A DNA stretch of 64,000 nt from Mobula hypostoma (Eukaryota), in contig NC_086121.1 in the NCBI RefSeq assembly GCF_963921235.1, forward strand, positions 26,784,001 to 26,848,000. The letters are read 5' to 3'. Below the pieces are notes generated by a model. The model was not told the DNA's origin. It saw only the letters and a list, made by a program, of their open reading frames with translations, and ran no database searches. The position numbers and the translations under genes were made by a program. Below, piece by piece: positions 1 through 64,000 of the stretch. Each line of letters begins with the position of its first letter. Position 1 is the stretch's first letter.

Positions 1-780
1 AAGGTCAGACACAGAAATATTTGCTGATGAAGGCACAATATACAATTCTATTTGCTGATGTGTGCAAATGAAGTAGCACACTCCTGCATGCAGGTCAGTC
101 GTAGACAATATCCAAGCACAGGCCGATAAGGGACACATGACACTTGATCCACAAAAGAGACTCTAACTGCTCACCTGGCAAGACCGTCAGTGTGGCCATC
201 ACTGGCAGCAATTCACTATTAGCTCATGGAAGGGTAGTAACACCCCGAGGGTCACCTAAACTCAGATGTATGGGCCACAGAAATATCAGGAATAGGTCAA
301 AGGTTGGGCATCCTGCTGTGAGTGGCTCATCTCCAGAGCCTTCCCACCATCTAAAAAGGCTCAAGTGTGATAGAACTCGCCACCTGCCTCGATAGGTGAA
401 CCACCAACAAACTCAAGCCTGGCACCAGACGGTACAAACTCGACTCTCGCCCCTAAACATTCATTCCTTCTGACACCAATGTTTACAGCGAGTTCTATGA
501 AATCTTCTCCACGAACCTAGGCTACTTACTCAGTACAGCCCATAGCTGTGTTCTCAAGAAGGGCGGCAGGTACATGGGGAGCACCACTACCTGCATGTTC
601 TGCAATTCATACAGTGGTTTCTCCATTATTGGAGAGTCCAAGTACAGGGACTCTCTACTCAACAGCACCAAGCAGTACCTTTAACAGAAAGACTACAAAG
701 GCGGCTTCACCTCTTACTTTATCAAGGGCAACCAGGGACAGATAATGAATGTTCTCATTACCAGAGACACACACAACTTG
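1..780 (+). mobile_element. Ancient degenerate non-LTR retrotransposon (CR1/L2-group) 3' remnant
   Basis: Decayed motifs resembling an old shark/ray LINE 3' region (cttcccaccatctaaaaaggctcaag...aaacattcattcc...caagggcaaccagggacagataatgaatg); no intact ORF. A related remnant lies at ~15860-16750. Confidence 0.4.
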
Positions 781-959
781 AAACTCAGATTTTAAAATCC
801 ATCGCATAGTGGAGGCACAGCGATGAACTGCATGTACCTCCTCTCCAATTCAACATTTAGGTTCATACCACCTGGTGATTACTGCAGTGGAAACCCCCTG
901 AATAGATTTTCAGTGTGGAGGGGTGCTGAAATGGTGGACTGATCAAGCACGAACAAATT

Positions 960-1292
960 GGGATATAAACACCTACAATGGTTGGTATATAGGGTTGTAT
1001 GCAACATTTTGGACCAGTGGAAATGGTCCAGAAGGGTTGTATGGAAACTATTATTACCATTTTTCTTAACAACTAATTTCATTACTTAGCCTAATAGGTT
1101 AGATTTACCACAGTACATAATTATCTATTTAAATGTTTATTTTGCTTTTATATCATCTCAATGTGTACTTAAGAATGTATAAATAATTGTAGTTTTTTAC
1201 ATATAAAAAAATGGAAAAGGTTATATGTGTGAAAAAAGTACATGATAATTGTGAACTCCTTATCCAAATAAAAATAAAATTAAAAAAAAAGA
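960..1292 (+). mobile_element. L1/Tx1-like LINE 3' end with poly(A) tail
   Basis: AT-rich 3' UTR ending aataaaaataaaattaaaaaaaaaga. Confidence 0.35.
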
Positions 1293-1671
1293 AATTAGAA
1301 ACAGGAATAGACTGCTCAACCTCTCAAACCTGTCCCACCACTCAAAAAGATCTTGCCCCAGGGCTACAACCTTCCTGTACTAGCGCCCATGATATTATTG
1401 TGCCAATTAGGAGCCAATATTGCAATAAGACAAGAGGCAAATGACAGCGGTAAAACAAGGCAATGTCCAAGAGGACCAGGCATGAGCAAATTCCAACACC
1501 TGATGTTTTTAAAACAGGCAATAACGATGCTGACCATTGAATCAACCAGACATTCAAAACTGACACAAAAATCAGGATGTGGAAGAAACAGTTAAACCTT
1601 CAGAATTGGGGAATTTGAACTGAAATCTTACTGATGCAGATTGTTGTGAATAGGAATTGAAAGAAACACCG

Positions 1672-2605
1672 TATTTAAGTTTGCCGATGACACCACTGTC
1701 ATTGGCCGAATCAAGGGAGGTGACAAATCAGCACGGAGGGAGGAGATTGAAAATCTGGCTGAGTGGTGTCACAACAACAACCTCTCACTCAATGTCAGCA
1801 AGATTAAGGAGATGATCATTGACTTCAGGAGGAAGAAACCAGAGCTCCATGAGCCAGGGGGAACTGAGGTGGAGAGGGTCAGCAACTTTCAGTTCTTCAG
1901 TGCAGAGGATCTGTCCAGGATCTGCCATTACAAAGGAAGCTCAGCAGTGTCTCTACCTTCTTACAAGTTTGCGACAGCTTGGTATGTCACCTAAAACTCT
2001 GACAAACTTTTACGGCTGAGTGGATGAGAGTACATTGACCGGTTGCATCATGGTCTGGTATGGAAATGCCAATGCCCTTGTACAGAAAAGCCTAAAACAG
2101 TAGTGGATATAGCCCAGTCCGTCAGAGGTAGTGCCTTCCCCACCATTAAGCACATCTGCATGGAGCGCTGTTGCAGGATAGTAGCATTGATCATCAAGAA
2201 CCCCTACCACCCAGGCCATGCACTCTTCTGAGGAAGGCAGGACCCACTCAGGAACCTCAGGACCCGCACCACCAGTTTCAGGATCAGTTATTATACCTCA
2301 ACCATCAGGCTCTTGAACCAGACGGGACAACTTCACTCACCCTATCACCGAACTAGATTTACTTTCAAGGACTTTTCATCTCATGTTCTCAATATTTATT
2401 TATTACTATTATTATTTCTTCTTTTCTCTTTTTGTATTTGCACATTTTGTTAGAGGCTTTTTTGCACATTGATTGTTAGGTGTGGTCTTTCAGTGATTCT
2501 ATGGTGCTTCTTGTATTTAATGTGATTGCCTGCAAGAAAATGAATCTCATGGTTGTATATGGTGACATACATGTATTTTGATAATAAATTTACTTTGAAC
2601 TTTGA
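1672..2605 (+). mobile_element. Rex1/Babar-type LINE, 5'-truncated and frameshifted
   Basis: Encodes KFADDTTVIGRI...LSLNVSKIKEMIIDFRRK...EVERVSNFQF (RT C-terminal part); tail aataaatttactttgaactttga. Confidence 0.8.
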
Positions 2606-3014
2606 AACAATGCACTCAGGTAAAGTTACTGAGGCAAATATAATGGGCCCAACCTCTGTCTGCCATTGTTAAATGGAGGATACAACAGACACTAGGAGAA
2701 GAGTAGATTGGTCTTAAGCCTGCTGAACATGCAAATAGAATGCCATGAGGTACAAAGGGGTTGGTGTACATGACATCACCTGCTTCTCACTGACAGATCT
2801 CTGTAAGAGCTCATTTATATTTGCCGAAAGCTATTCCCTGCTGCAAGTTCAGGCCAGTGAGTGACGTAGAGTTGCAATGGGATGGAGTTTACAGTAAAGT
2901 CTCCAGATCATCACCACTCCTAATTAATGTAATTAGTACTGTTCAAAGTCAGCCCCAGTTTGTGACCTTGGCAGAATCATCGTCTTGGTGTAAGAGGAGG
3001 CTATTCAGCTTATG

Positions 3015-3098
3015 AAGAGCAACACACAGAAAACGCTGGAGGAAATCAGTAGGTCAGGCAGCATCTACAAGCAGTTGACGTTTCAGGCTGAGACTCCT
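3015..3098 (-). mobile_element. Short Penelope-like (PLE) terminal-repeat insertion, truncated inside the hammerhead
   Basis: Matches the tail of the 4052-4762 element; flanked by the 8-bp direct repeat agcttatg (3007-3014 / 3099-3106). Confidence 0.7.
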
Positions 3099-3838
3099 AG
3101 CTTATGTGTTGTTTCCTCGTAAAGCGATCCATTCAACTCCATTCTGTCCCCCTGCATCTCGCGAGGTTTGTTAGCTTTCCTTCAGGTGGACAATTCACTG
3201 TTTAGTTATCTCCAGTGCACCACACAGCCTACCAGCTTCTCTCATGTTTCCTGGATGAAGCCGCTGTATGTTTCCTCCTTGCCCCAGTCCAGGTGCTAGG
3301 CTTTTCCAGACAGTTTTAGCAAGATTAAGACTGAGTGAACCATTACAACTGTGATGCATTTTTCTTCTCACTTATTTCCACAGGAAATCATGTTAACATT
3401 TCCCACAGCTTAGTTTAGGACCTCAGAGGGTACATTTTGATAGCTCATAGCCTCGCGAATGAGGCCATTCTTCCTATCTGCCCAGTGCTGCTATTGGCTA
3501 TTCAACCAGAGGCGGTAACACACACTCAGTTCTGGATAACAACATGAGAAATAGAAGCAGGAGCAGTCCATTAAGCTCTGTGAGCCTTCCTTGCCATTCA
3601 AAACAATCAAGGTAGATCATTTACCTCAACACTACCTCCTGTACTAACCCAATGTCAAGCAATCTTCTTATCAACTGTTGCTCACCTCCATGTAACATTA
3701 ATCCCAGTACATACTCAAAACAAGCCATAGGGTGTGGAGAAATGGTGTGGGAGTCATGATCCATTTGTGGACAGTACAATACCATAGACAGGCAGTATTT
3801 TGTCACCTAAGAAAGAAATTGTAAACCAGTAGATGACA

Positions 3839-3844
3839 CGCGCG

Positions 3845-3906
<62 letters not shown>
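3839..3906. repeat. (CG)7(CA)27 compound microsatellite
   Basis: Read directly from the sequence. Confidence 0.97.
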
Positions 3907-3907
<1 letters not shown>

Positions 3908-4051
3908 CCGTGATGCTGAGGGAACCAAGGAAGGAGTGGTTGCCACACTATGATTGGGAATTGGGAATGTACAAAGACTGAAGAGCAGAGAGGTCGGAAG
4001 GTGGCTGGGTGGGATTATGAACACCTTTTGGAACTGACTAGGAGCACAGCA

Positions 4052-4762
4052 AAGAGGAGAAACTCTGCAGATGCTGGAAATCCGAGCAACACACACAAAA
4101 CGCTGGAGGAACTCAGCAGGCCAGGCAGCGTCAATGGAAGAGTACAGTCGATGTTTCAGGCCAAAAGCCTTCGGCAGGACTGGAGAAAAAAAAGCTGAGG
4201 AGTAGATTTTGAAGGTGGGGGGAGGGGAGAGGAAAACACAAGGTCGTAGGTGAAACTTGAAAGGGGAGGGATGAAGTGTAGAGCTGGGAAGTTGATTGGT
4301 GAAAGAGACAGAAGATCATGGAGAGGGAGGTGATGGGCAGGCAAGGAGATAAGGTGAGAGAGGGAAAAGGGGATGGGAATGGCAAAGGAGAGGGAGGGTG
4401 GGGAGGTGGGGCATTACCGGAAGTTTGTGAAATCGATGTTCATGCCATCAGGTTGGAGGCAAATGGAATACAAATGCTGTTCCTCCAACCTGAGCGTGGC
4501 CTCATCACAACAGTGGAGGTGGCAACAGATGGACATATCGGAATGGAAATGGATAGTGGAATTAAAATGGATGGCAACTGGGAGATCCTGCTTTTACAGG
4601 CAGATGGAGCATAGGTGCTCGGCGAAGTGGTCTCCCAATCTACGTTGGGTCTCACCGCTATACAGAAGGCCACACCAGGACCAACAGACATAGTAGATGA
4701 CCCCAACAGACTCACGGTGTTGTCTCACCTTGAAGGAGTGTTTGGGGCTCTGAATAGTGGTA
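4052..4762 (-). mobile_element. Penelope-like retroelement 3' fragment: degenerate GIY-YIG endonuclease, 3' UTR and hammerhead-bearing terminal repeat
   Basis: Minus strand reads approximately PKHSFKVRQH.ESVGVIYYVCWSWCGLLYSGETQRRLGDHFAEHL...DLPVAIHFNS...DEATLRLEEQHL...QPDGMNIDFTNFR*, a PLE-type GIY-YIG domain. 9-bp TSD agcacagca (4043-4051 / 4763-4771). Confidence 0.88.
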
Positions 4763-5029
4763 AGCACAGCATTCTATTTCACGGATAGGTCATTAACTCC
4801 CAACCACCCAGCTGGGGGAGCTTTACTCTGCATCGCACCAGGCAGACGCTTCAGAGTTTCAAGGTCCTGTCTGGTGTAGACAATGTTGCTGATCCCACAC
4901 TCTCTCTGTCACAAGGACTTTTATACTCGCTGCATTGCCTAGTCTCCACCCCAACCTACCCGTATCTAGAAACATCCCACTGCCGGATTTGCAGGATGGA
5001 GCTGGGGAGGAGATGCAAGGTGTTGAAGC

Positions 5030-5322
5030 AAAGCAACCACACAATCAATCCTGGAGGAACTCAGCAAGTCAAGAAAGTTGACGTCTCAGTCAGAAGCCCT
5101 TCTTCAGGACTGGAAAGGAAGGGGGCAGAATCATTCTCACATCATCTCCACCCACCCACCTTCCCCTTCACCTGCCATCTTATACTCATTACACCAATTT
5201 CTTATTCTGGCTTCTACTCCTTCCTTTCCAGTCCTGATTAGGAGTTTCAGCCTGAAGCATCCCCACCCCTCCCCCCATAGATGCTGCCTGACCTGATGAG
5301 CTCCCTCAACATTTTGTGTGTG
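5030..5322. mobile_element. Inverted pair of PLE terminal repeats (MITE-like)
   Basis: Left arm ctggaggaactcagcaagtc...ccttcttcaggactggaaagg is the reverse complement of right arm cctttccagtcctgattagg...gatgctgcctgacctgatgagctccctcaacattttgtgtgtg. Confidence 0.7.
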
Positions 5323-5741
5323 ATAGGTAGCATGACATACAGAGACTGGGGCATGACTAAGGAGACTGAGAGGTGGGTGGGGTCAAATGTCAGATGCAGG
5401 TGAGAGACAAAGGAGGAGGAATCAGGACTCAGTGATAAACACCAGGAGGTCCGCAGATGCTGGAGATCCAAAGCAACACGCATAAAATGCTGGAGGAGCT
5501 CAGCAGCTCGGGCAGAACCTGTGGAAAAAAGTAAACAGCCGATGGTTCGGGTCCAGACGGGATTGGGGGGAAGATGCCAGAATAAAAAGATGGAGAGAGG
5601 GGAAGGAATCTGACGAAGGTAATAGGCAGTCTCCCACCCTGCAAAAATTCATTTCAGGGAGGTCTCAACCTCATTTCAGGGAGGTCTGAACCTGATAGCA
5701 GTCTGTGTCAATGAATTTGTTAATTTTGCAAGACATCAGAT

Positions 5742-6047
5742 TCACAAGTGTTTTGCGAGACAGCTGACTTTGGAATTCTTTCTTAATGTGCCACGTACAA
5801 TAGCTGCTGTCTTGGTTGATGAGCAGGCATAGTTTTTTGCTATTTCTGAATCAGGAAACATTTTCCTGAATAGCTTGCCTGTGTGTTTACACACCTGGAA
5901 TGGCAGGTTATGCTCAACGATGAAAGATGTAAAGTACACCTCAGCTCTAGTGACCTTCTCTGTCAGACTTTGGTTTTCTGCTGAAAAGAACTGTGAAATA
6001 CTTGAGTAGCCCTCCCTGCGCTTAGCCTCCCTAATATGTTGTGGACC
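5742..6047 (-). pseudogene. hAT-like transposase exon remnant
   Basis: After acceptor ttatttctcttag it reads GPQHIREAKRREGYSSISQFFSAENQSLTEKVTRAEVYFTSFIVEHNLPFQVCKHTGKLFRKMFPDSEIAKNYACSSTKTAAIV. The EHNLPF...FPDS.IAK...C..TK motif is typical of hAT-related transposase N-terminal regions. Confidence 0.7.
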
Positions 6048-6244
6048 CTAAGAGAAATAAAAGCATAAGGTGTACCCTTATTACAGGTGTGCATCGCTTA
6101 ACGTCCATTCGGACAACGTCCGATTGCATATACATCCGTAGTCACACACACACACATTGCCTGCAATAGTCGGGATCAGAACTTACTTTTTTTTAACGTC
6201 GAAATAGGGGATTTTAAATGAGTGATTTAGAAGTTCTGCATCTT

Positions 6245-6450
6245 CAAGTTCAAGTTTATTGTCATCTGGCTGATTGTCCACAAACGAAACCACCTCTGTC
6301 CGGACCACGGTGTAGCCACAATACATATATCACGCACACCACATAAAGCAATATATTACCATTTATTTAATAAAGTGTAATTCAAAATGCATACAAAGTG
6401 CGCAGCACAGGTAAACAGTTCGCTGTCCTAATGACGAGACCTCGGTGGGG
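6245..6450 (-). mobile_element. Rex1-type LINE 3' tail nested in the hAT element
   Basis: Begins tcaagttcaagtttattgtcat, the reverse complement of an aataaacttgaacttga tail. A similar copy is at 43160-43410. Confidence 0.55.
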
Positions 6451-8450
6451 GCCGGGTATTTCTTCAAATCGGTTTTTCTTCTGAAAACGGCTGCGCTTAA
6501 ACCCAGCCCATCACGGGCTTCGATGTACCTGTAAGTGGAAGTGTTTCAGGAAAAAAACCCCGAAGAATTTGCTTGCTGCGAGTATGTTTTTAAAGATGTC
6601 TTAGCGAACGATTTTGGAATTTCGCTCCAATTTAAACCCCGCTCTAATCCCCTTTAAGACGCCAACGCACCCCGCCCTTATAGGACAGCCTCCCGTAGTC
6701 AGGTTGTCACCGTCAGCCTTGGGAATTTCTTGGGCTTTTGATCATTACCGACAGTTGTCTGGATGATTTTAGCGTCATTACAGACGGCAGTAACTGACCT
6801 GATGGAATACGGAAGAGAGAGAGGTGGACTGTAAAGCCCACCCACAGAGAAAACTGAGAGAGACACAAAGAGATTAAGCAGGATCCATTCATTTTCTTTC
6901 TTTCTTTTTTTTTCCTTCTCCCTCTCTAAAAAAATCGATTTCTGGGATATTACATATGATTTGCAGGCATCAGGGATCTGCTATCGATATGCGGGAGACT
7001 CCCGGAACTCCCGGGAGAGGTGGGATGTCTGGTAATAGGTGGAGCTAGGTGGGTGGGAAGGGCCAAGGGTGGGAGAGGAGAAGGAATCTGAAAGGAGAGG
7101 AGAGTGGACCATAGGAGAAAGAGGAGGAGAAGCACCAGGGGAGGTAATAGGTAGGTGAGAAGAGGTGAAAGGTCAGAGCGGGGAATAGGGGAAGAGGGGA
7201 GGGAAGGGGAAATATTTTTTAACCGGAAGGAGAAATTGATGTTGATGAGGTAGGAGGACTGAGTGATATCTTAGCCGGTTGAAGAGCAGTCAATGTGTGT
7301 GATCAGTACTTGGGGAGAGGGGATGGGCGGGTGTAGGTTTTGCTACAGTGGGTGCAAAGGAAAGCAGTACCCACCCAGCCTGGTTTTCTGATACAGGCTG
7401 GGACCTGTTCGACAATGCCAATATAGAAATGCACCAGACAGAGCCAAGAGCACCATGAAAACTGAGCAGGGCTGAATGCTACAGACTACTAACTCATGGG
7501 GACCTGCGATTTCAATGAAGAAAGCATCTGATCCCCATGAGCATAAAATGCACCGACTGAACCTTCAGATTGGTGTGATTTAACCCAGGCACCTCAGCAA
7601 TCACATTCCATTAAAAAAAATGGTCCGTATGGAGGGCGGCAGTAAGTCCAAGTGCTCTGCTTGAAATTGCAAACCATTTTTTTTTAAAAAAAAGCAAGTT
7701 CTTTCGTGGGATGTGGAAGCCACTGCCAGCATCTAACTCCGCTCTGCCATCTGTCAGTGACGACATCTTGAACTGTTGCAGTCTGTGTTGTATTTGGAAA
7801 TTCTAAACAAACCCTTTCAACAGCTTCAGCTTATAAAAAAAAAACCTTTGAAAACAATTACTGGGATCTGAATAGTTGTTGACCATGTTTGAAAATAATT
7901 GGCTGGTGCTGACATTTGGACACATCACAGCAGCTGTGTTGCTTCAGAAGCTGCTATGCTCTCTTCTCAAGCTTTGCAGACAACTGCTGAATGCTTCAAG
8001 ACATTTACTGTTAAGACTAGTACACCATTCTGGCTACAGGTAATCATTCTTTAATTCTTTATTCCTACTGATTCTGAAGAAATTACATGTTAACATTGGG
8101 ATTAATAAATCTTACTCTTTGCTTCCTAAATTTGCATACACTTCGCCTTCATATCTCTGGAAATCCTTGAAGTGATTAGCTCTTACTCGATGCAAGGCTG
8201 TGGCTCATCATGTGGTCTGCTTTTCTGGTTTTCTTAGCAGATTCAGCCCACTACAGATAACCAGATAATTCTCAGATATAGAAAGGGCCGCTCTTCTCCT
8301 TTTACTGGAACCTTTCCTAGTCTTCCTGGCTTCCTGCTCCAACTCCAGGCCAAATCACAGATCTGTATGCAGATTTCCCCAGGTCACTGAGCAAACTTAT
8401 AATTTCTCCCTGAAATACTTCTCATTCTACTTAGAAGCAGAGACCAACAT

Positions 8451-8529
8451 CAGCGGTCCCAATCTTTTTTATCCCACGGACCAATATCATTAAGCAAGGG
8501 TTCCTTGGCCCCCAGGCCGGGAACCCATG
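8451..8529. mobile_element. Short hAT/Charlie-like MITE
   Basis: Degenerate TIRs cagcggtcccaa / cgggaacccatg; no matching TSD. Confidence 0.5.
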
Positions 8530-10997
8530 CTCTACGTGAAAAGACGTGCATCACTTGGAAAATGAAGATTAATGCTGGCACAAGAAAACAGTAGGTAACA
8601 ATACCTAATGCAGCACAGAGGAATGCTGGAAATGACTGAAAGCAAGAACTTTGTGATGTGCTTCCACGAGCTTCAAAGCTTTGGCACTTTCAGACAGTCA
8701 GTAGAATTTGTCTTAGAATCTCTGCCTAAGGAACACTGCCCGTGACTCCTTTAGAACACGTTCGGGGACTTCATTCCATTATGTGAATAATTTTCCCCTT
8801 CTAATATGACATTAATCTCCCTATCTTTTTAAACGTTTACCTTCTTTGCCAATTTTACTCACTTAAGCCAAAAGCAAACTGTATTCAGGAGATGAAACAG
8901 GTTGAGAGCACAGTACGGCAGAGTGAATAGGAACAAAGACAATGAGCCACAGACACAAAGTTCCTCACTGCAAATGTGGCAGAGATGGATTACGTGGCAT
9001 TCAGAGTGCCAAGATTGTTGGAAAGGCAGTCTCACAAAAGGCAAGGGGATTGGACATGCCCATCGCTGGATGAATATGGACAAGGGCCTCGTCAAAGACA
9101 GGGAGCAGCTCCACCATTGAACAGCTTACTGACTTTTAGCTCAAGAGAGTGGCACTGGGACTTGTGCCTCAATAATCTTCAGGAGAAAACATGGATGAAA
9201 GTACCTCAGGAATAAATGTATCTAATTTTCCATCCAGAGTCTTTGGAGTGGCATTGTTCCCTTTGCTAAATAATATGAAACTGGCAAATGAGAAATTGAA
9301 TGACAATCAGCTGTAATCTGCCACTTATTACTGTAATACTGACTTTATGTTGTATAGAAAGTTTACCACCTCATATAAATAATGAATCATGAACCAGGCA
9401 TTTTAAGAGATGGATAGACACGTACCAGTCAGTAATCAAATACAGCAATTCTGATGTTGTGATACAGTCTGGCATCTCTCACTAAAAAGTTAATATTTCT
9501 AGAAAGTACAGGACTTATTTTTCTGCAGTGGGCTTATTTTGGCCTCCTGGTGTGATGTGTGGTAAAAGTACGAGCAAAGCAATTTGTTCCACCAGGTGAC
9601 GTGTAGGAATTGGTGTCCATTTTCAAGCCCTTCCAAACCAAATTGGTGAGACAGAGAAAACAGAACTTCTGCTTCCCCACTGTGGAATGGCCATGTGCCG
9701 CTGGAAGAACACAATATTCCATGCAGAAAGTCAAACATTGAAATGCTCTGGATTGGCTACAGCTCAGCTTGTCTTCAATTACTTTACTGGAGAAATAAGA
9801 GCAGAATATATTGCCCACCACAGTTTGCCTCTGAACGGGGTAACTGTCAAGATCACTTCAGAGGGCAATTAAACACCATGTTGGGGGAAACATTTTAACC
9901 AATTGAGACATAGCCAGTAAATTCCTTTCTTTGAAAAGGACAGAATGAACCACATGCTTTTTTAAAACAATCAATATTATCACGATCACTATTTCTGGCA
10001 CTATTAAATTTCACATTTGGAGTGAGGCAGTCTGAATATATCCTAGGCTAGGCCCTAAATTACAGGCCTAGTACCTAAATACTACAGACCCCTTCACTAT
10101 ACTTATACTTTATTGTCGCCAAACAATTGATACTAGAACTTACAATCATCACAGCCATATTTGATTCTGTGCTTTTCGCTCCCTGGATTACAAATACTAA
10201 ATCCACTAGGCTGCATAGTTTACAAAATGGGAGCTATTTTCTGCTGTGACATCTGATCCACAGGCGCACCACCTTGGCTATCCAAGACCAAGTCATTGGA
10301 ATCACCTTCTTCAGCAATGAAGCTCTCTGAATCTGGAAGCAAGCCCGCTAACACTGATTATTTAGCCCTAAATCTAAACAGATATGATAAACCAAGAGGT
10401 ATCGCTGATCTTGCTTTAAGCTTTATTGCCTTTAAATTATACTGATCCAGATGGTGTCCGCACATGGTGAGGAACTTCTCGAAAAATTGAAAATCAAGAT
10501 CAGCTTAATCCACAAGAGGCTGGGAAGCTGGGATTGACTGCTTGATCAAGAGGCCTACCAGTTGTGATTAACCCTCCACCCCAGTTGTCTATACTGGAAG
10601 CCAAAGTCTGAATATTAAACAAAAAGATTATCCTAAAAAGTTAGCAAGATTTTAAGCATAGTTTCCATTCAGGTGGATAGATTTTAGGTTGCTATACCAG
10701 CTTCCAATGTTGACCTTTCAAACTGCTGGGTAATTGTAGGGAAACAGGTACATGGAAAGTGACCAATAACTGCACACCTTATCTAATTTCTTGGCCCTAA
10801 TCTCTCCAAGTCCTTCCAAGACTGCACCAGCAGCAACTAGGTTTAATGGATTCAAGTAAATGTGAAAATATTTTCTCTAACTTTAAACAGAGATTTATAT
10901 TACCAAGGGGGCCACAGTCTGTCCCCTGTTTGTCCCAAACTCTCACCCCATTGCCATTTGCAAGGCTGTGGCAAAAGAGTGTGGGTTTGCTCTAGGA

Positions 10998-11056
10998 TGG
11001 GGATTCTCAACCTGTTAATGGCAAGGATTCATGGCATTAAAGGTTGGGAACCCCTG
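10998..11056. mobile_element. 59-bp hAT/Charlie-like MITE
   Basis: TIRs tggggattctcaacct / aggttgggaacccctg. 8-bp TSD ctcta[g/t]ga (10990-10997 / 11057-11064) resembles the Charlie NTCTAGAN target preference. Confidence 0.7.
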
Positions 11057-14000
11057 CTCTATGAGCAGGCATAGACAATGTGCTGAATGGCACAAAATGT
11101 ATTGGGGCATTACATTTCCATTCCATCTTATGCAATAAACATTTTTTTCACTTGTCCATTTGTTGATAGGGTGATTTCAATTTCAACAACTCCCTCAGTA
11201 AATAGCATTCCATGCTCCAACAGTTCTCTATTGCAGTCTTGCGATCATTTTAAATTGAAACCTTCATCACTGTCTCTTCAGCCAGACTTCCCTTATTCTA
11301 GATCAAACTTCTTCCCACCTCTCCTCCAATAAAGCTTCTGCTGTGTTTCAGCGGAAGGGGTCACAGCGTGTCCAACCTTTCCTTATAGCTGTAACTTCTC
11401 ATCCCAGTAATATCCTGGATACTTTACTCCACCCATATGGTTTTAATATCCTCTCTCTAAACGGGGACCCAAAGTGCACACCAGACTCTGTGTGATCACA
11501 AACGTATCCTTTATCTCGCTCAGCAAACTACAATTGTTCTTTTATTAGTTCAGTGAATTCATTCTTCAGGGAATTACGTAGTCAGGTTGACCTCAAATAT
11601 CGTTGTCAGACGCCCTGCTCAAATGTTTAATGTTGTGTGCAGGGCAGAGTTGCTGTTGGCATATCAAAGGCTATGCTCCGGTCTGGCTGATGGTGAGCAA
11701 ATGGAGAGTGTTTGATCCCTTGATACCGTCATTCTTCATGCCGTTCATCGCTTTTTCTTCTCTCCTTCAGAGAAACTTCCCATTTCTGGTTTTAACCTCA
11801 ATGCACATTAACACAGGCATTCAATCATATCTAGTACCTGCCAAACTGAGCTTCTGCCTCGTTCCATCCATGCGCACTCAGACTATATCCGTCCAATCCA
11901 AACTTCTCTCAAGTGGTACAACTGGACCCACATCTGCCACTTCTAGTCGCACTCACCATCCTCTGAGCGAAGACATTTCTCCTCAGATTCCCCTTAGAGA
12001 TTTCACCTTTCATCCTAAACTTATAACATCTAGTCCTAGTCTCAGCTAAACTGAGGGGGGAGAAAAACTGCATGCACTCACCCCATCATCTAACTCATAA
12101 TTGAACAACCTCAGTTGGGCAGAATGGATTGGCACATCCGGTCTGCCCAAGCCGTCAACCCTTTCTGCACTTGCCTGCCTGGGTGATCGGTAAGATTAGA
12201 TGGTATTATAATAAATTTTGCACTGAATCTGGTAAGTTTACAGGGAAAACAGGAACTGGAGATCCAGAGAGCAGGAAGGAGAGAATGGGAAGTTAAGCTC
12301 TCAAGGATCCAAGATAAGAGTGGGAACCAGGGTCCACATGAGATCAGAGGGAGTACCAGAACATGCTGGAAAAAACTGGGATTTCTGAATCACCAGACAG
12401 CAGATTATAGGAGTTTTACTGTGTATCACCACAACTGGGTTTCCTTTATGTTGTCTAACAGTTACACTGTCCCCGACTTTAGATATTTGACTTGCATTGC
12501 ATTAGGTACTGGATTAATTTCTATTGCATGACCATTCCTTCTTTAATGGGCATGTGGTATGGGGCACACTCAACTGGATATACACTGTTTTATATTCAGA
12601 AGGTTGAGCCCCGTCCAGAATTCAGCTCCGCACTATTGGAGGTTCTTTTTTTTTGAATGAGATGTTGAAGGCTGCAAGTTGACCTCTCAGGTTGATTCCA
12701 GGATCCCACAGCCTTACTCTAACAGAGAAATGCGACATCCTTCCAAGTGCTTTGCCAATTACTTTTCCTTCAAACAAAAATCACAGACACATTCATTCAA
12801 TCAATCACTTGCTATTTGGTACCCTTTGGGACATTTGTTACTGCGTGTTTTCTCCCTTACAACTGAGACTCCATTTAGAAATTATTGGTTGTAAAGTGCT
12901 CTGGGACCTCCTGCAGTCACAAATGGAACTATAAAAGTGCAGGGATTTTTTTTTTTGTGTGTGACATTCTTGTTATCTGGTCACTTCTTCATAAAACCTC
13001 TTAATTTTGTCAAGCCAATTTGCTTTTAATAAATCCACGCAAGCAGTCTGCCATTATGCCCCGTAGCTTGAGATGCTCGCTGCTTTAATCTTGAATTACA
13101 GATTGTAAGAGCTTGCTTGCATTTATCTCTGCCACCCACCTGAACCTTCTCAAGTAGGAGTATTACAGTGTTCTTGGTGACTGGAAAGTAGCCAGTTTGC
13201 ATATTCCAGTTGAGCAGAAGTCATTATTCTCTCCTCTTCAATCCTCTTTAAAAACCATTGGGTGATTTATCTGCTTTCAAAATGTGCTATTATTTTTCTT
13301 TCTCCACAGAGTGCATATACATTTTCAAATCCACCATCATTTGGACATAAAATATGTAATATATCCCTGCCACGGCTGTAACCATGAATGCCAGCTTTCC
13401 TTTATTTAGCTGATTGCTCCAACTCCAACTATTCATATGCTTATAAGGTCTGATTATTTCCTTTCATATCACTCTGTGCCTTTATGCTCTCTATTCTTCC
13501 TTTCACCCACACCCTGCTCTCCCTGCACCTCACGAGTTCACTGCTGTTAGCTCCAGCTTCATCATTACTGGATTAAATTACAGTTTGGATTTAACCTCTC
13601 ATAACCTTGGAGTTTTGTTAGTCAGCATCCTATTCTATTTCACTCCCAAAGTTCAGATCAATCTTACTAAAAATTCGATCCTTGGACGCATTGTCATTTT
13701 CTCACAGAAGAATACACGTACGTTATTTTGCCTTCAATCTATCTTATAATTTTAACCGTTCCCCAGTACTGATCCATTACTATCTTTGCTCACTCTTCAC
13801 CAGGTAATATTGGTCAGATCACTTTACTTCCCTTACTTTCTTCCACCCCTGCAGCCATCGTATTTGCTCTTCCGTTATCCTGCTCTTTTTTTTCCATTGA
13901 ACTTTGTGGTATTTACTTTCTCAACTGTTTGCCTCACCCAGGACTTATATTGCAGGACCAAAATGATCAGAACTTCCCCATTTACAAAATATCTCATGCA

Positions 14001-14353
14001 AGATGATTTCTAAAAAGTCACAATTACATAATCCCTTACAAAACAGACCTAGTCATTGACAATATTGTGCAAAAAAATAACATTGTCATAAAAACACACC
14101 CATCTGGTTCCACAATATAATTTGGAGGAGAAAATATAAACTTAATTAAGGTGGTCTATTTGCCACCCCAGATGATTCTGAAAAGCATTCACCAAAGCTG
14201 AGCAGCCAACATCAACCGAGGCACCGAATTTGGAAACAGCAACGTTACCCTCAACTTAATCAAATGTGTAAAATTCTCCTCACAAATATCTAGAGACTGG
14301 GGAATCAAACTGTGAGAGCTGTCCCACAGACTAAACAAGCATGAACTTGACAC

Positions 14354-14483
14354 AGACACGAGGAAATCTGCAGATGCTGGAAATTCAAGCAACACACACA
14401 AAATGCTAGTGGGACACAGCAGGCCAGGCAGCATCTATAGGAAGAAGTACAGTCGATGTTTCGGGCCGAGACCCTTCGTCAGG
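14354..14483 (-). mobile_element. Solo PLE terminal-repeat unit (~130 bp) with a complete hammerhead core
   Basis: Same family as 4052-4762; 9-bp direct repeat acttgacac (14345-14353 / 14484-14492). Confidence 0.85.
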
Positions 14484-14486
14484 ACT
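14451..14486 (-). ncRNA. Minimal type I hammerhead ribozyme motif
   Basis: Minus strand is AGUC CUGACGA A GGGU-CUCG-GCCC GAAA C AUC^GACU: intact CUGANGA and GAAA boxes, 4-bp stem II, stem I AGUC/GACU, NUH triplet. Confidence 0.8.
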
Positions 14487-14547
14487 TGACACCATTATTT
14501 ATATTCATAGAATCATAAATGTGCCATTCATTGTATTGCAGAGTTAT

Positions 14548-15838
14548 GGACCTGGACCCATTGTAACTTGCCTATCGTCAAAATAGGTCAACAGCAGACA
14601 AAATCTCAATGGCTCTCCAAACGGCCTTAGAACACCTAGACAACACAAACACCTATGTCAGGATGCTGTTCATCGACTATAGCTCAGCATTTAATACCAT
14701 CATTCCCACAATCCTGACTGAGAAGTTGCAGAACCTGGGCCCCTGTACCTCCCCCTGCAATTGGATCCTCAGCTTCCTAACTGGAAGACCACAATCTGTG
14801 CGGATTGGTGATAACAGATCCTCCTCGTTGACGATCAACACTGGCGCACCTTAGGGCTGTGTGCTTAGCCCACTGCTCTACTCTCTATATACACATGACT
14901 GTGTGGCTAGGCATAGCTCAAATACTATTTATAAATTTGCTGACAATACAACCTTTGTTGGTAGAATCTCAGGTGGTGACGAGAGGGCGGACAGGAGTGA
15001 GATATGCCAACCAGTGGAATGGTGCCGCAGCAACAACCTGGCACTCAACGTCAGTAAGACAAAAGGAAGCGTAAGAGGAAGGAACACATACCAATCCTCA
15101 CAGAGGGATCAGAAGTGGAGAGAGTGAGCAGTTTCAAGTTCCTGGGTGTCAAGGTCTCTGAGGATCTAACCTGGTCCCAACATATCGATACAGTTATAAA
15201 TAAGGCAAGACAGCGGCTATACTTCATTAGGGGTCTGAAGAGATTTGGCATGTCAACAAATACACTCAAAAACTTCTATAAATGTACTGTGGAGAGCATT
15301 CTGACAGGCTGCATCACTGTCTGGTATGGAGGGGCTACTGCACAGGAACAAAAGAAGCTGCAGAGGGTTGTAAATCTAGTCAGCTCCATATTGGGTACTA
15401 GCCTACAAGGTACCCAGGACATCTGCAAGGAAAGGTGTTTCAGAAAGGCAGCGTCCATTATTAAGGACCTCCAGCACCCAGGGCATGACCTTTTCTCACT
15501 GTTACCGTTAGGTAGGAGGTACAGAAGCCTGAAGGCACACACTCAGCGATTCAGGAACAGCTTCTTCCCCTCTGCCATCCGATTCCTAAATGGACATTGA
15601 ACCCTTGGACACCACCTCATCTTTTAAAAAAAAATACAGTATTTCTGTTTTTTGCACTTTTTTGAATCTATTCAATATAAGTATACTGTAATTGATGTAT
15701 TTATTTAATTATTATTATTTTAAAATTTTATTTATTATTTATTTTTCTCTTCTATATTACGTATTGCATTGAACTGCTGCTGCTAAGTTAACAAATTTCA
15801 CGTCATATGCCAGTGGTAATAAACCTGATTCTGATTCT
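14548..15838 (+). mobile_element. Rex1/Babar-type LINE, RT domain to 3' tail, disrupted
   Basis: [18 protein letters not shown]...GAP*GCVLSPLLYSLYTHDC...YKFADNTT; C-terminal ERVSSFKFLGV...RFRNSFFPSAIRFLN; tail aataaacctgattctgattctg. Confidence 0.92.
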
Positions 15839-16754
15839 GTCCCATCAGTAAGGTGACCCACCAGAGAAGGTGGAATCCAGGCAAGGGAGAACAACCCAGG
15901 TCATCTTTTCAACATTGACTCGAGGTCTAACTCATCAGGTCAAAGTCTAGAAGGCCACAGCAGCCAAATCACATGCATAGCGATCAGTGATTAAACCAAA
16001 CTTAGAATGAACTTATCTGGCTTCATCCTTATCAGTCTACCTGCATTGGATAAATCCATCCGTGTTAGTGCCAGTAGATGTGACCATCACACATCCCTTC
16101 TACAGACAAGTCCTGTCCACTGCGTGTGGCAAAATTGAATACTCGACAGATCCGTCAGCTTAAACTAGAGTATCCACAACCAGTATTAGAAATATATACA
16201 ATCACAGTCTGTAACCTTCTTATTCTATCCCACACTCTGTCACCACCATCAAAACAGGGGTTTACCCAGGTTCAATGCACTGGGCAGTAGGGCATGTTGG
16301 AAGTAGTCAGACCCAGAGAAAAATGAGGACACAGCACAATGGTTCAGATCAAAAACTCTACAGTCTCAACACATCATTGTGTATAATAGTGACAACCAAA
16401 CTGCTAGCAGAAGGCTCCAAACTCGACGATGGCGGGACCCAACATGCAAATGCTAAAATCAAAGCTGCATTGCTTGCAATCACATTCAGCCCAAACTACC
16501 GAGCCAGTAATCCACCCTGAGTTCTGCAATTTATCTCCTCAAACTAATGCTTCTAGTATCAAGGAGGATGAGCGCTCAGGCCATTAGAACACTGCCAACA
16601 GCAAACTATCTCTCCACTTTACACACCATCTTGGAAATGCATCATTGTTACACATTGTCATTATTTGGTCTAAATCCTGGAACACCCCACACTACAGCAC
16701 TGGAGAGAACAGCTTGACTACAGCTCAAGTTCAAGTGGCTCATCGCCATGTCCG

Positions 16755-17175
16755 TCTTCTTCTTTTGCCCCTTGATCCGCTGGCCTTAGGGCAGCAATAA
16801 AGGTCCCCCATCCCTGGCAGTGTTCACGGCTTCCTCCATCGTGTCAGTAGCTTCCCCTCAGTTTACGGTCAGTCACGCAAGTCCCGGGTGGAGACTCGGG
16901 AACACCGTGGCACTTGGATGTAGAAAGATTCTTCATTGCTTCTTCTGTAACAATTTTGTTTGACCAGTCAGGATTGTTAGCCCTGAGATGAACCCCCAAA
17001 CCTGGAGGACTGGCACACCACGATTAGTCTGACCTCTGCCCTTTGACCTGTTTAGCATGGGTGATCCTACCAAGAGCCAAAGCAGTAAGCCCTGACTCCA
17101 GCCGGCATAGCTCTGCGGGTCATTGAGGCACACGAGTCTCCAAACCCTACAAGGTTGTGGCCCTCTTCAAGGATC
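16755..17175 (-). mobile_element. Non-autonomous RTE-derived element (5' UTR fused to 3' end)
   Basis: Reverse complement of the 21368-21790 family. Confidence 0.65.
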
Positions 17176-17694
17176 GCCATATCCTGACGGCAATTAATAC
17201 CGGCCTTGGCGTTGACACCCAGGTGCTGGAATATTAAGTTAAAATGGACAGATCATCCAAAAGTCCTTTACAGCCAAAGAGGTGCATTTCATACGCACAC
17301 AGCAGCTAATTTACACATCACAAGCTCCCACTTGCACAGCCAAATAAACAATCAGGTTGTTGCCTGGAGGTTGCACACAATCTGTTTAGGTACATTAAAG
17401 TGTTGACAAGCAGGCTGACAAACATTATGCCCAAGGGCTCCCCACTGGAACATCCTGGACCACGTCCTGCCGTACAGAACCTAAACCGAGTTGTAGGCAG
17501 GTTAGGATGAGAAGGTGCTGAGGTTAGGACTTGAGCTGGGTTTAGAAGAAAGGCATGAGAAACAGATAGGTTGAACATTCAGTGTGAGGGGCAATTGTCC
17601 AGGACTGGCGAAACGCAGGGGTTGGGAATGGCAGGATGTCATGCGATGGCAGTGTTGTATGGGGGGGGGGGGGAAGTCCTTTGAATTAACTAGA

Positions 17695-17995
17695 AGAACA
17701 TAAAAAATAGGAGCAGGAGTCGGCCATCTGGCCCGTCCAGCCTGCCCCGCCATTCAATAAGATCATGGCTGATCTGGGCATGGACTCATCTCTACCTACC
17801 TGCCTTTTCCCCCATAACCCTCAATTCCCCTACTGTGCAAAAATCTATCCAACCTTTACTTAAATATATTTACTGAGGTGGCCTCCATTGCTTCATTGGG
17901 CAGAGAATGCCACAGACTCACCACCCTTTGGGAAAAGAAGTTCCTCCTCATCTCCATCCTAAATCTACTCCCCCAAATCTTGAGGCTATGTCACC
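17695..17995 (-). mobile_element. CR1 LINE 3' fragment
   Basis: agaacataaaaaataggagcaggagtcggccat...cacagactcaccaccctttgggaaaagaagttcctcctcatc, the reverse complement of a CR1 ORF2 end and 3' UTR. Confidence 0.75.
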
Positions 17996-19804
17996 TCAAC
18001 TATGGTGAGGAAGGCGCCACGGATTTGGGATCTGCTCCTGGAGATCCCTTACAAGCAACACTGGAGTACACCTCAGAGAGGTCTGCATCAGCTGACGGGT
18101 TCTTGGGGAAATATCCCCAAAGTATCACTCATTTATGCACTGCACAGCACTGCTAGTATCTGAACTCCTTTACAAGGTCAGATGCATAGCGGAAATAGAA
18201 ATAATGCAGTCACAAATTTTTCTTAACCTTTTATTTTTTCACTGGAACTGAAATGCATTTGCATAAAAATGTGGCACTGCATGGGGCAATGTCTAGTTGT
18301 CTGAAGACATTGGCCGTGGGCTAACCATTGCAGGGAGCCTTTCATATATCAGGTGATGCAGCACTGTGACATTGGAGTTCTAGCTTGAAAGGTGTTTCTT
18401 CACGTTGATGACAATCTCCACCCTTGTTCCAGACAATATAGGCATTGCTATTTTCTGCCCCTTCCCCCTCACCTTCTGTCCCCATCTAGCTTGAAAGTCA
18501 TACCACTCTCTTCTTGATCTTTATAGAGCGTCAAAGTCCGAAACCCGTGTCCAACCTCACCAATCCGATTAAAGCATCAAGCCAGATTAAGGTGCTGAGG
18601 CATGAGAGCAGAAAGCAAACCAACTCCGTGCCAGCCAAGATCCCCCACCTGAGCCCATCCCACCTGTCTGCATTTCACCCATCTCCCTCTCTCTCACGAC
18701 TACCATCAGGTGGGGGTGCAGGAGTCTCGGGTCCCACCGGGCTAGATTTGGGAGCAACTGTTGTCCTGCAGCCATCGGGCTCCTGGACCGACTTCACTTG
18801 CCTCAGCGCTAAACTGACTATACAGCCTGCAGACTCACTTTTGGGCACACTGCAGTTCATGTTTTATGTATTATTTGTTTAATTTATTATTATTTGCATG
18901 ATTCGTCCTCTTGCACATTGAATATTTGTTGGGTCTTTGTCATGTATGGTTTTTCATGGATTCTATTCTGTTCGCTTTGTGGCTGCCTGAGAGAAGATGA
19001 ATCAAGGTTATATACAGTATCCATACTTTGATAATAAATATACCTTAAAATTTGATCTCATATCACATGGATTCTCATGTAGTGGCCACAGACATCTAAT
19101 ATGTTTGCACTTGTTCAGCTCCCAATCAATACTGAACTTCTCACTTTTAAATTCAGGTATATTAATCGCCGACTTGTCCACGGTTAGCCACATATTCATT
19201 ATAACTGTAATCTTACACCACACCAATACATTCACACATTGTTAATGCTTTTAACTCTGCAACTGCAGTTTGAATGCTTTGTACTTACAGACATAGTATT
19301 CTTTGGCAGTTGTGGGAAGGTTGACCTTTCATCTTTGACCTTTTGATATTGTGTTCATGTATTTTTAATCCCACAATTTCAAAGTTTCTTCTTCCATCTG
19401 ATTACAATCCAAAAATCAAAAATGAAAAAAAATCTGCTCTTCCATCTAATCCTGAGTTTATGGCCCTTTTTACGGAGTCACTGATTAATCAACATAGTCT
19501 TTTTCTATTTACCTTCAATCTTCTCTGATCCAGATAATACTGACCTAGATTATTTAACTCTATTTCAGAATGGTAAACTTGGAAGGCGGAGTTCAGATCC
19601 AAGATCATTCTCTCAACCCTGGTATTAAACCCATGAATATCTACAGTTTGCCAATGTTCTCCTGTCCAGGAAGGACCTTCTCTCACTACCTCAGCTCCAC
19701 CAACCTCAGGCAACCTCTTGGAAGACACTCAAAGGTCTGCTCTTATTGTGTAAGCTCATGCAGGAAGTTCTGAAGTTACGAGAAAAAGAATTGGAGACAT
19801 ACAG

Positions 19805-20190
19805 CCTCTTTGGAGAGAAGGAGGATGAGAGGAGACATGACAGAGGTGTACAAGATTATAAAAGGAATAGATAGAGTGGATCACCAGCGCCTCTTTCCCA
19901 GGGCACCACTGCTCAATACAAGAGGACATGGCTTTAAGGTATGGGGTGGGAAGTTCAAGGGGGATATTAGAGGAAGGTTTTTAACTCAGAGAGTGGCTGG
20001 TGCGTGGAATGCACTGCCTGAGTCAGTGGTGGAGGCAGATACACTCGTGAAGTTTAAGAGGCTACTAGACAGATATATGGAGGAATTTAAGGTGGGGGGG
20101 AGGTTATATGGGAGTCAGGGTTTGAGGGTCAGCACAACTTTGTGAGCTGAAGGGCCTGTAATGTGCTGTACTATTCTATGTTCTATGTTC
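19805..20190 (+). mobile_element. CR1 LINE 3' fragment
   Basis: ORF ERRRMRGDMTEVYKIIKGIDRV...RGHGFKV...FLTQRVAGAWNALPESVVEA; tail ttctatgttctatgttct. Confidence 0.88.
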
Positions 20191-20329
20191 TCTTGGCCCA
20201 CTGAGTCTCTGGCCAACATCAGGCACCCATTTACATTAATTCCACTTTATTTGCTCCACATTCTCATCAGTTCCTTCGAGATTCTACCGCTAACTCACAA
20301 ATTAGGGACATTTTACAGTTGCCAATTAA

Positions 20330-20490
20330 TCACCAAACCCTCATATCTTTGGGATAAGGGAGGAAAGCAAAGCGGCTAGGGGAAATCCATGTGATTACGG
20401 AGACCATGCAAACTCCACATAGAGAGCTTAGGAGGCCAGGATTGAACCCCAGCTCACTGCAGCTGTGAGGCAATGGCTCCACACGCCGTA
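20330..20490 (-). mobile_element. Degenerate tRNA-derived V-SINE (HE1-like)
   Basis: B-box-like gggttcaatcc and V-domain-like atgtggagtttgcatggtctcc on the minus strand. Confidence 0.55.
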
Positions 20491-21367
20491 CCAGGGTACA
20501 CTATAAGGTCCAATGTGCGTAACACAAGTTTTTCTCCTTGTTGCCTTGCCCTTGGTCAACAATTGGGTCTGTGGTATGTGGTAGAATATAAACAGCCAGA
20601 TGCCAATAGCCTGCAGTATACCCTCTATGAATGATTTCATTAATAATGGCTGGTTGAAGAGCGTGCTGCTGGGCTTTCTGTGTCCACTTCTCTCCAATCT
20701 CGGGTCTCCATGGCTTTCCTTAGTGCATCTGACTCTCTGAAGTGTTGGCAGTGTATCAACATGCAAATTCTGATGAGGAGGTGTGACTCTGGTTCTTGTC
20801 TGAAGATGTGTCATAGAGCACAACAACACAGAAACAGGCCCTTCAGCCCTCCATAACCCTCCTATCCTAATTTCTCTTAGTGTGGAGCTAAAACTTATGT
20901 GAACATGAGTGGAAAGATCAGCACTGTGCACCATGGGGATATTGCATCAGGAAGACCATTACGTGCAACAATCCTGCACTTTCCTGCAGGTATTATAAAT
21001 TAGCCAGGCAGGGAATAATTCAGTAATTACCTTTTCAATTTCTAATCCTGACAGAAATTTCCACCGATTTCAATGAGGTCAGTTCTGCGCAGCATCAAGC
21101 AAGAATTAAACTTATTGCAGAGACAGTTCACCATTATTTCCCAACTAAAAGCAATGAAGGAAGCACAGGTTAAAGCAACCAACAATTCACAGCGGAAGAT
21201 TTAGCCCTGACAGGATGAGTTATGTAGGGTTTAAATCCACAAGCTCGCGATGTGTAGCCATTGTTTTCAGATGACTGCCTCTCACTCTTTTAAGGATAAC
21301 TGTAACAAATTGCTTACCTGTAAAGACCCCAAGGTGCAGGAAAAGACTTTCGGAATGCTGTACAATT

Positions 21368-21790
21368 AGGACCTCCAAGAAGACCACAACCTTTTTGTAG
21401 GGTTTGGAGGTTTGTGTGCCTCAATGACCTGGAGAGCTAATGTTGACTGCAGTCAGGGCTTTATGCTTTGGGTCGTGGTAGGGTCACCCATCCCAAACAG
21501 GTCAAGGGGTAGAGGCCAGACTAACAGCGGCCCACCAGTCCTCCAGGTTCAGCTCAGGGCTAACAACCCTGACTAGTGAAACAAAATTGTTACGGAAACA
21601 GCAATGAATAATCCTTCTACGTCCGAGTGTGACAGTATTTCTGAGTCTCTTCCTGGGATTTGCATGACTGACAGTAGTGAAAGCAGAGAGGAAGCTAATG
21701 GTACGATGAGGGAAACCGTGAACACCACCAGAAATGGAGGACCTTCATTGCTGCCCTAAATGCCAGCGGAGCAACAGGCAAAAGAGAGGA
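21368..21790 (+). mobile_element. Non-autonomous RTE-derived element
   Basis: RTE/Expander-like 5' UTR (gtgtgcctcaatgacc...gtagggtcacccat...aacaggtcaaggggtagaggccagac...gggctaacaaccctgact) joined to an RTE-like 3' end (tggaggaccttcattgctgccctaaatgcc). Four copies in the window. Confidence 0.65.
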
Positions 21791-23719
21791 AGAGTACAAT
21801 TAGGAGGAAAAGGTTTTTTGGGTTTTGAGCAGCAAGCAAGACTGAAAGAAAAATGGAATGAGAATAAAACTACAGAGCAGAATATTGCAGAAATGGGAGG
21901 CAACTGCTTGCTACCAGCAGATGTAGAAATTAGACTCAGAGTGTCATCCCACACCACACAATGAAGGGAAAAACACAAACTGGCATAGCTTCAAAGCCCA
22001 GAAAACCAGCAACATGTCATAATAACCTTCGGAATGAGAAGCAATGGTCTGCATTTAGTGTTCTCTGCACACTTGTAGAAGCCGATTACTTGTTTCTGGG
22101 AGTAGGAACCAGCAATGAGACAGGCTTATGAGCGCTCTAGATCAGTGGGAGGTAGCCATGTGGTTGGAGGGACAGAAATATTGATCTTTCTGACCTGTTC
22201 AACTCATCACTGCCCTTCGACTGGCGAGAGGGTAATTACTGCTCCACAATAAACTCAGGAATGAGCAGTGTGCTGTGTGGAGCCATTTCACAGCAGAAAA
22301 CAAATCGCACTTTCAACTCCAAGCCACTGCCCAATTGGAATTAATCTCAAATGTCTGATTGTAATTGGGTCTGCTCAGTATATTAGGGCAGTGAAGTAGA
22401 TTCAATAATAACAACATTCAAAAGGGAATTAGATATATCCTTGAAAGGCAGAAAAAAAAATTGAGAAAAAGCGTCTGAGTGGTATGACTGAACAGTGCAT
22501 TCACAAGGTTGGCACAAGTGCCAGTACTACTCATCCCGTAGAACACAGATTACTTCAACGGACCATAAATTCACGTGACGGACGAGATTTTCACGTGATC
22601 AGCAAGTTACAAATTGTTTTCATGGTTGGGATAGTGTTCCGTGGTCATAAACGCCCTGGAGATTCGGCTTTGCTCCGTGTAATGAAGACACCAAGAAAAC
22701 CAGACCTTTCAAATGTGCCCTTCCGAACAGCCAGCCCCATGCTGGGCTTAGGAAGCAGCTAGTGCTCCATGAGCGAAGCCGTAAATCTCCAAGCAGAGGA
22801 TGGATGCTGCACAGGCTGCCAGCTAATCCGAGGAACCGCTTCCCCGGAGCCACCTGCATGCCTGGCAATTGCTCTCTTAGAAAGAAAGAGATTTTTGTCC
22901 TTGAAACATGAAACTCTTTAATTAAAAGGCATTTTAAAACGGAACTGAAAATTAAATCTTCCTTTGCATTGTTGACATTGGAAAGCAGTAATGATGAAAC
23001 CGCTCCAACAGAATTTTAAGCAGAACTGTTCGAACGAACAAAGCGACCATTTGCTCCGACTTCCCTGCAACAGCCTCCATTTTGAAGGAGGAAATGCACC
23101 TTGTAATAGGAGCCAGAGGTCATCAGCGTGGTAGAGTGATGTGAGATGTACAATATGACTTCCCTGGGACTGACAGGAAGAAATGTGTTGCTGGGGGGAG
23201 CCTTCTCATTGTATGGTACACCATTCAAAAGGGGTAACAGTGCAGGCAGCCATTTGCAGATCCATTTCACCAGTTCAAGCATGGTTGCTCTTTAATCACA
23301 GGCCGCCTGTTGTAAGTGTGCTTCAGATGATAGCACATCATTACCAAGGAAGCAAATGGCTGTGTTGGAGTTGAAGATACATGGCTTTGGATGGATCAGA
23401 TTCAATAGCATGAAATCACCTTCTGCAAGCACAATGCTTAAAGTGAGACTTTAACTCGGTCATTTTATTAGTACTAAGGAAAGCTCGTTAAGTAAACTTG
23501 CCCATCAGCACATGGAACAATGACACCCATGGTTATTAGGGCTCTCTATTCCACTTGCCTAACCAAACTTTGCCCAGCAGACTTATATCATCACCAGTAG
23601 AGTGTCCCCTGTTGGTTGGAGGGTGGGGATTGGGGAAAACAAATTCATTGAATAATTTGAACTTTTTCAGGCTAACACAGATGTGAAGTGGTTATCGCAT
23701 GGAGCTTCTTGGATCCTCC

Positions 23720-24135
23720 TCCAAGGACGGCTACCTCGTCGTGGTGGAGAGTCTTCTGAGTTCCTGAGATCCTGAGTGCGATACCCTCTGGTGCTTAGCT
23801 CCTGATGGGGTCATCAAGATCAAGATGATGGCAGTAAGATCAAGAGGGTGGATCCAAGAAAAGAGCGATCCAACCAAGACCTCAACAGTTGAGCTGGCAG
23901 AAAATGATGACACATCACAACAGCATTGAAAGCGGGAGAAGGCTGCAGCAGTGACGGATCCCCAGTCCTCTTGCAGTCCATGCTGCTGGACCCTGACCCT
24001 GATCTGTCAAGGACTGTACGGTGGTTGCCTGTGCATCTGCATCCCCGTGTTAAACAACGCCGTGCACAGGCATTCTCTTCTAAGGGAATAACCCCTTAGG
24101 AGGACATCATACTTAACTTGAGTAGTCGCACTGAG
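23720..24135 (+). mobile_element. Second RTE-like 5' UTR-derived element
   Basis: Starts ggacggctacctcgtcgtggtggagag...gatcctgagtgcgatacc...ctcctgatggggtc, an RTE-type 5' leader pattern. Confidence 0.45.
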
Positions 24136-25239
24136 CATGGAGCATAAAATTAATGTACTTGGAATGAGTTACCAAGAACAAAACTGAAGGCCCTTGCTCC
24201 TGAAGTGCACAAAGTCACTCATTAGGACCTCTTGATTAACATTACCATCCAGGTCAGTGGAACAGGGAATTACACTGGTGATGGGTCATAGTCGCTAAAT
24301 TTTCTATGGTGCTAGTACCCAAATTTCATTAATGCTGAAGGTTGTGGGTGAGTTGTAAACTTGGATGGGTCAATGTTTTCTGCACTACTGGAAATTCTCT
24401 GACCAGCTTCTCAGTTTCACACAATCTGCTGTAGGAACTCAGTAGGTCAAGCAGTATCTGTAAAAGGAATTGTTAATGTTTCGGGTCAAAAATTGACAAC
24501 GTCACACATCCCACAGATGCTGCTCAACCACTGAGTTCCTCTGGCACGTTGTCTGTTGCTGCAGCATTTGCTGTGCCTTTTGTCTCCAGCTCCTCAGTTT
24601 TTCTCTGATCCTGAGGAGCTGGCTGACAATCAGTCAGTCCAACACTTGGCATCGGATCCTCAGGCAAGAAGCTGTCTCTTAATTAAGAATCTGTGCAGAA
24701 GTTGGGAGAAGAAAGGTCAATCTCCTTGGAAGGGAATCACTGCCTTCCTACAATACCTTTCAACAACAGAGACGACAGTACAGGGGTGGCAAACTGACAC
24801 CAAAGCCCCGAGGATTGTTGGACAGGTGATGTGTTACGATCATCACCTGGGATTCATTTTAAGGTGCAGATTGATACATCATCAGCAACCGTCGTACAAA
24901 TTAATTTTAGAGCAAAGATGAACCTGGCAAAGATTTCACAGCCAAAATAAGAACAAGGCAGATCACTGCCGACTGCACTTCAAAGGGTGATAGTCATTTC
25001 AGCACAGGCCATTTACTGTTCTTCCAGCCAAGCAAAGGCAAGAAACAAAGCTCTGATTGATCATGTCAAGCAACAAGTAGTTCTTTCTAGAACGTCGCCA
25101 ACTCATGCAGCCTCTGCAGAAACTCTTGTGTCCTATTGGAAGTGCCAAATACTTGTTGATACTGAGAAAGCTGCCTGCAGTGTAGAGACCCCTGATAGTA
25201 ACCTCTCTGCCTGGAACTGCGTTTCTTATGTTGCAGGTA

Positions 25240-25570
25240 TGTTAGACCATTCAGCATGCTCTGCCATTCCATCCTGGCTGACTTATTATCCCTCTCAACC
25301 CCATTCTCCTGCCTTCTCCCCATAACCTTCGACACACACACACACTAATCAAGAACCTACCAACCTCCGCTTTAAGTATACTCAAAGTCTTTGGCCCCCA
25401 CAGCCGTCTGTGGCAATGAATCCCACACATTCACCACCCTCAGGTTAAAGAAATTCCTCATCATCTCTGTTCTGGAGAGACGCCTTTCTATTCTGAGGCT
25501 GTGCCCTCGGACTCCCACACCATAGGAAACACCCTCTCCACAGCCACTTGATCTAGACTTTTCAATGGAA
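25240..25570 (-). mobile_element. CR1 LINE 3' fragment
   Basis: ORF RGHSLRIERRLSRTEMMRNFFNLRVVNVWDSLPQTAVGA. Confidence 0.8.
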
Positions 25571-27839
25571 GGTATTATGTGAGCTCCACCAACCGTGGAC
25601 ACCCAAATGTCTCATTCACACAAAACCAAGATTTGGGGACAACAAAAAAAAAGGGAGATGTTCCTTTAAACAGATTATAGTTCAATAATTGAAAATTGAA
25701 AATAGCAATTGAAAATAGAACTACAGAAGCTGCAAATTAAAACAGATGCTGTAAACACTCAGCTGATTAGAGAAAGAGAAATAGAGTTAAACATTCCCAG
25801 TTAAAGACCCTTATCACACACTTCGAAGAAGCATTGAACTGAAATTGCTAACTCTGCAGCTCTTTCCACAAATGCCGCCTGACCTGCTGAGTGCTGATAG
25901 TATTTCTGTTTTAACCTTTAGCGAAGTAGCATGCAGGATAATTTCTCACCTCCATTAAGGGCTACAAACTTTAAGACTTAGGGAATGAGAAGAGCAACTT
26001 GAAAGGTGCCCAAACAATAGTCTGTGCGAGGAATTGAACCATGTCTCGTGTTGCAGCTTGCATTGCTGTATAGTATTCCAAGCGCCAAAGTGTTCTAAGC
26101 CTTGCATCTCCTCTGTTGTATCTCACTACAAACCTACTTAACACGTTCTGAACCCCAAAGATGCCAAGTTGATAATCCACCTGCCAGACTCTCCACCAGC
26201 CCGCCCATTTGGCTCATTCCTAGTTTTTTTTAAAAAGAGGAAGCTGCATCAGGAACAAGCTCCACCTCATCCCTGCCCAGTTGCCCTCCTTGATCTCCCT
26301 GGTTCTCCTTGGTCTCCATTCTATTTGATCTTTTACTTCCACCTTCGCTCAGTTGCTGCACAGCCTGGGAATCACCCTCTTTTGTTCTCCAGTGCTCTGG
26401 ATCCCCAAAATCAACCTCAAAACTATCACAATTTCTGACACTCTCTCATGGTGGAGAACTTGCTTTATTACCTCTTCATCTCCTTGGATAGAATGCCCTA
26501 AATCAATGATAACCTATTTCGGTGACCCCCGTCAGTACAGCCACCCTCCTCCCAAAAAACTGGCACCCATCCTCATATATCCTACAATCCACATGGCTCA
26601 CTTCCACCAACTAAAGTGAACAAATGTGATTATCCCTGCAGCATAATCAAAATTCAATTGAGTAGCCCAAGAATTATGTACACCCTGTGATTAACTTTAC
26701 TCAAAGTCTCACTGTTGAATATGACCACATGCCCACTGCCTCCAATAAGGTCCATGGTTTTGCTTTGCATCTTCAATGGGTGTGATTGGATGTTCAGAGG
26801 ATTGCACTACAACCAAGTTGTGCACACAAAATGTTGGGACCCATTTCCACAAAACTCACTAGTTCATGGGTATCCAACACCCTATACAGGTGATTACATT
26901 CTACCCAGTGGTTCAACTATTCTTTGAGACACTACATCAGGTCTCGCTATGGCAACTGACAATCTGCCAGTTTCCCTTTGCCCAACTGTCCTGGAAAGTT
27001 TAACTCACTTAACTGAAGTTAAATGCCAGTTTAACTCAACAGTAATAGCAGGGCTAGGATTTCTAGGCTCAAGTGGTTCAGCCTGTTCCTGCCACACTTA
27101 TTGCATCCACTCCCAGATCTCTTACATGCACACATTTTGAATATTCAGAAGTCAATCCCAAAGAACACATTTTGACATGAACTGTCAACTATTTGTTCCC
27201 CACAGGTAAACATCTGCTATGTTAAATATTTGCACCAAGATTTTTTTGTTTCCAGATTTCTAATCTCTGTAGTTATTGATGAAGGCTTCTGATACATTAA
27301 CCCTGTTCCTCTCTCCACAAATGCTGCCCAACCTGTTGAGAATTGTCAGCACCTTCTAGTATTTCATTGTATAGATACTGTATATGCTCAGCAAGGAAAC
27401 AGCCTCAAAAGAAACTGTACAGAAGTGTTCGTCATACAGTATTGAAGGGGTTACTAACGGTATGGAACCATTGTTTACTCAACAGGGATGAAAGTAATTC
27501 TCAGGATAAATGCATAGAAATGCCAAAACAAAAACAGAAGAGATGGAAATATCCAGCATCTGTAGAAAAAGAAACGGAATTAACCTTACAGCTCCAAGAC
27601 CCTTCCTCAGAATTTTCTGATTTTATTTTAGATTTTCAGCCAGTTTTTTTTTGCTTTACTTTACGTGCAGAAATTCGATGCATTTATTCATTATTGTTCT
27701 CCTGCTGGGGTCCTTGTAATTAAGCAAAGAAGGGGTTACTTTCTCTTCAGATTTTATTCAAAAATAGCCTATCTATTTACGAGCAATTTGAACGGGCTTG
27801 GTGCCACTCGTGGTGTGATTACAAGATCAACCTAGTACT

Positions 27840-30800
27840 GCATAACCGATTTCAAAACACGTCCCGTTCCGAAATGCTTCACCCGGGAAGACTCCAGCGG
27901 GGTAAATCTCGCAAGCATGCACACTGAAAGACAGCATTCCCCATGCAGAGTTCAGAGCTGCTGAAACAAGATCACCACCTACTCTGGCGATCCAAGTCAG
28001 CGGTGGCCCGAGGGCAGACAATGGGCAAGCACCGTCTCTACTCTGGTAGTCCACCGCAGCACTGAGGTGGCACCCACCCAGATCAGAGTTACAACTAAGA
28101 GCAGGTTCCTCTACTCCAGTCCCAAGGCATCACACCCTCCCTCATCCAAGTAACTGTGCAGCTCACTACAGCCTCTGGAATCCTGCTGGGTACTACAGAC
28201 TGGTCGGGGAACTGCCGTTTCAAGGGCGCGCTTTGTGTTTAAGAAGGGGCTGCACAAGCTAATCCAGATCAGAGACTTCGAGTCTCCTATTGTGAAGGGC
28301 AGGAGCCCATAGTCGAAGGCTCACTATGTTGTCCTGGATGCATTTCCAGCATCGCTGCCAATGATGACAAATGGGACTCCAGGACGCTTAAAGTGTTAGG
28401 GTTCACGTGCAGCGGATTTCCTGCCATCCCCTCTCTCGGCTCCCGGTGACAGACAGCGGCTCACCCCTGCTTTGGGGATGTTCCCTCCTCCCCCCCCGAC
28501 ACGGCCACAGTGGGGCAGCTGAGAGCTCCGAGCAGACACAGTGTGAATGAACACCACCCCGTTTAACGCTGGCCGGACACCCGAGTTCGCGCTGGGGTTT
28601 GAATGGAAGGTCAAGTCCAGCCCACGAACTGTGAGCGGGAAGGGAATTCATCTCAAATCTCTCAGTACCAGAAGTGCGGGAAAGAATGGGGAGCAACGGA
28701 CTGACCCTAACAAAAGATCGTTCTATGCGAATTCCAAACTGTTGTACGGCTCTTTGTGGAATTATGTCAACGTTACTTGTTGACAGACGCAAGTGAAGAA
28801 AGTCCACGAACTGCGAATTAAGTACAGCTGAAGCTGGCGTCTCGTAGTCCTATCTGGGAAGAAGGGTGGGCGGCGAGAAGGAATCCCAGTTCCCTCATGA
28901 CCTTCTGTAAACTAGAATCTAATTTGTGGTTTCCTTTTCTGAGCACTTTCCCACAAAACGGAAGAGAGGGGAGTGACTAAATCGCTGGTAGCGGCATACC
29001 GCGGGTTACTGACGTTCCCGCTCACTCCGAGTAGCATCTCTTCCCCCAGCCCGGCACACACACACAGCCGCGGGAGAAAGTTAACTTCCAGCGACAAAGG
29101 AAAACCCACAACAATTCCAGCTTCAGCCCGGCACCATTCCAACCTGCTCGGCACTAGGATTTCCTTTCGAATTCCTGGGAGCATCCAGGAATATTTTTTT
29201 AAATACATCCAGGAATGAGGATATCCTCTCCAAGAGGAGTGGTGGGGGGAGGGGGGGAGGGAGGGAAAGAAACAGCAAACATGCAAATATAAACCGGTCG
29301 ATTCTTTAATGCATAGTAATAAAGCAATTAACTCTTTCGAGATCACGCAGCTCGAGTACGTTAACCCAAACGCTGCTCCAGCTGGACCAGAGATGGGCAA
29401 GCGTCCACGATCCCAGAATGTGCTGGGAGGTCAGAGCTTAAAGAGTTAATACTGGGGATGGTGGGCAAACGGGGTGAATACATGCAAAATGCCTTCCCCC
29501 GCCACCACCACACACACACTGCAGCTGAACAATCACGCGGGTCATCCAGCTTTCCCGAACACATTCTTCAGGAGACACTGGACCGGGGTCGCCGCGTTCT
29601 CAGGGCTCCGCTCCTCCCCTGGTTACACATACCCGCTACACATCTCCTTTACTCCCTTTAACTCCCATTTCTCATCCCTACATGCCCCGGCCCCTATCGT
29701 CCTTGTTCTCACGTTCCTGCTCCCCACCCTACCCCTGCTTCCCAGCCCCTCTCCCTCATCCCTACTCTCCTCCTCACTTCTCGGCTCTCCAGACCCTCCT
29801 GCCTCTTTCCTTGTTCCTATGTCCCTCTACCCAGCTCCTCTCTCCATAATTCTGCCTCATCGCCCCAACGTCCCGCCAGTTCTTCTTCCCATGTCCCCCT
29901 CAGTCCCCAATCCCCTGAACCCCTTTAACCCTAAGCCCCATATGATGTCCTCCCCAGTTCACTCTGCGCCTATTTTCCGTCCCCCCCCCCTCTCTCTCTC
30001 ACCATTGACTTCCCTGCTGTTCCCCCTCCTCCGATCTGACCCCCGATTCTTCCCACTCCTCCAACCCTGCTTCCTCCCCTCGGATGTCTCGCCCCCCCCC
30101 CAAACCGCTGCCCCGCTCCTACCTTCTCCGTGCTTGGTATCCATGCCGGCGCAGTCCGCCCCGGGGCTGAGCTCGGCCAGTCTCCGGTTGGTGGCCGTCA
30201 GCTCCGCTCTCAGACTGGACACCTCGCGGCTGGCCGACTGGACGGCCACATCGATCTTCGCCGCCAGCTGCTTATTGTCTTCCATAGTCGTGAGGATCTT
30301 GGCCTGTGGAGAAAGACATGGTGGTCAGCAGCGTCGCCGGCGAGAGGGGAGCGCGTCCCCAGCACTAGCGCTCAGCGGCAGCCATTCCCCCCACACGCAT
30401 CTGGCCCAGGACACGCCTGCTCCTTTAAATGGACACGACCAACCCCGGCCAGGGACTCTTCACGCTCGCAAAACAATACAAGTCTCTCCCACCCCTCTTC
30501 ACAAGCCGCATCCCTGCGCAGAACAGACAAAACCAGATTCATTTGTGAGCTGGAGTGATTTCCTCGGCCACTTTCTATTTCCCATTCATCTTAATTCCAA
30601 AGTAACTCACCCTTCCCCCTGCCCTCTCGGCTGGTGTAGTATTCCGAGTCCTGCTGTAATCCCTGGTAACAATGCTCCACAGATGCTAGCCTGCCTCATT
30701 TGCTTCGCAAATTCACTGAGGCATGTAGCAAGCTGGCGAAATCGGGCTCTCTGCACACTTCACATCCACCTGCTTCTGTTTGTTAAACGCACGCACACAT

Positions 30801-31100
30801 ACACGAATACTGCACCTTCCTCCTCGCGTTGCACGTTAGTAATAGACCAGCGCACCTCATTACCTGCTGCATTATAGATGGGAACTCACTGCTGGGACAG
30901 GGATGGGGGGCGGGGGGGGAGAGACACTTCGCTCTCCCTGATTGATCGCCTCTGGCCTCAATATATCGCCTGCTCTTTTTTTCCCTCACATCTGATCCTC
31001 CGCATTATAATGTTGGATACAGGCTCTATATTACGCATGGATTCTGTGCTGGATGCCAGTGTCGCGATCGATGCGTTCTCTCATTTCTTGGAGTGCTCTC
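27840..31100 (-). promoter_or_regulatory. CpG-rich island / probable internal KAZN promoter
   Basis: CpG density is visibly far above the rest of the window and the segment lacks obvious transposons; it surrounds the KAZN ATG-containing exon. Confidence 0.65.
30123..30303 (-). CDS. KAZN: Kazrin (periplakin-interacting protein) coding exon, N-terminal coiled coil; ATG at 30285
   Basis: Translates AKILTTMEDNKQLAAKIDVAVQSASREVSSLRAELTATNRRLAELSPGADCAGMDTKHGE, matching the kazrin N-terminus as I recall it (MEDNKQLALRIDGAVQSASQEVTNLRAELTATNRRLAELS). Phase-0 acceptor ctgac...tctttctccacag|GCC; phase-1 donor AAG|gtagga. Confidence 0.92.
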
Positions 31101-32142
31101 AACAGTGTATGCAGAATTCCCTAACGCTGTTCTTTCTCCCCCCAATTCCCAAACCCAATTTCTTGGCTTGTGTTTGCAAATCAGCGGGAGAGGTTCGGAG
31201 AGGAACTGGTCACAAAGGTTACAGCTGGCAGAGATGAGTGAGAACAGGTTATGACAGAAAAGCAAAGAGTGCGAATGAACAGATCCTTCTAGGGGTGGCA
31301 GGCTGTAACTAGAGCCGGGGGGGGGGCCTGGGGGTCATCAAAGTCCTACACAAATTCAGTGCTCACATTTTTAGGTAATAAAGCCAACATTCCAATTGTC
31401 TTCCTAATACTAATTTGCAGCTGGGTTTGGGTGATGTGTGCACAAGAAAACCCTAGGTCCCTTTAATCAACATTACCTAATCCCTCACCATTAAAAAAGC
31501 AGTTTGACCTTCCATTTTGTGCATAAAGTGGATAACTTCACATTTTTCCACTTTATGTCAAATCCACCATGTATCTTACACACTCACCCAGCTTGGCCCT
31601 ATCCCCTGGAAATATCTTTACATTTTTCTCCCAACTCACAATCCCATCAGTCAGCTTGGAAATATGACCTTTGGTTTACAATGTCATTGGAATAGACTGT
31701 GAACAGCCGGCTTTCAAGCATTGTGGAAAGTAGCATTTCCAAAAGTATTTTAGTTCAAGAATGTAGATATTATTGATCAGTGTATCCAAGTGCAGCAGTG
31801 GGTAACACAGAGCCGACCTGCTTTTACTCAAGGACTGTTATGGAATCTTCCCCATTTTTCTGAGAGCCCCTTTCTTTGGTGCCTTGTCAAAGGAAGGATG
31901 TGCTCGCGTTGGAGATGGTCCAGTGGAGGCTCATGAGAATGATCCGGGGAATGAAAGGGTTAATGTGGAGTGTTTGGCAGCTCTGGGCCTCTACTCGCTG
32001 GAGTTTAGAAGAATGAGGGGGAGATCTCTTTGAAATTTGCTGAATGTTGAAAGGCCTAGAACGAGATGGTGTGGATGTCGAGAGGACATTTCCTATAGTG
32101 TGGGAGCCTAGGACCAGAGGAAAGAGCCTCATAATAGAAGGA

Positions 32143-32306
32143 CGCAAACAACAGGAATTCTGCAGATGCTGGAAATTCAAGCAACACACATCAAAGTTGC
32201 TGGTGAACGCAGCAGGCCAGGCAGCATCTCTAGGAAGAGGTACAGTCGATGTTTCAGGCCAAGACCCTTCGTCAGGACTAACTGAAGGAAGAGTTAGTAA
32301 GAGATT
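32143..32306 (-). mobile_element. Solo PLE terminal-repeat unit with hammerhead motif at 32244-32279
   Basis: Minus strand AGUC CUGACGA A GGGUCUUGGCCU GAAA C AUC GACU; very similar to 48002-48150. Confidence 0.85.
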
Positions 32307-32367
32307 GTAATAGGAGAATGTTCTTTTGCAACAGAAATGAGGAGAGATTTCTTTAGCCTGAGGGTGA

Positions 32368-32632
32368 TACAGTGCAGAACCGGCCCTTCCAGCCCAACAA
32401 GCCATACCACCCAGCAACCAGCCGATTTAACCCTTGATGAATACACAAATTATAATGACCAATCAACCTACCAACCGGTACGTCTTTGGACTGTGGGAGG
32501 AAACTGGAGCACCCAGAGGAAACCCATGCAGTCACGCGGAGAACGTACAAACTCCTTACAGACGGCACCAGAATTGAACTCTGAACTCTGACTCCCTGAG
32601 CTGTAGTAGTGTCGTGCTACTGTGACACCCTA
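32368..32632 (-). mobile_element. V-SINE (HE1-like tRNA-derived SINE)
   Basis: Minus strand gagttcaattc B-box, then ggtttcctctgggtgctccagtttcctcccacagtccaaagacg...ttggtcattataa V-domain. Confidence 0.8.
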
Positions 32633-32844
32633 AATATATGGAATTCCACAGGTGGCCGTGGAGGCCGACATTGGGCATATTTAAGGTGGAGGTTAATAGG
32701 TTCTTGATTAGTAAGGGTGTTAAAGGTTACAGGGCGAAAGCAGGAGAATCATGTTGAGAGGAATAATAAATCAGTTATGATCAAATGGTGGAGGAGACTC
32801 GATGCTGCTCCTGAGTCTTAATCATCTTAAGAGAGGACAGATCG

Positions 32845-33498
32845 CTGAGACTCTAACCTGGTCCCAGCATGTCGATGCAGCTATAAAGAAGGCAAGTCAG
32901 CAGCTATATTTCATTAGGAGTTTGAAGAGATGTAGTTTGTCAACTAAAATACTCAAAAACTTCTATAGCTGTACCTTGGAAATCATTCTGACAGGCTGCA
33001 TCAGTGCCTGGTATGGGGGGTGGGGGGGGGGGCTACTGCACAGGACTGAAAGAAGCTACAGAATGTTGTAAAATTAGTCAGCTCCATCTTGGGTACTAGC
33101 CTTCGTAGTACCCAAGACATCTTCAAGGAGCAGGGCCTCAGGAAGGCAATGCCCATTACTAAGGACCCCCATCATCCAGGACATGTCCCCTTCTCAATGT
33201 TACCATCAGGAAGGAGGTGCAGAAGCCTGAAGGCACACACTCAGAGCAATTCAAGAACAGCTTCTTCCCCTCTGCCATCCGATTCCTAAATGGACATTGA
33301 ACCCATGAACACTAGCTCACTTTTTAAAAATATATATCATTTCTGTTTTTGCACTATTTAAAGTCTATTCAATATACGTGTACTGTAATTGATTTACTTA
33401 TTTTTTTCTTTCTATACTTTCATGTATTGCATTGAACTGCTGCTGCTAAGTTAACAAATTTCACAACACAAGCGAGTCATAATAAACCTGATTCTGAC
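32845..33498 (+). mobile_element. Rex1/Babar LINE 3' fragment
   Basis: LTWSQHVDAAIKKASQQLYFIRSLKR...; tail aataaacctgattctga. Confidence 0.85.
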
Positions 33499-35184
33499 AG
33501 AAAGGATCTTGAATGAGAATTGCTCAGGGAAAGAAGGGAGATGGTGAGATTTTTTTTTCTGTGCTCTATTGAAAGAATCAAATTGACTTCCACACCTTGG
33601 TGCTACTTGCTGGCTGATTCAGTGAGGACACTACAAGGGTAAGGGTATGTTGAGGTTCCCCTCCAGGTGAGTGTCCACTGAAAACTGAAAATGCCCATGG
33701 CGACTTTCCAATCAAATTACCAAGAAATCTGGTCATTCCTGGGGTGGGCAATGAATTCTTTTTAGTGAGTTCTCACTTAGAGGTGGCTGTTAAAATTTTC
33801 TTTTTTCCCACTGGCTCCAACCCCACCCCTGCATTGGCCCTTACTCTGACCCACAATGTAGAACTATTAGCAGTACTGTGATAATGAGACACTTTAAAGG
33901 GAGGTGAAGTGGATATTGTTGGGGCCAATAGTAATGTCATGGCTGTCCTAATACTTTCCCACGTACAGCTCTATGCGGCACCAGCCCCACGCTATGTAGG
34001 CCGCTAGGGAAAGTGCCTTGTTTTCCACAAGATTCCACACAGATGCATGTGTGACACATACTTACACACACTCATATACACACTGCATACATTCTCACAC
34101 ATCCATTCACAACACTCTGCCGCTCACTAACTCACTACATCCACACACTCAGTACTGCAGCCAGTCAGCAGACACACATACACACATTCTCATACACAGA
34201 TGGAATAGGAATCAGAATCAGGTTTAATATTTCCAGCATCTGCAGATTTCCTCGTGTCCGTGTTGTGAAATTTGTTGTCTTTACGGCAGCGGTCCAGTGC
34301 AATACATAATAATAAAGGGGGAAAGACGTGAATTACAGTAAATATATATATATAGAGTTACAAGTAGTGCAATTTTGTTAAAAATTAAAACAAGTAGTGG
34401 GGTACTCTGGACACTGCAGTAATACAAGGTGGCAGTTTCCAACCATTTATGCAGGGAAATTAGGATTAGGAAATTTAAAAAATCACCATGCCATTGATAT
34501 CAAAATAATGCAAAATTTAAACAAAACTCAGCGCAGTTCATTTGTCCTCACACTCAATTCTTATCACGCACACAACCAGAGCCATGTCCCCACACTTGCA
34601 CAAGCCCACCCGCCTGCACCTCAACCTCTCACTCACAGTCCTAAAGAACAGTCATGTACCTACCCACTCCCCCAGACCCTGGACTTGTCACTACAGCCAT
34701 TCACCTCTTCCACACACTCCCATTGAAGATGACTGGCAACAAGAGAGTGGAGGACGAGGCTTAGAGGGGATATGAAGGGAACGTTTCTCACACGGAGAGT
34801 GGCTGATATCTGGAACACACTGTCAGAGAAACTGGTGCAGGCAGATGCAATCACATTTAAGATGCAATTGGAGAGGCAGTCGAATAGCTAAGGCATAAGA
34901 GGCTATAAACCCAATGCTGATTAGTCTGGACGGGTACCACAGTCGGCATGGGCCAAAGAGTCTGTTTCTGTGCTGAACGTGGTGAATAGTTAACAGGCCT
35001 GTAATGGAAACAGGACTATAGATCAAAAGGACCAGTAAAGGACTCATTCACTCTACTTACCAGTAGGAGAGGGGAAAAGGAGGAAAACCTCACCCAATAG
35101 CCCCCATCCCCTTCACCTTCGCCACTTTATTTGCCTGGAACTCAGGAGAAGAAAGAATCAGATGCTATGGATGTGGCTCATAAA

Positions 35185-35820
35185 ATCAGAATTAGATTTA
35201 TTATCTCTGATTTATATGATGTGAAAATTGCTGCTTTTTTACAGTGCAAAGACATGAAATTACCATAAATTACAAAATAAATAAACGGCAAAATAAGGAA
35301 GGATGAGGCGGTCTTCATGGACTGCTCAGAGATATGATGGCAGAGGGGAAGAAGCTATTTCTGGATCACTGAGTGTGGGTCTCCAGACTCCTGCACCTCC
35401 TCCCTGAAGGTAGTAGCAAGAATACGGCACGTCCTGGATGGTGAGGTTCCTCAGTGATGGATGCCATCTACTTCAGTCAGCATCTCTCCAAGATGTCCTT
35501 GATGGTGTAGAGGATTGTGCCCAAGATGGTGCAGACTGAGTCAGCAGCATCCTGCAGCCTCTTGCAATCCTGTGCAGTGGATCCTCCACTCCATGCAACC
35601 AGTCAGAAAGCTCTCCACGGACAAGATGTAGAAATTTGTAAGGGTCTTTGGTGATATACTAAATCTTCTCAAACTCCTAATGAAGTAAACCTGCTGGTGT
35701 GCCTTCTTCATGACTACATTAACCTGTTAGCCCCAGCGCAGTACCTCCAAGATGCTGATGCCCAGGAACTTGACCTCCTCCCGCTGAATGAAGCTTCTCT
35801 TGGCAACCATGTGTATGTCC
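35185..35820 (-). mobile_element. Rex1/Babar LINE 3' fragment
   Basis: Starts with reverse-complement tail atcagaattagatttatt; degenerate ORF C-terminus on the minus strand. Confidence 0.7.
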
Positions 35821-36261
35821 CCACCTCATGCAGAGGGATGAACAGAGAGCCTGGCTGTTTCTACAGGTAGGGCCACCTTTTTGGCCTTTCCTACTGAGGG
35901 GCCAAAACCCATGTAAGAACCTGCCAGGAGTGAGTGCAAAACGGACATGGGCCTTACGCTGAAATAATATAAATCTTGCAAGGAAGTAGAATGATATGTA
36001 TTGCGCTGTGAATAGCACATTCAAATAAAGTGTACTATACATTTCCAAATTCATGCTCCTTTATTAGAGACGAGCTGGTGACACAGTATGCTACCAGGTA
36101 ACCAGTTCAAAAGTCACTGTACTCAGTGTGGTCAGCTTAGACCTCACATCAACATAAAAATGAGTCTTTATACCCAATAAATAATTTAGAATCGTCGAGG
36201 CAGAGAGAATCAGAACAGAAACAGGTCCTTGGCTGCGAACCTGCCAACATCAACATTAATC

Positions 36262-36682
36262 TCACTGCCCTCCACCCAGGCCGTGCTCTCTTCCCACCGC
36301 TGCCATCAGGTAGAAGGTACAAGAGCTTCAGGACTCGCACCACCAGGTTCAAGAACAGTTACTACCCCTCGACCATCAAGCTCTTGAATAAAAGGGGTTA
36401 ACCCCACTCACTTGCCCTATCATTGAAATGCTTCCCACAATCAATGATCTCACTCTAAGGACTCTATATCTCATTATCTCATGCTCTCATTATTGAATGC
36501 TATTTATTTATATTTGCACTTGAACAGTTTGTTGTCCTCTGTACTCTGGTTGATCTTTCACTGATCCTGTTTACAGTTACTATTCTATAGATTTGCTGAG
36601 TATGCCCACAGGAAAGGGAATCTCAGGGTTGTGTGTGGTGACGTGTGTGTACTTCGCTAATAGCATTTACTCTGAACTTTGA
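36262..36682 (+). mobile_element. Rex1/Babar LINE 3' fragment
   Basis: cacccaggccgtgctctcttc...aggttcaagaacagttactacccc; tail tttactctgaactttga. Confidence 0.75.
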
Positions 36683-38136
36683 TTCTCTCATTTTTCTATT
36701 CTCCCCACACTTTCATCAGCTCCCTCCAGAGCGACCACTCACCAGCAATGTACCATGACAAATTAACCAACCAACCTGCACACCACCATTTCTTTGGGAT
36801 GTGGAAAGAACCCGGAGGAAATTCGCAGTGCCAAAGGGAAATCATGTAAATTCCACACACACATATTGACCCTAGATCTGTTGTGTGGGGAGGCAGCATC
36901 TCTACTATTGGCACCACTGTGTCACTCAGAACTGCTGCCAGTCCTGAAGGTACGTGTGGGTGTGAGAACTCTGCGCCAAACTTTGCAGTGCTGTCTGCAG
37001 TCTATTGGTCTCTTGATCTATTTTAAAGTGTTACGTGAAACTGTCATCACTTCCTGTGTAAGTATTGGCAGCACCTTCTACTGAGGTGTTCGTTGCCATC
37101 TGTGTAAGGTGCAGGGGGAGGGACTGAGGGCCTGGAGCATCTGCAGTTGGCCAAGGAAATTTTGGGCGAGATGGAAAGTTGAAGTATTTCTCTGTTTGTT
37201 CCATCTATAATTCATGTGCCCAGGAGCTCTCTGGAGCTGCTGAAAAGCCAACTCTGATTATGGCTGTGTGGATTGTAAATCACTGCATTGAGCAAATCAA
37301 AGTCAGAGCGGGAATAAAATTGTATTGTCACTAGAAAATATTTGCTCGATAGTAATGTGGGTTTTTAGAAACTAATTACTTTCTAATTAACAACCAGGGT
37401 GACGGGGGTGGGGGGGGAGGGTGAAATGTCAAGGTCCAAATTGTATGCACCAGTGTGGTTCATAAAATCATGAAAGAACACCAGACAATGAGCAAAGGAA
37501 TGAAATAACTTTGATTTATTGCCTTTTACAACCTGAGATTGTTCCTAAATCTCGCACAATTAAATGCATTGGAAGTGAGTCACTTTTTTTTATCAGCAAA
37601 TACAGGAGCTAAATTGTACACAGGAAGTTCTAAAAAGAATTATAATAAGATGAACAATAATTTATTCTCTCTTGGCAATGACAAACAAGATTTACACGTC
37701 GAAATATCAGAGGCGAGAGAACACACACACACACACACACAGAGCAGTGTAGGGCAATGAGAATATTTACACATTTGAGCGTTAGAGTTGTGCGAACATT
37801 TGCACAAACCCATATCAGGGCAGTGAGAATATTAACATGCCGTGGTGCCAGATTGTGAACACACTTCAGTGTGAGCACATGGTGAGCATCTGTACAGTGC
37901 ATTCACTGCATAGTGAAAGCCCAGGCAGACCCCAGTGCGAGAGCATTGTGGATATTGGCAATTCAGTGAAGATATTTACGCCAGCCAATATCGGGATTTT
38001 GCGAAAAAGTTGCTCTCTGTGGTGTTAGGGGAGGTGTGAAAATTTACATTTTATTGTGTTAGAGCTAAGGACATTCACTCACTGCATAGCTGGGTTAGTT
38101 CCTGCCTGTAATGGCTTTTAGGTCAGCAATAAAGGT

Positions 38137-38865
38137 CTTCATAGAGGGATCAGAAGTGGAGAGAGTGAGCAGCTTCAAGTTCCTCGGAGTCAAGATCTCT
38201 GAGGATCTGACCTGGTCCCAACATATCGATGTAGTTATAAAGAAGGCAAGACAGTGGCTATACCTTATTAGGAGTTTGAAGAGATTTGGCATGTCAACAA
38301 ATACACTCAAAAACTTCTATAGTTGTACCGTGGAGAGTATTCTGACAGGCTGCATCACTGTCTGGTATGGAGGGTCTACTGCACAGGACCGAAAGAAGCT
38401 GCAGAAGGTTGTAAATCTAGTCAGCTCCATCCTGAGCACTAGCCTACAAAGTACCCAGGACATCTTTAGGGAGTGGTGTCTCATAAAGGCAGTGTCCATT
38501 ATTAAGGTCCTCCAGTATCCAGGGCATGCCCTTTTCTCACTGTTACCACTAGGTAGGAGGTACAGAAGCCTGAAGGCACACACTCAGCGATTCAGGAACA
38601 GCTCCTTCCCCTCTGCCATCCAATGCCTAAATGGACATTGAAGCTTTGAACACTACCTCACTTCTTTAAATATACAGTATTTCTGTTTTTGCACATTTTT
38701 TGAATCTATTCAATATACTGATTGATTTACTTGTTTATTTATTATTATGTTTTATTTTATTAATTATTTTTTTCTCTCTCTGCTAGATTATGTATTGCAT
38801 TGAACTGCTGCTGCTAAATTAACAAATTTCACGTCACATGCCGGTGATAATAAACCTGATTCTGA
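38137..38865 (+). mobile_element. Rex1/Babar LINE 3' fragment (young)
   Basis: Open frame IEGSEVERVSSFKFLGVKISEDLTWSQH...RFRNSSFPSAIQCLNGH; nearly identical to 15100-15838. Confidence 0.9.
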
Positions 38866-39370
38866 CTCAACTCTGTCCTTGGCCATCTTCTCTATTGTGC
38901 CCAGTTGTGGTTCAGGGTCCTCATTTCTGCCTTTACAGTACAGCGCCAAGTCATCTTTAGTCTCCCTTGTTTCCTCTGCCCTTCAGGGATCCAATAACAT
39001 ACCGTCTTGAAGAGTTGGCCTCTCTTTCTTGGCCTTGGAGGTGTTCTGGGCTTTCTCCATTATGGCAGTGGCTTCCTTTCTCGGTTTACATTACTGTCAG
39101 TCATTCAAATCCCAGGTGGAGACTCAGGAATACAAACAGAGAAGGATTTTTTGTTGCTGTTTCCATAACAATTGTTTTTGGACCAGACGGGGTTGCTAGC
39201 CCTGAACTGAACCCTCGAACTTGGAGGACTGGTGTACCACTGGCCTCTGCCCTTTGACCTGTTTGGCAGGAGTCAAAGTGCAAGCCCTGACTCCAGCCAG
39301 CACAGCTCTCCGGGTCATTGAGGCACACCAACCTCCAAACCCAGAGAAAAGGTTGTGGTCCTCCTGGAGG
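38866..39370 (-). mobile_element. RTE-derived non-autonomous element with ORF C-terminal remnant
   Basis: Minus strand has the 5' UTR of the 21368 family plus an RTE-like C-terminus (PEGQRKQGRLKMTWRCTVKAEMRTLNHNW). Confidence 0.7.
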
Positions 39371-39734
39371 GCATGGCTAGGACAGTGGGATTATTTGCAC
39401 ATGATAGTGAGAGGATGGTGTAAATTTTGACACACTGCTTTTCAGGGTGATGAACATATTTGCAAACTTAAGTCTCAGGTCCGTATAAATTTTTTTTAAA
39501 CTGTGGTATCGAGACAATGAATATTTGTGCAGTATATCCGGACAAAGAGAACATGTACAGATTGCTCATTTACAGTGAGAATGTTTGCACGCATCAGAAC
39601 GGGCACAAGGTCAATACTTGCACGCTGCCGTGTTGGGGCAACGAAGAACCCAGACACCGAGGTGTCAGAGGAAGGAGAAAGCTTGCCGCCTGCAGTGTCA
39701 GCGTAGTGTGAATATCCACACCCTGACACGGTAG

Positions 39735-40143
39735 TTAATGGCTAGCACATCGCTTTACAACATCAGCTTTCGCTGGCAGGGGTTCAATTGCCTCCGCCGC
39801 CTCTGGGTGCTCCCGCTTCTTCCCGCATTCCAAAAACATACGGTTCGGGTGAGTGAGTTGTGGGCAGGCTATATTAGCACCGGAAGTGTGTAGAAGTGCC
39901 CAGCGCAATCCTCGCTGAATTGATTCGATGCAGACGATGCATTTCACTGTATGTCGAGGGAGAGTACTGTAACGCTTTATGGTGCCAGGTTCAATTCCCG
40001 CTGCCGTCTGTAAGGAGTTTGCAGGTGTTCCCTCCCACAGTCCAGAAACGCACCGGCTGGGAGGTTCACTGGTCAGATGGGGGTATCTGAGCAGCACGGG
40101 TTTGTTGGGCCAGATCAGCCAGTTACCAAGCTGTATCTCTAAA
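39735..40143 (+). mobile_element. Two tandem V-SINE-like elements
   Basis: B-box-like ggggttcaattg and aggttcaattcc, each followed by V-domain remnants (tctgggtgctcccgcttcttcccgcattccaaa; cctcccacagtccagaaacg). Confidence 0.65.
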
Positions 40144-41123
40144 AAAGCACTGTGATTTCAGGGCAGGGATAGTACTTTCAAACAGCATCGACAGGGCAGA
40201 GTGAATATATGCAATCACCGTTGTCAGGTCAGTGAGGATATTTGCAAACTACGATGTCAGGACAGTAAATGTTGTATATTGTGCTGACTTTGGAAGTCGG
40301 ATAACTTACACTTCGCTTAACTCATGAATGTGAAGTCATTCATATCCACAGCACAGTGTCAGGAGGATGTGACTACCGACACACGGTAGTATCGGATGGA
40401 TATCTACACCTTGCTGGATTACACCTGCACATATATTAACATACTACAGCGGTAGGTCAATCGGAATACCTAGACCCTACACTGCTACTTGGTGTGAATA
40501 AACTTTAAATGAGATCAAAGCAGTTTGGGATAGCTATATGGCGAGAGTGGAAACATTTTCACTTGAGTAAATTTGAAAGTTAGGTAATATAACACTAAGT
40601 TTTTTGTTCAGTGTATATTAGGATATACTGTGTAAGTTTCTACTTGCTACTTCGCGAAATAATACTGATGCATTGCTTGTGAGGGTATTCAGAGAAAACA
40701 AAATTCTGACTGGTTGAAAGTTACTGAGCAGAATTTTCAACTTCAGGGGGCGTTGCTGCCAGTTTCATTGATTGCACAGACTGAGAAACATTGTAAAATC
40801 ACCCAGATCCCACACGTTAGGGTGTAAATAGGCACACAGCTCTCACCACAGAGTGTGTAAGTATTCACACTGCTCTCACCATAGTGTGTAAATCTTCACA
40901 CTGCCCTGACCACGGAGTTTTTAAATGTTCACGCTGCCCTGAACACAGAGTGTGTAAATGTTCACGCTGCCCTGAACACAGAGTGTGTAAATATTCACAC
41001 TGCCCTGACACCATTTTGGTGAAAGTCTCTCACGGCCCTGACTAAGCAGGATACATTTTGTTTTGTGGGAGACTTACCTTTATATTGAGGAAAATACGTG
41101 GAAGGTACTGCACAGCGCAGTCC

Positions 41124-41843
41124 CAGATTTAGATTCAGGTTTATTTATCGCTTCTACATGAAAACGTACAGTGAAAAGTGTCAATTATGTCAACAACCAA
41201 CACACCCAAGGATTTGCTGCGGGCATTCCAGCGCCAACATGACTTGCTCACGGTGCTTGGCAGAACAACACAGAACACAGAACGGAATATACCGAGCAAC
41301 AAAACAACAGCAGCAAAGCAAGGCCCGACCCCCCCCCCACACACACCCACGCACATACACAGTCCTCTAACCCCAGGGCAGGCCATCTTCTTTGGCCTCC
41401 AGTCTTCAGTGGATTCGTGGATTCGGGTCTTTGACTTCAGCTTCCTCAGCGAACTCGCAGAGACGATCAGACTCAGAGCTCCGGCCACTGGGCCTCAAAT
41501 TCTGGACTTCTGATTGGCCTTCAAGCTTTGATCTGGACTTCCAATCAAACTTTGGGCTTCGATCTTTAGCGTCCACCCAGGACTTGCCGATGGCAATGAA
41601 CGAGGACCCAAACTCCAGGCCTTGAACCAGATGACTTGTGAAACTGCTGGCCTCATCGCTGGCCTTCGAGCATGGAGAGGAGGCCCAGACTCTGGTCTGT
41701 CCTCTAATTCCTCCACATTAATGTCCCAAACCCCTAACCTGATCCCTATTTTCACTCTCCGTTCAAAAAAGCAGCCCCACAAAACAAAAAACACCCAAGT
41801 CGGAGTTGCGAGCTTGACCGAGACTCCAGCTCAGCGCCATCTT
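41124..41843 (-). mobile_element. ORF-less non-autonomous retroelement with LINE-like 5' start and Rex1-type tail
   Basis: Minus strand begins caagatggcgctg and ends aaataaacctgaatctaaatct. Confidence 0.5.
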
Positions 41844-42369
41844 GAATACTCCTTTCATTTTGTTCCTGTCATTTCAGCAGCCCTGAGTTGACCAACTTCC
41901 ATGTTTATGTGAAACACTATAGGCTGCTCCTCATCCCCATGATCTTGATCGTTGCTCAGCCAGTGTGGAGTGTGGCGGATCAGTTGGAGAGCTTCATCAT
42001 CAGCCTTCTTCCAGGCCTGGCCAGGCCTGCCATTGACAGGTCCAGGAGGTGGGCTGTCAAAGCCTGTCCAAACTTCTCCTGTGCCCCATGCTCATGGACG
42101 GGGACGATGCTAGCTTGTGGGAGACCTGCAAGTGGATTGGGCACTGCTAGGATTTGAGTGCATCCTGTAAAGTGAGGATTGTATTTTAGAGATCTTTGCT
42201 TTTAAGAAAAAAATGTTGGGTTTCTGTGGGAATTAGCCACAATTAAAGGTCTTACTGCCTTTGCTTCCAAATTAATTAAAATTTATATTAAAACTTCATG
42301 AACTATTTAAATTTGTAAATGGACAATGATTGTTAACACTAAGTAATGGAATTAAATTAATTAAATGCT

Positions 42370-42932
42370 GTGAGGAGTTTTTACGTTCTCCCCGTGTCCA
42401 TGTGGGTTTCCTTCCAAAGTCTAAAGATGAACTGGTTGGTGGGTTAATTGGTCATTATAAGTTGTCCCGTGATTAGGCTGGGATTAAATTGGGGGAATTG
42501 CTGGGCTCAAAGGATCAAAAGGGCTAATTCTGTGCTGTATCTCAATAAATCGGGCAGATGGGGCTCGTCAGCCTTGGACGGCAGCCCGCCTAGGAGAAGG
42601 AAAACTCTGATTTTAAACCTCCGCTGCCTTGCGGCCATACCCACCCATGGGAGAGGCTTTGGGAGTAAACCCCAAGGAAGAAATCTGGAGCCCGGGTCCC
42701 TAAGGCTGTTTGATGTTGTTTACAATTTCACTCTGGCAACGTCTGCGACGACACTGGTGCCAAGCTGTATTGGCGCTTGACCTTCCCTTGGTGTGGTGTC
42801 CCTTCAGTGGCATGGAGAGGGGGACCCCGCTGAATGGGCAACAGCCGGTTCTTCAAATCTTCCCGGCTGGGCTTGCACCACAGTCCACCAGAGGCGCTAA
42901 CCCATGACCCCCCGGGATCGACGGCGGTCTAC
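42370..42932 (+). mobile_element. V-SINE body followed by an RTE-like segment
   Basis: V-domain ggagtttttacgttctccccgtg...gggttaattggtcatt, then gggctcgtcagccttgg...ctaggagaaggaaaactctgattttaaacc. Confidence 0.55.
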
Positions 42933-44011
42933 TATTTCAATTGATGATAAATAAATAAGTAACTTACTATGAAAAGGTCAAGTTAATTGTTTGGCATTTA
43001 TATAGTTTAGAATTCTTATTAATCAATAATACTTTGCAATGTCCAAAAACCTTTGGTAAGGCAAGGTGTAAATCATCTCATCACTCTGACAATTAAGAGT
43101 ACATGTAAACTTCACTCTGACAATACAACCCTGAAGAGCATGAATAGAACAAGGGCTCAACTCAAGTCAGGTCAAGTTTATTGTCATTTAACTGTACACA
43201 CTTATATAACATTATAATGTATAGAGAAACGAGACAATGTTTCTCTGAACCAGGGTGTAAAGCACGGTAGTATACATAACGCACATAATGTACCATAACT
43301 TACGAAGGTAAGGATAAAATCTACAGGTGAATAACACATAAATAACAAGCTAACGTGCATTAATATTAAATATTGTAAGGTACGGAACAGATTAACTGGT
43401 GACACTTCAAATAGGGGCAACAGTAAGTCATTAAGCCCTGAAAGCCTGGCCTATCATTCAAAATGCTGGCGGCAGATCTATACTGGTCCCTTTTCCTCTT
43501 TTGTGACATTTCTCGGTAACACTTCTATTCCTCTATCTATACAATATCTTCACTTTAAATACTTTAATGATCCAGCTTCTACCACCCGCAGGGGCAGAGA
43601 ATGACAGGAATTCACCACACTCTGTGAAAAGACATTTCCATGTACCTAGTTTTTTAAATACCCTGCCCCTTACCTCATCAAGCCTTCCCCCCACCACCCT
43701 CGGGATATTATGTACTTGAATAAATTCCAGGGTATATAGTCAAAACTATATAGGCTCCCTTGATAGGAAACCCACCTCATTCCAGGATTAGCTTGGTGAA
43801 TCTCCTTTGTACTGTCTCCAATGTTACTATATTTTTAAAGTAAGGGAATACTTACTTCTTTGATAACTGCCCTTACATTGTAGTGTACCACTATCTACAC
43901 CGAACTAAATTTTCTGTATCTAAATATATAGGCAATCCTGATATTAGAGTTGGTGAATTTTCACAGTGTCCTATCAATGAATGTAGTGATCTTTCCAAAA
44001 TCCTGATGGAG

Positions 44012-44968
44012 CAGTTTGTAAAGACAGAGAACCTTGTGTTACAACAGTTTAGGTAACAGAAAGTCATCCCTATGGAATTCACAAATAATTACCAAAATTG
44101 AAAAAAAATAAGTTATAGAATAAAAATTCTCTTGAGGAATTTATGTGAAAAAAGAATAAATAAACACAAAGGGTACACAGAAACCTGAACGAATTTAACA
44201 AAAACAATGATCACGGGCTGCTGGTTCACAGCAGGAGGCCACTTAAAGGATTTGCTTTGGGAAGTGATAAGGCAATTTGCTCAATTCTACCTAAACTTGT
44301 ACAACTATACTCTAACAGACAATGTAACATCATTCCTAGTTAATTAAAACAGCAATCCTTTCTCTCCTGCCTACAATACAATGAGAGTGCACGAGCCTAT
44401 AGACCATGCCCTCACAGGGGGCATTACTTTTGAGTGAAAAGCTTCCCTCCCTATAAAGGGAATGAATCTCCACTGATAACATGGGATTCAGTTGATAAAA
44501 AAAGACAGTGAACCTTGCATTACAACAACTTAGGTAGCAGAATGTCATCCGTACGGAATTGACAAATCATTACCAAAATTTTTAAAAAATGAGTTTTGGA
44601 ATAGCAGTTCTCTTGAAGAACTAATGTGAAAAAATGAATAAACAAACACAAAGTGTACACAGAAACCTGAACAAATTTAACAAAAACAATGCTCATGAGC
44701 TGCTGGTTCACAGCAGGAGACCACTTAAAGGATTTGCTTTGGGAAGTGATAAGGCAATCTACTCTATTCTACTGAAACCTGTACAACAACATACCATCAA
44801 ACAATGTAACATCATTCCTAGTTAATTAAAACACCAATCCTTTCTTTTCTACTTACAATACAATCAGAATTCACTAGCCTATAGACCATGCACTCATAGG
44901 GCATTACTTTTGAGAGAAAAGCATCCCACTCTATAAGGGGAATGAACCTCCACTGATAACATGGGATT
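44012..44968. repeat. Tandem dimer of a ~480-bp AT-rich unit
   Basis: aagacag.gaaccttg at 44021 and 44502; aatgaa.ctccactgataacatgggatt at 44461 and 44941; roughly 85% identical by eye. Confidence 0.92.
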
Positions 44969-45033
44969 TAATGGGTACAAAAAGTTTACTCTATGGAAAA
45001 CACAAGACAGGTGGTTTTCTGGCAACACAACAC

Positions 45034-45157
45034 TGTAAACCTGGAGGCTGTGTCATGTGTGAAGCCAAGCAGAGCTGCAGAACGGATGATGTTAATGAGA
45101 GAGATAATGAGAGACAACGGAGAGCCATTCAAAATGCTAATAAGAGAGAAGAGAGAG

Positions 45158-45197
<40 letters not shown>

Positions 45198-45715
45198 GTA
45201 ATTCAGTATGTGGCGTCTGCCACAGACAGTTTGCTTTGAACCTGAACTGTTCATTAACAATCCTGCTGAGACAATAGGAAGTGTGAAGTTTGATGGACAG
45301 GTGGATAAAAATAAGGGGTTTGCTAAGGCACAACACACACGCCACGAGACCCTGGAAAGAGCATTGTGCCCCACAAGTTGGTGGGAGTTTGGAGGACCGA
45401 TTCGCGGGGGTCAGCTAGAGGCTCCCAGGGTGTAAAGGTACGACCGGTGGGGACCTGTTGTGTATCCGCCCTTGCCTGGGTGCTGGGTTCACCATGGAAG
45501 AATGGTCGCATCCGGAACGGAGGGGTCACAGTTGGTGACCACAGCGGGATCAGAAGGCATCGAAAGGTTTGCCTGAAACCAACTGTATCTCTCACTCTCT
45601 TTCTCTCTCTCCAATGGTACAACAACAGCGATTACTTTGAACTACACTAGACTGAACTGAACTCTGCTTCACCTTAAGACTGATCATTTTACCCCTAAAC
45701 TGCGATAGAGCTTGG
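45034..45715 (+). mobile_element. Probable LTR (solo or partial) of an LTR retrotransposon, with an internal (GA)n tract
   Basis: Starts tgtaa; CpG-retaining and non-coding; TATA-like gataaaaataag; (GA)n at ~45163-45193. Termini and TSD not resolved. Confidence 0.4.
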
Positions 45716-47162
45716 TCTCCACCCTGCTCACTGTGGCATCCTGTGGGTACACAGTTGTACATCTTGCAGTTTATTTGCAACACTGACCACCTCCCATCAC
45801 GCATTAGCTCCCATGCAGGGTTAACTGTAAGCATGGGAGTTGTTGGGGAATCTGAGCCATTCTCCTATCAGACCTGGGGGGGGGTGGGGGTCACTTTCAT
45901 GACATTTCTTGCTGCTTAATTGCAGCTACGGTATGTTTTAAACTCTGGAGAGACAAGAGACCACAGACGCCGGAATCTGGAGCAACAAGTGTTCTGGAAG
46001 TCAGTGGGTCAGGTTAATCATAGTCATAGTCATACTCTATTGATCCCAGGGGAAATTGGTTTTCGTTACAGTTGCACCATAAATAATTAAATAGTAATTA
46101 AATAGGTTGAAACCTGATGCAGATTTTTAAACTGGGACATTGGCAATCCCTGACCTCACACATTTTTAATTCAGACTTATACCTTCATCCAGGCACAGAG
46201 GCAAGTTTGAGTCATAGTTCAGAGCTAAATTGGTCCCATGCCCTGGACCAGGATATCTGACCAGGAATCATATACCCTTGGGCTGTTGTCATCTTGAATG
46301 GAATGAGGTGCATCCTAAGGTCAAACAGTTTGTGCACGTCCACTCTCCCAGCCTACACATGAAGGAAGGACAACAAAAACTGGAAACAAATATGTCAGCA
46401 CGAAGAAGGAGGAAAAGTCTCTAGGGTGAAATGAGGAACTTTTAGACCAAACTGGAATAATTTAGGAAAACAAAACTTTCCATTGCCAATTCTTAAAATT
46501 ACAGTAAAAGACATAGCATTCTGATTGGACACTTGAAACATGAGCGGGGTCATTGTCCAGAACAGGACAAGATGGAGCGGAGATGTAATGACGATCTGCA
46601 TCTGCTTTGTTACATTGTAACTCAACCTTATCACATCTCAAGCTCAACCTGGGCTATTAGTAAGATGATTGCAGCACTATTGGAACAAGATTCCCACCCC
46701 TTTACTCAATGCAGCTGGGTTTTACTACTACATTGCGGGGAGAGTTTGCCAAGTCATTTCTGGCAGCGGAGAGAGGAAACCGGCTGTTGGTGGATTTTTG
46801 TACTTGGACCCAACTTGTCTTTGTATCATTTTTTTCGCCCAAGCGGGCTGGTCTGTGTTACAGAATCTGCTGGCTGTAAATCCATTGGCAACTTTGCTGT
46901 GACTCAAGTCTTGGCTGCAGGGCTCAGAAGCAGCTGCTCCATTTTGCTTCCGTCTGCTATGATGTGTTAGCATTCTGAAACTGTCCACCAGCCCCGTAAA
47001 CAGTTCAAGACTCCACTGACTGCGCATTAGTGGGTGACATCTGAGCTCCTGTACGTCCACTGCACAACTTGTGAGCACCAGGACAGCCATTGTGGAATTA
47101 ACCCTTCTAATCCCACTTACCACCACTGCTTGTGGTGGGAGCAATGGGCCTTTAACACTGCC

Positions 47163-47331
47163 ACACCCGCAAAATGCTGCAGGAACTCAACAGATGAGGC
47201 AGCATTTACAGAGAGGAATAAACAGCTGATGTTTAGACGTATCTGACATCAACATCCATAGAGGCTGCTCAGTTCCTACAGCATTTTGTGCTCGTTGCTC
47301 TGGATTTCTAGCATCTGCAGAATCTCTTGTA
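47163..47331. mobile_element. Inverted PLE terminal-repeat pair (older)
   Basis: aaaatgctgcaggaactcaac... / ...cagttcctacagcattttgtg; imperfect TSD tttaacactgcc / ttttacactacc (47151-47162 / 47332-47343). Confidence 0.65.
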
Positions 47332-48001
47332 TTTTACACTACCCATCCATTCCAAGAATGTTTTGAGGCAGGTGCTCAAACAAAATCAGGCACCCAGCCA
47401 CAATGGGAGATCCTTAGGCCGACTGACACACACTCTGGCAAAAAGAGGCAGCTTTTTAGGAGTGAATTAAAAGAAAAAGAAGTTCTGGGAGGTGAAGTTG
47501 GGCATGTAAATGCAAGGAAGAACGGAAAGCTAGGATTAGAGGAACAGAGAAATCTTGGCACAGCAGTGAGGCAGGGATTGAGACCCAGGCTTGGTCATGA
47601 CTTTGGACATTGCGAATGTGGAGTTTACACACTTGCTCTGTGGCCACCCCAGTTTCCTCCTACATCCCAATGGCACCATCACTGTAAGTCAGTGGCAAAA
47701 GAAGCAAAGGGATATTGGTTGGCATGAAAAATCAAATTAGTTAAAGACTTATGGGGAAATAAGGAGGGTGGAACCGGACTGATGCAATTGGTCCATCAGA
47801 GTTGGCATGGTCCAGATGGGCTGAATGGTGTCATTCAGTAATGGAAGTAATATAGTTGTGAAGTCCAGGTTGATATAGAGTCGTGAGGCCTTTGGAAAGG
47901 AATTGCAAACACAAGTGATAGTTTCTCACTTTATCTTCTCATCTCCAAGACTCTCCTTCTCTAGCTAACTTTCATACACTCACCTTCATCCTTACTTAGT
48001 T

Positions 48002-48362
48002 TAAAAACACAAACATGGGGAAACTGCTGATGCTGGAAATTCAAGCAACACACATCAAAGTTGTTGGTGAACGCAGCAGGCCAGGCAGCATCTCTAGGAA
48101 GAGGTAGAGTCCACGTTTCAGGCCGAGACCCTTCATCGGGACTAACTGAACCCTTTTGCCAATCAACTGTCCAGCTCTTGGCTCCATCCCTCCCCCTCCT
48201 GTCTTCTTCTATCATTTTGGATCCCCCCCTCCCCCTTTCAAATCTCTCACTAGCTCTTCTTTCAGTTAGTCCTGACCAAGGGTCTCGGCCCGAAACGTCG
48301 ACTGTACCTCTTCCTGAGATGCTGCCTGACCTGCTGCGTTCACCAGCAACTTTTATGTGTGT
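48002..48362. mobile_element. Inverted PLE terminal-repeat pair with two hammerhead motifs
   Basis: ~110-bp inverted arms; perfect 13-bp TSD tccttacttagtt (47989-48001 / 48363-48375); hammerhead motifs at ~48109-48144 (-) and 48268-48303 (+). Confidence 0.9.
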
Positions 48363-48444
48363 TCCTTACTTAGTTGTTGGATCTTCCACCAAATTCCTTG
48401 AACAATTTCCCATTTAAGGCAGTCAATAAGTCCAAATATACTCG

Positions 48445-49910
48445 GTTCAAAATTCAAAGTAAATTTACTATCAGACTGTAAATAATGTCAACATATACTG
48501 CATTGAGATTCATTTTCCTGCAGGCATTCACAGTAGAACAAAGAAATAAGATAGAGTCAATGAAAAACTACACACAAACAAGGACTGACAAACAACCACT
48601 GTGCAAAAAAAGACAAACTATGGAAATTTAAAAAAAATGAACGAGAGAAATTCTGCAGATGCTGGAAATCCAAAGCAACACATGTAAAATGCTGGAGGAA
48701 CTCAGCAGGTCAGGCAGCATCAATGGAGAGGAATAAACAGTTGACGTTTTGTCTGAGACCAAGACGTCAGCATCCATAGCACCTATGGACACGAATAAAC
48801 AATCAACATTTTGGGCCGAGAACTTTCTTCAGGGCCAAGAAGGAAGCCAAAATAATAATAATAATAATTAAAATAATACTGAGAACATGAACTGCAGTGT
48901 CCTTGAAAGTGAGCCCGTAGGTTGTGGAGTCATTTCAGAGCCGAGGTGAGTGGAGCCTAACGGTTGAAGGGTAATACTATTCCTGAACCTGGTGGTGTGG
49001 CACTTAAGTCTCCTTCCCGATGGCAGCAGCGGGAAGTGAGTGTGGCCTGGATGCTGGGGATTCCTGACGATGGACGTTACTTCCTCGTGACTGCACTCCT
49101 CATAGATGTGCTCAATGGTGGGGAGGGCTTTGCCTGTAATCGACTGGACTGTACCTATCTCTGTTGGGCATTGTTGTTTCCATACCAGGCGGTGATGCAA
49201 GGGCCAGGACACTACCCACTGTGCATCTACAGAAGTTTTAGATGACACGCTGAATCTGTGCAAACTTCTAAGAAAGTAGAGGTGCTGGGGTGCCTGCTTT
49301 GTGAGAACACTTTCTTATTGGCTCCAGGACAAATCCTCTGATATGGTGAAGCCAAAGAATTTAAAGTTACCGTCCCTCTTCACCGCCATTCCTCTAATGA
49401 GGAATGGCTCACGGACCTTTTGTTTCTTTCTCTCGTAGTCAATAATCAGTTCTTTGGGTTTACTGATTTGCGTGAGAGGTCACTGTTGTGACACCATTTA
49501 ACCAGATTTTCAATCTCCCTCCAAATGCTGGTTTGCCACAACCTTTGATTAAGCTAACAGCAGTGGTGTCAGCAGCAAACGTAACCACTGGAGTTGTACT
49601 TAGCCACACAGTCACAAGCATAAAGTGAGTAGAGAAGGGGACTAAGCTCACAGCCTTGTGGTGCACCTGTGCTGATGGTGATTGAAGAGTAGATGTTGTT
49701 GGCCAACCCATACTGACTAGGGTCTGCAAGAGAGGAAATTGAGGGGCCAATTGACGCCTAGGTCTTGGACCTTAGTGATTAGTTTCGAGGAGATGATAGT
49801 GTCGAATGCTGAGCTGAAGTCAATAAAAAGCATTCAGATGTATGCATCTTCACTGACCAGATGTTCCAGAGCTGAGTGTAGAGCCAATGAAATGACATCT
49901 GCTGTTAACC
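48445..49910 (-). mobile_element. Degenerate Rex1/Babar LINE with nested PLE repeats (~48640-48845)
   Basis: Minus strand RT remnants (STGAPQGCELSPLLYSLYA..., TFAADTTAV) and tail ttcaaaattcaaagtaaattt. Confidence 0.75.
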
Positions 49911-50589
49911 TGAACCTATTGTCAACTCCTCTTAGACCAGAACTGCCAACAAGAAGTTGCATTAACTGGCATCCAATCCCTGCTCTGCAGATGCTGATTC
50001 GTGGAAGACTTTCCAGTCAACTGAGCAGTGCCATACTAGCCCGATCTCTCTTGATGTTCCTTGAAATCTTTTATATTAAGTTCCACAGGAAAAAGGCTCT
50101 GATTGCAATCTAAAAACATCAAAGGCTTGTGAAATAAAAATGCACAAAGTGTAAGAATGTTTATCGTTCTGAGGCCAGTTTGCAATCTGAGTGATAGATG
50201 GAAGAATAATGTTTCAAATAATAAAAAATATGAATTAAATAAAATATTTGAACATAGTGACGTAGCTGGACACCCCCTAGGCAGGGGATATTATTCCCAC
50301 CACACCAGAATCCAGGATCTAAATATTTGCTGAGTAATTAATGCTCACACCTCTGGTCATATGTGTTGTTGGGTTCAAACCTCACTCCATTGTTTAAGGG
50401 CATCTTTCATTTCAAAATATATACTTTATTCATAATACGTACAGAGTAAATACAGCTGATACACATTTTTCTCTACGTTCATTGTACCATCTAGTCAATA
50501 TGATCTCTTACAATGCATCAACGCCACTTGTGTCCTTCATGAAGTGTTTGAGAGGACACAGTGCCTCTGCTGAAATGTCCAGTGGATCA

Positions 50590-51015
50590 AAATCAGATTG
50601 AGTAATTGCTCTCTTATACCAAGTGAAATTTGTTGCTCTGTGGCATCAGTACAATGCAAAGACGTACAATTACTATGAAATCCATAAATAAATAAATACT
50701 ACTAAAAAAAGGATTGGTGTAGCAGGTAGTGTTTATGTTTTCACGGACCTTTCAAAAGCCTGTTGGCGGAGGAGAAGAAGCTAATTCTGAATTGTTGAGT
50801 GTGGGTCCTTGATGGTAGTAACGGGAAGAGGGCATGTTCCAGATGGCGAAGCTACTTACTGACGGATGCTGCCTTCCTGAGGCATCACCTCTTGAAGATG
50901 CCCTTGGCAGAGGGGCAGTTTGTGCCTGTATTGGAACCGGCCGAGTCTACAACCTTCTACTGCCTCCTGCAATCCTGTGCTTTGGAGCCTCCATACCAGG
51001 TTGTGATGCAACCAG
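50590..51015 (-). mobile_element. Rex1/Babar LINE 3' fragment (old)
   Basis: Reverse complement of the Rex1 ORF end (gatgctgccttcctgaggc...ccataccagg). Confidence 0.6.
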
Positions 51016-52989
51016 GCCCAACTCTTTACACTCTTTATTACCCTTTCACTAAGGTACTAGGCAAAGGCCCTGTCTTCCTACTAAAGTGATTATGAAAAAT
51101 TGCATTGAATTACGGAATGACAGGAAGTTTTTTAGAAACAATTGTTCCCTGCACCAAGGTGACCAAAAACAGACAGAAGAGCAATGTGAATGGGAACTGC
51201 ATCCTTTTCCTTGTGGATTTCCCAGGACGGACACCTTGTCACATATTTCAGCTAAACGTCCGATTTTTTAAAAATATAAATTTACATTTTTAAATGAAGT
51301 TAAAGGCAACTTGTAGGTTTCACAAGATAGAAGACAAAGAAAAACAGGCCTCAGTGCTTACCTGCTGATTTGCTTCTTTTAACTGAGGAGGGGGTGTGAG
51401 GACACGAAGATGTTGGGGTTGTGAATCTGCAGAGGAACAAGTAACGATGGAGAAGGAGGAAGTGGGAATGGGGAGGAAATAAAGATTAGGCAGGAGATCT
51501 AAGAGGAAAAAGTGGGAATGTTACAGAAGTAACTGAGCACAGGAGGAGGAAGTGGCAAATTGGGGGCAGAAAGTAGGAAATTAGGAGGAAAGTAGGAAAT
51601 TAGGAAGAAGGTAGTGGAGACTGAGTGAGGATGTGAGGGTTCAGGGAGAATAAATGGGAATTAAGAGGGGAGAAACAAAGACTCTGGTGAGGAACTGGAG
51701 GTGGAGGGAGATGAGGATCCTGCATGGCTCTGGTGATGGGAAAGCACAGGTCAGACAGGGCGGTTAATTATCCTTTCAACAGTTGACCGGGAGGGAAGCA
51801 GAACATGCTGAGGCAGCGGGGCAGGAGTGTTCTGTTCATGATGGTGTCTATAAAGGGAAAAATAAGACAGGCTGCAGCTAAAAAAAGACAAAAACTGGAG
51901 AAAGACAAGGATATGCATTCAGATACCATCACCCTGATCTGATGAAAGTGTCTGTTCAGGTAGTAGTTTCATAGCCGTAAAGTCAATATCAGTGACACCT
52001 ATTCACTGATAAGAGAATGTCCCGGGACTCCATCACATTTGGGGAATGTCATCTAAAAGCCAATGGCCCGTCTAACCGCACCCCCCCACCGCCCCGACCA
52101 TCCTGCACCGTTTCTAATGTTGCTCACAAGTTCCCCGTCTCTATAGGATGCTTGTATCCAGGGATCTGATTGTCAGAGGCCAATTATATGACTGCCTTGC
52201 ATTCTCTTCAAAATTCAGCACGCAAATGCCCAGCTGAATAAAAGGATAAACAGCAGCACCCTGCAGCTACATCTCTATCACATTCCAATGTCTGACTGTC
52301 ACCGCCCTCTCTCTGCTCTGAAAACAGAGCCGAGACTCAGCATGTTTTCAGGAAGAAATCTAAGGGATTGGCAGTGGTCCATGCACAATCTATGTTTTCT
52401 GCAAGGGTACAGGAGCACGACAGTGGAAATATGCTGAGGACTTCAGAAGGCTTTCTGTATCTCCATACAAGTCTTCCCAGCTCATGAATGCCCGCCCCTG
52501 TTAATTTGGGGCACCACAATTTTTAGCTGCTGCAGGCACCTTCTGCACATGGGAATTCAGCTTAGGGCTGCATATTTGACTTCTGAACATTTAGGGTTAC
52601 GAACTCTCCACAGGGGAGGAACCCTTCTCGGGGGCAACCTCCACAGAGAAAACAGAGTCGGGTCTAAACACAACCATGGCCACAGACAATGGATGTGGAT
52701 GAGGTTGAAAATGGAATGCCAGTGTTAATTACTTCTGTAGGAAGGCCACACATTGAGATGAAATAGTATTTGTCATAGACATTCATGATGAAGGAGAAGC
52801 TGAGGGTCACACAAGGGGCAAAATAATTCAATCTGACATCTACTGTTAAAATGTCTGTACAATAGCAGGGCCACTTTAGTTTATTATTTTGATTCATTTT
52901 TCCAGGATATGGGGATGTCCAGTATATGTAGTAAAATTCAGTTGTTTAAAAGTCCTAATGGTTCATCATCAGGTCAACTCAGTTGTCCA

Positions 52990-53420
52990 AAATGTAAGCA
53001 GTGTGTCCAAAGTGTGAACAGGGTGTGTGGTCCAGACCCGGGTTTGGGCTGTAGACTGGGTGTGTAGCCAGAAGCCAGGGATGGGATTTAGGATACCAGG
53101 GATCAGGAATGTAGTACAGCTGGGGTCTGGAGTGCTTGAGAATTTCCCTCTCTGTTCGAACCCAATGGGCTCCCTGGAAAATTACGTTTGTACATAAAAA
53201 TATCTTTGGGTAAGAGTGACATCCAATGGTCTGGAAAATCTGCAAACCTCCAGATCTATCAAAGACTCGATGGCAGATATTTGGAGTTTTACTGTGTTGA
53301 CCCTTCCCAAATGCCTTTGCCGAAATGTTGGTGAGTCAAGTTCTTGGACCTCTGTGGTTTTTCCAGTGAAGTTATATCCTCCACTCCCCAGCATAAACCC
53401 CCAGATTCCCTTCCATACTT
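52990..53420 (-). mobile_element. Degenerate L1/Tx1 ORF2 fragment
   Basis: Post-RT motif LGRVNTVK in the minus-strand ORF 53182-53394. Confidence 0.4.
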
Positions 53421-53424
53421 TTGG

Positions 53425-53800
53425 TTGGAAAGTTCCAGGAGTTTGAGGAGGTTTGATACATCACCAAATGTTTGCACAAATTTCTACTGATGTGTGGTGG
53501 ACAGCATTCCGCATTCTGCCTGGTATGGGGGGGTTTGATGTAAGTATCGCAAGGGGCTGTGGAGGATAGATTCAGCCAGCTCCATAAATAGCACACCCCT
53601 CCCACCATTGAGGACATCTTCAAGAGGCAGTGACTCAAGAAGATGACATCTATCACTAAAGACCCTCACCATCTGGGACATGCCCTCTTCTCGTTACTAG
53701 CATCAGGAAGAAGGTACAGGAGCTTGAAGACCCACACTCAATGATTCAGACACAGCTTTCTCACCCCAACCATCAGATCCCTGAATGGTGCATGAACGCT
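53425..53800 (+). mobile_element. Rex1/Babar LINE 3' fragment
   Basis: ccattgaggacatcttcaagagg...catgccctcttctcgttact...aggtacaggagcttgaagaccc. Confidence 0.7.
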
Positions 53801-53929
53801 ACCTCGTACTGGGTATGAGGGTTTACTAAACTCAGTCCCTTCACACATCATTTCATCTCATCCTGGAGTTACAATCCATGAAAGGATTCTGTAAGCAACC
53901 AAAGGCTAATGGGCAGCTCCCATTCCGAC

Positions 53930-54140
53930 AGGAATTCAGCTCACCAGGCAGTATCTAAGGAGGGAAATGGACAGCCGATGTTCCAGATTTCAGCTCATTC
54001 CTCTAGATGATTCAGCAGAGATAACAGATCTTGATCTGAAACGTTGACTGTCCATTTCACTCTATAAATGCTGCCTGACCCACCGCATTCCTCCAGTGTT
54101 TCGTATGTTACTCCGTGTTCCAGCATCCGCAGAATCTTGA
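53930..54140. mobile_element. Inverted PLE terminal-repeat pair (older)
   Basis: Right arm ctgaaacgttgactgtcc...atgctgcctgacc...ttccagcatccgcagaatc; left arm is a degenerate reverse complement. Confidence 0.6.
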
Positions 54141-55793
54141 CCCCTCTACTCCTTCCCTCTGACCCCCACCCAATGAAAATGAACAGGTCAGAACATTTCG
54201 GCTGAAATCTGTGGTATTAAACAGTTCTACTGAACTGTGGTCTCCACACAGACTAAACAAGGCATCATCCCATAGAACCACAGAATTATTATGACATAGC
54301 CATCCCGATCCATAAGGCACAAGTGCATTGCTTTATTGGTGAGCGTTTAATAAAAATCAGGTTTATTATCTTTGACATATGTCGTTAAATTCGTTGTTTT
54401 GTGACAACAGTACAGTGCAAGACATATATTACTGTAAGTTGCAAAAAATAGATAGATAAATAGATTTTTAAAAATAGTGCAAAAGAGGAATAGTGAGGTA
54501 TTGTTCGTCGACTGCTCAGAAATCTGATGGCAGAAGGGATCCTAAACCATTGAGTGTGGGTCTGTTTATTTTAGTTGCTCTGATTTGATGGGAGTGAGGT
54601 ATGTGTGGTGAGGATAAAGTCAGGGTAAGTTGAGCTGAGCTACCCTGAACAACTGAGATGAGCTGCAACCACTTAGATGTGTATACACCCACTGTGCATT
54701 GCCAGTAACTGTGACGGGCAGCCAGCAGGAGGTAAGACTCAGCTGTGTGGAGCTGGCCAAGGCTGACTTCCTCTCAATAGACCTCAAGTTAAATGTAGAT
54801 GCTGTAAGTACTGTTAGATACAGGAGGTCCCAGAACATTGTCTCAGAGCTGTTCCAGACCGAGATACTCCTGAAGGGGAATGCTTTTGGCTTGAGTGCTG
54901 GGGGAGACCTATGGAGATTTTCCCTGACCATTCAGCTGACATCATTTGGCCAAAGCTATCCAACGGACACCAGGACGTAGCTCAGACGGCGGTAGGCAGG
55001 ATCCCCCCCCCCCCCCCCGCCTTGTGGTTCTTCTAATAAGCTCAGAGCCCTCAACACCTCACCTCCTGGAGCTACCCTAGAAACTGCAAAGGCAAGAGCC
55101 AATCACTCACCTCAGCGGCTCTCTGCTCCGAAGGCATTGAAAGTGTTGCTGGTCGCTGCCCAATGAACTCAACGCAGCAGCAACATGCCATGGCAAATGC
55201 CACCTGCTGGTGGAAGGCAACCCACTCAGTCCAGAAGGGCCTGGGATCAGGCCAAAACTCACTTAACTTCCAATGAAAGGAACCATCCAGGATCAATTAT
55301 GATCAGCCAGCACACTTCCTACTCCAGGAGTAAGTACCAAGGCACAGTCTCAAGCAAGGTGTGACTTACGCAAAATAGCAAGGGGACATACCCATCCAAC
55401 TGTGTATGAGATGGTTTTCTCCCCTAATAAAATTATTTCTCCATAATAAAAATGTAATTTGTTGCAGTATCATGGTATCATGTAACTTACCAATGTAGTC
55501 ACCACAAATATGTAAAATGTTTCCATCTGAATTGTATATGTACATATTATCTATGGAAATATTTCGCATGAAATTGTATTTTTGCAATTAAAATATCACC
55601 CATAGGGCAATGGATTGAATATATGACTCCAAGCCAGGTCAGTAGCAAGGGCTCCAGCATCACTTGTAGAAAGGAAGAGGACCCCAGCCCATTTCTGCTC
55701 CCCATCAGAGTCCAGGGGCATCAAGGACATCAAAGCAGACACATCCTTCCAACACACTCCACCTCCACTGTACAGTACATGCTTGAACATGAG

Positions 55794-56004
55794 CACAGGA
55801 GATTCTGCAGATGCTGGAAATCCAGAGTAACATACACAAAATGCTGGAGGAACTCAGCAAGTCAGGGAGCATCTGTGGAGGAGAATAAACAGTTGACACT
55901 TCAGGTCCTGACGAAGGATCCCGGCCCGAAACGACAACTGTTTATTCCTCTTCATAGAAGATGTCGGACCTGCTGAGGGCCTCCAGCATTTTGTGTGTGT
56001 TGTG
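55794..56004. mobile_element. Inverted PLE terminal-repeat pair with plus-strand hammerhead motif (55904-55940)
   Basis: ggtcCTGACGAaggatcccggcccGAAAcgacaactg; near-TSD tgaa[c/t]atgag (55784-55793 / 56005-56014). Confidence 0.8.
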
Positions 56005-56077
56005 TGAATATGAGACAAGGAACATACCCAGAATTGATATCTGGTTGTCAAGACTCGACAATAAACTTTTCCCCAGG

Positions 56078-56457
56078 TGATGAGAAGTTACAGGCTCAAC
56101 CCTTCCCACCATCGAGGACATATTCAAGCGGTGATACCTCAGGAAGGTGACGTCCATCATGAAGGACCCTCACCATTTGGGACATGCCCTCTTCTCGTCA
56201 CTACCATACGGAAGGAGGATGGGAGCCTGAAGACACACACTCACACTCAGTATTTTAGGAACAGTTTCTTTCCCTCTGCCATCAGACTTCATTACACTCC
56301 ATGAACGAATGAGCAATATTTCACTATTCCTCTTTTGCGTTATTTATTTTATTTCTTATCACTTACAGTATTTATTTATGTCTTGCAATGTACTGCTGTC
56401 ACAAAACAACAAATTTCACAACACAAGTCAGTGATAATAAACCTGATTTGGATTCTG
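56078..56457 (+). mobile_element. Rex1/Babar LINE 3' fragment
   Basis: ORF-end motifs and tail aataaacctgatttggattctg. Confidence 0.75.
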
Positions 56458-56625
56458 TATAAGTGAATTTTCTGTGACACTGTGCGATAGCAATATTCCC
56501 AGAGAAGGTGGGAGGAAATTAGGCAGGCAAATCAGATTTCATTTTGTCCCAAAGGCAAGCAATATCATCAACAGGACTGTTGGTCAATTTAAAGCCCTTG
56601 GTCACAAGCTATTCATTATTGGCAA

Positions 56626-56633
56626 CACACACA

Positions 56634-56693
<60 letters not shown>
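56626..56693. repeat. (CA)n microsatellite
   Basis: Read directly from the sequence. Confidence 0.97.
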
Positions 56694-56697
<4 letters not shown>

Positions 56698-57684
56698 TAA
56701 CCTTTATTGATTGGATCTGAGCCAGCAACATAATTCCTGCAAACTGAATTGCTGCTGATTGCATCAGTCCACAGAACTCTACTGGAAAATTCATTACAAT
56801 GCATGACACAGGGGACTTTGGCTGCCAGTGGCTCGAGGGCCTTATCAGAATGGTTTACATTAACCTGCCCCATCATTGCTGATTGTATCTCCAGTCTTCA
56901 CCTCTCTCCACACGATGATGTCGACCAAGTATAGGCTGGTGAAGTGAAGGGGTGAGGAGGGGGGTTGTGGGAAGAGGGGAGGGGTGTAGAAATAGAGCTG
57001 GAGTACCTTGTGTTTCTAAACCATCCTTTTCTGAGAATAGTACAGCTCAGTTGGCAACCGCCTTGCCTGTGAGCCACCCTAATGCAATACTGAGGGAATG
57101 CCACGCAGTCCGTGGTAGCAGCTTCTAGTGAGACATAAAACTGAAGCCCCTTCCACTCTCTCAAGCAGACTTTAAAATCCCTGTGGCTCTCTCTAAGATT
57201 ACTTGCAGTGTCCTTGTCAACAATCATCCTCAGTTGATGTCGTCAGAACGAATCAACCAGTCATTACTGCACCATAGCTTGTGGGAGCTTGCACGTCACC
57301 AGGTGAAGGCCCTGCTTCTTGCAACAGTGACGACTTTTCAACTACTCAATGCGATGAGAAAAGAGCTGCCAGATACAGGTCTTTTCATTTGGTTTTAGAG
57401 CCTTTAACAAAAGAGACACAGAACTAATGAACAAACTTGGAACTTACAGAAAAAACTGCCAGCTTTGTGCATGAAAAGTGCAGACACTCATGGTTTTTAA
57501 CTTCCAGAAACATGACTTACTGCTGTGATCAGAGAGTGAATAAATCGTCTGTGTAACTGCTGCACAGAGCAGAACTACAAGAATGAAATGACACCCGTGT
57601 CGGCTGGCGCAGCTACTGGTGAGAAAGGGAGCATGTAATCAGTACAAATGGGCTAAACTGGAAATGCTGTTTTCATCCCTGATG

Positions 57685-60162
57685 AGTTGTATCTAATTTT
57701 TATGTTTTCTAACTCCGAAATGAATCGAAAGAAAAACACAGGAGAGCCGGAGATAACTTGGGTATGTTTAGTTTTGTTTCCTTACTTTAGTGAGGTGCTG
57801 ACACATGACAGGGGTGGTGCAATGACATTTGTCATTCACGTACTTTGTACATATACCCGTCATGAATTATGTCAACAAACAAGAATGCTTAATCAAACAA
57901 TGTATTTACAATATCACTCAAATATTGCTGAAATACACAACGCTCCTCCATGCTTAGTTATAAACTCCAACTCAATATAGAATGCATCTTAACATAAATA
58001 TACATATATATATATATATATATAAAATACAACTACTATATTGACATCCACAGCAGAGTAAAATTTTAAATTGTCCCACTCATCCTAAGGATTTAATTGC
58101 TGTGGAGGGTTTCTTATCCTTGTGGGATAACACCCTTCCTGACAAGGGGCCACTCGGTTCGGCAGGTGAGACTTGTGGTTGTGAAACAATCTCAGGATCT
58201 GGGGCCTCCTCTGTGGTGATTGTAGGAGTTGCCTCGGGGCTTGCTGAAAGTGGTTCTGACGGCTCCAGACACCTTTTTTCTCCAACAATTTACTTTGCTC
58301 TCCTCAACTGATCAGCGCATCGTCTCTAGATGACATTACGCACAATCTCCACTGTGCAGGAGAATGGTCCAATTCTGTCCTTAATCCTCCCGAGTACCTG
58401 TTTTTAAGTCTTTCGCAAGGACCGTTTGTCCATGAGTGAAACATTGCATCTTCTTGTTTGAGGAGCCCTCAATTTGTCTCAGTTGTACTCCACCTGAGAC
58501 TGGGTTTGAGGAGATCCAAGTGTGAATGCAAGGGACTACCCAGGAACAACTTAGCTGCTGATGTGTTGACTGTGGAGTGTGCTGCGTTGCGATATGCGAG
58601 AAGGAAATTGGTGAGCTTCTGATTCCGTGTCAGTGTAGTGTGTTCTGCCGACATTGCTCACGGTGTGTTCTTTACACTCTGGACAAACCTCTCCACCAAG
58701 CTAGTTGTAGCTGGGAGGTATGGTGCAGATGTAATATGTCTTATTCCGCAAACATGAGAAAATCTGCAGATGCTGGAAATTCAAGCAACACACACAAAAT
58801 GCTGGTGGAACGCAGCAGGCCAGGGAGCATCTATAGGAAGAAGTACAGTCAACGTTTTGGGCTGCGACCCTTATGTCTTATTCCATTCATTTTCAGGAAT
58901 GACTGAAACGGTTCTGCAACAAGCTGTGGACCATTGTCACTGACTAAGTGTTCTGGAACACCAGTCCTTGATAAGAGGCTTCTCAACACATCAACAGTGT
59001 GCGAGGCTGTAATGGAGGCTATTGTGAACACTTCTGGCCACTTTGTAGCTGCATTCACTACCACCAAGATATTTGAGCCCATGAATGGTCCGACAAAATC
59101 CACATGAATCCTCTACCAGGGCAATGCAAGTCATTCCCAGGGATGGAGGGGCACTGCTCTCGGCTCCTTCTGGACATGTTAGGATCCCAAACAGTGCATG
59201 GCAAGTTGCGCGATCTGCTACTATCCCAGGCCACCAGAAAAAGCTTCCAGCCAATGTTTTCCTTTTGACCACGCCTAAATGACTGGCATGTACTGTAGCT
59301 CCTCTAACACTAGCTCTCAACTGTGATAGAACAGCAACTCTCAAACCCACATAAGGCAATCTCTGTCAAAGGCAAGTTCATCCCGGCTCTTGTAAAAATG
59401 GGGAAAATGGAACTTCTATTGCACATTACATCTATTTTGGGTTGACCTGAGACAGTATGGGGTCTTTTCTGATGTCACTTTGGATCATCGCTGTTATAGA
59501 GAGACTTCCAATTTGCGTTAAGGAGAATATGTCAAGAGGAATGTCCTTTTTCGTAAATTTTTAGGGTATTTCCTTTTCCAAGGGTAAACAGGAAATCTAC
59601 TTGCATCCCATGATTACTTGTCCTCTCGAATTTGATCATGTAACTGTGCCCTCCAAGAAACAGAGCCTATCTCTGTATTCTTGTTGCTGCTGTTAGTAGA
59701 ACATTCTGGGATTGAAAATGGACACCAGTGGTTGATGGTTAGTAATGAGGGTAAAGTCTCTCCCATACAAGTACTGGTTGAAAGGTTTTACATCCCAAAC
59801 CAGATTTAAGGCCTCTCTGTCGATCTGTGCCTACTTTTTCTCTGCAGCGGTAAGCAAATGAGATCCAAAGGCAGTGGGGTGGTCACTTCCATCACTCATA
59901 ACAACTGACATGACTGCACCTACATCAGAAGGGGAGGTGGCACAGGCAAGCTTCACTGGGTGATATGGATCATAATGTGTGAGTGCAGTGTCTGATATCA
60001 CCGTTTCCTTTGTTGTTTGGAAAGCCTCCTCACACTGCTTTGTCATTCACCTACTTCATACATATATACCGTCATGAATCATGTAAACAAACAAAGGGTG
60101 CTAAATCAAACAATATGTTTACAATATTGCTCAAATATTACTGAAATATTAAGTACACAACA
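57685..60162 (-). mobile_element. Degenerate Gypsy (Metaviridae) LTR retrotransposon, gag and most of RT deleted
   Basis: Minus-strand RT/RNase H connection (TKQCEEAF...LTHYDPYHPVKLAC...DVGAV) precedes the integrase core (DFVGPFMG...KWPEVF...GVPEHLVSDNGPQ). 3' LTR ~57685-57942 is preceded by a purine-rich tract; partial 5' LTR at 60039-60162. Confidence 0.88.
58748..58871 (-). mobile_element. Solo PLE terminal-repeat unit inserted in the Gypsy integrase
   Basis: Perfect 13-bp TSD tatgtcttattcc (58735-58747 / 58872-58884); truncated at hammerhead stem II. Confidence 0.9.
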
Positions 60163-60878
60163 CTAATAAGGTGGCCACTGAGTTTATGTTCGAGGTCTTC
60201 TGCTGCTGTAACCCACCCACTTCAAGGTTTGATGTCTTGTGCATTCAGAGATGTCCTTCTGCACACTGCTGTTGTAACACGTGGTTACTTGAGCTACTGT
60301 CGCCTTTCTGTCAGCTTGAATCAGTCTGGCTATTCTCCTCTGACCTTTCTCATTCTCAAGGCATTTTTGCCCACAGAACTGGATGTTTTATGTTTTACTT
60401 TATGCACCATTCTATGTAGACTGTTGTGGGTGAGAATCCCAGGAGATCAGCAGTTTCAGCAACTCAAGCCACTCCATCTGGCACCAACAATCAAAGGGTA
60501 GAGGTCAGACTGACAGTGGTCCACCGGTCCTCCAGGTTCGGGGCTTCAGCTCAGGGCTAACAAGCCTGATTGGTCAAACAAAATTGTTACAAAAATGGCA
60601 ATGAAGATTTCTTATACTCCAGATTGCAATGGTATTCCTGACCCTCCACCTGTGACTTGCATGACTGCCAGTAGTGAAAACCATGGGGAAGCTAGTGGCA
60701 GGATGAAGGAAGCTTTGAACACCACCACCAGTTGTGGTTGGTCTGAACAACAAATGGACCTCTTGACCATGCCTGCATGCTTTTATGCATTAAGTTGCTG
60801 CCACTTGATGGGCTGATTAGATATTTGTATTAACGAGCAGGTGTACAGTTGTGCCTAATAAAGTGGCCACCAAGTGTA
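60163..60878. mobile_element. Tc1/mariner-derived non-autonomous element with nested RTE-derived insert (~60495-60731)
   Basis: Right terminus ctaataaagtggccaccaagtg followed by TA; the same motif recurs at 60163. Confidence 0.65.
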
Positions 60879-61199
60879 TTTTGTTTACACTTTGACAGAG
60901 GTTTGACTTCTGTCAAAATATATAAGGAATGAAAAATGCCTTCTCTTGTAGAAATCCTACCCAAACTTACCCTGTTCAAATTGCAATCAGTTGTAGTTGT
61001 TTTGCATCTGCTATTATCAGGAGGGGCCAAAATTATTTAATTCAGGTGCAAGCATCTGGCATAATTTGTACTCATATGCGTTTGATCGAAATTTCCTTTT
61101 AATTGAATGATGTTGCTAGAATTTGCATTACCATCACGTAATTCTATTCCTGCTGCATTTGATAAAGTCCCTTAAGAGACTGTTAGTCAGAGTTGAAAC

Positions 61200-62110
61200 T
61201 CATAGAATGGAAGGCAGCTTATTACCGAGTTAGGAATATGGCTGAGCAGTAGAAGAGAGAGGGCAGAGATAACAAGCAGGTACTGAAGCTGCCAGACTGT
61301 TGCTATTCGTATCCCACAAGGATATGTGGACTGCAACTCTTCACTTTTTGTTATTAACTTACATATTAAGATAGAGAGCCACAAGTTCAAGCTTTCCAAT
61401 AGCATTAAGGTCAAAGGCAATGTAGATGGAAGCACTAAAATATGAAGAGATATTAATTGATTAAGCAATTGGGAAGAGAACTATTGTAAATGCGAGATCG
61501 TACACTCGGGACCTAAAATGAACAGAACAGATTTCATTTTTAATGGTAAAATCTAGCAGAGTAAGTCCAAAGAGATTTGAGGATTCGTGTATAAAGATCA
61601 TTAAAATGTAGTGAATCTAATCAAAAGGCCAAGGGAATGTTGGCCTCTGTAACAGAAGCCTCAAATCCAAGTGGGTGAATTAAAGAGCAGCCATATAAGA
61701 TTCCTGTACTTTGGAAAGATGAACAGGCTACAGAGCCAGTGCAGATTCGCTAGAAGGATAGCTGGACTCAGGGTTAAATTATGGACAGAGGTCTGACAAA
61801 GAATTTAGATGGTTAATGGTAAATAGATCAAAGCTAAAAGGAGGAACTAAAAGGGTAAATGAGATTGATTTGCGATGGTAAGACTTGGGGCAGGAAAGAG
61901 GGAGAGTCACAATCTGAAAATTATAGCCAAGCTTTTCAGGAGGAGAATGGGATGAATTTCTACTCTATTTATTTGGAACTCTTCCCCACAAACAACAATA
62001 ATCATTCGGCCAATGAACAGTTTTACGCCTGGATCCAGCAGTTTACTCACAAAGGTATGAAGGAGTTAGGAGTTAGATGAGCTGAAATCCTTCTGAACGG
62101 CAGAATACAC
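61200..62110 (+). mobile_element. Ancient CR1 LINE remnant
   Basis: Highly decayed RT to 3' motifs (ggaatatggctgagcagtagaagagag...ccacaagg; aaaaggccaagggaatgttggcc). Confidence 0.45.
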
Positions 62111-62829
62111 TCAAGGGACCTTACATTCTAATATTGGCCACCCTAGTTGCTTGAAAAAAGCACGATAGCTTCTTCTTAACTGCTTGACACAATGGAGGCT
62201 TCCTCACTAAATACCACTGTGCATGTCTATTTGCCTCTGGGTGTACATGTGCCATACAAATGGCATACCCAGAAACAATCTTATGGGTCGAGCAAACATT
62301 TCTCCGTACAGTGCGCAGTCTGCAAATGAATTTCTGGCCCCCTGTACTTCAGATCTTGAAGCAGACCTCTCAGCAGTCAGCCATTTACCTCAGCTACCCT
62401 GCATGACTGAGAGGCCCACGTTCTCATCACTCCCTGGGTGAAGATGTTGTTCATGAGTTACCCATTGGATTTACTTGTGACCATCTGATATTTATACACC
62501 ACCCCCTCCACAGTTTGGCGATTATCAAGGAGGGGGAGGAACTAGGAAAGATGGTGCCCGAGATTTTTGTAAACCTAGACAACTTCTTCTAGATCATCTA
62601 CAAAACAGCTTATTCTTCCTTTCTTATGTCTTACTTTTCTTTTCAAGGTGGCTGGGATTCGGTTAGAGCCCATGATCTACAGTTCAAACTGTGGTTCTCA
62701 GCAAGAGGTGAAGAAGTGCACCTTGGGCGGGGGGGGGTGTGGCCCTGTGGACAACTGGATTCCTTGCTGATCTTGCCCCCCAAAGCGTCGTGGGACACTG
62801 GAACATCGCGACAGCGGGCGGTGTGCGCC

Positions 62830-63900
62830 CCACCTGGACAAGCCAGCGAGCACTGTGAGGATCATGTTTTTTGACTTCTCCAGTGCATTCAACACCATCC
62901 GCCCTGCTCTGCTGGGGGAGAAGCTGACAGCGATGCAGGTGGATGCTTCCCTGGTATCATGGATTCTTGATTACCTGACTGGCAGACCACAGTACGTGTG
63001 CTTGCAACACTGTGTGTCCGACAGAGTGATCAGCAGCACTGGGGCTCCACAGGGGACTGTCTTGTCTCCCTTTCTCTTCACCATTTACACCTCGGACTTC
63101 AACTACTGCACAGAGTCTTTCCATCTTCAGAAGTTTTCTGATGACTCTGCCATAGTTGGATGCATCAGCAAGGGAGATGAGGCTGAGTACAGGGCTACGG
63201 TAGGAAACTTTGTCACATGGTCTGAGCAGAATTATCTGCAGCTTAATGTGAAAAAGACTAAGGAGCTGGTGGTAGACCTGAGGAGGGCTAAGGCACCGGT
63301 GACCCCTGTTTCCATCCAGGGGGTCAGTGTGGACATGGTGGAGGATTACAAATACCTGGGGATACGAATTAACAATAAACTGGACTGGTCAAAGAGCACT
63401 GAGGCTGTCTACAGAAGGGTCAGAGCCGTCTCTATTTCCTGAGGAGACTGAGGTCCTTTAACATCTGTCGGCGATGCTGAGGATGTTCTACGAGTCTGTA
63501 GTGGCCAGTGCGATCATGTTTGCTGTTGTGTGCCGGGGCAGCAGGCTGAGGGTAGCAGACACCAACAGGATCAACAAACTCATTCGTAAGGCCAGTGATG
63601 TTGTGGGGATGGAACTGGACTCTCTGACGGTGGTGTCTGAAAAGAGGATGCTGTCTAAGTTGCATCCATCTTGGACAATGTCTCCCAACCACTACATAAT
63701 GTACTGGTTGGGCACAGGAGTACATTCACCCAGAGACTCATTCCACCGAGATGCAACACAGAGCGTCATAGGAAGTCATTCCTGCCTGTGGCCATCAAAC
63801 TTTACAACTCCTCCCTTAGAGGGTCAGACACCCTGAGCCATTAGGCTGGCATAATTTACATATTATTATTTAATTATTTATGGTTTTATATTGCTATAAT
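62830..63900 (+). mobile_element. Rex1/Babar-type LINE, second subfamily, young and 5'-truncated
   Basis: 195-aa open RT segment (RIMFFDFSSAFNTI...GAPQGTVLSPFLF...KFSDDSAIVG...YKYLG) with frameshifts near 63415 and 63665. Confidence 0.9.
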
Positions 63901-64000
63901 TATACTCTGTTTGTGCATGGGAGGTGGGAAAGGCGGGGATTTGGGGTTCCCATATTACCATCATTCATTCTTTGGGGTTTCTTGTTTCATGTATGTCTCT

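What the first reader, a model, noticed from the sequence alone, without database searches (positions are those of the whole stretch)
3015..58871. Dispersed family of short hammerhead-ribozyme-bearing mobile units derived from a Penelope-like element
Seen: at least 12 insertions share a ~100-nt tail (gactgt...gatgctgcctggcctgctg...cagcattttgtgtgtgttgc...ccagcatctgcaga). In the better-preserved copies the tail is preceded by AGUC-CUGANGA-A-stem II-GAAA-C-GUC^GACU, a type I hammerhead with no intramolecular stem III loop but a palindromic ACGU. The copy at 4052-4762 is attached to a GIY-YIG endonuclease remnant, which identifies the parent. Separate TSDs of 8-14 bp show independent insertion, even for 80-170 bp units. 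Established: PLE terminal repeats carry minimal hammerheads thought to cleave as dimers. Inference: a retrozyme/SINE-like non-autonomous ribozyme family has amplified in this lineage. I do not know whether it has been described as such.
Basis: partly seen in the sequence, partly recalled or inferred. Interest (0 to 1): 0.8.

Follow-up and report, generated by a model that had tools for sequence, protein, structure and literature searches.

The report
Truncated Penelope retrotransposon ends with hammerhead
The repeats are real, but they are the short end-pieces that a known kind of jumping gene (a Penelope-like element, which carries a minimal hammerhead ribozyme near its end) leaves behind when copying stops early, so this is an ordinary, already described phenomenon in a ray genome and not a new ribozyme-driven mobile family.

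Summary
All share a module made of a minimal type I hammerhead (HHR) followed by 68 or about 102 nt. Five insertions have significant 8-13 bp target-site duplications (TSDs). The copy at 4052-4762 runs from a GIY-YIG endonuclease remnant through a 3'UTR into the HHR and tail.

The inference of a SINE- or retrozyme-like self-propagating family is not supported:
- 5' ends are scattered from +70 to about -620 relative to the cleavage site.
- Every copy that reaches past the HHR continues into the Penelope-like element (PLE) 3'UTR.
- There is no promoter head, no tandem array, and no 5' end at the cleavage site.
- Six arm pairs lie head-to-head (0.15 expected by chance).
- The 3' ends fall into two classes about 35 nt apart, matching the optional "tail".

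All of these are published hallmarks of PLE integration.

No copy keeps a fully intact HHR. The HHR core is no better conserved than the flanks. Rfam hammerhead models do not match.

This scan has already noted the same family more than 400 times elsewhere in this ray genome.

Verdict: a new member of a known kind, of low interest.

The parts
3015..3098 (-). Solo 84-bp insertion. It starts at -21, just after the CUGANGA box, so the HHR is incomplete. It ends at the short 3' end.
   Evidence: 8-bp TSD at 3007-3014 and 3099-3106; nhmmer E 3e-16.
4052..4762 (-). The only ORF-linked copy, 5'-truncated in the linker before the endonuclease domain. It runs GIY-YIG remnant, 3'UTR, HHR, then the long tail.
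   Evidence: 9-bp TSD at 4043-4051 and 4763-4771; sequence read.
4417..4764 (-). GIY-YIG endonuclease C-terminal remnant of the PLE ORF. It has an in-frame stop at 4594-4596; the natural stop codon is at 4414-4416.
   Evidence: tblastn with P0001: 64% identity over 120 aa, E 9e-36. Homologues P0011, P0019 and P0076 carry RVT_1 plus a C-terminal GIY-YIG domain. Pfam does not recognise the two short pieces themselves.
4146..4181 (-). HHR of the ORF-linked copy, about 235 nt after the ORF stop codon. It is inactive as it stands (A6 to C; ACGUC to ACAUC).
5029..5324 (.). Head-to-head pair: minus arm about 5029-5150, plus arm about 5150-5324. Both arms extend about 70-100 nt into the 3'UTR, and both end at the short 3' end.
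   Evidence: no clear TSD.
5437..5620 (-). Copy with upstream 3'UTR homology and an internal deletion of the CUGANGA box. It ends at the long 3' end.
14354..14486 (-). Solo insertion of about 130 bp: the whole HHR plus the long tail. It is one of the two copies that keep all core nucleotides (ACAUC at helix III).
   Evidence: 9-bp TSD; descriptor hit at 14449-14488.
24380..24579 (.). Head-to-head pair in which both arms are truncated inside the HHR (about -12 and about -8).
25744..25909 (.). Old, diverged plus-strand copy (25828-25909), with a possible weak inverted partner (25744-25811, E 0.06).
27276..27610 (.). Two old decayed copies: plus strand at 27276-27360 and minus strand at 27554-27610.
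32144..32306 (-). Copy of about 165 bp that starts about 28 nt upstream of the HHR, in 3'UTR-homologous sequence, and ends at the long 3' end. All core nucleotides are kept (ACAUC).
   Evidence: only an imperfect TSD.
34229..34263 (+). Orphan 35-nt tail extension with no other part of the element.
   Evidence: 97% identical to 14350-14384.
47160..47333 (.). Head-to-head pair. The minus arm (47160-47250) starts at about -28 and ends at the short 3' end. The plus arm (47251-47333) starts at about +14 and ends at the long 3' end.
48002..48362 (.). Head-to-head pair inserted as one event. The minus arm (48002-48150) ends at the long 3' end. The plus arm (48153-48362) ends at the short 3' end and reaches about 115 nt upstream of the HHR into the 3'UTR.
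   Evidence: 13-bp TSD at 47989-48001 and 48363-48375; colinearity with the ORF-linked copy.
48643..48835 (-). Partial direct tandem. One HHR plus the first 30 nt or so of tail is joined to a second HHR plus the long tail at a CTGAC pentamer that both segments share. The two HHRs lie 60 nt apart.
53930..54136 (.). Head-to-head pair: minus arm 53930-53990, starting at about -9; plus arm 54012-54136, with a decayed HHR and the long 3' end.
55794..56010 (.). Head-to-head pair. The minus arm (55794-55912) starts at about -13 and ends at the long 3' end. The plus arm (55905-56010) starts at about -31 and ends at the short 3' end.
58748..58871 (-). Solo 124-bp insertion that starts at -21, so it lacks the CUGANGA box. 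It ends at the long 3' end.
   Evidence: 13-bp TSD at 58735-58747 and 58872-58884.

Best explanation
These are dead-on-arrival insertion by-products of autonomous Penelope-like retrotransposons (EN+ PLEs, with RT plus a C-terminal GIY-YIG endonuclease) in a ray genome.

In the source element the order is ORF stop, about 235 nt of CT-rich 3'UTR, a minimal type I hammerhead, then 68 or about 102 nt up to the point where reverse transcription starts.

Inferred mechanism, taken from work on other PLEs:
1. The PLE ribonucleoprotein cuts both target strands a few bases apart, which produces the 8-13 bp TSDs.
2. It primes cDNA synthesis at one of two internal RNA sites about 35 nt apart. This gives the short or long 3' end, the long one carrying the optional tail.
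3. It usually stops or switches template within 100-250 nt, so most insertions keep only the HHR-plus-tail module or part of it.
4. When both cut strands prime, the result is a head-to-head inverted pair flanked by a single TSD.

The hammerhead is a passenger of the parent element's terminal region. In the insertions it decays neutrally and does not drive their mobility.
For: Shown here:
- The one long copy joins the GIY-YIG remnant, the 3'UTR, the HHR and the tail in one TSD-flanked insertion.
- Homologues of the remnant have the RVT_1 plus C-terminal GIY-YIG architecture.
- Copies that extend past the HHR are colinear with that 3'UTR.
- 5' ends are scattered and none lies at the cleavage site.
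- 3' ends fall into two classes, at +64..+73 and about +91..+103.
- There are six head-to-head pairs against 0.15 expected, P<1e-5. One pair is flanked by a 13-bp TSD. Three of the six pairs have one short and one long 3' end.
- There is one partial direct tandem.
- The HHR core is no better conserved than the flanks, and only 2 copies keep all core bases.

From the literature:
- min-HHRs sit in PLE terminal repeats; most occur as dispersed single motifs attributed to truncated PLEs, and some as pairs on opposite strands (PMC4209133).
- PLE insertions show strong 5' truncation, an adjacent inverted 5'-truncated copy, and a 30-40 bp tail often at one end only (PMC8557442).
- The Anolis PLE cleaves and extends both strands. 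It starts RT at two internal sites about 85-90 nt past the HHR cut site, and HHR cleavage is not needed for insertion (PMC11167929).
Against: - Only one window was available, so there are only about 5 TSD-defined solo insertions. A modest pile-up of 5' ends cannot be excluded: two solos start at exactly -21, and several arms start at -28 to -32, the 5' edge of the HHR.
- 24 of the 25 arms are shorter than 300 bp, a stronger skew to short copies than simple random truncation would predict.
- No full-length element was available, so the position of this module in the intact element (pLTR or ORF start) is inferred, not seen.
- The integration mechanism is carried over from Anolis and Drosophila PLEs and was not tested in this species.
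Confidence: 0.82

Rival explanations
1. The short units are full-length cDNA copies of short RNAs, not aborted copies of long ones. Transcripts would start just upstream of the HHR, for example from a promoter in the terminal repeat of any longer genomic copy. They would contain the internal RT entry site and be mobilised in trans by the PLE protein. The HHR edge would then be a true 5' boundary, although each new copy lacks the promoter and is sterile.
For: - Several 5' ends fall at -28 to -32: 14483/14486, 55905, 47250 and perhaps 54012.
- An earlier follow-up on another window of this genome also reported a pile-up at the ribozyme edge (that result was not checked here).
- RT initiation in PLEs is internal and independent of the RNA 3' end (PMC11167929), so any RNA that contains the entry site could be used.
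- Copies are extremely short.
Against: - Two clean solo insertions start at -21, inside the HHR. Others start at about -60, about -115 and about -620, and pair arms start at -8 to -13 and at +14.
- No transcript data are available.
- The sample is too small for a test of clustering.
Confidence: 0.12
2. One reading: a self-propagating non-autonomous family headed by the ribozyme, SINE-like or retrozyme-like, in which HHR self-cleavage and possibly circular RNAs define and amplify the unit.
For: - The copy density is high, about 25 arms in 64 kb.
- Units of 84-165 bp have their own TSDs.
- Animal non-LTR retrozymes are proposed to derive from PLE terminal repeats (bioRxiv 10.64898/2026.07.22.740005).
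- One partial tandem places two HHRs 60 nt apart.
Against: - There are no tandem arrays of the unit.
- No unit boundary lies at the cleavage site, as circular or HHR-processed templates would give.
- There is no pol III-type head.
- There is no common 5' end, and longer copies run into the PLE 3'UTR.
- The HHR is the minimal variant without a helix III loop, not the canonical retrozyme type.
- The core shows no extra conservation.
Confidence: 0.05

Closest known systems
Minimal hammerheads (min-HHRs) in the terminal repeats of metazoan Penelope-like elements (Cervera & De la Pena 2014, PMC4209133)
   Same: - Type I topology with a short helix I (4-5 bp).
- An unpaired nucleotide between A9 and G10.1, and a G10.1-C11.1 pair.
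- No helix III hairpin, but a palindromic 15.2-16.2 (ACGU), which implies action as a dimer.
- Linked to a PLE ORF in a few copies and otherwise dispersed as many single motifs, with some pairs on opposite strands 100-700 bp apart.
   Different: - Helix II here is 4 bp with a tetraloop, not the 7-8 bp reported for Schistosoma families.
- The host is a ray. I found no paper describing PLE hammerheads in elasmobranchs.
- All copies in this window are mutated.
Canonical EN+ PLE insertion anatomy (Craig et al. 2021, PMC8557442) and the Anolis Poseidon PLE in vitro system (PMC11167929)
   Same: - Heavy 5' truncation.
- An inverted 5'-truncated copy abutting the 5' end.
- Partial tandems.
- An optional extension of about 35 nt at one end, corresponding to two RT start sites.
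- RT start roughly 70-100 nt downstream of the HHR cut site.
- C-terminal GIY-YIG endonuclease.
   Different: - In Anolis the HHR overlaps the ORF start. Here it is seen about 235 nt after the ORF stop, and its relation to the next unit's ORF start could not be examined.
- The TSDs of 8-13 bp and the two 3' end classes are read from old genomic copies, not from an assay.
Animal non-LTR retrozymes (Cervera & De la Pena 2020, PMC7229834; Li et al. 2026 preprint)
   Same: Type I hammerhead, small size, a likely PLE origin and PLE-dependent mobilisation.
   Different: Retrozymes are tandem repeats of 150-450 bp with canonical HHRs and loop-loop contacts, and they are expressed as circular RNAs. 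The units here are dispersed singles or inverted pairs with the minimal HHR and no arrays.

Membership tests
EN+ Penelope-like element (PLE) | ORF with a reverse transcriptase followed by a C-terminal GIY-YIG endonuclease | tested here: inconclusive
   The window copy keeps only the endonuclease C-terminal part (tblastn 64% identity over 120 aa, E 9e-36). No RT fragment of this element is in the window. Full-length homologues of the remnant have RVT_1 plus a C-terminal GIY-YIG domain. Pfam does not score the short broken pieces themselves.
EN+ Penelope-like element (PLE) | Insertion anatomy: strong 5' truncation, an adjacent inverted 5'-truncated copy, partial tandems, and an optional 30-40 bp tail at one end | tested here: met
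   - 24 of 25 arms are shorter than 300 bp.
- Six head-to-head pairs against 0.15 expected.
- One partial tandem.
- Two 3' end classes about 35 nt apart, differing between the arms in 3 of 6 pairs.
EN+ Penelope-like element (PLE) | Pseudo-LTRs, meaning a full unit preceded by a partial tandem copy | not testable with these tools
   The window holds no full-length copy, and DNA for the related ray assembly could not be fetched.
PLE minimal hammerhead (min-HHR) | Conserved core CUGANGA ... GAAA ... UH with helices I and II in type I order | tested here: met
   The descriptor scan finds it intact at 14449-14488 and 32242-32281. The majority residue of 13 aligned copies reproduces the full core.
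PLE minimal hammerhead (min-HHR) | No helix III hairpin; palindromic 15.2-16.2 that allows a dimeric helix III; an extra nucleotide between A9 and G10.1 | tested here: met
   GAAA is followed directly by CG-UC. ACGU is kept in about 7 copies and decayed to ACAU in about 8. The bulged A at -21 is present in all copies that cover that position.
PLE minimal hammerhead (min-HHR) | Self-cleavage, as a dimer or assisted by protein | not testable with these tools
   No assay was possible. Published min-HHRs cleave poorly in vitro (PMC4209133), and the Anolis one needs the PLE protein (PMC11167929).
Rfam hammerhead families (types I, II, III, HH9, HH10) | Score at or above the family gathering threshold | tested here: not met
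   No hammerhead hit at gathering thresholds. None at E<=10 on the whole window, nor on a 91-nt slice around the best copy. This is expected, because these models require a closed helix III.
Animal non-LTR retrozyme | Head-to-tail tandem repeats of a 150-450 bp unit carrying a canonical type I HHR | tested here: not met
   Tandem Repeats Finder finds no array of the unit. The only tandem is one partial 60-nt offset.
Animal non-LTR retrozyme | Expression as unit-length circular RNA | not testable with these tools
   No transcript data.
SINE | Discrete 5' end with an internal pol III promoter head (tRNA, 7SL or 5S derived) | tested here: not met
   No tRNA-like sequence in the window. 5' ends are heterogeneous, and longer copies continue into the PLE 3'UTR.

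The most novel reading that the evidence does not exclude
The short units may not be random truncations. They could be copies of a preferred minimal substrate, an RNA that begins at or inside the hammerhead and contains the internal RT entry site. In that case the hammerhead region, through its fold or through bound PLE protein, would set the 5' boundary in vivo. This would make HHR plus about 100 nt the natural minimal mobilisable module of a PLE, and the ray genome a large natural record of it.
Probability: 0.12. Interest if true: 0.45.

Novelty: new member of a known kind. Interest (0 to 1): 0.15.

Why it matters
The finding matters little on its own. It adds a ray family to the known picture of Penelope-like elements carrying minimal hammerheads.

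It also shows, in old genomic copies, signatures that were worked out biochemically in an Anolis element: two RT start sites and priming on both target strands.

Its practical value is for annotation. These very dense short repeats, about one arm per 2.6 kb here, should be masked as PLE fragments and not reported as new ribozyme genes or new SINEs.

A genome-wide survey of their ends could give in vivo statistics on where PLE reverse transcription starts and stops.

Tried and rejected
- **Rfam.** Searches at gathering thresholds, at E<=10 on the whole window, and on a 91-nt slice gave no hammerhead hit. The models do not cover the variant without helix III, so this says nothing against the motif.
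- **Pfam and the Atlas.** Pfam on the two ORF pieces gave nothing meaningful, and neither did the protein atlas. The pieces are too short and decayed.
- **Word-index protein search.** This found nothing because of its length window. The exhaustive HMMER search did find homologues.
- **Fetching a full-length relative.** Three short hits are not on record. Two distant full-length PLE contigs, L001 and L002, show no hammerhead within the contig and are too remote to help. A third has no DNA available. As a result, cross-lineage covariation of helices I and II and the position of the module in an intact element could not be tested.
- **RNAcofold of the HHR segments.** It gave domain-swapped dimers, not the double-hammerhead helix III, and was not informative.
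- **The idea that the tail is the start of the PLE ORF.** There is an ATG at +21 and the frame is open in many copies. However, the two subfamilies differ by a 1-nt indel, so the frame after about 16 codons is not shared. This is left undecided.
- **Snap-back self-priming as the origin of the inverted pairs.** I consider this less likely, because in 3 of 6 pairs the two arms end at different RT start sites.

Full report
**Observation**

The repeat family is real. BLAST with the longest copy and two nhmmer profiles built from window copies find 24 arms plus one orphan tail between 3015 and 58871.

I use coordinates relative to the predicted cleavage site, with +1 as the G after GUC. On this scale the hammerhead spans -32 to +4. 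It consists of:
- a 4-bp helix I (AGUC pairing with GACU)
- the CUGANGA box
- an unpaired A at -21
- a 4-bp helix II closed by a tetraloop
- GAAA
- then directly C-G-U-C, with no helix III hairpin

A descriptor scan finds all 12 core nucleotides in only two copies, at 14449-14488 and 32242-32281. In both, the CpG of ACGUC has decayed to ACAUC. Every other copy has at least one core mutation, for example G8 to C at 48266-48305 and A6 to C in the ORF-linked copy.

Five insertions have TSDs that are significant against a positional null:

| Insertion | TSD length |
|---|---|
| 3015-3098 | 8 bp |
| 4052-4762 | 9 bp |
| 14354-14483 | 9 bp |
| pair 48002-48362 | 13 bp |
| 58748-58871 | 13 bp |

**The parent element**

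The copy at 4052-4762 reads, on the minus strand, as follows:
- a GIY-YIG endonuclease remnant, with one in-frame stop at 4594-4596
- the natural stop codon at 4414-4416
- about 235 nt of CT-rich 3'UTR
- the hammerhead at 4146-4181
- about 100 nt of tail

Pfam does not score the two short pieces. An exhaustive HMMER search with the first piece finds 81 relatives. The closest relative (P0001) aligns by tblastn across both pieces at 64% identity over 120 aa, E 9e-36. Full-length relatives (P0011, P0019, P0076) have RVT_1 followed by a C-terminal GIY-YIG domain. That is the architecture of canonical EN+ Penelope-like elements.

The closest proteins are encoded in the large assembly GCA_030144855.1. 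Earlier notes of this scan call the window's genome a devil ray; I did not check this.

No RT fragment of this element lies in the window.

**Is there a discrete short element?**

The evidence says no.

1. *5' ends are heterogeneous.*

| Group | 5' end positions |
|---|---|
| TSD-defined solo insertions | -21 (3098), -21 (58871), -29 to -32 (14483-14486), about -620 (4762) |
| Solo with only an imperfect TSD | about -60 (32306) |
| Arms of inverted pairs | about -70 and -100; -12 and -8; -28 and +14; -39 and about -150; -9 and about -30; -13 and -31 |
| Orphan tail | +70 |

No 5' end lies at +1. That is where it would be if hammerhead-cleaved or circular RNA were the template.

2. *Longer copies run into the PLE 3'UTR.* Copies that extend upstream of the hammerhead (48153-48362, 32144-32306, 5150-5324, 5437-5620) are colinear with the 3'UTR of the ORF-linked copy. 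There is therefore no private 5' head.

3. *No arrays and no pol III head.* There is no tandem array of the unit and no tRNA-like sequence in the window.

4. *No extra conservation of the core.* Across 13 copies spanning -32 to +68, identity to the majority residue is 79% for the 12 core positions. It is 63% for helix II, 74% for the tail and 87% for the best tail block. The insertions are decaying neutrally.

**Signatures of PLE integration**

Six pairs of arms lie head-to-head with their 5' ends within a few tens of bases of each other. Random placement of 23 arms gives 0.15 such pairs on average, and none of 100,000 simulations reached six. A seventh, weak pair may exist at 25744-25909.

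The pair at 48002-48362 is flanked by one 13-bp TSD, so it was a single insertion event.

The 3' ends fall into two classes. The short class ends at +64 to +73, after a GU-rich stretch ending in UUGCUU. The long class ends at about +91 to +103, after a further 35 nt or so that ends in a similar GUGUUUGC motif. In three of the six pairs, one arm has the short end and the other the long end.

One locus (48643-48835) is a partial direct tandem. A hammerhead plus about 30 nt of tail is joined to a second hammerhead plus full tail at a CTGAC pentamer that both segments share. This looks like a template switch.

These features match published descriptions:
- The purified Anolis PLE protein cleaves and extends both target strands. 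It starts reverse transcription at two adjacent internal RNA sites that bound the tail, 111-118 nt into the ORF with the hammerhead cut site 26 nt into it, so about 85-90 nt downstream of the cut site. It does not need hammerhead cleavage for insertion (PMC11167929).
- Cervera and De la Pena reported minimal hammerheads in PLE terminal repeats. They found thousands of dispersed single motifs 'probably related to truncated PLEs', and dual motifs on opposite strands 100-700 bp apart (PMC4209133).

**Mechanism**

The best explanation is as follows. Autonomous PLEs were active in several waves; pairwise identities among copies range from about 72% to 91%. Each wave left mostly abortive insertions.

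The steps shown here are the anatomy, the TSDs, the two 3' end classes, the inverted pairs and the neutral decay. The steps inferred from other PLEs are dual-strand cleavage and priming, internal RT initiation, and early termination or template switching.

The hammerhead is retained in at least two subfamilies and in older copies. This suggests it is maintained in the master elements, but its role was not tested here and remains unsettled in the literature.

**What remains open**

The sample is one window.
- Two solo insertions start at exactly -21, and several arms start at -28 to -32. An earlier follow-up on another window also reported a pile-up at the ribozyme edge (not verified here).
- 24 of 25 arms are shorter than 300 bp.
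- A minority reading is that many units are complete copies of short RNAs that begin near the hammerhead and contain the RT entry site. Even under that reading the copies would lack a promoter and would be sterile.

**Novelty**

The kind of element is known, and I found no paper on PLE hammerheads in elasmobranchs. I therefore class this as a new member of a known kind. This scan has already recorded the same family more than 400 times in this genome.

Rfam hammerhead models do not detect the motif. This reflects the missing helix III, not the absence of a hammerhead core.

Noticed in passing
window 48762-48835 (-): Two hammerhead motifs lie 60 nt apart in direct orientation. They are joined where the tail's CCTGAC meets the hammerhead's CCTGAC. 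This looks like a microhomology template switch, and it is the only dimer-like arrangement in the window.
   Followed up: partly
window 34229-34263 (+): An orphan 35-nt PLE tail extension, 97% identical to the tail at 14350-14384. It sits directly after a different repeat that ends in aatcagaatcaggtttaat, and no other part of the element is present.
   Followed up: no
window 62855-63439 (+); 15115-15597 (+); 38111-38638 (+): Fragments of other retrotransposons. One is an RVT_1 reverse transcriptase piece (E 1.7e-15). Two ORFs match Pfam ALKBH8_N. None of them is hit by PLE proteins in tblastn, so they are probably LINEs.
   Followed up: partly
window 29474-30877 (+): A 467-aa open frame with no Pfam match, inside the only GC-rich stretch of the window (28-32 kb, 52.7% GC).
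   Followed up: partly
window 40822-41041: A tandem repeat of a 33-bp unit, about 5.7 copies at 82% matches, unrelated to the PLE family.
   Followed up: no
tail of most copies, e.g. window 14354-14434 (-): The tail begins with an ATG at +21, and the frame stays open to the end in many copies (MLPGLL/MLPDLL...). The two subfamilies differ by a 1-nt indel after about 16 codons. Whether this is the start of the PLE ORF, as in the Anolis element, is unresolved.
   Followed up: partly
tail, +17..+27 and +75..+87 of each long copy: The start of the tail (agatgctgg/cc) and its end (ccagcatct) are reverse complements, so the RNA between the hammerhead and the distal RT start site can close into a long hairpin. 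This may correspond to the stem-loop reported at the RT entry site of the Anolis PLE.
   Followed up: partly
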